Part shown: positions 1 through 40,802 of the stretch, one piece after another
Layout: every line of letters begins with the position of its first letter
Numbering within the stretch: position 1 is the first letter of the stretch
Source of the DNA: Candidatus Sumerlaeota bacterium
GTDB taxonomy: Bacteria > Sumerlaeota > Sumerlaeia > SLMS01 > JAHLLQ01
Direction: 5' to 3'
Length of the DNA stretch: 40,802 nt
Assembly: GCA_036751885.1 (NCBI GenBank)
Contig: DAIOTT010000001.1
Coordinates: forward strand, 1-40,802
Notes under the pieces: model-generated
Databases searched by the model: none
What the model was told of the DNA's origin: nothing
What the model saw: only the letters and a program-made list of their open reading frames with translations
Program-made: the position numbers and the translations under genes

Positions 1-795
1 GCCGGCGATGTAAACGGCGACGGATTAGCGGACTTATTGGTAGGTGCTTCAAGCGCCAACCCAAGCTTAATTCAAAATGCGGGCATTAGTTACGTTGTAT
101 ACGGTAAAACTAATAGCTCCTCTGTGGACTTAGGAAACTTGGGTGAAGGCGGCTTTCAAATTGATGGAAAGGCAGTGAACAACCTCAGCGGGAACAGTGT
201 TTCAGGCGCCGGTGATGTAAATGGCGATGGGTTGGCTGATGTGATTGTGGGCGCACCAAATGCCGCAGCAAACGGGATTGAAAACTCCGGTGAAAGCTAC
301 GTCATTTTCAGCACGGCAACGCCGCCCATTATTGTAACGTACCGAGCCCGGGCCAAAGCCGGCAACGCCCCACGCCAAGCAATCGGCATCTCCGGCGACG
401 GCAGCAATGACTCCACCCCTGACTCACGGGTGTTTATTGACTTCGCTGATGGCAGCAATATTTCCACCCAAACAGTGAAATTGACCCGCAACAACGCATC
501 CATAAATAACTTGCCTGATGCGGCAAATGTAATGTGGGAAATCTCGACAGACCGCATTGATTGGAGCAGTGCTGAAATAACGCTGCGCTACACGGATGCT
601 GAAATTACAGGGCTGAACGAAGCGGAGCTAATGCTGTACACGGCCCCCGACCCAACCGGCCCTTGGGAGCCTGTCACTCAGTTGGTCAAAGAACCTCAAC
701 GCAACCAGCTTAGCGGCACCGTTACTGCCTTTGGCTACTTCGCCCTTAGCACAAGCCAACCAGCACCCAATACCTCGCAATGGATTTTCTACTAA
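1..795 (+). CDS. FG-GAP (integrin-alpha-like) repeat protein, C-terminal part; the 5' end lies outside the window
   Basis: Frame 1 is open from nt 1 (AGDVNGDGLADLLVGASS...), upstream of the track's TTG at 37. There are two copies of the FG-GAP Ca-binding signature GDVNGDGLAD..VGA, each followed by a ..SYVVYG / ..SYVIFS strand. Stop TAA at 793-795. Confidence 0.8.
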   Translation, partial: AGDVNGDGLADLLVGASSANPSLIQNAGISYVVYGKTNSSSVDLGNLGEGGFQIDGKAVNNLSGNSVSGAGDVNGDGLADVIVGAPNAAANGIENSGESYVIFSTATPPIIVTYRARAKAGNAPRQAIGISGDGSNDSTPDSRVFIDFADGSNISTQTVKLTRNNASINNLPDAANVMWEISTDRIDWSSAEITLRYTDAEITGLNEAELMLYTAPDPTGPWEPVTQLVKEPQRNQLSGTVTAFGYFALSTSQPAPNTSQWIFY

Positions 796-850
796 ATTGG
801 TTGCCCGAATTAATGGGCCGATAAGCAGTTGAGCGCACATTGCAAGGGAC

Positions 851-3800
851 TTACTTCCAATCGCCGGAAAGGTTTATGCCGGCCCAGTATGTGGGGTGAG
901 GGTATTGGTTTTTCGTGGTGAGTTGCGCTTGGCGCAGAGCTTCCGCGCGGTCCATGGTTTCCATATTACGGTAGAAGTGCTTGATCAGGATGGAGGTTGA
1001 TACATCGTCCACCCGCCAAAGGCTGGAGAGCACTTGCCGCGTTCCTGCGTAAACAAAGCTGCGGTTCAGGCCAATAATTTCATCGCCAGAGGTAATTCGC
1101 CCTAGGCCCGTTTGGCAGGCAGAGAGGGCAACCATATCGGCATTCATGCTTAGGCCAAATATATCTGCCGCCGTAAGTACACCATTGTTCAACTCATCGG
1201 GGGCAAGTTGCAACCCAGAGAGGAGTGGCGCCTCGGGCCGGAACTCGCCGTGCATGGCAAGGTGTATGATTCCGTAGTTGCTGATGTTTTCAACCAACCA
1301 ACTTTTTGTTGCCGCTTCACCCGTGAGAACGGTGGCATCAGGAAACGACCACGTGATTCGTTGGGCTTCCTTCTCTGCCATGGGTAGATTGAACCCATCC
1401 TGCGCCAGCTTGGGATTGCCAATTGCAAGAACCTGATTACTGGTGGTGCGCTTTTTCTCCATGGTATAGCGAAGTACACTTGCGCTTGGGCTAAAGTAAA
1501 TGGCCAAAGAATCCAACAGTAGTGATTCGTTTACGCGAAGCACAGCGAAAGGCATTAGGTGCAGTTCGCGGTGGGGAATGATTGCAAGACGTTTGAAGGG
1601 GGACAGGCTACCCGCTACCGGTTGTAAAAGCTGGCTGGAGAGTGTGCGTTGCAATAGGTTTATATCACCCGCCGTTTGCAGGCGTTCGCGCAAGTTCAGG
1701 ATTTGCGTGCTGAGCGTGGAGCGTGCAATTGGCTGGCGGTAAGCTTGTATGCTTTGTTGCGACACAAGGAAGATGATCAGCTCATTTTCCGTGACATGGT
1801 ACTGCAGCACGGCGGTATCAGAATCAAGAAGGGCTTGAATTTGGGAAACTTGAATGGGCTCCACCGAGACGAACGCGCTTAGCTCTGGATTGCGTGCCCT
1901 AAGGGCTAACAGAAAATCGGCGTACTCCTGCCGCGTGTCGTCAAGTTGCTCGGCAATGCGTTGCTCCAACGTGGGATCATCACCACCCTGCTGGCGTTGA
2001 AGGATTTCAATTCGTGACCGAAGGTTTTCCTCACGCCGTAAATCATCTTCATCAGCACCCTCTAATAAATCCACCTTTTGGTTTCCAAGCAAATCAATAA
2101 AGTTTCTCCCTCGGGATTGTTCGCTCACGGAGTACGCCGCTGGCCAATCTCCTTGATCCATACGCAAAAGCACAAGCTCATCATACAGTACTTGCTTATC
2201 AGCTAAAAAGCCCTCTTGAAATTCTGCAAGCTTAAGGGACGCCCTAAGCGTATCAACAACGTTGATGGCTTGCAGCAAATATTCAATCTGCGATGGAACA
2301 TTCCCCAACGCCTTTTCGCATTGTGACAACCCGTACTGCGCTTGCCAAATTACTTCCGGCAGGGGGACTAAGTTGGCTTGGTTTAGGGCAAAGCCAAACT
2401 GTTGCTGGGCTTCGGCAATATTGTTTTGTTCAACTAAAACACGGCCCAAGGCTAAGTGAACTTTTGCTTGGTTAACCGCATCACCAATACTTTGCGTAAG
2501 AACAAGGGCCTGCCTAAAATCTTGGGCCGCAAGGGACAGGTCACCGGCTTCAAGGTACGTAAGCCCCCGGTTGCGCAAGTTGTAGGCTAAAGCCCAATCG
2601 TTATTCCAGCGGGCATCAATTTCAAAGGCGCGGTTAATATCTTCCAACGCTTGGGTGAAATCTTGATCGCTTCGGTAAACGAGGCTTCGGTTATTCAGGG
2701 TTGAGGCAAGATCTTGCTCAAAGAATTGGTCCTCAGCAAACTCTAAGGCTTGGGTATAAGCTTCAAGTGCTTTATCAAGATCGTTCAGCGCCCAGTAAAT
2801 AAGCCCCTCATAGTTTAATGCAATTAGCTGAAATGTATCGTCGCCAATGCGTTGGGCAAGTTGCTGACCTTGTTCTTGATGGTTGAACGCTTTAAGGTAT
2901 TGGCCCTTTGTCCACTCTAAATAACAGAGTGTTAGCAATGCATCGCACTCGTTTGAAAGAAGGCCTTCGGCGCGGGCTTGTTCCAGTACAGATGCAGCGC
3001 TGTCGCTGGCTTCGGAAATCATGCCAAGGCGTTCCTTCACGCGAACAACATCAAGTGCTGAAAGAAGCTCTAGCTCGCGGTTGCCTAAAACTTGGGCAAG
3101 CCGTTGTGCCTCCTGGTACTCAGTAAGCGCTTGGGCGTAGCGGTTTAGGCGGCGGAGATAAATACGGCCCCTGTCACTGTGGAGTTGATAACGTAGGTCG
3201 CTGGAGATCGACTCGGATTCCAGCAACTCGGCCATAATCCCGAGCGCTTGGTTGACTTGCCCTTGGTTTTCACGCACAATCGCCGCCCGCCGCAACATGT
3301 TGAACGCTTCATCAGAGTCACCAAAGCTGCTGAACAATTCAATTGCCTGTTGGTAGCTGGTCGCCGCTTTTTCCCAGGCGCGAACCTCGTTCGCATCCGA
3401 GGCGTAAAGCCGTAGTTGTGTTGCGCGTTCCAAGGTATTATCTTCCCCCTGAAGCGAAAGCAGCAGTTCCTCGTGAATTGGGAGTGCATCCTTTGCTTGG
3501 CCAAGCTCCCGGTAGATTTGCGCAAGCAAACGACCCGATTCCAACTGTTCATTGAGGGTGCTATTTAGGGCGCGGTGTAGTAAATAAACTCGGCGTAATG
3601 GGCCCAATGCTTCACGAGTTTGTCCCTGATTCATTAGGCGAATCACGCGAGCAAGTTCAGCATCAAGCTCCGAGGCGGCAAGCTCCGGTGCATCTTGCGG
3701 ATTAACCAAGTTGGTAAGCCAAACGGAATCGGGTGTTTCAAAGCGTGCCGTGTTGGCCGTTGCAAGCAATGCGGCAAAGGGACGCGGGTTCCCTGTAACG

Positions 3801-6800
3801 TTTGCATAAGTCCACTCGCGAGGCCCCTGTAACAGCGTCAATTGTGTTTCCAAGGGTTTTTCTGCTAAGCGCCAAAACGTGGCATTTTGCGCTTCCACAT
3901 TTAGGGGTGCATCCACCTGAACAGCATCTGCCGTTGAAAGCGTTTGCAGTAATTGCTGACGCGTGGAATCGTTGCGCCACTCAGCAACTTCATTTGAAAT
4001 GCGCAACGGAGTTTGGCTAAGCGCCAACAACGTAAGGCTTAGGGACGGGGATTCCAGTACATGTTCAATGGGCAATTTCTCCCTCGGATTTAACCTGAAA
4101 TCAGAGTGGTAAACAAGCTCCGCCTTAGGGAGTGAATCCAGCAGCTGTTGCTGTGAAGCGTACACTTTTGGCTCACCCGAAGCATCGAATAAAACAAGGG
4201 TGCTGGGAAGGGAAATGATGAGAAGGGGACGCGAGTTTGAAAGAATGAAATCCTGAAGGGTTGCGGCTGCATCGCCGAAAAACTGGAAGGGCGCAAAGCG
4301 AAGCGCCGTCGGGAAAGCAGAGTTAACCCCTTCCTCAAGGTGGTTTGCCAAAAGCTCCTTAGAGCGCTGTAGGCGTTGGTCTCTTGCCGGAGTAAAGGCA
4401 GAGTCTGCCGGTCGAGATTGCAAGGCTAACCGGGCCTGAAGCACTTGGCGTTTGTATTGGTTGAAGTCGTTCAACCACTCTTGCTCCTGCGGGCTGGTGC
4501 TTTGGTTTTGCCAATCCAAGGTTGAGAATTGCAGTCGGTATTCCGCGTGGCGCAGAATTTCACCGGTGCGCAACAGTTCATCAAAATCCCCTACGGCCGC
4601 ACAGTACTCCATGTAACTGGCAAGAGAAGCTTGCAAAAGGGGAATTGCAGAGAGAAATGCAACTGAATTGCTGGTAGCGTGCGTTGCACCAAGCTGATCA
4701 ACCAAGAGCTTTTGCAGATTGCGAACGTTGCCTGCCTCGGCAGTTGAGGTAATCTGCTGAAGCGTTAACCACCACAGCCAATCATCATACCCTTGCTTGG
4801 TAAAGAAGTCCGTTGATTCAGCCACAACTTCCTCTTGTTGAAAGTTAAACCGATTTGCAATACGCACATTAATGCCGTAGGCAAAAAGCATCCATTGTTT
4901 ATCCTGGGCGGATGAACCCAGTTGGGAGCCAAGCTCCAACACGCGGTTTGCGTGAATGAAAGCGCGTGCGGCGTGGGCAGCAGCGCTCACGGAATCAGCG
5001 CTGTTGGATTGTCGTTCAGCAATCAGGGCCCGCTGCAACAACAGGGACAGGCGCTCGGTTTTCAACTCACCCGAAGCAAGTGCCAGCGTAAAGGAGGGTG
5101 CATCCATGAATCGTTGAATCACCTGATCTAGTTGAACAATAAACGGCGTTTGCTGTTTTGGTTGTTCGCTGAGATTGAAGGGCAATTCTTGTAATTGCGC
5201 ATCAGTTAACGATAAACTTACCTCAGCCACACGCATTAGGAAATGGTATGTAGGATCCAGCAAAATTACCGTACCAACTTCAGATGTGTAGTTGGCATTT
5301 TGAAAACCCTCCACTAAATATTCAAGCGCCTTGATCTTATTTCCCGATCGGTGCTCAATCGTTGCAAGCTCATCTAATGTTTGCATCAGCGCCAAAGAAT
5401 CCTGCGGGGCGCTAACAACACGAGTAGAATTCAATAGGTTGAGTTGATCTTGAAGCGAAGTGCGGGCTTCTTCAGGGGATTCAAATTCTGCTTTCAAACG
5501 AGATAAGATGAGCGTAACAAAACGCTTTTCGTCTTCCTTTGATAGATTCACACGCGCGGTTGATTGATCGCTGGATGACAGCTGTAGCGAAACGGAGAAA
5601 AAGCCTCCGCTTTCCTCCTTCGGAATAACCAATGATTCCTGATTCAGTAAATCCAACGCCTGTTGAAGAACCGTAATCGACTTGCCGGCAATTTGGTAAC
5701 GCTGCACGGTTTTCATTCCTCGGGCTAATTGGAACAAGGCAAACCCCTGATTGCGCAGCGCCCTTGCTTGACCCAATGAGTTTGGGTCTGATGCTTCTGC
5801 AACCCCCTGGAACAGCGTGCTTGCCTTCTCAAAGTTCTGGCGAGACAACTCGGCCAACGCTTGCCGATCAATTAATTCTTGATGCAATGTTTCCGCTTGA
5901 GCTTCATGGATAAAACCTCGTTTCGCCATGATGCTGACTTGCTCGGCCGCAGCGACAAATTGTGTGATTGCCAGCTGTTGTTCGTAAGAACGATAAGCAG
6001 TGACACCGTAGTTGCGGTGAAAGAGAAAAGCAGCTCGGGGGTCGTCAAACGGAAGCCCAAGAATGCTGCGCTCGTTGTAGAATTCAAAAGCCCGGGCCGT
6101 GTTGTCTAAAGCGAATGCCATGTTGCCTGCATTTTGCAACAAACGGGCATAATCCAGCGGGCGTTGCACGGAAGAAAGACCAAGTGCCCGCTGATAATTA
6201 TTCAGGGCTAATACAAATTCCTGAACATCCTTATTTTCTCTTCCCCTTGTTTCATTTATAAACCCGAGTGTTTGATAGTAATAAGGAACAGAACTGTTTG
6301 CAGCAATTGCCTGCTCAATTAGGCGTTTTGTTTTTTTAGATGTTGGCTTCGGATAACTTAAAGCCAACCCGTAGCGATAGGAACCCAACCCTTCATCATC
6401 AGAATTCTTTGCCATGTCACTGTACTCGCGAATGCGCTCGCTGGTAAGTAAGCCAAGGCGATTTTCAGATTCAATTAAACCCCGCCATGCTTCCACAGAA
6501 GTGGGAAGCGATTCAGTCATTGCCACAAACTGGCTGTACGCCAAGCGGTTGTCCCCAAGCCGGAGTGAACGATTTGCGCGGCTCAACGCTTGACGCGAAT
6601 ATTTTTCCTTAGTTCGTTCGTACGCATCGCGTTCTTGCTCCCATTCTTCTAAAGGAATAACCCTCAGAATTTTTTGGTACCGTTCCAACGCCTGTTCAAG
6701 CTCATTGATTCCGCTTTCAATTTCCCCCGCCGCAAGCTGAAGTTGAATTTGGTAATCAAGATCAAGTTCAGGATTTACCTGCACAGATTCCAAGAGTTCA

Positions 6801-8407
6801 TTCGTTGAAGTAATGCGCCCTAATGAAGCAAGAATTTTTGCTTCACGGTAGTAGGAATGAAGAAGATAATACTCCCCCGTGTGAAGGCTTCTGTATTGGC
6901 GGATTGCCGCAAGTTTGGCATCAACAATTGTGGTGTTTTGCCCAACTGAATCGTAGAGCTGTTCCATCAATCGGAATCGCGTAATTGGCAGGTAAGCTTG
7001 ATCTAGATTTACAAGTTCTTCAAATTGGCGAATCCCTTGTTGTTGATCAATCTCAATCAGAAGTGGTATAGAATCCAGCAGCACAATGCTACGCAAAAGC
7101 GAAGGCTGCTCAAGCGTAGAAAGCAACTCTTGCTGAAGCTGAATAGAGGCTTGCCGTTGATTCAACCGCAACAAAACAAGGGCTTTCTCGCGCTGCAAAA
7201 GTTTCACTTCAGTTTGATTATTTAGGTTTGTTGCAAAACTCAAAAATTGGTTCAGTTCATTTAATGAATTTTGTAGAATCGTTGTGCGTTCAATTTCATC
7301 AGCAATACCAACTGCTCGTTCTGCATTTAGAACAGCAGCCCAGCGGTTTAGCGTTCTGCTAAAATCTTCATCAATTGTTGTGTTGATGAGTTGTTTGTAT
7401 CGCTGAAGTTCCTCCAACGCTTGGGCTGATCGGTTGCGCTGACGAAGAAACTCCAGCAAAGAAACAATCGCTGTTTTTGATTCCTCCGAATTTGGCGCTG
7501 CAATGCAGGCGTTGCGTACTTGAGCGGTAAATAGGTACAATTCATTTAGGTTTGGTTCGCGGTTTACAGTTAGCTTGGCAAGTGAAGCTGACAAACTTTT
7601 CTCAGTGACAGGGAAGCTTTTTTTCAGTCGATAAATATCTCGGTTTTCTTCTATTTCAAGGGAGAACACAATTTCATCTGCAGCGTAAGAAACATCCCTC
7701 AAGCCAGGCAACGGGGGAGTAATTTGCCGAATCAAAACGCCGTCTTCCTGTTCCCACAAAGAGGGCCAATCGCCACTACGCTCGCTGATTAGTCCGTCCC
7801 CATTTGTATCATCAAGGTAGAGTATTTGGTAACGCATTGGAAACTCCACCGCCGTTGTATTTCTCGGCAAGTTTAGCATTTCCGTTAGATTGTATTTTTC
7901 AATCGTTTCCTGTGATTCTTGATCCCTGGACTTTATTTGAATTTCAAGTTGATCGTTATTTTTTTTCCAGCTGTAAAGCTCCTCGGTAAATATACGCTTA
8001 CCAAGATTTTTGGGTTCACCATTTGGAAATTTAGCAGCCCAAATATCACTCATAATATCAGACCGTTGCGAAGACCACACAAGGGCATTTCCATCCGGTG
8101 AAAAAGCAGGGGAAGAATCAATTGTAGGGTGCGGATAAAGAAGCGAACGTGTAAATCGCTGAGGATCGTTTAAATCAAGCAGCACTAAATCGCCTTGACC
8201 AGAAGCCTCTGTAACAAAAACAAGCCAACGCCCATCAGGGGAAAGAACAGGGCTGTAATCATCTTCAGGAACCGTGGTAATTCGCTCCAGATTACTAGGG
8301 TACATATTCTCCTGTGCAAACGTTTTTTGAGCAAACGAAGCGACAAACGGAAACGTTGAACAGAGGATTGCAAAAGGGAAACTGGGGCGTTTCATTTTGT
8401 ACTCCAT
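851..8407 (-). CDS. Giant exported multidomain protein: signal peptide, TolB-like PD40 beta-propeller repeats, a very long TPR-like helical-repeat region, and a C-terminal CHAT (caspase-like) protease domain
   Basis: 2,518-aa uninterrupted ORF. The N-terminus MKRPSFPFAILCSTFPFVASFAQ is signal-peptide-like. An alternative ATG at 8395 gives an ATGA overlap with the upstream stop. PD40 motifs: SPVLSPDGRWLVFV and SPAFSPDGNALVWSS. A DTNGDGLI Ca-loop-like motif is present. Many TPR-like units occur (e.g. ALNNYQRALGL, AYTQALEFAE, ALEDINRAFEID). The CHAT core is RLAIIPHRELHLMPFAVL ... IIHLAMHGEF ... VALSACQTG, with the His codon at 1250-1252 and the Cys codon at 1115-1117. Confidence 0.85.
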   Translation of the reverse strand: MEYKMKRPSFPFAILCSTFPFVASFAQKTFAQENMYPSNLERITTVPEDDYSPVLSPDGRWLVFVTEASGQGDLVLLDLNDPQRFTRSLLYPHPTIDSSPAFSPDGNALVWSSQRSDIMSDIWAAKFPNGEPKNLGKRIFTEELYSWKKNNDQLEIQIKSRDQESQETIEKYNLTEMLNLPRNTTAVEFPMRYQILYLDDTNGDGLISERSGDWPSLWEQEDGVLIRQITPPLPGLRDVSYAADEIVFSLEIEENRDIYRLKKSFPVTEKSLSASLAKLTVNREPNLNELYLFTAQVRNACIAAPNSEESKTAIVSLLEFLRQRNRSAQALEELQRYKQLINTTIDEDFSRTLNRWAAVLNAERAVGIADEIERTTILQNSLNELNQFLSFATNLNNQTEVKLLQREKALVLLRLNQRQASIQLQQELLSTLEQPSLLRSIVLLDSIPLLIEIDQQQGIRQFEELVNLDQAYLPITRFRLMEQLYDSVGQNTTIVDAKLAAIRQYRSLHTGEYYLLHSYYREAKILASLGRITSTNELLESVQVNPELDLDYQIQLQLAAGEIESGINELEQALERYQKILRVIPLEEWEQERDAYERTKEKYSRQALSRANRSLRLGDNRLAYSQFVAMTESLPTSVEAWRGLIESENRLGLLTSERIREYSDMAKNSDDEGLGSYRYGLALSYPKPTSKKTKRLIEQAIAANSSVPYYYQTLGFINETRGRENKDVQEFVLALNNYQRALGLSSVQRPLDYARLLQNAGNMAFALDNTARAFEFYNERSILGLPFDDPRAAFLFHRNYGVTAYRSYEQQLAITQFVAAAEQVSIMAKRGFIHEAQAETLHQELIDRQALAELSRQNFEKASTLFQGVAEASDPNSLGQARALRNQGFALFQLARGMKTVQRYQIAGKSITVLQQALDLLNQESLVIPKEESGGFFSVSLQLSSSDQSTARVNLSKEDEKRFVTLILSRLKAEFESPEEARTSLQDQLNLLNSTRVVSAPQDSLALMQTLDELATIEHRSGNKIKALEYLVEGFQNANYTSEVGTVILLDPTYHFLMRVAEVSLSLTDAQLQELPFNLSEQPKQQTPFIVQLDQVIQRFMDAPSFTLALASGELKTERLSLLLQRALIAERQSNSADSVSAAAHAARAFIHANRVLELGSQLGSSAQDKQWMLFAYGINVRIANRFNFQQEEVVAESTDFFTKQGYDDWLWWLTLQQITSTAEAGNVRNLQKLLVDQLGATHATSNSVAFLSAIPLLQASLASYMEYCAAVGDFDELLRTGEILRHAEYRLQFSTLDWQNQSTSPQEQEWLNDFNQYKRQVLQARLALQSRPADSAFTPARDQRLQRSKELLANHLEEGVNSAFPTALRFAPFQFFGDAAATLQDFILSNSRPLLIISLPSTLVLFDASGEPKVYASQQQLLDSLPKAELVYHSDFRLNPREKLPIEHVLESPSLSLTLLALSQTPLRISNEVAEWRNDSTRQQLLQTLSTADAVQVDAPLNVEAQNATFWRLAEKPLETQLTLLQGPREWTYANVTGNPRPFAALLATANTARFETPDSVWLTNLVNPQDAPELAASELDAELARVIRLMNQGQTREALGPLRRVYLLHRALNSTLNEQLESGRLLAQIYRELGQAKDALPIHEELLLSLQGEDNTLERATQLRLYASDANEVRAWEKAATSYQQAIELFSSFGDSDEAFNMLRRAAIVRENQGQVNQALGIMAELLESESISSDLRYQLHSDRGRIYLRRLNRYAQALTEYQEAQRLAQVLGNRELELLSALDVVRVKERLGMISEASDSAASVLEQARAEGLLSNECDALLTLCYLEWTKGQYLKAFNHQEQGQQLAQRIGDDTFQLIALNYEGLIYWALNDLDKALEAYTQALEFAEDQFFEQDLASTLNNRSLVYRSDQDFTQALEDINRAFEIDARWNNDWALAYNLRNRGLTYLEAGDLSLAAQDFRQALVLTQSIGDAVNQAKVHLALGRVLVEQNNIAEAQQQFGFALNQANLVPLPEVIWQAQYGLSQCEKALGNVPSQIEYLLQAINVVDTLRASLKLAEFQEGFLADKQVLYDELVLLRMDQGDWPAAYSVSEQSRGRNFIDLLGNQKVDLLEGADEDDLRREENLRSRIEILQRQQGGDDPTLEQRIAEQLDDTRQEYADFLLALRARNPELSAFVSVEPIQVSQIQALLDSDTAVLQYHVTENELIIFLVSQQSIQAYRQPIARSTLSTQILNLRERLQTAGDINLLQRTLSSQLLQPVAGSLSPFKRLAIIPHRELHLMPFAVLRVNESLLLDSLAIYFSPSASVLRYTMEKKRTTSNQVLAIGNPKLAQDGFNLPMAEKEAQRITWSFPDATVLTGEAATKSWLVENISNYGIIHLAMHGEFRPEAPLLSGLQLAPDELNNGVLTAADIFGLSMNADMVALSACQTGLGRITSGDEIIGLNRSFVYAGTRQVLSSLWRVDDVSTSILIKHFYRNMETMDRAEALRQAQLTTKNQYPHPTYWAGINLSGDWK

Positions 8408-8955
8408 GCGCCGTTACGCGCTTGAATGAAAGAACCTATGGGGGCAGCATCTTGATTGATTGTGGCAAACACCCATTGAATTTCGTCCTCCTGATTTTCT
8501 TGCTGGGTGAAAATAGTTTGCTTCAAGCGATTCAACAAAACGGCTCGGTCGTTATTTTCTTCGTCAATTATTTGCTGCACTTGTTCTTGAGTAAGATTTG
8601 TTTGCGAAAGATTTTGCTCACGTTGAACCACCAATCCATTGGCCGCTTCACCCAAAACATTTGTTCGCAAAAGAGCATTTAAATCGTCGGAGTTGTAGCG
8701 GCGATTCTGCAGAGCTGCAAACACTTGTTGTTGGCTTTCCGTAGTTTCTGGTGGCAGTGTAAGGGATCCATCCGGATCAACTCCACGAACACTGCTGTAA
8801 GAGAGAAGCTCCTTCCCTAGTTCCGAGTAATTCCCCAACACTTGATTTTCAAGTGAAGTTTGCTCGCCAATAACCTTAATATTAAGATTCAACAACGGCC
8901 CGCACCCTTGAAGTACGAGGGAAAATACCAAAATAGTGTAAAGAAATTTATTCAT
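8392..8955 (-). CDS. DUF1318 / YdbL-like periplasmic protein with a lipoprotein-type signal peptide; the N-terminal part may be YnbE-like
   Basis: I prefer the ATG at 8955 (MNKFLYTILVFSLVLQGC, signal peptide plus Cys) over the track's upstream start at 9045, which would overlap the preceding gene by about 100 nt. The C-terminal half (EENNDRAVLLNRLKQ ... GSFIQARNGAWSTK) resembles my recollection of E. coli YdbL (..INAERKASYQQLAK ... GEYVQGINGKWVRK). Its start overlaps the upstream stop (ATGAATAA) and its stop overlaps the downstream start (ATGA). Confidence 0.6.
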   Translation of the reverse strand: MNKFLYTILVFSLVLQGCGPLLNLNIKVIGEQTSLENQVLGNYSELGKELLSYSSVRGVDPDGSLTLPPETTESQQQVFAALQNRRYNSDDLNALLRTNVLGEAANGLVVQREQNLSQTNLTQEQVQQIIDEENNDRAVLLNRLKQTIFTQQENQEDEIQWVFATINQDAAPIGSFIQARNGAWSTK

Positions 8956-11900
8956 TTTCAAGAGCTGCCTTTGCATTAAAGAGTGAGAAAAGTTCATCCA
9001 ACGTTTTTGCCTGAAGCACATCCTGCGCAAGAATGAGTTGAGCATAAAGCGTATTGATCATATCAGGGGAATACAGAACGGCAATTTCAGAGATCGGCTG
9101 ATTTTGCACAACGTAAAACGGAGTAGTAAAACCCCCGCGAACCGTTACATCCGTTCTAAAAGTTACAAGCCCGTAGGAGATTAAAAAAGATGCAGCCGTT
9201 GGAGGAGTGACACGCAAAAGCGTTAACGCGTTTGAAACCGTTTTTAACTCCAGCGCGGTTGTTACAGCTACAATGAGTTTGCGAATGGAATCGGCTTCCA
9301 AATCATACGTAAAGAGTTCTGCATCTAGTTGTTCCACCGGATTTGTTGCATTACGCTTTAACGGCAAACTGTACTTCCCTAATAAATTTATTGTCTCATT
9401 ATTTTCTTTATCTGGATTATTGTAGGCATTTAAATTAAGTCCCACAAGTTGCACATTACCAGACAACGTATTTCTAATAGAGCTTGGGTACAGCGAAGTG
9501 GTAAGGGACAATGAGCCTTGAAGCACATCCGATATAATCAGGGAAAGATCAATTCCCTCTGTAACACCGTTAGCAAGAAAGATTAATTTAGAAAGAACGA
9601 CCGGGCGCGCGGTTGACTCCACCGTTAACTGTTCGATTGTAAACTTGCCCAATGCTTTTGGAGGTTGAAGAGCAAGGGGCTTTGAAATGCCTAAGGCATA
9701 TTCCGGGCTCCAGCTGCCGTTCAGTCCGCGCATGTTGACTAAATCTGGCATGCGCAAATTAACCTCGGAAGCAGTCAACGTTGGGTTTATATATATTCCC
9801 GATGATTCTGAGGTGCGAAATACCACATCAACAGCTGCATCACCCGTCATGGTATAATCTTCCAACTCGTCCTCCAACGCCGCTAAACGCTGAAAGAATG
9901 AAGCCGTTCCCTGCAGTTGTAAATCGTTTATAAAATCGTTCAGGCTGAAGGAATTCATCAGCGTCGTGAAATCTGCATCATCTTGAATTGGAAGAATTGC
10001 AGATCCGGAAGAGGCGAAGGTGCTGCCAATATTTTCAATGGAAAAGTCCGAAAGTTCCCACGCAATTTCGCCGTTGGGCTTCACCGTGCTTGAAGAGAGT
10101 AAGTTGATATTTTCCAAAGGAAATAAATCGGGAATCGTGATCGAATCAATGGTAGAATTTACATCAACTGTCAGCACATCTTCCGAAAGCGATTGGCGAA
10201 AATTAATTCCTGTTTCACTAATGTTCATTCCGTTATAGGCAATATTCGGAAGCGATGCTTGCAGATTTATCCGTGCTTGTTGTGCTTGAAAAAAACTGCT
10301 CAAGGTGGTGGGCAGCACGCCAGCATATTCGCTTTCAAGGGAAAAACTACCCCCTGTGAATTCAACCAAAAAAGGCTGAAGCGGCGCATTTAAAAATTCT
10401 AATGAACTTGATTTTGCGATGAGGGACAGAGACAATAAGTCCCCATAAATAAGATCATTTACCTGCAGAAGAAACTCACTGCCAACCTTTAGCTCCGCTT
10501 GTTCAAGAGTAACACTTTCAGCAAAAATCAACTCTTGCAATTCCAAAGAGGCGGAATTCACGAGGCCCGTTTCGGTTTCCAAATTCTGAACGGAACCAAC
10601 TTGAAGAAGTGTTTGTATCAGTTCACCTTGTTGAATGCTTGAAAGATTTGCCGACAACGAAACATCGAAAATGCCGAAAGTGTTATAATAGATTTCCGGC
10701 ATACTGATACGCAAAGCCCCCAAAGTTGCGGGTACTGCTTCACTTGAATTAAAGAAATACTCCAAGCCTAAATCAGCCCCCAGAACATTCGCTAAATATT
10801 CTTCAGAGCTTAAATCTGGTAGTTCAAGGCTTACATTCCCTCCTCCGCTGGCTGAATACGAGTCAGCCAAATTAAGAGTGAACGTATTCTGAGATTGCAA
10901 AAATGATTCCGGTGAAACGCTAAGCCGTTCCGGGTACAATTGTTCTGGTGCAAATTCTGTTGCTAAGCTCAACGCACTTGCAACGCTCACCAACAAATCA
11001 AAGGACGATTGAGCTTCTTGAACGGTTGATAGATTAAGGGAGCTTGCAAAAAGTAGGTCGTTGTATAATTCAACCGCGGCAGTTATTTTGGGATCAACCG
11101 GATCTGCAACTCCCTGTAAGGTTGCATTTAGTTGAACGGGGTAGAGGACGGAATTATGCTGCGAGCTGGGCAGTAGTGTATGATTGAGGGACGCGAACGA
11201 TTGGTAGGTAGATAAATTCGTTGTGGCGAATAATTCTCCTTCAAACGAAGCTGGAAGATGCTGTTCAAAATCCATTAAATTTTCAGGGATTATAACAAAT
11301 TCCTTCAGCAACCCAAAGCCCTTAAGGGCAAGATCAACATCCTGATCTTCAGCATTTAAATTCACGGATAAAAACGAATGATTGCTCCTAATATCCAAGA
11401 AAACTTTATGGGCATTTATGGTGTTGGTTTGAAATGAAAATTCCACATTTCCCCGAGGGACATTCACGAACGGGTTTTGCAAATCAATCACCGGGAGGCT
11501 TAAGCGCCCGCGGGCGTTCGCGTGATTTTGGGCGTAATCGAATTCAACATATAGATTCGTCCACTCTTCAAGGCAAACTGGCAAAGCAAAAAACTCATCC
11601 TCAATTAGCTTGGCGGTTTTCTGGGTATTTAACTTACCAATTAAACTCCCGTAGATGGTGGGCCCTAAAGCTGAACCATTCACCTGCGGAAGGCTAACTT
11701 CAAAGTAAGGATGCAAAAGTTGAAAATCCTGCACACCATAAGTTTGTTCTGCCATAAAATAGCGTGCAGTGGCAGATTGCTCAACTGCCAGCAACTCCGC
11801 GGGTAGAGAGAATGAATCGTACACAATCCGCTGATCCGCAAACGTGGATTCCGGCGCGGGAGTAATTGAAAAGTCTTGATTGAATTCAAGTACTCCGTCC

Positions 11901-13204
11901 CTGAAAACAATTTGATTGAGGGAAAACTTTACTTCACTTTCGGGAATTAAAACAAGCGGCAGTGGAACCAGCTTTTGCGCAAAGTTTAGTAATTCCAACG
12001 GCTGAAGCGTTATGCTGGTTTGGGCGTTATCAAGGGCAATTTGTGGCTGGGTTGCAAGTTCTTCAGCGGTTGCTTGTAACGTTGCCCAAGGGCTTTGAAA
12101 CTTGAGTTCGCCCGCAACCATTGCTTGTTTTTGCACATTCACTTCTGCGCGGCTGTTGAAGTTCATCGCCGGCAGCAAAACGGATTTATCTGGGGCATTT
12201 GGTACCAAGCGTGTGGAAAACTCAACGCCCTCAACAGCAGCACTAAGCTCAGCAAGCACAACAACAGAATCAAGTTGCTGTACTGAAAGGCTTACGGGTA
12301 TATTCCCCGATTCAATAATTAAGTAGTCCTGTGCTACAAAGGGAGCTGCTAAGGTTTGTAAAATTGGAAGCTCAAAATTTGTGGTCAACTTTGCATTCCG
12401 TTTTTCTGCATCAGCTGCTAAGTGAAAAAATGAAGTGGTGTTTTCCGTTCGGGAAACGTTGAACTCCGCAACTATTTTTTCGACAACCAATTCGCGCTCT
12501 TTGTTCAAGGCTTTGTTGATGTTCCCTGATGCAACCCAAGGGAATTCCTGATCGTTTGCTTGAATACTCCCTACCGCCGCCAGTGTAAGTGCATCCGCTG
12601 GTGTAGTAAGATTCAAATCAACGGAATCTAATACAAAGGCAAGCCGCTGGTTTTTCACACGATCATCATAAACAAATTCCCAATCAACGGCCTTAACACT
12701 GAAAGAATTTACGGGGAGTTTGAACGCCTCCGTTGAGGTTGTGGGCTCGTCATTCGTGCTACTTGGGGGGAGTGAATTGATTAGCGCCTGAAGATTTGTT
12801 TCGCCGTTTTCCAGAATGGTGTAATTCGCTTGAAGCCCAACAACCTCAAGAGGCGGTGGGTTTTGAATACCATTTTGAAAAAACCCGATTATACTAATCG
12901 GGGCTGATGCAGAATCCAAGGCGAGAATTTGCTCGCCCGTAGCATTGTCTTTTACCAACAGCCCCTCAATTGCAAGGGTGGAAAACCACCCCAGTTTAAG
13001 GCGCTGCAATTCAATCGTCAGAGGAAATTGTTTTTCGGCAAAACCAATTCCACGGCTTACAACAAACCGCGACGTTATGATGCTTGGCAAAATGGCGATG
13101 AACAGAATGAGCCCCAAAAGAATACAAAAAAGGCCAAGCAAAAGACGTTTCTTCCACTTAGCCTTGGTAGACTTTTTTTCGGCTATTTCTGGATTTTTTT
13201 CCAT
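8948..13204 (-). CDS. AsmA-family (TamB/YdbH-like) large envelope protein, inner-membrane anchored
   Basis: 1,418-aa ORF with ATG at 13204. Basic N-terminus followed by a single TM (KKRLLLGLFCILLGLILFIAILPSII). Next comes an AsmA-like start (LTIELQRLKLGWFSTLAIEGLLVKD), then more than 1,300 aa of S/T/N/L-rich sequence with alternating beta-strand character and no Cys. It sits immediately upstream of a DUF1318 gene, as ydbH does in E. coli. The family call is by architecture and context, not by a strict motif. Confidence 0.5.
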   Translation of the reverse strand: MEKNPEIAEKKSTKAKWKKRLLLGLFCILLGLILFIAILPSIITSRFVVSRGIGFAEKQFPLTIELQRLKLGWFSTLAIEGLLVKDNATGEQILALDSASAPISIIGFFQNGIQNPPPLEVVGLQANYTILENGETNLQALINSLPPSSTNDEPTTSTEAFKLPVNSFSVKAVDWEFVYDDRVKNQRLAFVLDSVDLNLTTPADALTLAAVGSIQANDQEFPWVASGNINKALNKERELVVEKIVAEFNVSRTENTTSFFHLAADAEKRNAKLTTNFELPILQTLAAPFVAQDYLIIESGNIPVSLSVQQLDSVVVLAELSAAVEGVEFSTRLVPNAPDKSVLLPAMNFNSRAEVNVQKQAMVAGELKFQSPWATLQATAEELATQPQIALDNAQTSITLQPLELLNFAQKLVPLPLVLIPESEVKFSLNQIVFRDGVLEFNQDFSITPAPESTFADQRIVYDSFSLPAELLAVEQSATARYFMAEQTYGVQDFQLLHPYFEVSLPQVNGSALGPTIYGSLIGKLNTQKTAKLIEDEFFALPVCLEEWTNLYVEFDYAQNHANARGRLSLPVIDLQNPFVNVPRGNVEFSFQTNTINAHKVFLDIRSNHSFLSVNLNAEDQDVDLALKGFGLLKEFVIIPENLMDFEQHLPASFEGELFATTNLSTYQSFASLNHTLLPSSQHNSVLYPVQLNATLQGVADPVDPKITAAVELYNDLLFASSLNLSTVQEAQSSFDLLVSVASALSLATEFAPEQLYPERLSVSPESFLQSQNTFTLNLADSYSASGGGNVSLELPDLSSEEYLANVLGADLGLEYFFNSSEAVPATLGALRISMPEIYYNTFGIFDVSLSANLSSIQQGELIQTLLQVGSVQNLETETGLVNSASLELQELIFAESVTLEQAELKVGSEFLLQVNDLIYGDLLSLSLIAKSSSLEFLNAPLQPFLVEFTGGSFSLESEYAGVLPTTLSSFFQAQQARINLQASLPNIAYNGMNISETGINFRQSLSEDVLTVDVNSTIDSITIPDLFPLENINLLSSSTVKPNGEIAWELSDFSIENIGSTFASSGSAILPIQDDADFTTLMNSFSLNDFINDLQLQGTASFFQRLAALEDELEDYTMTGDAAVDVVFRTSESSGIYINPTLTASEVNLRMPDLVNMRGLNGSWSPEYALGISKPLALQPPKALGKFTIEQLTVESTARPVVLSKLIFLANGVTEGIDLSLIISDVLQGSLSLTTSLYPSSIRNTLSGNVQLVGLNLNAYNNPDKENNETINLLGKYSLPLKRNATNPVEQLDAELFTYDLEADSIRKLIVAVTTALELKTVSNALTLLRVTPPTAASFLISYGLVTFRTDVTVRGGFTTPFYVVQNQPISEIAVLYSPDMINTLYAQLILAQDVLQAKTLDELFSLFNAKAALENE

Positions 13205-13231
13205 CGGCCTTCTGAAGGATTACAAATATTG

Positions 13232-14158
13232 TTAGGGACTCAAACGATTGAGCACATTGGCTTGGTAGCGTGCTTGTTGTTGTACTCCTACACCGACAAA
13301 ATCCTTAAGATCAGTTGCATAAAGAGGTTGCAAATTTCTGATTCGACTTGATGCAGAAGGGTGCGTTGAAAGTAACCCGCCTTGCTGATTAGGAAGGCTG
13401 GCAAGCGTATTCAAAAACCGCAAGTACTCAGCAGGATCGTACCCCGTAAGCGCCGCTAATTGAACACCAACGGAATCAGCCTCGTACTCAAATTTTTGAT
13501 CCAACCCTTTGTTGAACAAAACATCGCTGCCAAAATCTACATCCTGGCTGTACTCCTCAGCGCTTAATGCTTCCAAAGTTTGGTTTGCTGCTTCAAACAA
13601 CCGCGCGCGTTTGTACGTTTGAATCATGTGGCGCTCCGTTACGTGGGCAACTTCGTGCCCAAGCACGGCGGCAAGTTCCGCTTCATTGCTGATTCGCTTC
13701 AGGGCTCCGGTCGTAATAAATAGAAATCCGCCAGGGGCAGCAAACGCGTTGATTGTTTCAGAATCTAGAACGGCAACGGAGAACTGCAAATCCGGACGGC
13801 TGCTTTGTAGCACCACGCTACGAGCAACTAAGTTTACGTAACGTTGTACGGTTTCATCCTGCAGGCGCGGGCCGATTGTTGCGTAAGAGCGCAACGCTAA
13901 GCCTTCACCCAACGTGTATTCCATTTCAGGGGAAACATCGCTTGCTAGGCTTGAAACGGACCCCGCAACATTCCCGTATTGCTTTGCTTTTTCTTCGTCG
14001 CCACTGCCAAGAAGAACGCCCGTTTGTACGATTGTGCCAAGATCAGCGGAGGAAATTCCTGATCCGCCGTTTCCGCCGCAGCTTGCCCCTAAGAACACCA
14101 CGGTTGAAAAAACGGTAAGCACGCCAAGTTGTTGAATTTTACGCATAGAACGATTCAT
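13232..14158 (-). CDS. M48-family zinc metallopeptidase, secreted or lipoprotein
   Basis: Motif NAFAAPGGFLFITTGALKRISNEAELAAVLGHEVAHVTERH contains the HExxH zinc site in typical M48 context. N-terminal signal MRKIQQLGVLTVFSTVVFLGASC. The start ATG shares nt 14158 with the upstream stop (TAATG). Confidence 0.85.
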   Translation of the reverse strand: MNRSMRKIQQLGVLTVFSTVVFLGASCGGNGGSGISSADLGTIVQTGVLLGSGDEEKAKQYGNVAGSVSSLASDVSPEMEYTLGEGLALRSYATIGPRLQDETVQRYVNLVARSVVLQSSRPDLQFSVAVLDSETINAFAAPGGFLFITTGALKRISNEAELAAVLGHEVAHVTERHMIQTYKRARLFEAANQTLEALSAEEYSQDVDFGSDVLFNKGLDQKFEYEADSVGVQLAALTGYDPAEYLRFLNTLASLPNQQGGLLSTHPSASSRIRNLQPLYATDLKDFVGVGVQQQARYQANVLNRLSP

Positions 14159-14637
14159 TACAAACCACCTTCAGCCATAAAGCTTTGAACGTCAGCCGCA
14201 ACAATTTCGTTGGCCAATTCTTGAGTTTTACTGAGGTCTTTCGCCGCCGATTCGGGGATTTCACCGGAATCAATAAGGGTTTGAGCCTGAGGCGCAACAC
14301 CGCGATTCACGGATTGGCTTCTCATGGTAGTGATTTGCCGATCGTCTCGCACTAAACCACCAAGCCCGCCGCTAGAACTTCTTATCGGTGCATCTTGAAC
14401 TTTTACTTTGCTGATGAACCCTTGGGCACCATTGCTTGTGCGCACTTGGTAGAACAACCCTTGTTGTTGAAGCACTGTTAACGGGGTGTTTTGCGGAACC
14501 GTGGCAACAACGGAACCGCCAGAGCCTTGCCGCGAACGTAATTCAGCCTCGGCCGTTTTAACGTAGATAGTTTGCTGTGCCCAGCTTATAGCGGGCAAAA
14601 GTAAAGCAAATAGGGGAATTAAGATGCGTTGTTTCAT
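14158..14637 (-). CDS. Secreted bacterial SH3 (SH3b) domain protein
   Basis: I prefer the ATG at 14637 (MKQRILIPLFALLLPAISWAQQ, a clean signal peptide, with AGGA 11 nt upstream) over the track's TTG at 14673. SH3b-like core: IYVKTAEAELRSRQGSGGSVVATVPQNTPLTVLQQQGLFYQVRTSNGAQGFISKVKV. Confidence 0.65.
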   Translation of the reverse strand: MKQRILIPLFALLLPAISWAQQTIYVKTAEAELRSRQGSGGSVVATVPQNTPLTVLQQQGLFYQVRTSNGAQGFISKVKVQDAPIRSSSGGLGGLVRDDRQITTMRSQSVNRGVAPQAQTLIDSGEIPESAAKDLSKTQELANEIVAADVQSFMAEGGL

Positions 14638-14683
14638 TGTATGTAAATTCCTATTAGAAGAACGATTTAGCAAGTTTGATGAT

Positions 14684-15847
14684 TCAACCGGATGATTTGT
14701 TCCAAGCTTTAAAGATTACACCAGCAATATGACCGCCAAAACCAAAAGACCACTTCAGTATGTGTACAAGGGGTTGGGGTTGTGTCAAACAAGGAAACCG
14801 AAGGTGAGAACATTCCGGCGCGGCCGTAATAAGACCTACGGTTAGTGGTATTTCTTGTCGGTTCAGCATTGAAATCACGGAAACGCTTTCAACGCTGCCG
14901 GCTGCACCCATCAAGTGCCCGGTTGCCCCTTTCAGCGAATGACAATACAGGGAATGCTGATTCCATTTGTTTTGCAAAGATTTAATGGCTGCCGCCTCTG
15001 CGCAATCATTCGCCGGTGTTGCTGTTCCGTGGCAGCTGATTGCCTGAATCAACGGCTTACCGGCTCGCTGCCAAGCCTTCTCGCCCACCGTTGCAATTAC
15101 CTCACCGCTAAGATCAATCCCCACAGGGTGGTAGGCATCCGCTCCCTCTGCCCAGGAAACAATTTCTGCCACAGGCGTTAGCCCAGCTTTCTCGGCGTTT
15201 TCAGGGGTTGTAAGAACTAAAACTGCGGCCCCTTCCCCTGCAACAAACCCGTTATGCCGAACATCAAAGGGGAAAGAACCCTGTTGCGAGTAAGCATTTA
15301 AGTTCAGAAACGAGGCAATATAGGCAGAATGCAATGTTGCCTCGCTGGAACCAGCAACCGCGTAGGCGCATTCACCAGCTTGCACTGAACGTGCGGCCCG
15401 AATGATATTTGCAAGCCCTGTGGCACAAGCCCCAACATAACTCCCCACGGGCCCCTGGGCATTTGTTTCCTGGGCTAAGAAGGTACTAATGGCACAAGCC
15501 CACAGGCTGGGAAAATTTGTGCGTGCTGAACCGGAAATCAACAGCTCCTGAAGAACGCCCCCTTTACTGGTTGCCGCAAAAGCCCCCCGCTCCTGAGGAG
15601 GGATAAAGGCATTCAACGCCTCAAAAACTGAGGCCAGTTCCGCCAAGCAGGGGCGAAGCAGGCTGATTGATCGGTCTTCCCCCGGCACGGTTTGAAAATC
15701 AACCACCCGCGCAACGGGTATACGCTGAAGCCCCTCCATCTGTTCCAAATGAATCCCGCACTTGCCTGCTAGTAATCCCTCTGTGAACAACTCAAATCCC
15801 CTTCCCACCGGGGAAATTACCCCACACCCTGCAATAATAACCCTCAT
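14684..15847 (-). CDS. Beta-ketoacyl-ACP synthase (KAS I/II, FabF/FabB-like)
   Basis: The Cys-His-His triad is in canonical contexts: GACATGLANI (Cys), CHGTATPANDCAE (His), SLKGATGHLMGAAG (His). C-terminal SFGFGGHIAGVIF. ATG at 15847. Confidence 0.85.
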   Translation of the reverse strand: MRVIIAGCGVISPVGRGFELFTEGLLAGKCGIHLEQMEGLQRIPVARVVDFQTVPGEDRSISLLRPCLAELASVFEALNAFIPPQERGAFAATSKGGVLQELLISGSARTNFPSLWACAISTFLAQETNAQGPVGSYVGACATGLANIIRAARSVQAGECAYAVAGSSEATLHSAYIASFLNLNAYSQQGSFPFDVRHNGFVAGEGAAVLVLTTPENAEKAGLTPVAEIVSWAEGADAYHPVGIDLSGEVIATVGEKAWQRAGKPLIQAISCHGTATPANDCAEAAAIKSLQNKWNQHSLYCHSLKGATGHLMGAAGSVESVSVISMLNRQEIPLTVGLITAAPECSHLRFPCLTQPQPLVHILKWSFGFGGHIAGVIFKAWNKSSG

Positions 15848-15975
15848 TTTACTGATTGCTCGATTCTGGTTTTCCTTGCCAATCTAAGCACTCCCCCACG
15901 TAATGTAGGCTTAGAAGCACTTACTAACCCTGTGAATAGTATGTTCAACACCATAACCCCAAAGGGCAACAACTG

Positions 15976-16233
15976 ATGAAAGCAATCAATAAGCTGTTCA
16001 GAAATATTTCCCGCGTTACACGCCGCGCGTTTCTTGGCAGCCTTACCATTACAAGTTTCATTCTTTTCATCCTGATTCTATCCGGAGCGGGAACGTTGCT
16101 ATTTGGTTATCATGTGTTAGATGTTGTTTACAGCGAAGAAGAAGTAACAGCCGTAATCGTGAAACCACGGGAGCCAAAACCCGTTCCCACCATTTATGTT
16201 CCCCCCGCTAAAATTGAATTCCCCATCTATTGA
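15976..16233 (+). CDS. Small single-pass membrane protein, function unknown
   Basis: 85-aa ORF with ATG start. One clear hydrophobic helix (FLGSLTITSFILFILILSGAGTLLFGY) is followed by a Pro-rich tail. It heads the plus-strand gene string. No recognisable motif. Confidence 0.4.
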   Translation: MKAINKLFRNISRVTRRAFLGSLTITSFILFILILSGAGTLLFGYHVLDVVYSEEEVTAVIVKPREPKPVPTIYVPPAKIEFPIY

Positions 16234-16297
16234 TTTTCTGCAATCACTGCTCTTCCTTAGGTGAGTTTTTTTGAGTATCATCCTGATCAGCCGCGAC

Positions 16298-16906
16298 ATG
16301 AAATCCACCCATAGGGGCTCCTTGGAATTGTTGCGGTTTCACGGTGAATACACCACTCATTTGCCCGAAGGCTTGGTTAGAATTGGGGATCAAATCCCCA
16401 CGCTATTCTTCCCCGATGGCGGTCGCCACTGGGTTGTTACCGAGCCCCTAAAAAATGTGATTGAACGAGAATTAGACGGCGTTGAGTTTGAGCCAGCTTT
16501 TTGTAACCGCTTGATTAAAGACCCCGGCGATTTTCACATGGCGTTGGCCCGGGAACGCCACATGCAGGATGAACCCAACCACGGCATACTAGATTTCTTT
16601 CACGATGAAGATTTGTTCCACAAAATTCGGCCCAATCTGTATTGGCTCTATATTCCCCTGTTCGGTACCGGAACCTTCTACCCAGAAGCAACTCAGAAGA
16701 TTGTGGATGAACGCAAGGAAGCAATTTTTGTGGATGAAAAAGCCTATCTTTCCTTTGTAGCCCCGTTCTTAAAACCCAGCATTGTGGAAAGCTCGCCCTT
16801 ATTTATGATTCACTCCAGCCTTGCAATGGCAAATTGGCTTTATGATTGTATGGAACCTTACATTGATAAACTTCACTACCAAGTAACCACACTGCACGGT
16901 GCATAA
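16298..16906 (+). CDS. Hypothetical cytoplasmic protein
   Basis: Open frame 16271-16906. The track start is TTG and the first ATG is at 16298. The stop lies 4 nt before the next gene's ATG. I recognise no motif. Support is length, coding-like composition and tight packing only. Confidence 0.45.
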   Translation: MKSTHRGSLELLRFHGEYTTHLPEGLVRIGDQIPTLFFPDGGRHWVVTEPLKNVIERELDGVEFEPAFCNRLIKDPGDFHMALARERHMQDEPNHGILDFFHDEDLFHKIRPNLYWLYIPLFGTGTFYPEATQKIVDERKEAIFVDEKAYLSFVAPFLKPSIVESSPLFMIHSSLAMANWLYDCMEPYIDKLHYQVTTLHGA

Positions 16907-16909
16907 AGC

Positions 16910-19249
16910 ATGATTCAATCACCAACTAATGATTCACCCTGTGATTCGTTAACACCGCTGCAACCAACTTCACCTGCGCTTCCGATTCCGGGAAAATCGC
17001 CGACATTAACCTACGCCCTTGAGTTGATGTTACTCTGCATCCTGATCCTACTCTTCTACCTTCCCTTGCTTACACAAAACGGAATCCCCGCAGGCGCTGA
17101 TCTTTCCAGCATGCTTTGGCCCATGCGCCTCTTCACCCTTGCATCGATTACGGAATTTTACACCGTCCCTCTGTGGAATCCCTTTACCTTTATGGGAATG
17201 CCCTACGCCGCCACGTTGCTGCACACAATCTATTACCCGCCAACTCTACTCTTTCAATTAATCGCAACAAATACACTCGTGGGAATTAAGCTGGAACTGT
17301 TGTTTCACCTTTGCCTTATGGCTTGTGGAACATGGTGGTTTGTTCGAGTCCCCTTGCGCCTAGGCGCAGGTTGCGCTTTGTTCGCTGGGATTGTGTTTGC
17401 CTGCCAACTTAGAATTCAATACGCCCTAGACAATTCTGTTATACTTGCAACGTACAGCTACATTCCTTGGTGTATGGGATTGGTTTGGCTTCTGCTGCAA
17501 AAACGAATCCCCGTTGGGCGTTTCACCCTAATCATGAGTGCGCTGATCGCCTTGCAATTTCTTTCCGGGCACCCGCAGCTTTTTTTGTACACGCGCACCG
17601 CTGAAGTGCTCATGGCTGCTGGGTATTTTGTATGCACCAAACCCGCCGTGAAAACACAAGCTGCCTGCGCTTTCACCTACGCTGCAGCAGGCGTTGCAAG
17701 CCTTGCTCTTGCAGCAGTGCAACTCATTCCCACATTGGAGTTAAGCCCCCTTACATATCGATCCATCTACAAAATGCAATTCGGTTATCCGCTACAAATT
17801 TGCCACACTCCTGAGATGTTTCTTAGCTACATCAGCGCTGGTTGGTTTGAGAACGATGCCCTCAACCAAAGCTCCTCGCACTTTGCGGAATATTTGCTGT
17901 ACATCGGGCTGTTGCCTTTGTCCCTAGCAACTGCCTATTTGGTTTCCCTATTCGTAAAATCAAAAAGAATGACTGCTATTCTACTCATCATCGGAGTGGC
18001 AATTTGCCTGTGCTTTATGCTAAGCGCAAATCTCTCAATCGAACGGATAACAAGTGGTGAATTTACAACAATGCCAAAGGGCGCTTACGCTGAATCATTA
18101 GCCGGTGAAACCTCCTACTACCGCTACCTGTCCCCCTTGGAGGTTATCACAAAAACGTTGCCCCTGCTGGATGGCATGCGTGCACCTTCGCGCTTCTCGC
18201 TGATCCTAAATTTCATGCTCATCGCAATGGCAAGCTTGGGTCTTGATTTCATTCTAAAACGAATCACAAAAGCACCCATGAGAAATCTACTGCTCGTCGT
18301 CGTTCTCACTTCAACATTCGCCAATTTATATCTCCCCTCAATGCGCGCCCCGTTCCGGGACTTGGTTGTCCCTCTGGAGCAAGGCAACCCTCAGCAGTTT
18401 GCCCAGCAACTGCGCGAAGCAAATCCCACACGGCAGTACAGGCTTACCACAACCGATGACGAGCGCGTTCAAGCAACACTAAGCCCTGTTTGGGAAGAAC
18501 GCCAAAGCTCCATGAACCAGCGAATAGAGTTTGCCCAGGAGAATTTAAATGTATTGCTTGCTCAACAAAATGCGGAAGGTTACGAGGAAGGTTTAGCTCC
18601 CACAATCAGGACGAAAGATTTTCTTTTTCACTTCAATCGGCACCTGAGAACCCCCACCCCTGATCCGGTGATTTTGCATTTACTGGGGGTTGATCGCTTC
18701 CGCGCGGATCTTCCTATTTCAACCACATCCTATGAATCCGTACGCGCAATTTCAGGAACGCAAAATGAATTCACCTTCAACAAAACAGCGAGCTTAGCGT
18801 ACTGGGAAACTCAATTTACCGGAATTGATTGGCAGGAACTGGAGGGCCCCTACGAGCACGGTCTTGAGCCGGCATACGGGCGCACAACAACCCTACAAAC
18901 TTACGGCTCAGCCCCCGCATTTTACCCCACAAATCAACCACTCAACGTGCAATTTTTTCATCCCGGTAAAATGCAAATCACTTGGCAGGGAATACCACAG
19001 TCTAGCCTACTCATCTCCATGGGGCAAAGCAACGGCTGGGTTGTTGAGAACGAACCTCTAGCTTGGCGAAATGCCATTATCGCAGAAGTGCCGTTGCCCT
19101 TGCTTGAGGGACGCGAGGCGATTACCTTGGAATACAAGCCCCGAAGCGCCCAGCTAGGTTTGCTGGTTTCAGCCATTGCGCTCTTCATGTGGAGTTTACT
19201 TGCAACACTTTGCCTCTTCACTCGTAAGCCAACGGCGCTACCAGCATGA
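16910..19249 (+). CDS. Large polytopic membrane protein, YfhO-like (probable GT-C-type glycosyltransferase)
   Basis: 779 aa. Many TM helices fill the first roughly 480 aa, followed by a soluble domain and one C-terminal TM (LGLLVSAIALFMWSLLATLCLFT). The N-terminal PLWNPFTFMGMPY segment fits my recollection of YfhO-family proteins. Its stop overlaps the next start (ATGA at 19246-19249). Confidence 0.4.
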   Translation: MIQSPTNDSPCDSLTPLQPTSPALPIPGKSPTLTYALELMLLCILILLFYLPLLTQNGIPAGADLSSMLWPMRLFTLASITEFYTVPLWNPFTFMGMPYAATLLHTIYYPPTLLFQLIATNTLVGIKLELLFHLCLMACGTWWFVRVPLRLGAGCALFAGIVFACQLRIQYALDNSVILATYSYIPWCMGLVWLLLQKRIPVGRFTLIMSALIALQFLSGHPQLFLYTRTAEVLMAAGYFVCTKPAVKTQAACAFTYAAAGVASLALAAVQLIPTLELSPLTYRSIYKMQFGYPLQICHTPEMFLSYISAGWFENDALNQSSSHFAEYLLYIGLLPLSLATAYLVSLFVKSKRMTAILLIIGVAICLCFMLSANLSIERITSGEFTTMPKGAYAESLAGETSYYRYLSPLEVITKTLPLLDGMRAPSRFSLILNFMLIAMASLGLDFILKRITKAPMRNLLLVVVLTSTFANLYLPSMRAPFRDLVVPLEQGNPQQFAQQLREANPTRQYRLTTTDDERVQATLSPVWEERQSSMNQRIEFAQENLNVLLAQQNAEGYEEGLAPTIRTKDFLFHFNRHLRTPTPDPVILHLLGVDRFRADLPISTTSYESVRAISGTQNEFTFNKTASLAYWETQFTGIDWQELEGPYEHGLEPAYGRTTTLQTYGSAPAFYPTNQPLNVQFFHPGKMQITWQGIPQSSLLISMGQSNGWVVENEPLAWRNAIIAEVPLPLLEGREAITLEYKPRSAQLGLLVSAIALFMWSLLATLCLFTRKPTALPA

Positions 19250-20205
19250 GCCAAAAACCGAACGCCTATGTACATGTGGATATGGACGGCTTATGGGCCA
19301 TTCGGCGCTGTTACTCCCTTCCTGAAGGGGACACACTACGCCTTGATCCTGTTTGGGAAGAAGGCATTCCCCAATTGGCGTGTTGGTTTCAGCAGCTGGG
19401 TTTACCTGCAAGCTTCTTTGTGGTGGGGCGAGATTTATTCATCCGCTCCAAGCAAAACCAGCTGCGCACCCTACACCAGCAAGGCTTTGAAATTGCCAAC
19501 CATTCACACACTCACAAATTAGGGATAACACGCCTTTCACCCGTTCGCTTGGTGGAGGAAATTCAACTTGCCCATGAGCTGATTTGCCGCTGCGGAGTGC
19601 CAGTACCCACGGGCTTTCGCGCACCGGGGTATGATGTAGACGAACGGGTTCTTTCTACGCTGCGTACCCTAGGCTACAGGTACGATGCCTCTCTTCTGCC
19701 AACATACCTTACCCCCGCGTTGCGCGTTGCTGATGCGCTTATGGCACGGCACATCAACCTCCGCAAACGTCAGTTTGGCCAGTTACGCTACGCGGTTGCA
19801 CCTCAACAACCGTACATCCCGAAGCCAGAATCAATCTTGCGTGCCGCCAACAGGGACACTGATCTTACAACTTCTAATATACCGCCGCTTTGGGAGTTCC
19901 CTGTAAGCGTGATTACCCCCTTCCGGTTCCCCCTTACAGCCTCTGCAATCTTTGCCTTGGGTCCCCAGCGAGTTTGCGACGCAATAGCCCAACACGCAGC
20001 GCAAAAAAAATCCATCCTACTACTGCTTCACGGCATTGATGCGGTGGATTGCTCCCAGCCAATCATCTTCCCAAACCGAAAGCCCCAAGCAGGAGGTTTC
20101 AATCTTTCCCTCCGTGAGAAAGAACAGATGATTCTACCTGTGTTGAAAACAGTTCTTAAATACTTTACCCCTGTGCGAAGTTGTGATGCAATTCAGTTCA
20201 TGTAA
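19246..20205 (+). CDS. Polysaccharide deacetylase (NodB-homology / CE4-like)
   Basis: Motifs occur in the expected order: VHVDMDG (Asp pair), ANHSHTH (His-His metal site), FRAPGY, and LLLHGID. Confidence 0.75.
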   Translation: MSQKPNAYVHVDMDGLWAIRRCYSLPEGDTLRLDPVWEEGIPQLACWFQQLGLPASFFVVGRDLFIRSKQNQLRTLHQQGFEIANHSHTHKLGITRLSPVRLVEEIQLAHELICRCGVPVPTGFRAPGYDVDERVLSTLRTLGYRYDASLLPTYLTPALRVADALMARHINLRKRQFGQLRYAVAPQQPYIPKPESILRAANRDTDLTTSNIPPLWEFPVSVITPFRFPLTASAIFALGPQRVCDAIAQHAAQKKSILLLLHGIDAVDCSQPIIFPNRKPQAGGFNLSLREKEQMILPVLKTVLKYFTPVRSCDAIQFM

Positions 20206-20257
20206 ACACCCCTTCCGCTTGAACCGCCCTCTACCCCACTTTGAAAGTATACCACGC

Positions 20258-21727
20258 ATGAAATCTTTCCTTCACTCTGCGGCCCCAATCATCTTAGCCG
20301 TATTGCCCTTTGCACTTTCCGCCCAAGCAGAAACTCTGCAACAACGAATCACGTCGGTACTTGAAAAACCAGACTACGAAGCGGTGAGCTTTGTTGGCAT
20401 TTCAATCTTGGATACAACAACCGGCGAGGAGTTATTTTCTCAATACACGAACAAGCTCTTTACACCCGCTTCAAACGCTAAGCTATTCAGCTCTGCCGCA
20501 GCATTGGATGTGTTTGGGCCCGACCACACATTTCAAACAACAGTACACCACGACGGAACGCTGGAAGACGGAACGCTTACAGGCTCCCTTATTTTGCACG
20601 GCGGTGGCGACCCAACACTCTTTACCGATTCATTGAAAGCCTTAGCCGCACAGGTTAGCGAAAAAGTAAACGTCATTCACGGCAATCTAATTGTTGACGT
20701 GTCACTCTTTAATTCTCCCCTAAAAGGGCCCGGCTGGATGTGGGATGACAACCCCGATACGTACAGCATGAGCATTAGCCCCTTGATGCTAAATTACAAC
20801 ACAACACGAATCACCGTAAGCCAAACCCAGAACGGGCAACTGAGCGCGCGGTTATTCCCTGAAACACAATACCCAGTGGTAGAATTCCTAGGGGGTTTCG
20901 GCCCCGTGCGGATTAACCGAAAACCCTTTCACCCAACCTTTACCGTAACGGGATCAGAACTCCCCGAATCCGGCCGGGCAGAAACCACCTTGGCCGTCTA
21001 CGATCCTGCCCCCTGGATTGGACATGCATTCTATTCGATGCTTTTGGAGCAAGGGATTGAATTCACACAAGCCGGCGATTCGGGTAGCACAGGGACTCAA
21101 CCTAGTACCCAACCCATTGTTGTGGCAAAAGTCCCCCAACAAGGCACGCAACTCTGCTCCGTACAATCCAAGCCCATGAGCGAAATTCTTACGTTGTTCA
21201 ACAAGCCCAGCGAGAATGCCATTGGCGAAGTTTTGCTGCACCACCTAGCGGGGCCAACCGGCGCAAAGCCTGCAAACTGGCGCAACGGCTCCGCAGCCTT
21301 AGCCACTTGGCTTGAGGAAACCGTAGGCCTGCAAAAAGAGAGCTTTCGCCTGCAAGATGGCTCGGGCCTTACGCGCTACAACCTGATAACCCCTGCCGGC
21401 ACAACCCAGCTTTTACAACACATGGCAAAAGGCCCCAACGCAAAAACCTACTTAGAATCCCTCCCCATTGCGGGTGTTGATGGCACCCTGAGAAACCGCA
21501 TGAAAACCCTACCGCAAGGGGCCGCAATACACGCCAAAACCGGAACAATGTCCGGCGTCTCCTGCCTTTCGGGGTACGCCAAAACCCCAGAGGGCAAGTG
21601 GCGAACCTTTTCAATCTTGGTAAACGGGTACACCGGTTCCTCCAACATTGCGCGGCTTTTACAAGATGAACTGTGCGTACAACTTGTAGCCTTGCCTACG
21701 GAGACTTTCTCAACACTGAAGCAATAG
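20258..21727 (+). CDS. dacB: D-alanyl-D-alanine carboxypeptidase/endopeptidase, PBP4 type (peptidase S13)
   Basis: SxxK active site in TPASNAKLFSSAAAL. KTG motif in HAKTGTMSGVS. The ATG at 20258 gives signal peptide MKSFLHSAAPIILAVLPFALSAQA. The track's earlier start at 20183 adds a non-signal leader. Confidence 0.85.
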   Translation: MKSFLHSAAPIILAVLPFALSAQAETLQQRITSVLEKPDYEAVSFVGISILDTTTGEELFSQYTNKLFTPASNAKLFSSAAALDVFGPDHTFQTTVHHDGTLEDGTLTGSLILHGGGDPTLFTDSLKALAAQVSEKVNVIHGNLIVDVSLFNSPLKGPGWMWDDNPDTYSMSISPLMLNYNTTRITVSQTQNGQLSARLFPETQYPVVEFLGGFGPVRINRKPFHPTFTVTGSELPESGRAETTLAVYDPAPWIGHAFYSMLLEQGIEFTQAGDSGSTGTQPSTQPIVVAKVPQQGTQLCSVQSKPMSEILTLFNKPSENAIGEVLLHHLAGPTGAKPANWRNGSAALATWLEETVGLQKESFRLQDGSGLTRYNLITPAGTTQLLQHMAKGPNAKTYLESLPIAGVDGTLRNRMKTLPQGAAIHAKTGTMSGVSCLSGYAKTPEGKWRTFSILVNGYTGSSNIARLLQDELCVQLVALPTETFSTLKQ

Positions 21728-21849
21728 CAAAAATGCGACAACTACGATGATCATCAAAAATAATTATTGCAAAGTTGAGAGTTGAATCTCCCCGGCAATA
21801 CCGATTGTGGCATAAACAAAGACTTGGAAAGAGTTGCTAGTAACGAATC

Positions 21850-22211
21850 TAGCTCTTGAGTAAATTATCGCTCAATCAAACTTCCTACTCCATGCGCCTC
21901 TGCGTCCCCGCCGCTTTGGTTAAACTAAAAGCCTAGATTCCTAGTCGGATAAAATTCAACGCGGAGCCGCAAAGGCTCAGGGACGCTGGGAGGGAGAAGG
22001 TATACTATAACCATCTGTATTTACACGTTATTACGAAAAGTGAAAATCCTTGTACTATAAATTCATTATTCCCAAAAAAACTAAGCTCAATAAAGCATCC
22101 CAATCTCAGCGTCTCAGCTTCCCGGCGTCGTTGCGTTTTAAATGATAGCCGATAAGATGTTGAGCGAGAGCTTATGGTTTAGCGATTTTGGGATTCACTC
22201 AAGTAGAGCTA
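21850..22211. repeat. Nested imperfect inverted repeats around an A/T-rich core in a long convergent spacer
   Basis: Outer arms are 21850-21877 versus the reverse complement of 22176-22211 (tagctct[act]tgagt[a/g]aat..atcgct). Inner GC-rich arms are 21958-21994 versus the reverse complement of 22098-22137. A third copy of the GC-rich motif lies at 21893-21920. The octamer tactataa occurs at 22003-22010 and 22053-22060. All alignments were done by hand. Confidence 0.5.
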
Positions 22212-22334
22212 TCACGTTAAAACAGACTTAATTATCTGCACGATGTTTAGGCAATTCTTCCGGAAGAGCATTGAATCAATGCGATGATTTGCAATGGTGT
22301 TGGTTTTAGTGTTTCAATATCATGAACAAAACGA

Positions 22335-22706
22335 CTACACATCAGGCTCTGTTATTTTCATGTCCTCCACAACCCAGGGGCGGTTGTTTTTGGCGGTGAG
22401 GGATAATTCTACGTCGATTGTTCCCTCGGTGCCGTGGAGGCGGAATTGGCGGCTTTCACGGCGGATTGTTGTGTTGGTGAAGTTAAATTTCTGCTGTGAA
22501 TCTGAGGAGCCGATGAGCTCCACGGTCATCAGGTTGCCGAGTTTTTCTTGGTATTCGGGAGCGGTAGAAAGTGCGCGCACAAACACCTCCGCGTGGTCCC
22601 CTAGGGGTTTAACGTCGATCGCATTGCCGGGGCCTTTGCTGCTGCAGCCTGTTAGGGTTGTAGCCGCTAGGCACCCCCCCAGAAGTATAGCGCTGATTGA
22701 TTTCAT
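22335..22706 (-). CDS. Small lipoprotein, function unknown
   Basis: MKSISAILLGGCLAATTLTGCSS has a signal peptide and an LTGC lipobox. AGGAG lies 10 nt upstream of the ATG. It is chosen over the overlapping plus-strand ORF 22294-22737, which has no such features. Confidence 0.65.
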   Translation of the reverse strand: MKSISAILLGGCLAATTLTGCSSKGPGNAIDVKPLGDHAEVFVRALSTAPEYQEKLGNLMTVELIGSSDSQQKFNFTNTTIRRESRQFRLHGTEGTIDVELSLTAKNNRPWVVEDMKITEPDV

Positions 22707-22753
22707 CGTTTGTGTTCTCCTAAAGGGGGATTGTTGATTCTTGTGAGAACGGA

Positions 22754-24088
22754 TTAGGCTTTTTTTGAGCCCAATACGTCCGGCCGGCCGATGCTGAAGT
22801 AATCGAACCCGAGGCGTTCCATTTGCTCCGGTTTGTAGATGTTCCGCCCATCAAACACGATTTGTTGTTTCATGGATTTGCCGATTTTCTCCAGGTTCAA
22901 AAGCTTAAACTCGTTCCACTCGGTCATCACTACAAGCGCATCAACACCTTTGGCACAATCGTAGGCGTTATCAACGTATTCAATAAAACTTGGCAACGGT
23001 GGTTCTGCCGTTGTTTTTGCCTTTTCCATGGAAATGGGATCGTAAGCAACAACTTCTTTTAACCCCGCCGCGATGAGAGCGTGGATTACCTCAACGGATT
23101 TGGCTTCACGCATGTCATCGGTGTTGGGCTTGAACGCAAGGCCCAAGATGCCGACCCGTTTGCCCTCCAAATGACCGAGTTTTTCCAGGATGCGATTGAT
23201 AAAGCGGGGCGTGCGGTTTTGGTTCACTTTGCCGACGGCATCTAGGATGAATGTATCTTCGCCCAAGGCTTTTGCTTTGTGATTCAGGGAATCAACATCC
23301 TTGGGGAAACAGCTGCCGCCGTACCCAAGGCCTGCCATCAGGAATTCCTTACCGATGCGGTGATCAAAGCCCATGCCCTTGGCCACAAGGCTAACGTCGG
23401 CCCCGGTTTTTTCACAGATGTTGGCGATTGCGTTGATGAAGGAGATTTTAGTGGCAAGAAAGGCATTGCTGGCGTATTTGATGAGTTCCGCACTCGCAAC
23501 ATCGGTAATCAACATAGGGCGCTCCAAGGGGGCGTAAAGCTCCAGCAAGGACATGGCAACGTTTTGGGTGGGCGCGCCGATCACTATACGGTCTGGCATG
23601 AAGCTATCGGTAATGGCGCTGCCTTCTTTTAGAAACTCAGGGTTTGAGACAACATCAAACGGAACATCGTTCTTTTTGTGCTCTTCAATTATGCCCTTAG
23701 TGAAAAGCCCAGTACCAACGGGAACTGTGGATTTGTTGACGATGATTTTGTAATCGTTTATTGCCAAGGCGATTTCCTTAGCAACGGCTGCTACGTAGGA
23801 TAAATCCGTAGATCCATCCGCGGCAGGCGGCGTTCCTACAGCGATGAATACAACCTTGGAGGCTTGCACAGCGGCAACGGTATCTGTGGTAAAGGTGATG
23901 CGACCATCATGCTGATTTTTGCGGACCATTTCTTCCAGGCCGGGCTCGTAGATCGGCATGATGTTTTTCTTCAACATCTCAACTTTTTCGGCGTTATTGT
24001 CCACGCAGATCACATCATTTCCTAAGTCTGAAAAGACGGCTCCCGTTACTAGGCCAACATAGCCGGTTCCAATGACACAGACGTTCAT
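22754..24088 (-). CDS. ugd: UDP-glucose 6-dehydrogenase
   Basis: N-terminal Rossmann motif MNVCVIGTGYVGLVTGAVFSDLGNDVICVD. IMPIYEPGLEEMV is present. Catalytic Cys in GYGGSCFPKDV. Length is 444 aa. Confidence 0.9.
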   Translation of the reverse strand: MNVCVIGTGYVGLVTGAVFSDLGNDVICVDNNAEKVEMLKKNIMPIYEPGLEEMVRKNQHDGRITFTTDTVAAVQASKVVFIAVGTPPAADGSTDLSYVAAVAKEIALAINDYKIIVNKSTVPVGTGLFTKGIIEEHKKNDVPFDVVSNPEFLKEGSAITDSFMPDRIVIGAPTQNVAMSLLELYAPLERPMLITDVASAELIKYASNAFLATKISFINAIANICEKTGADVSLVAKGMGFDHRIGKEFLMAGLGYGGSCFPKDVDSLNHKAKALGEDTFILDAVGKVNQNRTPRFINRILEKLGHLEGKRVGILGLAFKPNTDDMREAKSVEVIHALIAAGLKEVVAYDPISMEKAKTTAEPPLPSFIEYVDNAYDCAKGVDALVVMTEWNEFKLLNLEKIGKSMKQQIVFDGRNIYKPEQMERLGFDYFSIGRPDVLGSKKA

Positions 24089-24300
24089 ACAGTGTTCTCC
24101 AAGTTCTCTAGTTCAAAATGCGCGGAACGCATTGCTTTACGCCAACCGCTTTCGTAGTTGGCGCACACAGATGAGATAAAAATTCATCGGCGGATAGGAA
24201 AAGACGGTGGGCACTCAGTGTCCAGCGGAAAAGGGCTTTTGATTGCTTTTGAAGCCGATGCGCGTGGTTATTTTACCTATTGCAGGGGCCGCACACGGAA

Positions 24301-25374
24301 TCAGGGGACAGAAAACGCATTATTCGTGTACCCTGTATCAGCCTCTGGAACAATATTGTAATTCTCCGGATCGTTCGCCCACTCGCCGTCTACAATCAGT
24401 TTATAGGTATAATAGCCGCGCCCAAGCCTGAACTTCCCGCCCCAGAAGTTTTTATCGTTGGGGTTTTGGTACAACGGGGTAGGAACCCATTGGTTAAAAT
24501 CGCCGGCAACTTCAACTTTTTTGGCAACCGGGTTATAGTATACAAACAAAATCCCATCGTTGGAGATAATTGGATTGGTGCGGGCATTCCCGCTGACCAT
24601 TACATTGTTGAGCGTTCCAATGCCGCTCATTCTTTTGTACGGGTTGTAGGGATCCTCAAAGTATTCATCCGCTTCAGAGAGGAATTTATACTCGTAGATG
24701 CGGTTTGTTTCCAGAAAGATGTTCACGTACCAAGTGCCCTCTTGGTATGCCATTGGGATTTCCCGAGGCCGCCAGTTATTGAAGTCGCCGACGAGGTAAA
24801 GGCCGGTCAGTTTTTTTTCCGGATCGGGGTAATGCAACGTAAAGGGGTTAGTATTCTCGCGCTGCTCGCGAATATCCACGGCCGTTGTATCAAAGAAGCT
24901 GAGTCGATCGTTATTGCCGAAGCCCCGAAATTTTTTGACCGCAACCTGCGTTCGGGTGCTGTGGGCATTAAAGTCAAAAGGGGATTGAAACCCCACCATT
25001 CGGTCGATTTCACGCCCGGCGGAATCTAAGAACATCACGGTGGGAATGCGGTATACACCCAACGATTGCGCCAATTCCGTTTGAATACTGGCATCAATAG
25101 CGATGCTGACAAAGTTATTCAGGCTCTCGAGAACATCCTGATCTTTAAAAGTTTTCTCCTGCATTTCATAGGCGGGGTACGCCGTGCGGGTGTAGAAATA
25201 AACCATGCCGGGCTTGTTTTCCCAAAGCATAGCTTGCTTGCCTTTTTCGTAATCCGTGTGCCATTCAATTGCGAGCTCTTGGGCGGGCAATAAAGCCGCA
25301 AAGGATAAGATAAAAATAAGCGTTAGCTGCAAGCATCGTTCAGAAAAAAAAGCGGTACTCATAATTCCCTCCAA
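24301..25374 (-). CDS. Secreted thioredoxin-fold (Cys-less) protein with two CBM48 / AMPK-beta-like glycan-binding (E-set) domains
   Basis: Signal-like N-terminus (LQLTLIFILSFAALLPAQE). A thioredoxin-like segment (KPGMVYFYTRTAYPAYEMQEKTF ... YRIPTVMFLDSAG) has no CxxC. Two CBM48-like units follow: LYLVGDFNNWRP...YEYKF and VEVAGDFNQWVP...YYTYKLIVDGEWANDPEN. Confidence 0.55.
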   Translation of the reverse strand: MEGIMSTAFFSERCLQLTLIFILSFAALLPAQELAIEWHTDYEKGKQAMLWENKPGMVYFYTRTAYPAYEMQEKTFKDQDVLESLNNFVSIAIDASIQTELAQSLGVYRIPTVMFLDSAGREIDRMVGFQSPFDFNAHSTRTQVAVKKFRGFGNNDRLSFFDTTAVDIREQRENTNPFTLHYPDPEKKLTGLYLVGDFNNWRPREIPMAYQEGTWYVNIFLETNRIYEYKFLSEADEYFEDPYNPYKRMSGIGTLNNVMVSGNARTNPIISNDGILFVYYNPVAKKVEVAGDFNQWVPTPLYQNPNDKNFWGGKFRLGRGYYTYKLIVDGEWANDPENYNIVPEADTGYTNNAFSVP

Positions 25375-25610
25375 GGGATCTTATGAAAGGCTTTATAAAG
25401 ACTTATACTCTAGCATTGCAAGAAAAAAGAAGGAATACGTAACCTGTTTTCCTCCGCATATACAGGAATCCATGCCGATTCTGGGATGCGGTGCAATGGC
25501 GGTCCCATCATGACTTGATCAATTGATTCCACCGGTGCAATTTTATGCCGCGCGAAATGTTAGTAATCCTGTTATCGCGTCAGAAGAAAACACCCTTATC
25601 TGTGTTACAG

Positions 25611-27332
25611 TTAGCTTTGCTTCCGCCAACGGGCCACAAAAAAGCCGTCGCACCCATGCTGGTGGGGGGTTGTGCGGAAATACGGAGTTCCCGGCAACCG
25701 GTAAGCATCGGCAAAGTCTAAGGCAAAAGGGGAAGCATCGGCGCAGACTAAATCCGGGTGTTGCTCTTGGATTTTCGCAGCGACTTCCACCGTCTCTTGG
25801 TTACTGAGGGTGCAGACCACGTAGGAAAGAATGCCGCCGGGCTTGAGGAGGGTGTAGGCTTTATTTAGAATTTCCAACTGCGTATTTTGCAGGGATAGGA
25901 TGGAGGTAATAGAGCGCCGCAGGCGGATTTCCGGGTGGCGACGGATTGTACCAAGGCCGGAGCAGGGGGCATCGACTAAGATGGCATCGAAAAAGCCCTC
26001 GGGGATTTGCGTCAACAAGTCGTCCACCAAAAGAGTGCGAACCCGTTCTGAAAGCTTGAGGCGTTTTAGCGTTTCGTTCATGCGGCGAATTTTAGATTCG
26101 GCAACATCCGTGGCGGTAATGCTAGCTTCGGGGAGTAAATCTGCCCAGTGGGAGGTTTTGCCGCCGGGTGAGGCGCAAAAATCTAGCAACCGGTGGTGTT
26201 CAGGATCAGGAGCGGCGATTGTGGCGGCAATTTGTGCGCCGCGGTCTTCCACAGTGAGGGTGCCGTTTTGAAAAATTTCAGAACTCACGATTGAGCCAAA
26301 ACTTGCGGGAAAGATTAGGCCCTCAGGGTATTGAAAACGGCATTCGGGTATTTCAGCCCACGGCAAATGGGGGCATTGTTCTTGAAGCAGCAGTAGGGCT
26401 TTTTCCGCCTCCACGCCGTTTCTAAGGCGCAGGCACAAGGGGGCCCGCTCGTTATTCGCGCGCCAAAAGGCTTCGTGTTCCCCTTCGTCTGTAAAAACTG
26501 GTTCTGTGAGTTCAGCAAGGGCTTCGGGCACTGCGTAGCGATCCGTCCACGGGAAGCTCTCAAAGCGCTTGCGCAGCTCCTCCACTTGTTCCGTTGCGCG
26601 CCGCATCACGGCGTTAGCCAAGCCCCGAAACCCGGTGCCTTTGGATTGTGAATCCACCAAGCGCACGGTTTCATCTACAATCGCATGGGCGGGAATGCGC
26701 TCGGTGAAAAGCAACTGTTCAAAACCCAATAGCAGACTTAGCTCAATGGCGGGTTTATCCTTCAAGGGTTCCTCTAGAAATGAATCCAGCAGTCGTTTTA
26801 AGGCGTTTTGCTTTTGCAGCACCCCACAGGCAAGCAGGCGAGCAAGGCGAATATCTGCTTCGGCAACTTTTTTTTCCGCCGCTTGCGCCAAAAAATGATC
26901 CAACCCGGGAGCCGTGGGTTTTGAGGCTTCAAACAACAGCCTAAGGGCAAGATCCCGAGAGGGGTTGGGCTCGCGCTTTTGCGTTTTCACGGGCTTTTTG
27001 CGAAAACTTGTTCCGTACGGTGAACTAGACTTATTTCCGCCGGGCGAACCAGCGGATTCTGCAGTTTTGGTTATTTTGTAAACGGACGCTGTTCCCCCCG
27101 GTGTTGACCCCTGAGACGGCCTTTCAGCTGGCCGCTGCTCCCGCTGCTCGGGTTTTGCTTTTGTGTAGGGCGTTGCTGCGGCGGGTTTTTCCACCGTAAT
27201 CTTAGGGTAGGGGCTTGCCGCTGGTTTTTCCCTTTTCTCACTGGAACGATAGGGTGTTACATCGGCGGGTTTTTTAGCCGATGAATAGGGCGTTGAAGGC
27301 TTGGACTTTGAATTATCGTAGGGTGACGTCAC
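25611..27332 (-). CDS. rsmB: 16S rRNA (cytosine-C5)-methyltransferase RsmB/Sun family with a roughly 115-aa basic Pro/Ser/Lys-rich N-terminal extension
   Basis: NusB-like region from SRDLALRLLFE. SAM-binding motif LDFCASPGGKTSH. Catalytic Cys motifs DAPCSGLGTIRRHPE and YVVCTLSNQE. The track start at 27332 is GTG. An internal GTG at 26990 would give a conventional length. Confidence 0.85.
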   Translation of the reverse strand: MTSPYDNSKSKPSTPYSSAKKPADVTPYRSSEKREKPAASPYPKITVEKPAAATPYTKAKPEQREQRPAERPSQGSTPGGTASVYKITKTAESAGSPGGNKSSSPYGTSFRKKPVKTQKREPNPSRDLALRLLFEASKPTAPGLDHFLAQAAEKKVAEADIRLARLLACGVLQKQNALKRLLDSFLEEPLKDKPAIELSLLLGFEQLLFTERIPAHAIVDETVRLVDSQSKGTGFRGLANAVMRRATEQVEELRKRFESFPWTDRYAVPEALAELTEPVFTDEGEHEAFWRANNERAPLCLRLRNGVEAEKALLLLQEQCPHLPWAEIPECRFQYPEGLIFPASFGSIVSSEIFQNGTLTVEDRGAQIAATIAAPDPEHHRLLDFCASPGGKTSHWADLLPEASITATDVAESKIRRMNETLKRLKLSERVRTLLVDDLLTQIPEGFFDAILVDAPCSGLGTIRRHPEIRLRRSITSILSLQNTQLEILNKAYTLLKPGGILSYVVCTLSNQETVEVAAKIQEQHPDLVCADASPFALDFADAYRLPGTPYFRTTPHQHGCDGFFVARWRKQS

Positions 27333-27367
27333 GCGGGGGATTCAATTCTGTTGAGATTAAATTCAGC

Positions 27368-28006
27368 TCAGGCCCTGTAAAGCGAGGCTAAGGGTGTTTG
27401 ACCAGCCACAAGGCGTGAGCCAAAGTCAAGGTTGAGATCAAGTTGAGCATCCAGATAAACATTAACTCGGGCGCCAAAGGGAACAATCCCCATGTGTTGC
27501 CCCTGAGTAAACCGGTCGCCAATCTTTACAGGGCAAAACACCTTTGAGAAAGGCCCTGCAGGCACAAATTGTAAACCAACGCGTTGGCCTTGATCGCTTT
27601 TCAGCCAAATAATGACCGAACGGCGGCGGCGGGATTTGGGGCGCTCTAGGTCTTCCACGGAACAATCGAACGGGGCGCGCTGCACCGCCACTTGCGCTAA
27701 GCCCACTTTCAACCGCAAACAACGAGCTTGCCCGCTGGCAAATCGGTCGTTCTTTTGCACATGAACCTCTGCCAACGTGCAATCCGCCGGGGAAAGCAAC
27801 ACCCGGGGATTTTTGACGATGCTCCGGTTGGGATTACGAAAACAAACCATCAGCAAAAGTGCCAACACAAACACCAGAACGGATGTTTGCCAAAACAAAA
27901 AGCTCAGTACTAAGCTAATCAACAAAAGGGGAATTATAAGTTTCCACGCTTCAGGGGAAATGGCGGAGGGCGATTGAAAGGGTGTGGTTGTTTGGGCTGG
28001 GCTCAT
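27368..28006 (-). CDS. Phosphatidylserine decarboxylase-family (short, membrane-anchored type) homologue lacking the self-processing Ser
   Basis: Two N-terminal TM helices are followed by FRNPNR..LLSPADC and GDRFTQGQHMGIVPFGARVNVYLD. This parallels the short Psd/Asd pattern FRDPER..SPADG and GERFG.I.FGSR.D.YLP as I recall it. The Gly-Ser is Gly-Ala here (Ala codon gcc at 27470-27472, minus strand). Confidence 0.6.
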   Translation of the reverse strand: MSPAQTTTPFQSPSAISPEAWKLIIPLLLISLVLSFLFWQTSVLVFVLALLLMVCFRNPNRSIVKNPRVLLSPADCTLAEVHVQKNDRFASGQARCLRLKVGLAQVAVQRAPFDCSVEDLERPKSRRRRSVIIWLKSDQGQRVGLQFVPAGPFSKVFCPVKIGDRFTQGQHMGIVPFGARVNVYLDAQLDLNLDFGSRLVAGQTPLASLYRA

Positions 28007-28104
28007 GGTGATTTCGTGGGTTGTGAAAGATTATATATCTGTTAACGATGGGACAAACGGTTGCTTCAGGCAACCAAAACGTCAAAGGGGGGTGTGAATT
28101 AAGA

Positions 28105-29922
28105 TTAACCGGGAAAGCTGGTAGCATCAGCAGGAAACTCGTTCAACGGCCGGAAACAATCCAGCGCCTGCACAACGGATTCAGCCTGCAACGAGCGCAG
28201 CTCGGCCACAAAGGGCATTTCATTATGCTGCAGGGTTTCCAAGCAACCGGGCTGCAAACACAGGTGAATCACCGGCTTTAGGGCTAGGCGGGCAGCCGAG
28301 CCAAAATGGTTGAGCACCGCGCGAACCGCCGCTTCGCTTTCCCACACAAGCACCGTGCGCCCGCTACGGGTTTGCAGGGCATTTTCCACTTTGATCAGGG
28401 ATTCACCTTCAACATCAAAAGCCTTCAGCGGGAGCGTTGTTTGGTGAACGCCAAGGGCATCAAGCTCCTCGGTTAAGTCGTTCCATTCATCAGCACCTTC
28501 AAGCACAATCAAGCGCACGTCCGCAAGGCTTTGGCCCAAGGCGTGTTCCAGCGCGGCTTGATTTACCGGCAACGGCAACCGAATTGCTGTAAGGCCGCAC
28601 TCCAGCACAAGTTTTTCCACGGCAGGCGTGGGGCAAATAATGGGGGTGGTTCGCAGAAGGTGTTCTGCATTAAAGCCGCTTCGTTCCAAGGCAGTTTCAA
28701 ATACCTCGGCTAATTCAGGTTTGGTGATTAGAAAGTGCGTTACGTGCTGCATTTCCTGGGCAAGGTGCCGTTGCTGATCGGGTGATTGTGCCAACTTAGG
28801 AACATCCAGCACGGGTATTTGCCGAAATGTGGCGCCCAACTCTTCCAAACTCTCCCGGTACAACCCTTTTTCCTGGGGGCGGAAGGTGAAGACAATTTGC
28901 GCGCCTACTAAGGGGCGTTTTTCGTAGAAGTTCAACCGCTCGGCAAACTGAACAACATCCCCCACAACCATGACGGAGGGCGAGCCCAAGCTGGCGGCCT
29001 GAAAGTCCTGCACAAAGTTTTCAATCGTGGAGGTTACTGTGAATTGCTGCGCCGTTGCACCCCAGCGAATGCCCGCTACAAGCTGCTTCGGTGAACGCCC
29101 CCCGTAAAGCAAGCCCTGCTGAATGGCTTCGCTGTTGTCCAAAAACATCAGGAATACAAGCGTATCAGCCGCTTGGGCAATTGCCCGCCAATTCACAGAT
29201 TTACGTGTATCAGGGCACTTTTCTTTAACAGGGGTTTTGTGCGTTTTAATGATGATTGGCTTAGGGCTAACTGGTTCGCTTTCATCCAACGTTGCTACTT
29301 TTGAAAGCTCTTCCTCTGAAGGGGGCAACAACCGGCCATGCAGAATCATCACGGTACCCGCAAGCTCGCGGTGTAGAACCGGAATGCCCGCCAACGCTGG
29401 CACGGAGAGAGCCGAGCTTAGCCCGGGAATGACCTCCACCTCCAGCCCGTGATCCAGGCAGTATTGCGCTTCCTCAGCCCCGCGGCCGTATATGTACGGA
29501 TCCCCACCCTTGAGGCGTACTACGATTTTACCCCCTTGGGCTTTTTGCACTAACAGCTCGTTAATCTCCGCCTGCGAGGCATGCTTAAAGCCGCCGCGCT
29601 TACCCACGTAAACCTTCTCTGCCTTGGCCGGAATAAGCTCCAACAAGGAATCCGTGAGCAGGGCATCGTGCAGCACCACATCAGCGGTTTGCAGGCGGTT
29701 GTAGGCGCGCAGGGTTAAGAACTCCGGATCCCCGGGGCCAGCGCCGATGAGGATGACTTTGCTGCGGGGTTGCTTTTGCAGCCGCGGCTTGCCGTGCGCT
29801 CCAGAACCACCTGCGCTTGGTGTATTGGGAGCGTGAAAAACGGGGGGAGTAGAATCGGATGAATTAAAAGGACTCTTCATGATTATTCGCTTTTTATTCG
29901 CCTTATGTCTTGACACAGTCAC
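28105..29922 (-). CDS. cobA: Uroporphyrinogen-III C-methyltransferase (CobA/SUMT) fused to uroporphyrinogen-III synthase (HemD)
   Basis: SUMT motifs: VILIGAGPGDPEFLTLRAYNRLQTADVVLHDAL, VVRLKGGDPYIYGRGAEE, EVIPGLSS. The C-terminal roughly 250 aa (KRPLVGAQIVFTFRPQEK...) is HemD-like. An alternative ATG lies at 29880 (MKSPFNSS). Confidence 0.8.
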   Translation of the reverse strand: MTVSRHKANKKRIIMKSPFNSSDSTPPVFHAPNTPSAGGSGAHGKPRLQKQPRSKVILIGAGPGDPEFLTLRAYNRLQTADVVLHDALLTDSLLELIPAKAEKVYVGKRGGFKHASQAEINELLVQKAQGGKIVVRLKGGDPYIYGRGAEEAQYCLDHGLEVEVIPGLSSALSVPALAGIPVLHRELAGTVMILHGRLLPPSEEELSKVATLDESEPVSPKPIIIKTHKTPVKEKCPDTRKSVNWRAIAQAADTLVFLMFLDNSEAIQQGLLYGGRSPKQLVAGIRWGATAQQFTVTSTIENFVQDFQAASLGSPSVMVVGDVVQFAERLNFYEKRPLVGAQIVFTFRPQEKGLYRESLEELGATFRQIPVLDVPKLAQSPDQQRHLAQEMQHVTHFLITKPELAEVFETALERSGFNAEHLLRTTPIICPTPAVEKLVLECGLTAIRLPLPVNQAALEHALGQSLADVRLIVLEGADEWNDLTEELDALGVHQTTLPLKAFDVEGESLIKVENALQTRSGRTVLVWESEAAVRAVLNHFGSAARLALKPVIHLCLQPGCLETLQHNEMPFVAELRSLQAESVVQALDCFRPLNEFPADATSFPG

Positions 29923-30063
29923 CAGAACCGATGAAGACGGTTGAATCTAACCCCGGTACGGGACTGAAGGCTTCATGGGATTTCAGGAAACTTCACCAAA
30001 GGTGCGGCAATCAGAACCGTTGCCGAGCAGTACTGGCGGAATTGTTCATAAGGATTAACAAAA

Positions 30064-31137
30064 ATGGCCAAGCGCACAATCACAAAAACAATCGCTGCCG
30101 GAGATGAAAATGCAAAAGCAGTGGAACTGGCGATTTCACAAATTAAAAAGAACTACGGCGAAGGCTCGATTCGCCGCTTTGGTGATTCACCCGATACCCA
30201 CGGGATTAGAACCATTCCCACGGGTTCCATCTCCTTAGACCGAGCCCTAGGCTGCTGGGGCCTACCAAGGGGCCGTGTGGTGGAAATCTTTGGCCCAGAA
30301 AGCTCCGGCAAAACAACCCTCGCACTCCACGTCATTGCCAACGCCCAAAAAATGGGGGGCATGGCAGCTTTCATTGATGTGGAGCACGCCTTGGACCCAA
30401 TCTACACCAAAAACCTTGGGGTTGATATGGATCAACTCCTCATCAGCCAGCCGGACTACGGCGAGCAAGCCTTGGATATTGTTGATACACTGGTACGCAC
30501 CAACGCCGTGGATATTATTGTGGTGGACTCCGTGGCAGCCCTTCTCCCCCGGGCGGAGCTTGAAGGGGAAATTGGCGATTCTCACGTTGGCTTGCAAGCC
30601 CGACTGATGAGCCAAGCATTGCGCAAGCTTACAGCCATTATGAACCAAACGAAAACCTGTGTCATTTTCATCAACCAAATCCGCGAGAAAATCGGTGTCA
30701 TGTTCGGAAGCCCGGAAACAACTCCCGGCGGACGGGCCCTGAAATTCTATTGTTCCGTACGCGTGGACGTTCGCCGCATTGGCGCCGTAAAAGACGGAGC
30801 CGATAACGTGGGCAACCGCGTGCGCGCCCGCGTAGTGAAAAACAAAGTAGGCGCCCCATTCCGCGAGGCGGAGTTTGACATCCTCTTCGGTGAAGGCATT
30901 AGCCGCATCGGCGATATTCTGGACTTAGGCGTGGAGCTAAACGTGATTGAAAAAAGCGGCGCCTGGATTTCCTACAAAGGCGAACGCCTAGGCCAAGGCC
31001 GTGAAAAAGCACGGCAATTCCTAAATGAAACGCCCGATCTATTGGACCAAGTTGAAGCTGCCGTGAAAAAAGCCGCCGGCTGGATTGATCCCAACGGCGA
31101 ACCCGAAGACTCTGAGGCCGAAGCGGCAAACGAATAA
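30064..31137 (+). CDS. recA: Recombinase RecA
   Basis: Walker A in [16 protein letters not shown]. Also [47 protein letters not shown]-type L2 region, and [28 protein letters not shown]. 357 aa. Confidence 0.97.
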
Positions 31138-31193
31138 CTCATCAAACCGATGCTAACTGCCTGACCTTTTCGGCCTAAAAAAACGAGAATCCT

Positions 31194-31236
31194 ATAGCAA
31201 CCTCAGCAAAACTGCTTTGGTTGCTATTTTGTTTTT
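31194..31236 (+). terminator. Rho-independent terminator downstream of recA
   Basis: atagcaacc (31194-31202) pairs with ggttgctat (31219-31227). Inner agca/tgct pairing extends the stem. It is followed by tttgttttt (31228-31236). Confidence 0.65.
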
Positions 31237-31559
31237 AGTCGCCCTTGGCAATCTGCTAAGCTTCCGACTTAAAGCCACTCAAAGGATAATCAAAAAAACT
31301 GCAACCCATAATGAAAAACCAACCATCAGCCAGTTCAATTCGGAATCAATCGCAAATCAATCAACCTGTTTTTGCGCTGCTTCAATCCTTCGGATTAAAG
31401 AAGATCCATCGGGTTCAGACTTCATTAGCAAATCATTCTTCATTCGCAGAACAACCGCGGAATTCTTGGGCAAGCTTCATTCAACCTGATGGGCGAAGCA
31501 CCGGGACTGAACGGTCATTCCACCTGCTGCACCCACAGATATTTCAATGATTTCAAAGA

Positions 31560-32687
31560 ATGGAGTTTCCGATGTTTGTGTTTGTTGCAGACTTACGATT
31601 AGGTACCGCAGATGAGCGGGAGGATTTTTTAGATTGGGGCTCAGCCCTGCACGGGCCTGAGGCTCATTTACGGGTGGAAGCAACCGCCCGGTTAGACCGT
31701 TTATTTCTGGAGTTTGTGCGCTGGAAGTTGGCCTCAGCGGCAACCAAGGGCGTTTTGCCAACCCTGGTGCTGCTGGGCAATACGTTTGACTTTTGGCAAA
31801 CGCGCCAGCGCCGTGAAGCACCGGCGGATTGCCTTACGCGAATCCTGAGTGTTCACCTTGAGTTTACCGTTGCCATTCGCGAATGGATGGCCGCCGGCGG
31901 CGAGGTTTCCCTTGTCATCGGCAGCAGGGATCAGGCCCTTGTGGAGCCCTCCGCTTGGGAACGCCTGATGGAGATTTTTCCGCAGCTCAACCTGCACACC
32001 CAAGGCCGATGGACGCATTACTTCACCCAAAATGAAGCGGGCCTTTACGCCGAACACGGCGGCCGCTGGAACCCCTTTTGCCGAACCCGCGACCTCACAA
32101 AATGGAATGCCCAGTGCAGCGCCGCTCAGTTGGTGCAAGAGTTGGGTCGGCGCCTGGAGCCCCGCTTCCCTTGGCTGGATAAAGTTGAATCCTTCGGCGA
32201 ATTAATGCGCTGGTTGAACGTGTTGCTTGAAGGCCCCCAACAGCGCTTCTACGCGGAATTGATTCAACGCCTTTTGCGCAAGCGTTCCGCCATGAGCCGC
32301 ACCATTGCTCCTTGGCTGAACGGCGAACCGGTGGATTGGCAATCCTTGGCAGATCGCGAGGCCCACAGCTTCCACCAAGGTATTCTCAGTGTGCGCCGCA
32401 AAAGCACGCGCCCAACCCAAGCGCCCCACACCGTGAAGTTTCTGGCTCACGGCCATTCCCGCATTCCCAGCATTCAACAGCCCACCCCCAGAGGGCCAAT
32501 TGTGCTGTGCCCGGGAACTTGGTGCCCCACGGTCACGGGTTCCCCTGAAGCCCCCAAAATGGAACAACCCCTCCCCTATGTGGAGCTTCACGCACCAACT
32601 GAAGAGTTGCAACCTCAAGGCCCCTGGCAAGCAACCCTTGGCCATTGGAGAACAGAGCGCCAAAAAGCCCTGAAAACCAAACCGTAA
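31560..32687 (+). CDS. Calcineurin-like metallophosphoesterase-fold protein with substituted metal-ligand motifs (probable pseudo-enzyme)
   Basis: Motif order and spacing fit an LpxH/MPE-like fold, but residues differ. VFVADLRLG replaces D-x-H. LVLLGNTFDFW replaces G-D-x-x-D. LVIGSRDQ replaces G-N-H-D/E. AEHGGRW is retained. LAHGHSRIP replaces G-H-x-H. Alternative ATG at 31572. Confidence 0.5.
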   Translation: MEFPMFVFVADLRLGTADEREDFLDWGSALHGPEAHLRVEATARLDRLFLEFVRWKLASAATKGVLPTLVLLGNTFDFWQTRQRREAPADCLTRILSVHLEFTVAIREWMAAGGEVSLVIGSRDQALVEPSAWERLMEIFPQLNLHTQGRWTHYFTQNEAGLYAEHGGRWNPFCRTRDLTKWNAQCSAAQLVQELGRRLEPRFPWLDKVESFGELMRWLNVLLEGPQQRFYAELIQRLLRKRSAMSRTIAPWLNGEPVDWQSLADREAHSFHQGILSVRRKSTRPTQAPHTVKFLAHGHSRIPSIQQPTPRGPIVLCPGTWCPTVTGSPEAPKMEQPLPYVELHAPTEELQPQGPWQATLGHWRTERQKALKTKP

Positions 32688-32717
32688 AAATTAACCAGAG
32701 GCCTAATCAACACTATT

Positions 32718-32758
32718 GTGCTCCTGCTTAATTCATGACACGATTTAAGTAGGAGTAC
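32718..32758 (+). promoter_or_regulatory. Stem-loop sequestering the Shine-Dalgarno of the helicase-nuclease gene
   Basis: gtgctcctgcttaa (32718-32731) pairs with ttaagtaggagtac (32745-32758). That is 14 bp including two G-U pairs, with a 13-nt loop. AGGAG (32751-32755) lies in the 3' arm, 9 nt before the ATG at 32765. No U-tract follows. Confidence 0.45.
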
Positions 32759-32764
32759 ACTTGA

Positions 32765-35700
32765 ATGGCAAAGCGACAATGGACTGAAGAACAAGCGTTC
32801 GTGATTCACGCAGGCACCCAAACGTTGCTTGTAAACGCCGGCGCCGGAACGGGAAAAACCGCCAGCCTAATAGAACGCTTGCTTACCCTGTTGGACCGCG
32901 AGCCGAACGACCCTGATCCCCACCAGCGGCCGGCAAGCTTGCAGCAAATTGTTGTTGTAACCTTCACGAACGCCGCCGCCCGCGAGATGAAAGAACGCCT
33001 TGCCAAGGGCCTGCGCGAACGAGTGGAATTTGCCCAAACCACCCACCAAGATACCGACCGATTACGCCACTTGCGAAGCGAGCTTTCCCTCCTGCCGCGC
33101 GCCACAATCTCAACCCTCCATAGTTTCTGCATTACACTGCTGCGCCAATACGGCAGCCTGATAGGCTTAGCACCAGATTTTGAAATCCTGAACGAGGAAG
33201 AATCCCATATACTGCGCAATGAACTTCTGGAAACGCGGCTGGAGGAGCTTGCCGCTACCACAGAGGGACACGCCCAGCTTAAGGCCCTTTTGCAAGGGAT
33301 TAGCCTTTCCGCCGGCCTTACAAAGCTGAAGCAGGAAATCCGCTCCACTCATTATTTTTTAGAAGCCCTTTCAAACCCCGATGAGTTTATCCTCACAAGC
33401 ATGGCACCCTATGTTGAAGCAGCGGATGAATCGATTCCCCTTTTAGAGACACAAGCGGTTCGGTGTTTACTTGATGAAGTAATCCCCACGCTTGAGGAGT
33501 TTGAATCACTCCTTGCCACTCCTGGCAACGGCCTGCACCGAGCCGAGCTTTCCAACAGCATGGGGAATTATTTCGATAAAATCCAGCAGCTCATTCCTGA
33601 GGTTCATCACGTAAAAACAACAATCAACAACGATGGAGTTGTTCGTGATTTGCGTTGCCTAAAACCACCCAATAAACCACAGGAGCGCCATGCTAAAACT
33701 CCGAGTGATTTTGACCTTATTAACCGAGCAGTTCACATCCGTGATTGTTATGGTAAGCTGAATGAGCTGACGAATAAACAGGACGTTTCATTAGAAGCCG
33801 TTCGCCTGCAAACCGCCAGCCACTTAGCTCCGCTTCAAACCATGCTGCAAACCTTAGGGCAAGAAATCAGCAACCAATTTCAAGCCGTGTGTCAGCAAAG
33901 CAACAGGCTTACCTTCAACCACTTGGAACGCCTTACCTTGCAACTTCTTCAGGAAAATCCTGCGGTTTCAAACCAACTGCGCAACACGTATCAGCACGTT
34001 TTTGTGGATGAATTTCAAGACATCAGCGGGCTTCAAGGGAAACTGCTGGAGATGATTGCGCAACCCTGCACGCCGCAGCCTGAAGCGCCGGGAAACTTGT
34101 TCGCCGTTGGCGATGTAAAGCAATCCATCTACGGTTTTCGCCAAGCGGATCCTCAACAGTTTCTTGATCGGCTGCAGGCCTACAAACCCTTTACGCCGCA
34201 CGCCCATGGGCACCCCGGTGCACGGCTGGATTTAGTTCAAAACTTTCGGTCAATTCCGCCTTTGCTCAGAAATTTAAACGCTATTTTTCAGCGCCTATTC
34301 AGCACTAAAATCGGTGGAATAGAATTCAACGAAACCCACGCATTCGTCCCCGGTCAGCCGGAGCCTGAAGCTCTTCACTCACCCACTCTGGAGGTGGTGG
34401 TGCTGTATGATTCCTCATCCGCTGATGAAGACGCGGACGACTCAAACAATTCAGGCGATTCAGGCGAACCAGACGAAGGGGACACAGACGATTTTTCACC
34501 GCTGAATGAAGGAACCCTTGAAGCGGATTTAGATCAAGCGGGCAAGGAAGCACGCCACGTTGCGGGGCTGATTGCAAACCTGAACAGACCCTTCGGGGAG
34601 ATTGCCCTTTTACTGCGCTCGGGCCGAGGCTACGCCGCCAAATTGGTGAGTGAACTTCGCCGTGCGGGCATTCCCTTTCAAACGCAAGAGGCAATCGGCT
34701 TTTTTGCCCAGCAAGAAGTGAACGACTTGTTGTGCTTACTGCACGCCATTAATTCACCCTACAGGGACACTGAACTGATTGGCCTGTTGCGCGGGCCCAT
34801 GTTTGGGTGGACTGCCGATGAATTAGTGCAACTACGATTAGTCAATCACAAAGGGCGCTTGGCCAACAACCTTCGCCAAGCGGCAACGCTTGCCCCCAGT
34901 GCACCCCAAGCAAGCATTCAACCCCGTGCACTACGGGCAATCAATACGCTTACCCATTGGCAACGCACCTCCATTCAGGAAAGCGTTTCGGACTTCATTA
35001 ACCGCCTCTACCGCGAGGGCAGCCTGGTAGAATGTTACGCCGCCATGAGCAACGGCGAACAGCGAGTTCGCAACCTGCAGTATTTCCAAGTACGTGCAGC
35101 CCAGTACGATAAGTTCTCCCGCAGGGGATTGGCAGGGTTTCTGGAATTTTTGGAAAGCCTGCTGGAAGAAGAGAAAGAACTCGGCAAGCCCCCCGTTGTT
35201 ACAACCGATTCAAACGCCGTTCACCTGATGACCATGCACAAAAGCAAGGGCCTAGAATTCCCCGTGGTGATTTGCCCCTTCCTAGGGAAAAAGTTTAACC
35301 TGCAAAGCCTCAGCAGCAGGCTGTTGATGGATCGCAGTGCAGGGGTGGGAATACGCCTTTCCGTAAATGATGACGGCGCACCGCAAGACGGAAAAATCCC
35401 TCTTCATCAACCCCTGAAAAATCAAATTAAAACCCGCTTCCTTTCAGAAGAACTACGCCTGTTGTACGTTGCCATGACACGGGCCGAGGAGCGCTTAATC
35501 CTGACAGGTGTAAAAACCAAGTGGCAGGAAAAGCTGGAAAAAAAAGCCCCCTTCACCCCAACGGCTCCCCAAGAATTGCGCGAACAAACAGAAAAAGCGA
35601 ACTGCTTTTTAGATTGGGTTTTGCTCGGCATTGGCAACACCCCAGAGTTTCAACAACTTACCCCAGAGGTACAACGCAGCACCCAAAGTAAGAGCGGATT

Positions 35701-36811
35701 TACCGCAGAATGGAAATTCCTTTCAGAGCAATTACCTGAAACCAAAACAGAAAAAACCGCTGAAGAAACCACCCCGCTTATTCCGGCATTTACCCAAGAA
35801 TTACGGCAGCTTGTAGAATGGGAAAACCGCCCAAAACCACCCCTGCTGAGAGCCAAGATTTCCGCAACCGAGGCAAAACGCGAGCGTGAAACGTTACACC
35901 ACATGTATTTGCCGCCCGCAACCATTGCGCACCAATCAACCAATCTTGAACCATCAGCACCCCAACTAACCACTTCACCACAATCTTCACAAGTAAAAGC
36001 AAAAGCAACTTCACAAACAACAGCTCAATCCGCTTTCGCCAAAGCCCGCTCAGCAAACAATCAATGGATTCCGCCCTTCGCCCGCGAGCCCGAACGCCTT
36101 AAAGCGAAACGCCTTTCCGGCTCGGAAAAAGGGAAAATTGTGCACCGCTTTCTTGCCTTGCTAGATTTAGGGGCCCTTGCCAAGGGCGCAACATTACAGC
36201 AAGAGTGGGAACGCCTTCAGCAGAACGGCTTCTTTCAGCCGGAAGAAAAAAAAGCCCTTTGGTTTCCGGCCCTTGAAGCGTTCTTCATGGAAATGGAAAT
36301 TGGCCGTTTGATGCTCAAGTACCCCACCTACGTTCAGCGCGAACTTGCATTTACAGCGGCCGTTCCCGCCCAGCTCTTTACTGAATCCGCCCCGCAAAAC
36401 GGCTCTATTCACCTTCAACCCCAAACACCCCCCCAAACCCATACACCCCAAGCTCAAACAAATCAGCCCGCGCAACCGCAGGACTTCTTGATTCTTCAAG
36501 GGATGATTGATGCCCTGATCCACGTTCCGCAGCACATTACGGGCTCCGGTCCGATTATTCACCTGATCGACTTCAAAACGGACTACTGGGACGGCACCGC
36601 GGGTCATTATGACGCGCTTGTTGCCGCCTACACCCCGCAAATCTTGCTCTACCAGTACGGGATTGAAAAAAGCCTGAACCAAAAAATCAATGATTGCACC
36701 CTGTATTTCATCAGCGCGGAGCAGCCCTACAAGGTAAAATCGCCAAAAACCGAGGCAGAATGGCATGCATTTTTGAAGCAAACGCTCCGTGAATCGGTTT
36801 CTGCGGTTTAA
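32765..36811 (+). CDS. UvrD/Rep-superfamily helicase with a C-terminal RecB-type PD-(D/E)xK nuclease (AddA/RecB-like)
   Basis: Walker A NAGAGTGKTASLIERL. Motif Ia VVTFTNAAAREMKERL. Motif II VFVDEFQDISG. Motif III FAVGDVKQSIYGFRQAD. NFRS. Motif V LMTMHKSKGLEFPVVI. Motif VI LLYVAMTRAEERLILTG. Nuclease motifs: GKIVHRFL, QGMIDALI, IHLIDFKTD, YTPQILLYQYG. Confidence 0.88.
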   Translation: MAKRQWTEEQAFVIHAGTQTLLVNAGAGTGKTASLIERLLTLLDREPNDPDPHQRPASLQQIVVVTFTNAAAREMKERLAKGLRERVEFAQTTHQDTDRLRHLRSELSLLPRATISTLHSFCITLLRQYGSLIGLAPDFEILNEEESHILRNELLETRLEELAATTEGHAQLKALLQGISLSAGLTKLKQEIRSTHYFLEALSNPDEFILTSMAPYVEAADESIPLLETQAVRCLLDEVIPTLEEFESLLATPGNGLHRAELSNSMGNYFDKIQQLIPEVHHVKTTINNDGVVRDLRCLKPPNKPQERHAKTPSDFDLINRAVHIRDCYGKLNELTNKQDVSLEAVRLQTASHLAPLQTMLQTLGQEISNQFQAVCQQSNRLTFNHLERLTLQLLQENPAVSNQLRNTYQHVFVDEFQDISGLQGKLLEMIAQPCTPQPEAPGNLFAVGDVKQSIYGFRQADPQQFLDRLQAYKPFTPHAHGHPGARLDLVQNFRSIPPLLRNLNAIFQRLFSTKIGGIEFNETHAFVPGQPEPEALHSPTLEVVVLYDSSSADEDADDSNNSGDSGEPDEGDTDDFSPLNEGTLEADLDQAGKEARHVAGLIANLNRPFGEIALLLRSGRGYAAKLVSELRRAGIPFQTQEAIGFFAQQEVNDLLCLLHAINSPYRDTELIGLLRGPMFGWTADELVQLRLVNHKGRLANNLRQAATLAPSAPQASIQPRALRAINTLTHWQRTSIQESVSDFINRLYREGSLVECYAAMSNGEQRVRNLQYFQVRAAQYDKFSRRGLAGFLEFLESLLEEEKELGKPPVVTTDSNAVHLMTMHKSKGLEFPVVICPFLGKKFNLQSLSSRLLMDRSAGVGIRLSVNDDGAPQDGKIPLHQPLKNQIKTRFLSEELRLLYVAMTRAEERLILTGVKTKWQEKLEKKAPFTPTAPQELREQTEKANCFLDWVLLGIGNTPEFQQLTPEVQRSTQSKSGFTAEWKFLSEQLPETKTEKTAEETTPLIPAFTQELRQLVEWENRPKPPLLRAKISATEAKRERETLHHMYLPPATIAHQSTNLEPSAPQLTTSPQSSQVKAKATSQTTAQSAFAKARSANNQWIPPFAREPERLKAKRLSGSEKGKIVHRFLALLDLGALAKGATLQQEWERLQQNGFFQPEEKKALWFPALEAFFMEMEIGRLMLKYPTYVQRELAFTAAVPAQLFTESAPQNGSIHLQPQTPPQTHTPQAQTNQPAQPQDFLILQGMIDALIHVPQHITGSGPIIHLIDFKTDYWDGTAGHYDALVAAYTPQILLYQYGIEKSLNQKINDCTLYFISAEQPYKVKSPKTEAEWHAFLKQTLRESVSAV

Positions 36812-36898
36812 ACGTTCTACCTTGGCTTGACATCCGCCCCAAGTTTTCCCACCGTTTGAAGCCTTTTCCAAATCTTTTACCTTAGGGTTTCCTTACTA

Positions 36899-37420
36899 AT
36901 GCTCAACATCCTTATTATTCTTCTTGGCGTTCTTTACGTTGTTTTATGCGTTGGCCTGATTTTGATGATCCTGATTCAGCCGTCCAAAAAAGGCGGCGGC
37001 TTAGGCGGCATCGGCGGCGGCGGCGCGGCGCTCTCTGATTCCATTGGCGCAACCCACGCGGAAAAAACTCTCGCTAAAATTACTCAATACGGAATGGCAA
37101 TCTTTTTCATTCTCAGCTTGGGCCTTACCTTGATTGCCAACTACAGCGCAACATCCGTAAGGGTGCAAATCAATCCTACCCAAACCAACCCTGCTGTTGC
37201 CCCCGCCCCAGGTACTGAGGGTGAAACGCAAACCATTGACCTTCAATCCCTTATTGAAGGCGCTGAAGCCGAAGCAGGCGCAGCAAGCGGCGCACCCGCC
37301 CCGGTGAATATTACAATCCCCTCAGCCGGAACTGCTCCCGGCACAACAACCGAACAGCCCGCCAGCAGCTTACCCCCTGCATCGGCAACCACCCCTGCGG
37401 AGCCTGAATCGGCTAATTAA
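36899..37420 (+). CDS. secG: Preprotein translocase subunit SecG with a long Pro/Ala/Thr-rich C-terminal tail
   Basis: The sequence runs TM1 (LIILLGVLYVVLCVGLILMILIQ), PSKKGGGLGGIGGGG, then TM2 (AIFFILSLGLTLIANY), which is the standard SecG layout. About 85 extra low-complexity residues follow. Confidence 0.75.
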   Translation: MLNILIILLGVLYVVLCVGLILMILIQPSKKGGGLGGIGGGGAALSDSIGATHAEKTLAKITQYGMAIFFILSLGLTLIANYSATSVRVQINPTQTNPAVAPAPGTEGETQTIDLQSLIEGAEAEAGAASGAPAPVNITIPSAGTAPGTTTEQPASSLPPASATTPAEPESAN

Positions 37421-37447
37421 TTCCACCAAGCAACAACCATCATTGCC

Positions 37448-37494
37448 GGGCGAACCACAAAGCAGAGAGTGTTTTTTGGTTCGCCCTTTTTTTT
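37448..37494 (+). terminator. Rho-independent terminator downstream of secG
   Basis: gggcgaacca (37448-37457) pairs with tggttcgccc (37477-37486). It is followed by tttttttt (37487-37494). Confidence 0.75.
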
Positions 37495-37527
37495 GAAGCA
37501 TCAACCCCCATAAGGATTCACCGTAAA

Positions 37528-38640
37528 ATGCCCAATATAGTGCCCGTTGATTTAGCCGAACGCTCCTACAACGTTCATGTGGCCCACGGCCTGTTGAACA
37601 ACAGCGATGCAGAACTGAAAGCCGCCCTACACGGTGATAAAGTGATGGTTATTTACGACGCCGCCCTGCGCCACAACTGGTGCACCCGTGTAGAAGAAGC
37701 CCTGAAACGTTGCGGTGTTGACGTACACCTGGCTGAAGTCTCCACCGGCGAAACCAGCAAAAGCGCCGAGGTGCTTGCCAACCTTTGGAACGAGCTTGCC
37801 CGCCTAAACTTCACGCGGGAAAGCACAATCGTTGCCCTAGGCGGCGGCGTGATTGGCGATTTAGCCGGCTTTGTGGCCGCAAGTTACTTGCGCGGCATTG
37901 AGTTTATTCAAATCCCCACCTCGTTGCTTGCCATGGTGGATTCCAGCGTGGGCGGCAAAACCGGCATTAACATTTCCCGAGGCAAAAACCTTGTGGGCGC
38001 ATTCTGGCAACCTCAGCTTGTGCTGGCAGATCTTGCAACCCTTGAAACCCTAAGCCCCCAACACCTGCGGGCCGGGATGGCAGAAGTTGTGAAATACGGC
38101 GTGATTTACGACGCAGAATTCTTTGCCTATTTAGAAGCAAACGGCGAACGCATTCTGGACTCCCAAGCCCTTGACGTGCGGGAACACATTGTTCGCCGCT
38201 CCGTGGAGATTAAAGCCGCCGTTGTAACCCAAGACGAACGAGAATCCGGCCTGCGGAGAATCCTCAACTTTGGCCATACAATTGGCCACGCCATTGAAGC
38301 CGTGGGTAATTACCAGGAATTCGTTCATGGAGAAGCCATTTCCATTGGCATGGTTGCAGCCTCCAAGCTTACCCTTCTGCGCGGCCAATCCAAATGGGAT
38401 GAAACCTGCCACAACCGCTTACAAGCCCTTCTAATGCGCCTAGAGCTCCCCACAAAAATCCCGCCCCACATGAGCGCAACCGAACTGCTGGACAGAACTA
38501 AAGTCGATAAAAAAGCCCAACGAGGAAACGTTCGCTACGTGCTCCCCACCCGCCTAGGCGAAATGGAAACCGTTAACAACATAACAGATGAACAGGTTCT
38601 AAGCGTGCTAACAACCCTAGGAGCAACCCCCGCAGGTTGA
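37528..38640 (+). CDS. aroB: 3-dehydroquinate synthase
   Basis: Motifs: GGGVIGDLAGFVAASYLRGIEFIQIPTSLLAMVDSSVGGKTGIN, NLVGAFWQP, AEVVKYG, LNFGHTIGHAIE, and HGEAISIGM. Confidence 0.93.
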   Translation: MPNIVPVDLAERSYNVHVAHGLLNNSDAELKAALHGDKVMVIYDAALRHNWCTRVEEALKRCGVDVHLAEVSTGETSKSAEVLANLWNELARLNFTRESTIVALGGGVIGDLAGFVAASYLRGIEFIQIPTSLLAMVDSSVGGKTGINISRGKNLVGAFWQPQLVLADLATLETLSPQHLRAGMAEVVKYGVIYDAEFFAYLEANGERILDSQALDVREHIVRRSVEIKAAVVTQDERESGLRRILNFGHTIGHAIEAVGNYQEFVHGEAISIGMVAASKLTLLRGQSKWDETCHNRLQALLMRLELPTKIPPHMSATELLDRTKVDKKAQRGNVRYVLPTRLGEMETVNNITDEQVLSVLTTLGATPAG

Positions 38641-38787
38641 GGTTTCAGTTCAAACAGAACAACTCCCCCTCTTTCATCCCCCTATCCCATGCATAATAAA
38701 TGGTTGAGGCGAATTCTACCCCCTCCTAACAATCCCCAACGAACATGGTGAATTCTACCTTCAATCCCCCGTTTATGCCGACCTATT

Positions 38788-40161
38788 ATGAGCACCAAAG
38801 TTCTTGTAATCGCCTATTTTTCCCCTCCCGATGCCACGGGTGTTCGGCGCTTGATTTCTCATTTGCAGTATTGGGCAGAGCTGAACATTGAACCCATTAT
38901 TCTAACGTGCAAACAAAAGCGCAGTGCCGGCTGGGATGCAGCAATCTTGCAGGAGCCTTGGTGGCAACAGTTACAAGTTGTGCAAACAGAATCCTGGGAT
39001 CCCTACCGCTTGCTAGAGCGGTTTGCCCCATCCAAGCCCGCCGTGGAACGCCCCACCAACACGCCTAATGCTGCCACGGCACCCGCAAAAACCGGCGGCT
39101 TTGGGGCCAACGTCTTACAACGATTGCGGGAACATTTTTTCCTGCCGGACGACCGCTCCGGCTGGATTCCCTTTGCCGTGGCAGAGGGTGAACGCCTAAT
39201 CAAACGCCATAAAATCACCGCCATTTACACCTCCAATTACCCCCAATCCGCCCACGTTGTAGGCTTGCGCCTAAAGCAACGCACCGGTGTTCATTGGGTG
39301 GCAGACTTCCGCGACGGATGGACGCAAAATCCCGCCTTTTTTTGCCCTGCTAACCCGTTCCTTGCCAGCGCTCAACACCGCTTGGAGCGCCAAGTTGCAA
39401 ACACAGCTGATGAGCTAATCACAGTAAGCCCCCCCATTACGCGGCATTTACAAGCCCTGCGCGATGCTGCTCTTTCGCCGGCGCAAACGATCTTCAACGG
39501 CTATGATCCCGCTGACTACGGCCTTCCTGCAAACGATGCTTCCCTCCCCGAGCCCTTTCACCCCGGTTGCCTGACAATTCTCTACACAGGAACGTTTTTT
39601 GGTCGCCGGCACCCTCGGCTATTTCTGCGGTTAATCGCCGCCCTGCGCCGCCGATCCCCCTATTGGCGCCGGCGCCTGCGCGTACGCTTTCGCTGCGCCC
39701 TAAGCCAGCGGGATGCTACCCTGGCAAAAGAGCTGGGCCTGCTTGATTTCACGGAAACACCAAACGGAACAACCGCCCCCTGTTTGGAAATTCTCCCAAG
39801 CATCCCGTTTGCAGCGTGCTCCCGCGAGCAACAACGGGCGGATGTTCTTTTGCTGGTGCTGGAGCACGGCCCCGGGGCGGAAATTATGGTGAGCCAAAAG
39901 GTATTCGAGTACCTAGGCGCCCGCCGGCCCATTTACGCCCTAGTGCCCCAAGGCGCCGCGGCAGAGGTACTAAAGCAAACCGGCGGCGCCCTTGTTCACG
40001 CCCACGCCAATACCAGCCCCCAGTTGAAGGCGTTTGCCAGCTTTCTGCGTACAGTTGAAAAAGGCGAGTTTCCTTTACCAGATGAAGAAAACCTGAAGAC
40101 ATTTCACCGCAGAGAACAAGCCCTTGCAATCGGCAAATTACTGCAACACCCCCAAGAATAA
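38788..40161 (+). CDS. Glycosyltransferase, GT-B fold (GT4-like)
   Basis: The N-terminus KVLVIAYFSPPDATGVRRL is typical of GT4-like enzymes. The C-terminal VSQKVFEYLGARRPIYALVP resembles the donor-binding E-x7-E region. The family call is moderate only. Confidence 0.55.
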   Translation: MSTKVLVIAYFSPPDATGVRRLISHLQYWAELNIEPIILTCKQKRSAGWDAAILQEPWWQQLQVVQTESWDPYRLLERFAPSKPAVERPTNTPNAATAPAKTGGFGANVLQRLREHFFLPDDRSGWIPFAVAEGERLIKRHKITAIYTSNYPQSAHVVGLRLKQRTGVHWVADFRDGWTQNPAFFCPANPFLASAQHRLERQVANTADELITVSPPITRHLQALRDAALSPAQTIFNGYDPADYGLPANDASLPEPFHPGCLTILYTGTFFGRRHPRLFLRLIAALRRRSPYWRRRLRVRFRCALSQRDATLAKELGLLDFTETPNGTTAPCLEILPSIPFAACSREQQRADVLLLVLEHGPGAEIMVSQKVFEYLGARRPIYALVPQGAAAEVLKQTGGALVHAHANTSPQLKAFASFLRTVEKGEFPLPDEENLKTFHRREQALAIGKLLQHPQE

Positions 40162-40336
40162 CACCCCCTGCAAAATGGAAACCGCGATTTCAGGTTGAGC
40201 AGCCAAAGGGAAAACCGTAGGCTTTGCAACTAATCTTGTTTGCATTCAGTCAACGATTGTACCAAACTAATTTTCAGGATGAGTAAGAATTACTCTGAGC
40301 AAGTAATCCCCGAGTTTTTGTTGTGAGGAGTTGCTG

Positions 40337-40802
40337 ATGGCGACAAACGACCAGAAAAGAAACATGGAGATGCTGATCAAAGAGGATCAAGCAGCCGCCA
40401 TCAATCAGGCAAAAAAGGAAAACCGCATTGTTCCCCAAGGCGAGTTTGCTACTAGGCCGAAACGCCTTACCCCTAAATCCGTTTTCCCCAAAAATGAACA
40501 AGGCACCTGGGTAAATAAACGCGGCGTTGGCACCGAATACTCCGATGAACCCCTTCCCGATGCCTACGATATTGAAGAGCGCGATCAGCAACAACTGATT
40601 CAAAGTCTTACGGAGAAAGTTGGCCTTCCCTACGGTGATATTGGCGATTACGACTTGCGCTCAGAAAATGCCGAGCGCGTACGCTCCTTCATCCCCGCAT
40701 CCATTGCCCGCGAAAAACGCATTTTCCCCCTCAAGGAATACCAAGGCGCCGACGGCCGCCCCGTTCTTACCCTAGGCATATGCGACGCCCTAGACGTTAC
40801 CA
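40337..40802 (+). CDS. N-terminal part of a GspE/PilB-type secretion or pilus-assembly ATPase (T2SSE_N-like domain); the 3' end lies outside the window
   Basis: This ORF is not in the supplied track. ATG at 40337 is preceded by GAGGAG (40325-40330). I translated the frame by hand to the window end with no stop (MATNDQKRNMEMLIKED ... FIPASIAREKRIFPLKEYQGADGRPVLTLGICDALDVT). The I-P-x-x-I-A-R-x-x-x-I-x-P-L ... L-x-L-x-x-x-D-x-x-D pattern matches the N-terminal domain of this ATPase family. Confidence 0.55.
   Translation, partial: MATNDQKRNMEMLIKEDQAAAINQAKKENRIVPQGEFATRPKRLTPKSVFPKNEQGTWVNKRGVGTEYSDEPLPDAYDIEERDQQQLIQSLTEKVGLPYGDIGDYDLRSENAERVRSFIPASIAREKRIFPLKEYQGADGRPVLTLGICDALDVT

Follow-up and report, generated by a model that had tools for sequence, protein, structure and literature searches.

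Do the six closely packed genes on the minus strand of this window (the whole stretch of DNA analysed, 40,802 nt) form a functional unit, and if so, which of them belong to it and how could it work? The best reading of the data is that the locus is one lineage's version of an envelope module that is widespread but uncharacterised, and whose core consists of an AsmA-like protein, a DUF1318 lipoprotein and a giant PD40-TPR-CHAT protein. A first-pass annotation of the same DNA had described all six genes as one translationally coupled envelope operon, and the coordinates of its six open reading frames (KAS, SH3b, M48, AsmA-like, DUF1318 and giant, all on the minus strand) and of their five junctions proved exact on re-reading. 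The features are as follows:

15848..15975, no strand: divergent intergenic region of 128 nt upstream of KAS, the first plus-strand ORF beginning at 15976
14684..15847, minus strand: beta-ketoacyl-ACP synthase (KAS), KAS II-like, 387 aa, the strand's first gene (Pfam ketoacyl-synt and Ketoacyl-synt_C)
14158..14637 (ATG) or 14673 (TTG), minus strand: exported SH3b-domain protein, 159 aa from the ATG (SH3_3, 35.4 bits)
13232..14158, minus strand: M48 zinc metalloprotease, 308 aa (Peptidase_M48, 103.5 bits)
8948..13204, minus strand: inner-membrane-anchored, all-beta AsmA-like protein, 1418 aa (from orthologue matches and AlphaFold model)
8948..8955, minus strand: 8-nt overlap ATGAATAA of the AsmA-like stop and DUF1318 start, read from the sequence
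8392..8955, minus strand: DUF1318 lipoprotein, 187 aa (DUF1318, 31.4 bits, cut-off 27)
8392..8395, minus strand: 4-nt ATGA overlap of the DUF1318 TGA and the giant's ATG, read from the sequence
851..8395, minus strand: giant exported protein, 2514 aa, with signal peptide, PD40, TPR and CHAT (Pfam CHAT, TPR_12, PD40)
7946..8296, minus strand: PD40/TolB-like beta-propeller repeats within the giant, residues ~38-154 if numbered from the ATG at 8407 (PD40, 49.6 bits)
2249..3379, minus strand: TPR array directly N-terminal of CHAT, residues ~1677-2053 (TPR_12, 92 bits, three stretches)
860..1648, minus strand: CHAT protease domain with intact His-Cys dyad (CHAT, 210 bits, E 5e-62, 285/289 profile positions)

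Gene order in the window and in related genomes

The KAS TGA and the SH3b ATG are 46 nt apart, the SH3b TAA and M48 ATG have one base in common (TAATG), and 27 nt lie between the M48 TAA and the ATG of the 1418-aa gene, with GAAGG 5-9 nt upstream of that ATG. Overlap, which had been assumed to couple the genes throughout, is present at three of the five junctions and absent from the other two. Judged from geometry only, the divergent region at 15848..15975 is likely to be the promoter region of the minus-strand cluster; a consensus promoter scan gave nothing convincing in it, and the numbers of promoter-like sites (11 observed vs 17.6 expected) and terminator-like sites (25 vs 23.3) from such scans were uninformative. 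The genomic surroundings are of a housekeeping nature (recA, secG, aroB), and the neighbouring divergent cluster at 16271..21727 is also tight, with gaps of 3, -4 and -23 nt.

With that cluster tightly packed as well, compactness by itself does not set the six genes apart in this genome, and the packing does not serve as the argument against chance adjacency which the first-pass annotation had made of it; what does argue for more than chance is that order and overlaps persist across distant genomes. The identical six-gene order was found in a Sumerlaeia MAG (L001), with a large protein that is 28% identical to that of the window, while locus L004 contains M48, a DUF748-type protein, DUF1318 and the giant with 4-nt overlaps. 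In all, 80 metagenome loci were anchored on the DUF1318 lipoprotein, and in the subsets used for counting, the giant is downstream of DUF1318 in 35/39 loci, an AsmA-like gene is upstream in 36/43, and both are present in 26/32. When sampling was anchored on the giant, DUF1318 was directly upstream of it in 8 of 11 lineages. The three-gene core is also present in the cultured delta proteobacterium NaphS2 and on a 5.2-Mb Deltaproteobacteria contig. The conservation of gene order in relatives, on which the operon proposal had been staked, is thus widespread, and the short junctions recur with it: the signal-peptide-like start of the giant overlaps the DUF1318 gene in 39/48 related loci (-4 in 15, -16 in 10 and -19 in 10) and lies at <=30 nt in 45/48, while the AsmA-like/DUF1318 junction overlaps in 26/50, mostly by -4, and is <=20 nt in 34/50.

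That unrelated envelope genes were merely packed by a compact genome would agree with the uninformative scans and with overlaps being common elsewhere in the window, but order and overlaps persist down to 28% identity and in different phyla, the SH3b-M48 pair stays with the core on one side or the other, and no gene family other than the module members recurs in the neighbourhoods of the compared loci, which makes this explanation extremely improbable. The three core parts are nevertheless separable, since the giant loci of Nitrospinota have no DUF1318 or AsmA-like gene nearby, and some other loci carry DUF1318 and the giant with no adjoining AsmA-like gene.

Outside the core, homologues of the SH3b and M48 genes form an accessory pair, which is linked to ~40% of loci and found either upstream of the core (L001, L004, L007) or downstream of the giant (L020, L022, L028, L034, L040, L048, L054, L062, L063, L066, L091). 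The M48 translation contains HEVAH and EYEAD motifs, and the protein is probably a lipoprotein, judging from a Cys in its signal (GASC). It is neither a BepA equivalog (91.8 bits vs a cut-off of 570) nor a LoiP equivalog (42.7 bits vs 365), and the TPR half of BepA is missing from it. The N-terminus of the SH3b protein is signal-peptide-like (MKQRILIPLFALLLPAISWAQQ). These and the other export signals were assigned by eye, and on that basis all products of the cluster other than KAS look exported or anchored, as the first-pass annotation had it.

Membership of the KAS gene is doubtful. Its translation shows the motifs ACATG, HGTATPAND and GHLMGAAG, and scores 205.8 bits against the FabF equivalog (cut-off 493.75). 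It adjoins the cluster only in Sumerlaeia, i.e. in the present window and in L001 (53% identity to the window KAS), and is missing from L004, L007 and the Desulfobacteria-type loci among the neighbourhoods compared. KAS genes do occur beside DUF1318 in L010 and L036, which at 25% identity are not orthologues of the window KAS. The six-gene unit therefore stands as a co-directional, conserved envelope cluster, with five genes rather than six in the module.

The three core proteins

The 1418-aa protein of the window itself has no Pfam or NCBIfam match, and the AsmA-like label which it had been given is kept because of its orthologues and its all-beta AlphaFold model. Among 30 aligned orthologues, DUF748 was matched by 18, AsmA by 13 and YhdP by 11, with these matches confined to the N-terminal 100-200 residues and mostly below gathering, while one orthologue (L049) is above the AsmA gathering threshold (41.9 bits vs 29.8). 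An N-terminal TM segment was recognised by eye, and the AlphaFold2 model of residues 219-1418 (pLDDT 77.7) consists near-wholly of beta-strands with periodic short helices. Its best Foldseek matches were the ApoB100 beta-belt, LptD and LPD-3/BLTP1, all with low TM-scores; TamB or YdbH structures were absent from the best 50 matches listed, and hhalign detected no similarity to E. coli YdbH. Conservation throughout the family is found in the C-terminal ~350 aa, which have only 27 protein matches (E<=1e-3) in 1.84 billion representatives. We consider this protein a putative intermembrane lipid bridge.

The DUF1318 protein starts with a lipobox (LQGC by eye, with Cys18). Residues 19-28 are beta-prone, 29-57 form a highly conserved helix and ~90-187 have a YdbL fold. 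With its AlphaFold2 model (pLDDT 85) as query, Foldseek ranks crystal structure 28oj of E. coli YdbL first (target TM 0.82, rmsd 2.8 A, probability 1.00), and hhalign aligns residues 95-187 with mature YdbL. In 68 homologues, neither Cys18 nor the block T-x-LENQVLGSY ... SVRG varies, and conservation peaks in the N-terminal helix (entropy 1.0 bit vs 1.9 in the YdbL-like part), although the helix statistics are inflated by the locus search patterns having come from that same helix. Invariant as well are N134 and R137, which align with N58 and R61 of YdbL, where E60 and R61 are YnbE-binding residues (PMC13464000). No separate ynbE gene is present at the locus, and the similarity to YnbE in hhalign is restricted to the lipobox. 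By eye only, the VDVNV strand of the protein resembles INMNV of YnbE. Of the link to YnbE and YdbL that had been drawn for this locus, the YdbL fold stands, while a separate YnbE does not; nor is the protein a plain YdbL equivalent, as it has a lipobox and a conserved N-terminal extension of 70 residues. It appears to be an outer-membrane lipoprotein which unites the roles of YnbE and YdbL.

The giant, for which ATG at 8407 is an alternative start, has a helical/TPR interior of ~1,900 aa between its PD40 propeller and C-terminal CHAT domain. Residues 38-116 match the TIGR02800 TolB propeller and residues 52-154 the PRK01029 TolB model, in both cases far under equivalog cut-offs, and the TPR array has further matches to TPR_1, TPR_MalT and other TPR families. 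Homologues that share this architecture and measure 2,450-2,860 aa were found in Sumerlaeia, Nitrospinota, Myxococcota, KSB1 and Deltaproteobacteria MAGs, and their N-termini resemble signal peptides or lipoboxes.

These N-termini bear on the possibility that the giant is cargo, with the AsmA-like protein and the lipoprotein forming a pathway devoted to its transport to, or assembly at, the outer membrane or surface, and with a beta-groove that would shield lipoprotein acyl chains rather than bulk phospholipid. The AsmA-like GspN offers a precedent for lipoprotein delivery (PMC12802150), a lipobox-like start is present in 9/41 giant homologues of one set and in many Desulfobacteria-type loci, the DUF1318 protein is lipidated throughout its homologues, and the gene order would run from transporter via partner to cargo, with overlaps. 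The giant of the window, however, has a signal-peptidase-I type signal without lipobox (by eye), several lineages have the giant without a neighbouring AsmA-like gene, and the Pfam domain search revealed neither a beta-barrel or autotransporter nor a known sorting motif; we regard this possibility as rather unlikely.

The CHAT dyad (IIHLAMHGEF ... LSACQTGL in the window) is kept with His in 38/42 and Cys in 38/42 giant homologues, and this retention across phyla, together with that of the flanking motifs, points to selection for catalytic function. Catalytic activity is not required everywhere, since the L094 lineage has lost the dyad and still has DUF1318 12 nt upstream of the giant. Such a lineage would suit a chiefly non-catalytic giant acting as a Tol-Pal-like periplasmic tether at membrane contact sites, in which PD40 would bind the lipoprotein, the TPR region would span, SH3b would bind peptidoglycan and CHAT would be self-processing or vestigial. 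The TolB-like propeller, a TPR mass far above the need of a protease domain and the co-occurrence of SH3b with the cluster are consistent with this, but the strictly kept dyad and the low PD40 scores against the TolB equivalogs make a tether of this kind unlikely.

Roles in defence and signalling are known for CHAT proteases, for example Csx29/craspase and DdvA. With these precedents, the latter with a periplasmic TPR-CHAT domain (PMC11506125), and with the MalT-like TPR matches, the giant could also be an envelope-stress or phage sensor/effector, of which the AsmA-like and YdbL-like genes would be the target or trigger. This is very unlikely: PADLOC defence matches are absent save for one generic TPR model, the Csx29 model scores 40.8 bits vs a cut-off of 300, there is no TM/anti-sigma domain, genes for CRISPR systems, sigma factors or mobile elements are absent from the vicinity, and the neighbourhood has housekeeping surroundings and keeps its composition from phylum to phylum, unlike an island.

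A possible mechanism and its relation to known systems

The reading which we favour, tentatively and with slightly less than even confidence, is that of a YdbH/YnbE/YdbL-like bridge whose outer-membrane partner couples to a giant TPR-CHAT protease/scaffold. In E. coli, YnbE augments YdbH by a beta-strand with YdbL acting as a chaperone (PMC11126948), and E60, R61 and neighbouring residues of YdbL bind YnbE at its C-terminal helix, while free YdbL is degraded by DegP (PMC13464000). By analogy, the AsmA-like rod, of the repeating beta-groove type and about the size of TamB/YhdP, would span the periplasm, and the lipoprotein would complete it by joining the rod's conserved C-terminal ~350 residues, in the way YnbE completes YdbH. 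The lipoprotein would present in order its lipidated Cys, an amphipathic beta-prone segment, the conserved helix and a YdbL fold with helix-binding residues. The giant may be synthesised in concert with the lipoprotein, to which it would bind via PD40 and/or TPR, and as scaffold and protease it would license, limit or dismantle the bridge. The M48 protease could supply quality control, with SH3b as an accessory of the peptidoglycan-binding type; the removal of free YdbL by DegP and the action of BepA on stalled outer-membrane assembly would be the E. coli parallels. In this scheme we infer the protein-protein contacts, the lipid cargo and the protease substrate. The module may show how AsmA-type bridges are controlled, and the first-pass annotation's view that no described system couples these parts agrees with a full-text literature search, which found no paper coupling CHAT with AsmA-like or DUF1318 proteins. 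Co-occurrence of the genes across genomes, which it had proposed to score, is seen for the giant and AsmA-like genes, in part for SH3b-M48, and for KAS only within Sumerlaeia.

Among the known systems, the nearest is YdbH-YnbE-YdbL of E. coli, with which the locus shares an AsmA-like gene followed by an overlapping gene for a YdbL-fold protein, a lipoprotein partner, the invariant equivalents of YdbL N58/R61 and, in DegP acting on YdbL, a precedent for proteolysis of the small partner (PMC11126948, PMC13464000). It differs in the size of the large protein (1418 aa vs 879 aa for YdbH, with similarity undetected), in the lack of ynbE, in a DUF1318 protein that is lipidated and extended by 70 residues, and in the addition of PD40-TPR-CHAT (2,500 aa), SH3b and M48, which are absent from the E. 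coli locus. With TamB/YhdP/DUF748-type proteins the large protein shares the 1,200-1,500 aa size class, the N-terminal TM anchor, a predicted all-beta rod and the DUF748, AsmA and YhdP matches of orthologue N-termini, whereas profile matches do not extend beyond those 100-200 residues and nearby genes encode no barrel partner, TamA-like or otherwise. The resemblance to GspN of the Acinetobacter T2SS, an AsmA-like beta-taco needed for lipoprotein surface delivery and genetically tied to lipoprotein partners (PMC12802150), is one of idea only, as GspN is far smaller and the window has no T2SS genes nearby. BepA and LoiP share the catalytic motifs and envelope location of the M48 protein, and LoiP its type of lipoprotein signal, although the M48 protein has no BepA TPR domain, scores far below the cut-offs and is always paired with SH3b. 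Finally, the giant has TPR directly N-terminal of CHAT with a His-Cys dyad, as do separase, Csx29/craspase and DdvA, the last of which provides a periplasmic example of such a module at work (PMC11506125). It is two to three times larger than these proteases, with PD40 and ~1,300 extra helical residues, is exported by a signal peptide rather than being a TM anti-sigma factor like DdvA, and is not CRISPR-associated like Csx29/craspase; unlike other TPR-CHAT proteases, it has a YdbL-like lipoprotein and an AsmA-like protein as its constant neighbours.

Layout of the minus-strand cluster

The six minus-strand open reading frames at 851-15847, encoding the KAS, SH3b and M48 proteins, a 1418-aa AsmA-like protein, a DUF1318 lipoprotein and a 2514-aa exported PD40-TPR-CHAT protein (851..8395, here called the giant), were all recovered where the first-pass annotation had placed them, and each junction it described could be read directly from the sequence.

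Junctions between the six genes (minus strand)
14684-14686 and 14637 (-): KAS stop codon and SH3b ATG, 46-nt gap, read from the sequence
14158 (-): TAA of SH3b and ATG of M48, one base in common
(-): TAA of M48 and ATG of the 1418-aa protein, 27-nt gap, GAAGG upstream of the ATG
(-): stop of the 1418-aa protein and start of the DUF1318 gene, 8-nt overlap (ATGAATAA)
(-): stop of the DUF1318 gene and start of the giant gene, overlapping as ATGA

The overlaps had been taken as an argument for coupled expression, and while they stand as read, they cannot serve as its sole proof. Tight packing is ordinary in this genome, with a divergent neighbouring cluster equally tight (gaps of 3, -4 and -23 nt), and promoter and terminator consensus scans of the region performed no better than on shuffled sequence, so that the geometry alone proves little. 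A terminator-like hairpin with a 16-bp stem and T-run (13130-13165, minus strand) within the TM-anchor codons of the AsmA-like gene is probably a chance occurrence, as the region has just as many terminator-like sites as shuffling predicts.

The divergent cluster (16271-21727, plus strand) encodes 211-aa and 779-aa proteins without Pfam match, together with a polysaccharide deacetylase and an S13 DD-carboxypeptidase, and looks like another envelope or peptidoglycan operon. It has a 128-nt divergent region (15848-15975) in common with the minus-strand cluster, and an 85-aa ORF (15976-16233) lies between this region and the 211-aa gene. The other genes of the window are housekeeping genes, recA, secG, aroB and a UvrD-like helicase gene among them, and at 24301-25374 (minus strand) an unusual fusion joins a thioredoxin-like domain to CBM48/AMPK1 glycogen-binding modules.

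Conservation across genomes

A word-index search with the 1418-aa protein gave a single homologue (28% identity), in another Sumerlaeia MAG (L001), and the contig concerned has the same order as the window: KAS, SH3_3, M48, a DUF748 protein of 1422 aa, DUF1318 and a PD40 giant. A profile search of genome contigs with the resulting two-sequence AsmA-like alignment matched only this already known contig. The giant has approximately 40 full-length relatives of 2,450-2,860 aa with an identical PD40-TPR-CHAT layout, from Nitrospinota, Myxococcota, KSB1 and Deltaproteobacteria MAGs, and the gene contexts of these relatives were looked up in 11 lineages. A DUF1318 gene lies directly upstream of the giant in 8/11. 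Locus L004 has M48, a DUF748 protein (1502 aa), DUF1318 and the giant with 4-nt overlaps, L093 and L095 have AsmA/DUF748, DUF1318 and the giant, and L094 and L096 have DUF1318 and the giant without the AsmA-like gene. In the near-duplicate contigs L005 and L006 the giant gene is overlapped by 4 nt by the gene for a 175-aa lipoprotein, which has no Pfam match yet can be aligned with the DUF1318 proteins, and the giant is found alone in two Nitrospinota loci and in L097.

We also anchored a sample on the lipoprotein, using 80 loci from a metagenome scan with the lipoprotein alignment, in which all ORFs were called and iterated HMMs were built from the window proteins; to allow for contig truncation, only loci with at least 3 kb downstream (for the giant) or upstream (for the AsmA-like gene) were counted. 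As these loci were selected by patterns from the lipidated DUF1318 subfamily, the tie to the giant is shown for that subfamily and not for all DUF1318 proteins: the giant was present in 35/39 loci, the AsmA-like gene in 36/43, and both together in 26/32. The AsmA-like and DUF1318 genes overlap in 26 of 50 loci and are at most 20 nt apart in 34, and in 39/48 loci the giant gene, taken from its signal-peptide-like start, overlaps the DUF1318 gene (giant starts were set by searching for such a start, with N-terminal extensions varying among homologues). The SH3b-M48 pair is located downstream of the giant in 11 loci, and in L007 it precedes the AsmA-like gene, an arrangement shared with the window, L001 and L004. 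Clustering of all remaining ORFs of the lipoprotein-anchored loci gave no other recurrent neighbours; the only family seen in 15 of them, a generic response regulator, occurs on either strand. A profile search placed the lipoprotein family at 1,043 clusters at 90% identity (approximately 195 aa), mainly from Desulfobacteria and Thermodesulfobacteriota. The three-gene core of AsmA-like gene, DUF1318 gene and giant is present in the cultured delta proteobacterium NaphS2, and on a 5.2-Mb Deltaproteobacteria contig (L091) the core is followed by SH3b-M48.

The conserved-order check proposed with the first-pass annotation thus found the full order kept in L001 and the core parts linked across phyla, and the cluster is very probably a genuine, conserved functional module. 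Of the six-gene unit originally described, five genes hold up, as a three-gene core and a two-gene accessory pair; the KAS gene is linked to the cluster only in Sumerlaeia, being found beside it in just the two genomes (53% identity). KAS genes before DUF1318 in L010 and L036 had prompted us to consider KAS as a sixth member, which was rejected because these are only 25% identical to the window KAS; judged on their sequences, they are generic paralogues.

Several loci depart from this arrangement. L095 has two genes without Pfam match (279 aa and 492 aa, 6893-9211) between the AsmA-like and DUF1318 genes, and in L096 an OEP gene (TolC-like outer-membrane factor, 18011-19573) directly follows the giant, with the AsmA-like gene not adjacent. 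In the Nitrospinota loci L003 and L092, which include Candidatus Nitronauta litoralis, the giant stands alone with no DUF1318 or AsmA-like gene within 10 kb, in a synteny shared by both genomes (FGE-sulfatase, lipoate ligase, FG-GAP, TerB and proton antiporter subunit upstream). In L044, L049, L060, L074, L078 and L082-L084 a subgroup of the DUF1318 lipoprotein (post-Cys SARPEVQVTLVDTRTALENQ) is followed by another gene in place of the giant, which in L049 (10568-11620), L060, L074 and L082-L084 belongs to a common family of approximately 350 aa; the L074 member matches ABC_sub_bind, the L049 member has no Pfam match, and L049 has an AsmA-family gene 1.6 kb upstream. In four unrelated loci an FG-GAP repeat protein is encoded no more than a few kb from the giant gene, the window copy being convergent with the giant and 55 nt from its stop.

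FG-GAP genes near the giant
Window, 37-795 (+): FG-GAP gene
L003, 4085-5344: FG-GAP gene
L092, 3903-5198: FG-GAP gene
L097, 264-1388: FG-GAP gene

Properties of the encoded proteins

Searches with Pfam and NCBIfam bore out the domain labels first assigned to the giant, DUF1318, M48, SH3b and KAS proteins. Both KAS halves were matched and the Cys-His-His motifs are present by eye, with a score against the FabF equivalog TIGR03150 of 205.8 bits, below the cut-off of 493.75. The Peptidase_M48 and SH3_3 domains were confirmed, and the M48 protein has HEVAH and EYEAD motifs and is neither a BepA nor a LoiP equivalog.

The label "AsmA-like" was at first unverified, since the 1418-aa protein matched nothing in either library, and no AsmA-clan Pfam family even at E≤10. 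Among 30 aligned orthologues, DUF748 was matched by 18, AsmA by 13 and YhdP by 11 at E≤0.01; these matches are confined to the N-terminal 100-200 residues and are mostly below gathering, with the L049 orthologue exceeding the AsmA gathering score (41.9 vs 29.8) and those of L091, L093 and L095 having precomputed AsmA or DUF748 matches, unmarked. As read by eye from the translation, a single N-terminal TM anchor lies at residues ~20-43 (LLLGLFCILLGLILFIAILPSII) after a Lys-rich stretch, ahead of a long, putatively periplasmic part. When the C-terminal 1150 aa were used in an exhaustive profile search, no more than 27 relatives reached E≤1e-3; these match the last ~350 residues, making that segment the conserved part of the protein. 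Residues 219-1418 were modelled with AlphaFold2 (pLDDT 77.7, pTM 0.47), and the model is almost entirely beta, with about 90 strands and periodic short helices. The best Foldseek matches of this model were the ApoB100 belt (E 2e-6), LptD and LPD-3/BLTP1, all lipid-binding beta-sheet proteins. TM-scores were only 0.09-0.14, a low range to be expected of a rod that is long and flexible, and the best 50 matches listed included no TamB or YdbH structure. Searching PDB sequences with phmmer and with a profile of the protein gave nothing useful. On these profile matches and the predicted fold, we accept "AsmA-like" as the best description. The protein was also considered as a YdbH orthologue, which was rejected as the 30-sequence family, compared with E. 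coli YdbH by hhalign, gave no match (probability 0.4%), and neither the window protein nor the 30 orthologues had a DctA-YdbH Pfam match.

The lipoprotein (187 aa, Pfam DUF1318 at 31.4 bits vs a cut-off of 27) has a conserved 70-residue extension, and its lipobox Cys is kept in all 68 aligned homologues. After the Cys come a stretch with alternating Val residues (consensus TLAKVDVNVV) and then the block T-A-LENQVLGSY ... ASVRG, the most conserved part of the protein. In the AlphaFold2 model, which was made with an alignment of the homologous proteins from the profile search (pLDDT 85), residues 19-28 are disordered and helices at 29-55 and 73-97 precede a hairpin, two helices and a hairpin; the only significant PDB match in Foldseek was the E. 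coli YdbL crystal structure 28oj (target TM 0.82). Consistently, hhalign aligned residues 95-187 to mature YdbL, placing the family-invariant N134 and R137 at the region by which YdbL binds the YnbE helix (E60, R61 and neighbours). With the AsmA-like and DUF1318 genes overlapping, there is no room for a separate ynbE gene and none lies between them, and hhalign against E. coli YnbE aligned only the signal peptide and lipobox. The succession of a lipidated Cys, a beta-prone strand, a helix and a YdbL fold would be expected of a YnbE-YdbL fusion, which we put forward as a hypothesis. The analogy with YdbL and YnbE made in the first-pass annotation therefore holds for the YdbL fold, and needs modification in that the protein is lipidated and extended and has no separate ynbE beside it.

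The giant is one of the largest exported proteins of the genome, with its caspase-like protease intact in the sequence. It starts with a cleavable signal peptide followed by PD40 repeats, and TPR_12, TPR_1 and TPR_MalT matches over residues ~1677-2053 form a TPR array before a CHAT domain scoring 210.3 bits (Pfam gathering 24). Homologues have N-terminal signal peptides or, in some lineages, lipoboxes. The dyad lies in the motifs HLAMHGEF and LSACQTGL; its His and Cys columns are conserved in 38/42 homologues, with near-invariant flanks. In L094 the homologue (P0042, 9410-18502) has lost the dyad (His to Gln, Cys to Leu) and the DUF1318 gene is still 12 nt upstream, and hence the adjacency of the two genes is independent of catalysis. 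In L091 (10570-19217) two overlapping genes encode the giant, one for a PD40 protein of 383 aa and the other for a TPR-CHAT protein of 2499 aa; either a frameshift or a true split may lie behind this, and it suggests that the propeller can act as a separate subunit.

The dyad-less lineage, and the separation of the parts in some lineages, keep three other roles for the giant alive. That the giant, or the lipid anchor on it, is cargo of the bridge is unlikely, that the giant is mainly a structural tether is more doubtful still, and a sensor or defence role is the most improbable of the three; the defence-system reading was considered, with PADLOC finding no defence family in the six proteins beyond a generic TPR match.

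Candidate mechanism and relation to known systems

To our knowledge, the phospholipid route to the outer membrane and the assembly and regulation of AsmA-like bridges are open questions in envelope biology, both of which have hardly been examined outside E. coli and Pseudomonas, and periplasmic CHAT proteases are almost unstudied. Gene linkage, domain identities and export signals are observed here, and the module suggests that many non-model diderm bacteria combine an AsmA-type bridge with three unusual features, namely a single lipidated YdbL-like partner, a giant and a recurrent SH3b-M48 pair. The module supplies concrete candidates, open to testing, both for proteins that regulate such bridges and for what periplasmic CHAT proteases cleave, with NaphS2 as a cultured entry point and more than 1,000 lipoprotein clusters (at 90% identity) as ample material for covariation analysis and complex prediction.

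Four precedents led us to a mechanism. In E. coli, the beta-groove protein YdbH is anchored in the inner membrane and is completed through strand augmentation by YnbE, an outer-membrane lipoprotein whose multimerisation is restrained by YdbL (PMC11126948). YdbL binds the C-terminal helix of YnbE via E60, R61 and neighbouring residues, and free YdbL is degraded by DegP (PMC13464000). DdvA has a periplasmic TPR-CHAT domain (PMC11506125), and the AsmA-like protein GspN moves lipoproteins (PMC12802150). We tentatively propose a bridge-plus-protease mechanism, in which all contacts, the cargo and the substrate of the protease are what we infer. The lipidated YdbL-like protein would cap the AsmA-like rod at its conserved C-terminus, and the giant, made in step with the lipoprotein, would bind it and serve both as a scaffold and as a protease that controls whether the bridge forms or is removed, with SH3b (peptidoglycan binding) and M48 (quality control) as accessories. 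A bolder version, which we think improbable, has the giant as a dedicated proteolytic switch for an AsmA-type lipid bridge and the lipoprotein as an auto-capped YnbE/YdbL fusion: the CHAT protease, perhaps cutting in the invariant SVRG block that separates the conserved helix from the YdbL fold, would free or destroy the cap and so open or close lipid flow between the membranes. If true, this control layer would occur widely, in Thermodesulfobacteriota, Sumerlaeota and further phyla, and E. coli would lack it.

With regard to known systems, the CHAT His-Cys dyad and preceding TPR array are shared with the TPR-CHAT cysteine proteases. The giant scores 40.8 bits against the Csx29/craspase model of type III-E CRISPR (NF041237), below its cut-off of 300, and the window has no cas genes and no PADLOC match for this context. 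DdvA-type proteins combine a cytoplasmic zinc anti-sigma domain, a TM helix and a periplasmic TPR-CHAT domain, whereas the giant has a signal peptide and PD40 repeats, and there is no ECF sigma gene next to it in the window. With BepA (M48 plus C-terminal TPR), the window M48 protein aligns over the protease half alone (91.8 bits vs 570). The closest comparison is with YdbH-YnbE-YdbL, where the likeness is the DUF1318/YdbL-fold gene adjoining, and here overlapping by 8 nt, an AsmA-like gene, a pair by which the locus belongs to the known class of AsmA-type bridges that have YdbL-like partners. The large subunit here differs in having no detectable homology to YdbH, there is no separate YnbE, and while E. 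coli YdbL is small, soluble and periplasmic (~90 mature residues), its 187-aa counterpart is not soluble, with an invariant lipobox Cys. The E. coli ydbH locus has no counterpart of the coupled PD40-TPR-CHAT giant or of the SH3b-M48 pair, and, in line with the initial claim that no described system couples these parts, a full-text literature search found no relevant CHAT-AsmA, DUF1318-CHAT or AsmA-like-DUF1318 coupling. On both grounds, what appears to be new, as read from gene content, is the coupling of a known type of AsmA-like/DUF1318 pair to a giant exported CHAT protein and an SH3b-M48 pair.

Follow-up and report, generated by a model that had tools for sequence, protein, structure and literature searches.

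Clan CD cysteine proteases, such as the gingipains and clostripain, are commonly secreted. Separase (C50), a eukaryotic protein of the cytoplasm or nucleus that is regulated by securin, has its caspase-fold protease domain preceded by a very large helical solenoid. Csx29, the protease of the type III-E CRISPR Craspase, joins TPR and CHAT in a cytoplasmic protein of ~700 aa bound to Cas7-11/gRAMP, and exemplifies a site-specific protease under allosteric gating. In the periplasm, the TPR-CHAT protein DdvA of M. xanthus, whose structure has been solved (PDB 8ROT/8RW5; PMC11506125), has been proposed to be a self-cleaving site-1 protease and is thought to rest until a signal comes (PMC11506125). 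DdvA (991 aa) additionally has a cytoplasmic zinc anti-sigma domain, a TM helix and an ECF sigma partner, and controls a CBASS/CRISPR island.

AsmA-like bridges—YhdP, TamB and YdbH—currently rank as the likeliest means by which phospholipids reach the outer membrane, a route long sought, although to our knowledge little has been learned of their assembly and regulation. We know of no regulator of the E. coli YdbH-YnbE bridge other than YdbL, whose level is apparently set by proteolysis. In E. coli, a gene for a large AsmA-like protein anchored in the inner membrane is followed by a DUF1318 gene (PMC11126948, PMC13464000). YdbL, the DUF1318 protein, modulates the YdbH-YnbE bridge and is harmful in excess, and the periplasmic protease DegP degrades it in vitro (PMC13464000). 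The E. coli ydbH-ynbE-ydbL operon contains neither a CHAT nor an M48 gene.

Here, we describe a locus at which genes resembling both sets of systems adjoin. In the window—a 40,802-nt stretch of DNA from a Candidatus Sumerlaeota bacterium (contig DAIOTT010000001.1)—a gene for a giant PD40-TPR-CHAT protein lies next to YdbL-like and AsmA-like genes, and we consider it reasonably probable that its product is a Sec-exported, gated, giant scaffold protease of the periplasm tied to that AsmA-like/YdbL-like module. The conserved operon is the most informative feature of the locus, and one missed by a preliminary description that had dealt with the giant alone. That description had reported a 2,518-aa reading frame, and the frame is real: a single ORF of 2,518 codons counted from the first ATG, according to the ORF list and translation. 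The true start is probably M5 (ATG at 8395), because this ATG and the stop codon of the preceding gene overlap within ATGA and because NCBI annotates a near-identical protein, P0001, as beginning MKRPS; the protein is therefore ~2,514 aa long. From the N-terminus, the order is signal peptide, PD40 beta-propeller, TPR-like solenoid, alpha/beta insert, TPR superhelix and CHAT, with the repeat scaffold accounting for about 85% of the protein in AlphaFold (AF2) models and Foldseek comparisons. Downstream of the gene, a scan for promoters and terminators found no signal above chance.

Features of the giant protein gene and its operon neighbors, in window coordinates (residues counted from the first ATG)
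Feature	Position	Strand	Evidence
Giant PD40-TPR-CHAT protein gene	851..8407	-	ORF list, translation, start context, P0001 gene call
Sec-type signal peptide (predicted), residues 5 to 26 or 31	8315..8395	-	Sequence reading, heuristic, family conservation
PD40-type beta-propeller-like domain, residues ~40-261	7625..8290	-	Pfam, AF2, homolog hits
First TPR-like alpha-solenoid, residues ~272-1390	4238..7594	-	AF2, Foldseek, homolog Pfam TPR
Alpha/beta and disordered insert, residues ~1395-1570	3698..4225	-	AF2, positional mapping
C-terminal TPR superhelix and linker helices, residues ~1574-2177	1877..3688	-	Pfam, AF2
CHAT caspase-like protease domain, Pfam residues 2254-2516	860..1648	-	PF12770, Foldseek
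Predicted catalytic His2386 codon (CAC)	1250..1252	-	Aligns with Csx29 H585; invariant in 23/23
Predicted catalytic Cys2431 codon (TGC)	1115..1117	-	Aligns with Csx29 C627; invariant in 23/23
DUF1318 (YdbL-like) lipoprotein gene	8392..8955	-	PF07027, hhalign, lipobox, synteny
1,418-aa protein gene, N-terminal TM anchor, AsmA-like/DUF748 (inferred)	8948..13204	-	Homology via relatives
M48 zinc metalloprotease gene, lipoprotein-like N-terminus	13232..14158	-	PF01435 E=1.6e-29
Small secreted SH3b-domain protein gene	14158..14673	-	PF08239 E=1.4e-8, signal-like N-terminus

The C-terminal protease domain matches Pfam CHAT with E=5.2e-62 (210.3 bits, the cutoff being 24), with profile positions 5-289 of 289 covered. 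The structural module begins somewhat earlier, at ~2198, and AF2 models the CHAT part at pLDDT values that lie mostly within 80-95. Model and Foldseek agree on a caspase-like alpha/beta fold: searched with the C-terminal 1,199 aa, Foldseek places DdvA first (E=4e-17), followed by separase (~1e-15) and Csx29, at probability 1.00. The His and Cys codons lie exactly where the preliminary description had put them, and both residues align with the Csx29 dyad. The HGE and SAC(Q/E)(T/S)G motifs, along with the His and Cys themselves, are invariant in 23/23 family members, a motif scan finds the dyad motifs kept in 90/109 family representatives, and CHAT is the best-conserved part of the giant (53-69% identity). 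The catalytic dyad is thus intact and, as far as sequence can tell, protease activity is predicted. The closest structures—DdvA, separase and Csx29, described as ligand-gated TPR-CHAT proteins—also fit the earlier suggestion of a regulated platform rather than a simple hydrolase.

Resemblance to each of these proteins has its limits. The giant shares with DdvA an extracytoplasmic TPR superhelix followed by CHAT with a His/Cys dyad, as well as a weak sequence match, but has a cleavable-type signal peptide, PD40, an extra ~1,100-aa solenoid and a different conserved operon; the DdvA hallmarks of an anti-sigma domain, a single TM helix and an adjacent ECF sigma gene are absent. With Csx29 it has in common TPR plus CHAT, the fold and the aligned dyad (H585/C627), but the NCBIfam Csx29 model NF041237 scores only 40.8 bits against a cutoff of 300, outside type III-E membership, and neither the operon nor the window contains cas genes. 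Separase provides the parallel of scale, although the giant has no Pfam C50 match, and its pseudo-protease domain resembles a dyad-less CHAT-like domain in a sister subfamily of the giant, where this extra domain is placed before the active CHAT. The giant is a member of a large, widespread, already catalogued but uncharacterised family: more than 100 clusters at 50% identity, 2,450-2,950 aa long, have the same architecture. A homolog search with the CHAT domain only returned mostly matches on short contig fragments. Given this catalogued family and the precedent of DdvA (PMC11506125), the top structural match here, the preliminary description overstated its case in calling an exported CHAT protein unusual.

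Export itself is well supported, if by indirect evidence. The N-terminal sequence MKRPSFPFAILCSTFPFVASFAQKTFAQ reads as a K/R n-region (K4/K6/R7) followed by a 16-residue uncharged hydrophobic core (F10-F25), which includes two prolines and one cysteine, and by candidate cleavage sites at SFA/QK and TFA/QE that both obey the -3/-1 rule; by heuristic, these n-region charges, h-region and -3/-1 residues are those of a Sec type I signal peptide. Beyond the N-terminus, no further TM-like segments are present in the giant. Of 109 family members, 93 (85%) begin with a signal-type or lipobox N-terminus, compared with 5.1% of control windows, a count from a crude heuristic whose controls are internal windows of proteins, and the 16/109 relatives that fail are mostly truncated or mis-started gene calls. 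Some relatives show clear lipoboxes or AXA sites on N-terminal sequences that are otherwise unrelated. For the giant itself a lipoprotein assignment was ruled out, since its AILC departs from the lipobox pattern; lipoboxes are nevertheless present in some orthologs. Every operon partner, moreover, carries a signal peptide, a lipobox or an N-terminal TM anchor. We conclude that the giant is very probably exported to the periplasm, because of the family-wide N-termini, the envelope-type operon partners, the DDTNGDG loop of the PD40 domain described below, and the presence of only 7 Cys in the whole 2,518 aa.

Directly after the signal peptide, as had been proposed, lies a PD40 domain: Pfam identifies two significant repeats (E=3.3e-13), and the ~220 aa concerned are all-beta in the AlphaFold model. 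The conserved DDTNGDG loop at residues 199-205 (7793-7813) is of the Ca-binding type. PD40 domains with a loop of this type are a typical feature of proteins outside the cytoplasm. Homologs match Pfam Tricorn_N/Tricorn_2nd. TolB, likewise periplasmic and built with PD40 propeller repeats, is a natural comparison, and TolB models weakly match residues 38-154; the TolB propeller model, however, stays under its cutoff (E=1.7e-9), as do TIGR02800 (37.1 bits against 343) and NF002183 (29.6 against 405), and the giant differs from TolB in having no TolA-binding N-terminal domain and a propeller of just ~220 aa.

Between propeller and protease extends the helical scaffold. Predicting its structure in segments, as the preliminary description had advised, gives a helical-hairpin solenoid at 272-1199 (pLDDT 85.7, AlphaFold), whose helices run on into ~1320-1390, residues 1200-1319 lying outside the models, and a second solenoid of regular helix pairs at 1574-2177 (pLDDT mostly >90, AF2); the two are not continuous, as an insert separates them. 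Ctr9, IFT-A, Ski3 and OGT TPR scaffolds are the best Foldseek matches of the first solenoid. Homologs give Pfam TPR matches within this region, and its family-specific conserved core spans ~600-1040, with representative matches centered on query 530-1010. In the giant itself, Pfam TPR_12/TPR_1/TPR_MalT appear at 1677-2053 only. The modeled helical repeat thus totals about 1,650-1,750 aa, so that the earlier claim of TPR-like repeats stands while its figure of ~1,900 aa does not. The insert (~1395-1570), modeled at low-to-moderate confidence, interrupts the helical repeats and aligns positionally with the dyad-less second CHAT-like domain of the sister subfamily. As a candidate degenerate CHAT domain it was rejected, the region ~1385-1660 scoring <1% by hhalign against both the family CHAT and the inner CHAT-like module of the sister subfamily.

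What most informs the function of the giant is the company its gene keeps. In 17 of 18 loci from Sumerlaeota, Kiritimatiellia/Victivallales and Desulfobacterota, a DUF1318 gene lies directly upstream of the giant gene (window, L002, L003, L006, L007, L009, L010, L012, L013, L016, L018, L019, L020, L030, L031, L032 and L033); one Planctomycetota member is without DUF1318/AsmA-like neighbors. An AsmA-like/DUF748 gene stands upstream of the DUF1318 gene in nearly all loci, and M48 and/or SH3 genes are nearby in 6, bearing in mind that loci found with a short CHAT alignment extend just ~2.5 kb upstream of the giant gene. The conserved order is [SH3b] - [M48 lipoprotein] - AsmA-like/DUF748 - DUF1318 lipoprotein - CHAT giant, with the giant almost always final and with overlapping stop/start codons across the last three genes, which suggests translational coupling. 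Adjacency in at least three phyla and these overlaps argue for a functional link between the three; such synteny would establish linkage without pointing out a substrate. Elsewhere the window carries chromosomal housekeeping genes (RecA, RsmB, Psd, PBP4-like) and does not resemble a defence island.

The immediate neighbors differ in how securely they can be named. The DUF1318 gene probably starts at MNKF..LQGC, and its stop overlaps the giant gene start by 4 nt. PF07027 matches at 31.4 bits against a cutoff of 27, hhalign relates the product to E. coli YdbL at 91.6%, and its lipobox is kept in 12 orthologs. A conserved N-terminal extension of ~70-90 aa was considered as a fused YnbE and rejected, as there was no Pfam match and hhalign aligned the lipobox only. 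The next gene upstream, for a 1,418-aa protein, overlaps the DUF1318 start by 8 nt with no gene in between. This protein has no direct Pfam match, but its homolog P0180 (28% identity, 99% coverage) carries DUF748, as do positional homologs in L030, L031 and L033, and it relates to positional homologs matching DUF748/AsmA by BLASTP (E=9e-16) and hhalign (95.9%). Since P0180 and these homologs match DUF748/AsmA/YhdP at their N-termini only, we infer, by transitive homology and N-terminal matches only, that the neighbor is AsmA-like/DUF748-related. Assignment as a YdbH ortholog was rejected, as no similarity to YdbH was detectable (hhalign 0.1%). The likeness to E. coli lies in a gene for a large, putatively AsmA-like protein preceding a DUF1318 gene, and the differences in the lack of a ynbE gene here and in a DUF1318 protein that is itself a lipoprotein with an extension.

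Taken as a whole, the gene context points to a candidate role, not previously described, for proteolysis in cell-envelope upkeep, and a literature search for DUF1318 or AsmA-like proteins tied to CHAT found nothing relevant. By likeness to E. coli, the link may be one to lipid transport. As we picture it, the TPR-CHAT unit would be held inactive, like DdvA, separase and Csx29, until binding of a partner or signal to the propeller or solenoid elicits site-specific protease activity. The partner or substrate would probably reside within the co-encoded AsmA-like intermembrane-bridge/YdbL-like module, such that assembly or turnover of the bridge, and hence outer-membrane homeostasis, would come under proteolytic control. 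A giant cysteine protease of the signal-gated type, translationally coupled in several phyla to YdbL-like and AsmA-like genes, makes dedicated proteolytic control of the bridge a testable hypothesis. It would also extend the biology of CHAT/separase-like proteases, so far one of defence and the cell cycle in the cytoplasm, into the periplasm. More tentatively, and in a form that we regard as on balance unlikely, the SH3b, M48, AsmA-like, YdbL-like and CHAT proteins might together constitute a hitherto undescribed envelope machine in which a separase-like, partner-gated protease licenses, remodels or dismantles the AsmA-like lipid-transport bridge, with the YdbL-like lipoprotein or a terminus of the bridge as conceivable cleavage targets. 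Were this so, several phyla of non-model diderms would have a dedicated proteolytic control over the supply of lipid to the outer membrane.

Other readings of the locus must be weighed against these. A DdvA-type protein that senses danger or phages in the periplasm, and in which an envelope signal would prompt cleavage of the giant itself or of a partner and thereby a transcriptional or defence response, draws on DdvA being both the best structural match and a proposed self-cleaving site-1 protease (PMC11506125), and on signal gating being general among TPR-CHAT proteases. We nonetheless hold a sensor of this kind to be improbable: a cytoplasmic anti-sigma domain and a TM helix are both missing, the signal peptide leading straight into PD40, the conserved partners are of the envelope-biogenesis type, genes for ECF sigma, CBASS or CRISPR are absent from the conserved operon, and the PADLOC defence scan yielded only a generic TPR match. 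It is quite improbable, too, that the giant serves mainly as a structural periplasmic scaffold in which CHAT works as a binding module and catalyzes little or nothing. Repeats do make up about 85% of the protein, and the sister subfamily demonstrates that a non-catalytic CHAT exists in the family, yet the dyad and its motifs are invariant (23/23) or kept by motif (90/109) in the very part of the giant that is best conserved (53-69% identity).

A comparably slim chance attaches to a broad-specificity, exported degradative protease for nutrition or bulk turnover, for which the gene adjacency would be mechanistically meaningless. The secreted gingipains and clostripain are degradative, and propellers of the PD40/Tricorn/DPP-IV type, which Pfam matches on homologs recall, gate substrates in bulk peptidases. 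Adjacency in at least three phyla with overlapping codons, however, would be difficult to account for if no functional link existed, and a 1,700-aa solenoid together with the nearest structures points to regulated, site-specific cleavage. Should the link prove to be mere scaffolding or general proteolysis, the finding would amount to annotation of a large uncharacterised family. Highly improbable, finally, is a giant that is cytoplasmic or tethered to the membrane facing the cytoplasm, its N-terminal hydrophobic stretch being no export signal: against the prolines and cysteine of the h-region and the 16/109 relatives that fail the heuristic stand the positive charges ahead of the hydrophobic core, which favor an N-in orientation, the lipoboxes and AXA sites of relatives, the truncated or mis-started calls behind most failures, the envelope-type partners, and PD40 with its Ca-type loop. 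A Sec-exported, gated scaffold protease tied to the AsmA-like/YdbL-like module is consequently the reading that we favor.

The two outermost genes of the operon are of envelope type as well. The M48 metalloprotease has its HEVAH motif at 13643-13657, BepA/LoiP models match it below cutoff, and M48 genes lie close to the module in 6 loci. The SH3b gene probably starts at MKQR (14637), its stop codon shares TAATG with the start of the M48 gene, and an SH3b gene is found at the same position in L002 and L031.

The giant ends in a CHAT domain with both catalytic residues in place. Pfam recovers the domain reported in the preliminary description at residues 2254-2516 (numbered from M1; E=5.2e-62), covering nearly the whole profile, and the His and Cys codons lie exactly where that description had located them. 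A phmmer alignment to solved structures pairs His2386 and Cys2431 with H585 and C627 of Scalindua Csx29, the Craspase dyad, and both residues are invariant among 23 aligned family members (23/23). The dyad is intact, as originally suggested.

Two segments of the giant (residues 28-1200 and 1320-2518) were modeled by AlphaFold2, each with the 23-sequence family alignment. In the N-terminal model (mean pLDDT 85.7), an all-beta domain of about 18 strands (residues ~40-261) precedes an unbroken helical-hairpin array (272-1199), for which the best Foldseek matches are the long TPR scaffolds Ctr9, IFT-A subunits, Ski3, and OGT. The beta domain is predicted to be a small propeller with only two blades recognizable as PD40; two such repeats are significant in Pfam (E=3.3e-13), bearing out the PD40 assignment. 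The C-terminal model (mean pLDDT 79.2) comprises helices to ~1390, a low-confidence alpha/beta unit (~1395-1500), disorder as far as ~1570, a TPR superhelix of high regularity and confidence (1574-2054), more helices to 2177, and, from ~2198 to the C-terminus, the CHAT module. The "about 1,900 aa of TPR-like repeats" first proposed was thus of the right kind but a little too high: helical repeat accounts for about 1,650-1,750 aa across the two models, in an array broken by an insert. Pfam matches to TPR families fall only between residues 1677 and 2053 in the giant, and throughout residues ~400-2300 in its relatives.

A sister subfamily (database proteins P0010, P0015-P0019, and P0021) has, besides the C-terminal CHAT, an internal CHAT-like domain (for example, residues ~1251-1747 of P0016), which matches the C-terminal one with an hhalign probability of 99.8% and has lost both catalytic residues. 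This arrangement resembles that of separase, where a pseudo-protease domain lies ahead of the active protease. The insert of the window giant (~1395-1570) occupies the same alignment position; its similarity to CHAT is undetectable by hhalign, leaving a positional hint only.

The N-terminus, MKRPSFPFAILCSTFPFVASFAQKTFAQ, combines a K/R n-region with an uncharged hydrophobic core of 16 residues, and two sites obey the -3/-1 rule, after SFA and after TFA, each followed by Q; no further TM-like segments occur elsewhere in the giant. Orthologs bear unrelated Sec-type leaders, such as MKRLPLLLTLLLAAPLAAQQ, or clear lipoboxes (LLLGC, LLTGC, VLYGC); the leader property is kept across the family while the leader sequence varies. 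A crude test based on rules scores the N-terminus as signal-like in 93 of 109 family representatives (2,400-3,000 aa), against 5.1% of 3,937 internal 70-aa windows from the same proteins; among the 16 that score negative, several are plainly gene calls that are truncated or begin at the wrong start. These comparisons give good, though indirect, support to the signal peptide proposed at the outset. The propeller contains a DDTNGDG loop (residues 199-205), the majority consensus of the giant family, only seven cysteines occur in 2,518 residues, and all other operon proteins have a signal peptide, a lipobox, or an N-terminal membrane anchor. These three features are consistent with export, and we infer that the giant is periplasmic; together with the conserved signal-like leader, they weaken the alternative of a cytoplasmic location. 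The loop is of the DxDxDG, Ca-binding type seen in FG-GAP and thrombospondin-like repeats.

Features of the giant gene, its operon, and the adjoining genes in the window
Feature	Positions	Strand	Remarks
252-aa ORF	37-795	+	TTG start; one FG-GAP repeat match
Giant gene	851-8407	-	Final gene of a tight series
Codon of catalytic Cys2431	1115-1117	-	Window sequence
Codon of catalytic His2386	1250-1252	-	Window sequence
Insert of the giant (~1395-1570)	3698-4225	-	
DDTNGDG loop	7793-7813	-	
DUF1318 protein	8392-8955	-	Probable start MNKF...LQGC; 8-nt overlap with preceding gene
1,418-aa protein	8948-13204	-	Single N-terminal TM helix
M48 zinc metalloprotease	13232-14158	-	Lipoprotein-like leader; HEVAH motif; start overlaps SH3 stop in TAATG
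Small SH3b protein	14158-14673	-	Signal peptide
FabF-like beta-ketoacyl-ACP synthase	14684-15847	-	Below equivalog cutoffs
211- and 779-aa ORFs, then polysaccharide deacetylase and PBP4-type (S13) D-Ala-D-Ala carboxypeptidase	16271-21727	+	Diverging from the operon

The DUF1318 protein encoded directly upstream of the giant is, by its probable start, a probable lipoprotein. Of the 18 distinct loci whose upstream sequence is usable, 17 show this adjacency, namely the window and related loci L002, L003, L006, L007, L009, L010, L012, L013, L016, L018, L019, L020, and L030-L033; one Planctomycetota genome (L005/L017) is the sole exception. Upstream of DUF1318, nearly all loci encode a 1,000-1,475-aa protein with an N-terminal anchor, in which Pfam identifies DUF748, AsmA, and/or YhdP at the N-terminus in L002, L007, L030, L031, and L033. 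The 1,418-aa protein of the window has no Pfam match. Three indirect links suggest that it is AsmA-like: DUF748 is present in P0180, its sole close homolog (28% identity, 99% coverage); BLASTP relates it to the L002 counterpart (E=9e-16); and hhalign relates it to positional homologs (probability 95.9%). M48 and/or SH3 genes lie near the module in the window, L002, L003, L030, L031, and L033, and the five-gene order of L031 is identical to that of the window. Downstream of the giant, L003 has an M48-SH3 fusion (417 aa; 18847-20100), and L033 two SH3 genes followed by an M48 gene (18702-21026); M48 and SH3 thus stay paired although their place varies, being downstream in Desulfobacterota-type loci.

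In E. coli, YdbH, an AsmA-like protein anchored in the inner membrane, pairs with the lipoprotein YnbE of the outer membrane to build an intermembrane bridge with an implicated role in phospholipid transport, and the DUF1318 protein YdbL binds YnbE and controls bridge assembly (PMC11126948, PMC13464000). Excess YdbL is lethal once YdbH-YnbE is the last remaining bridge (PMC13464000). Whereas the E. coli operon, ydbH-ynbE-ydbL, lacks a protease gene, the window module has the giant gene and no separate ynbE-like gene. The module's DUF1318 proteins all have lipoboxes, and their C-terminal domain matches YdbL (hhalign 91.6%); those of the window, L002, L003, L007, and L009-L020 share a conserved ~70-90-aa N-terminal extension with the consensus ...V(D/N)V.VV(S/G)E(K/R)TALE.QVLG(S/T)Y...SVRGVD. 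These lipoproteins might combine the roles of a YnbE-like anchor and YdbL; beyond the lipobox, similarity to YnbE is undetectable in the module, as is similarity to YdbH.

Queried with the C-terminal 1,199 residues of the giant, Foldseek ranks DdvA first (8RW5/8ROT; E=4e-17), ahead of human and yeast separase and of Craspase Csx29. DdvA, separase, and Csx29 are site-specific proteases that need a bound partner to become active. In DdvA, a transmembrane anti-sigma factor, the TPR-CHAT domain is periplasmic, and extracytoplasmic TPR-CHAT proteins therefore have an experimental precedent; the DdvA dyad, of the same concept (H862/C907), is in a resting geometry, and activation by a signal has been proposed (PMC11506125).

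On balance, we favor an exported, gated protease functionally tied to the conserved, translationally coupled envelope module, and consider this reading somewhat better than evenly supported. From the periplasm, the TPR-CHAT unit would act as a gated, site-specific protease whose partner or substrate may belong to the co-encoded AsmA-like/YdbL-like module or to the M48/SH3 pair, and proteolysis could then control assembly or turnover of an intermembrane bridge. A narrower version, in which the giant cleaves a component of an AsmA-like lipid-transport bridge and thereby regulates it, is more speculative and rather unlikely. A DdvA-like danger sensor is disfavored because the giant lacks an anti-sigma/TM module, and both a sigma gene and defence genes are absent. 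A purely structural scaffold fits poorly with the invariant dyad and with a CHAT domain that is the most conserved portion of the giant, while synteny across phyla, with overlapping codons, argues against a bulk degradative protease.

The giant has many relatives. A word-indexed search recovered 32 of them, and HMMER, run exhaustively with residues 28-1200 against 1.84 billion cluster representatives, gave 785 matches at E<=1e-10; the best 150 of these include >100 proteins of 2,450-2,950 aa matching the family-specific solenoid core (query ~530-1010). The window derives from a MAG of Sumerlaeia (Sumerlaeota), and hosts of the relatives are other Sumerlaeia, Kiritimatiellia, Victivallales, Desulfatiglandales, Desulfobacteraceae, strain NaphS2, a Desulfovibrio MAG, and Planctomycetota, with CHAT-domain fragments also from Nitrospinaceae, Nitrospira, Geobacteraceae, and Verrucomicrobiota. 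Database names of the relatives, where given, go no further than "CHAT domain-containing protein" or "tetratricopeptide repeat protein". The domain families and periplasmic TPR-CHAT (DdvA) are already known, and the giant family exists, unnamed, in databases; the PD40-solenoid-TPR-CHAT giant as a family, and its near-obligate linkage to AsmA-like and lipidated YdbL-like proteins, appear undescribed. Full-text literature searches returned nothing relevant on DUF1318 or AsmA-like proteins together with CHAT. The operon bears on how AsmA-like bridges are regulated.

Several observations concern the surroundings. The FabF-like gene may share a transcript with the SH3 gene, since it lies 10 nt upstream on the same strand; the modules of other loci (L002, L031) lack it as a neighbor. 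The divergent cluster, in which the 211- and 779-aa ORFs are without any Pfam match, forms a further cell-wall-related neighborhood. The 252-aa ORF, with no match in NCBIfam, converges on the 3' end of the giant gene.

The giant gene itself is a single, uninterrupted reading frame of 2,518 codons (ORF listing and translation of the window). Its first ATG (MEYK...) creates a 16-nt overlap with the upstream gene; the second, M5 at 8395, overlaps the DUF1318 stop by 4 nt (ATGA). Because of this overlap, and because the NCBI gene call of the near-identical protein P0001 begins at M5, the product is probably ~2,514 aa before signal-peptide removal. P0001 has one extra residue near window ~6150 (residue ~746; SSVEQRPL versus SSVQRPL), and the two proteins recorded for this locus come from contigs 44,389 and 44,383 nt long, which suggests two near-identical assemblies or contig versions.
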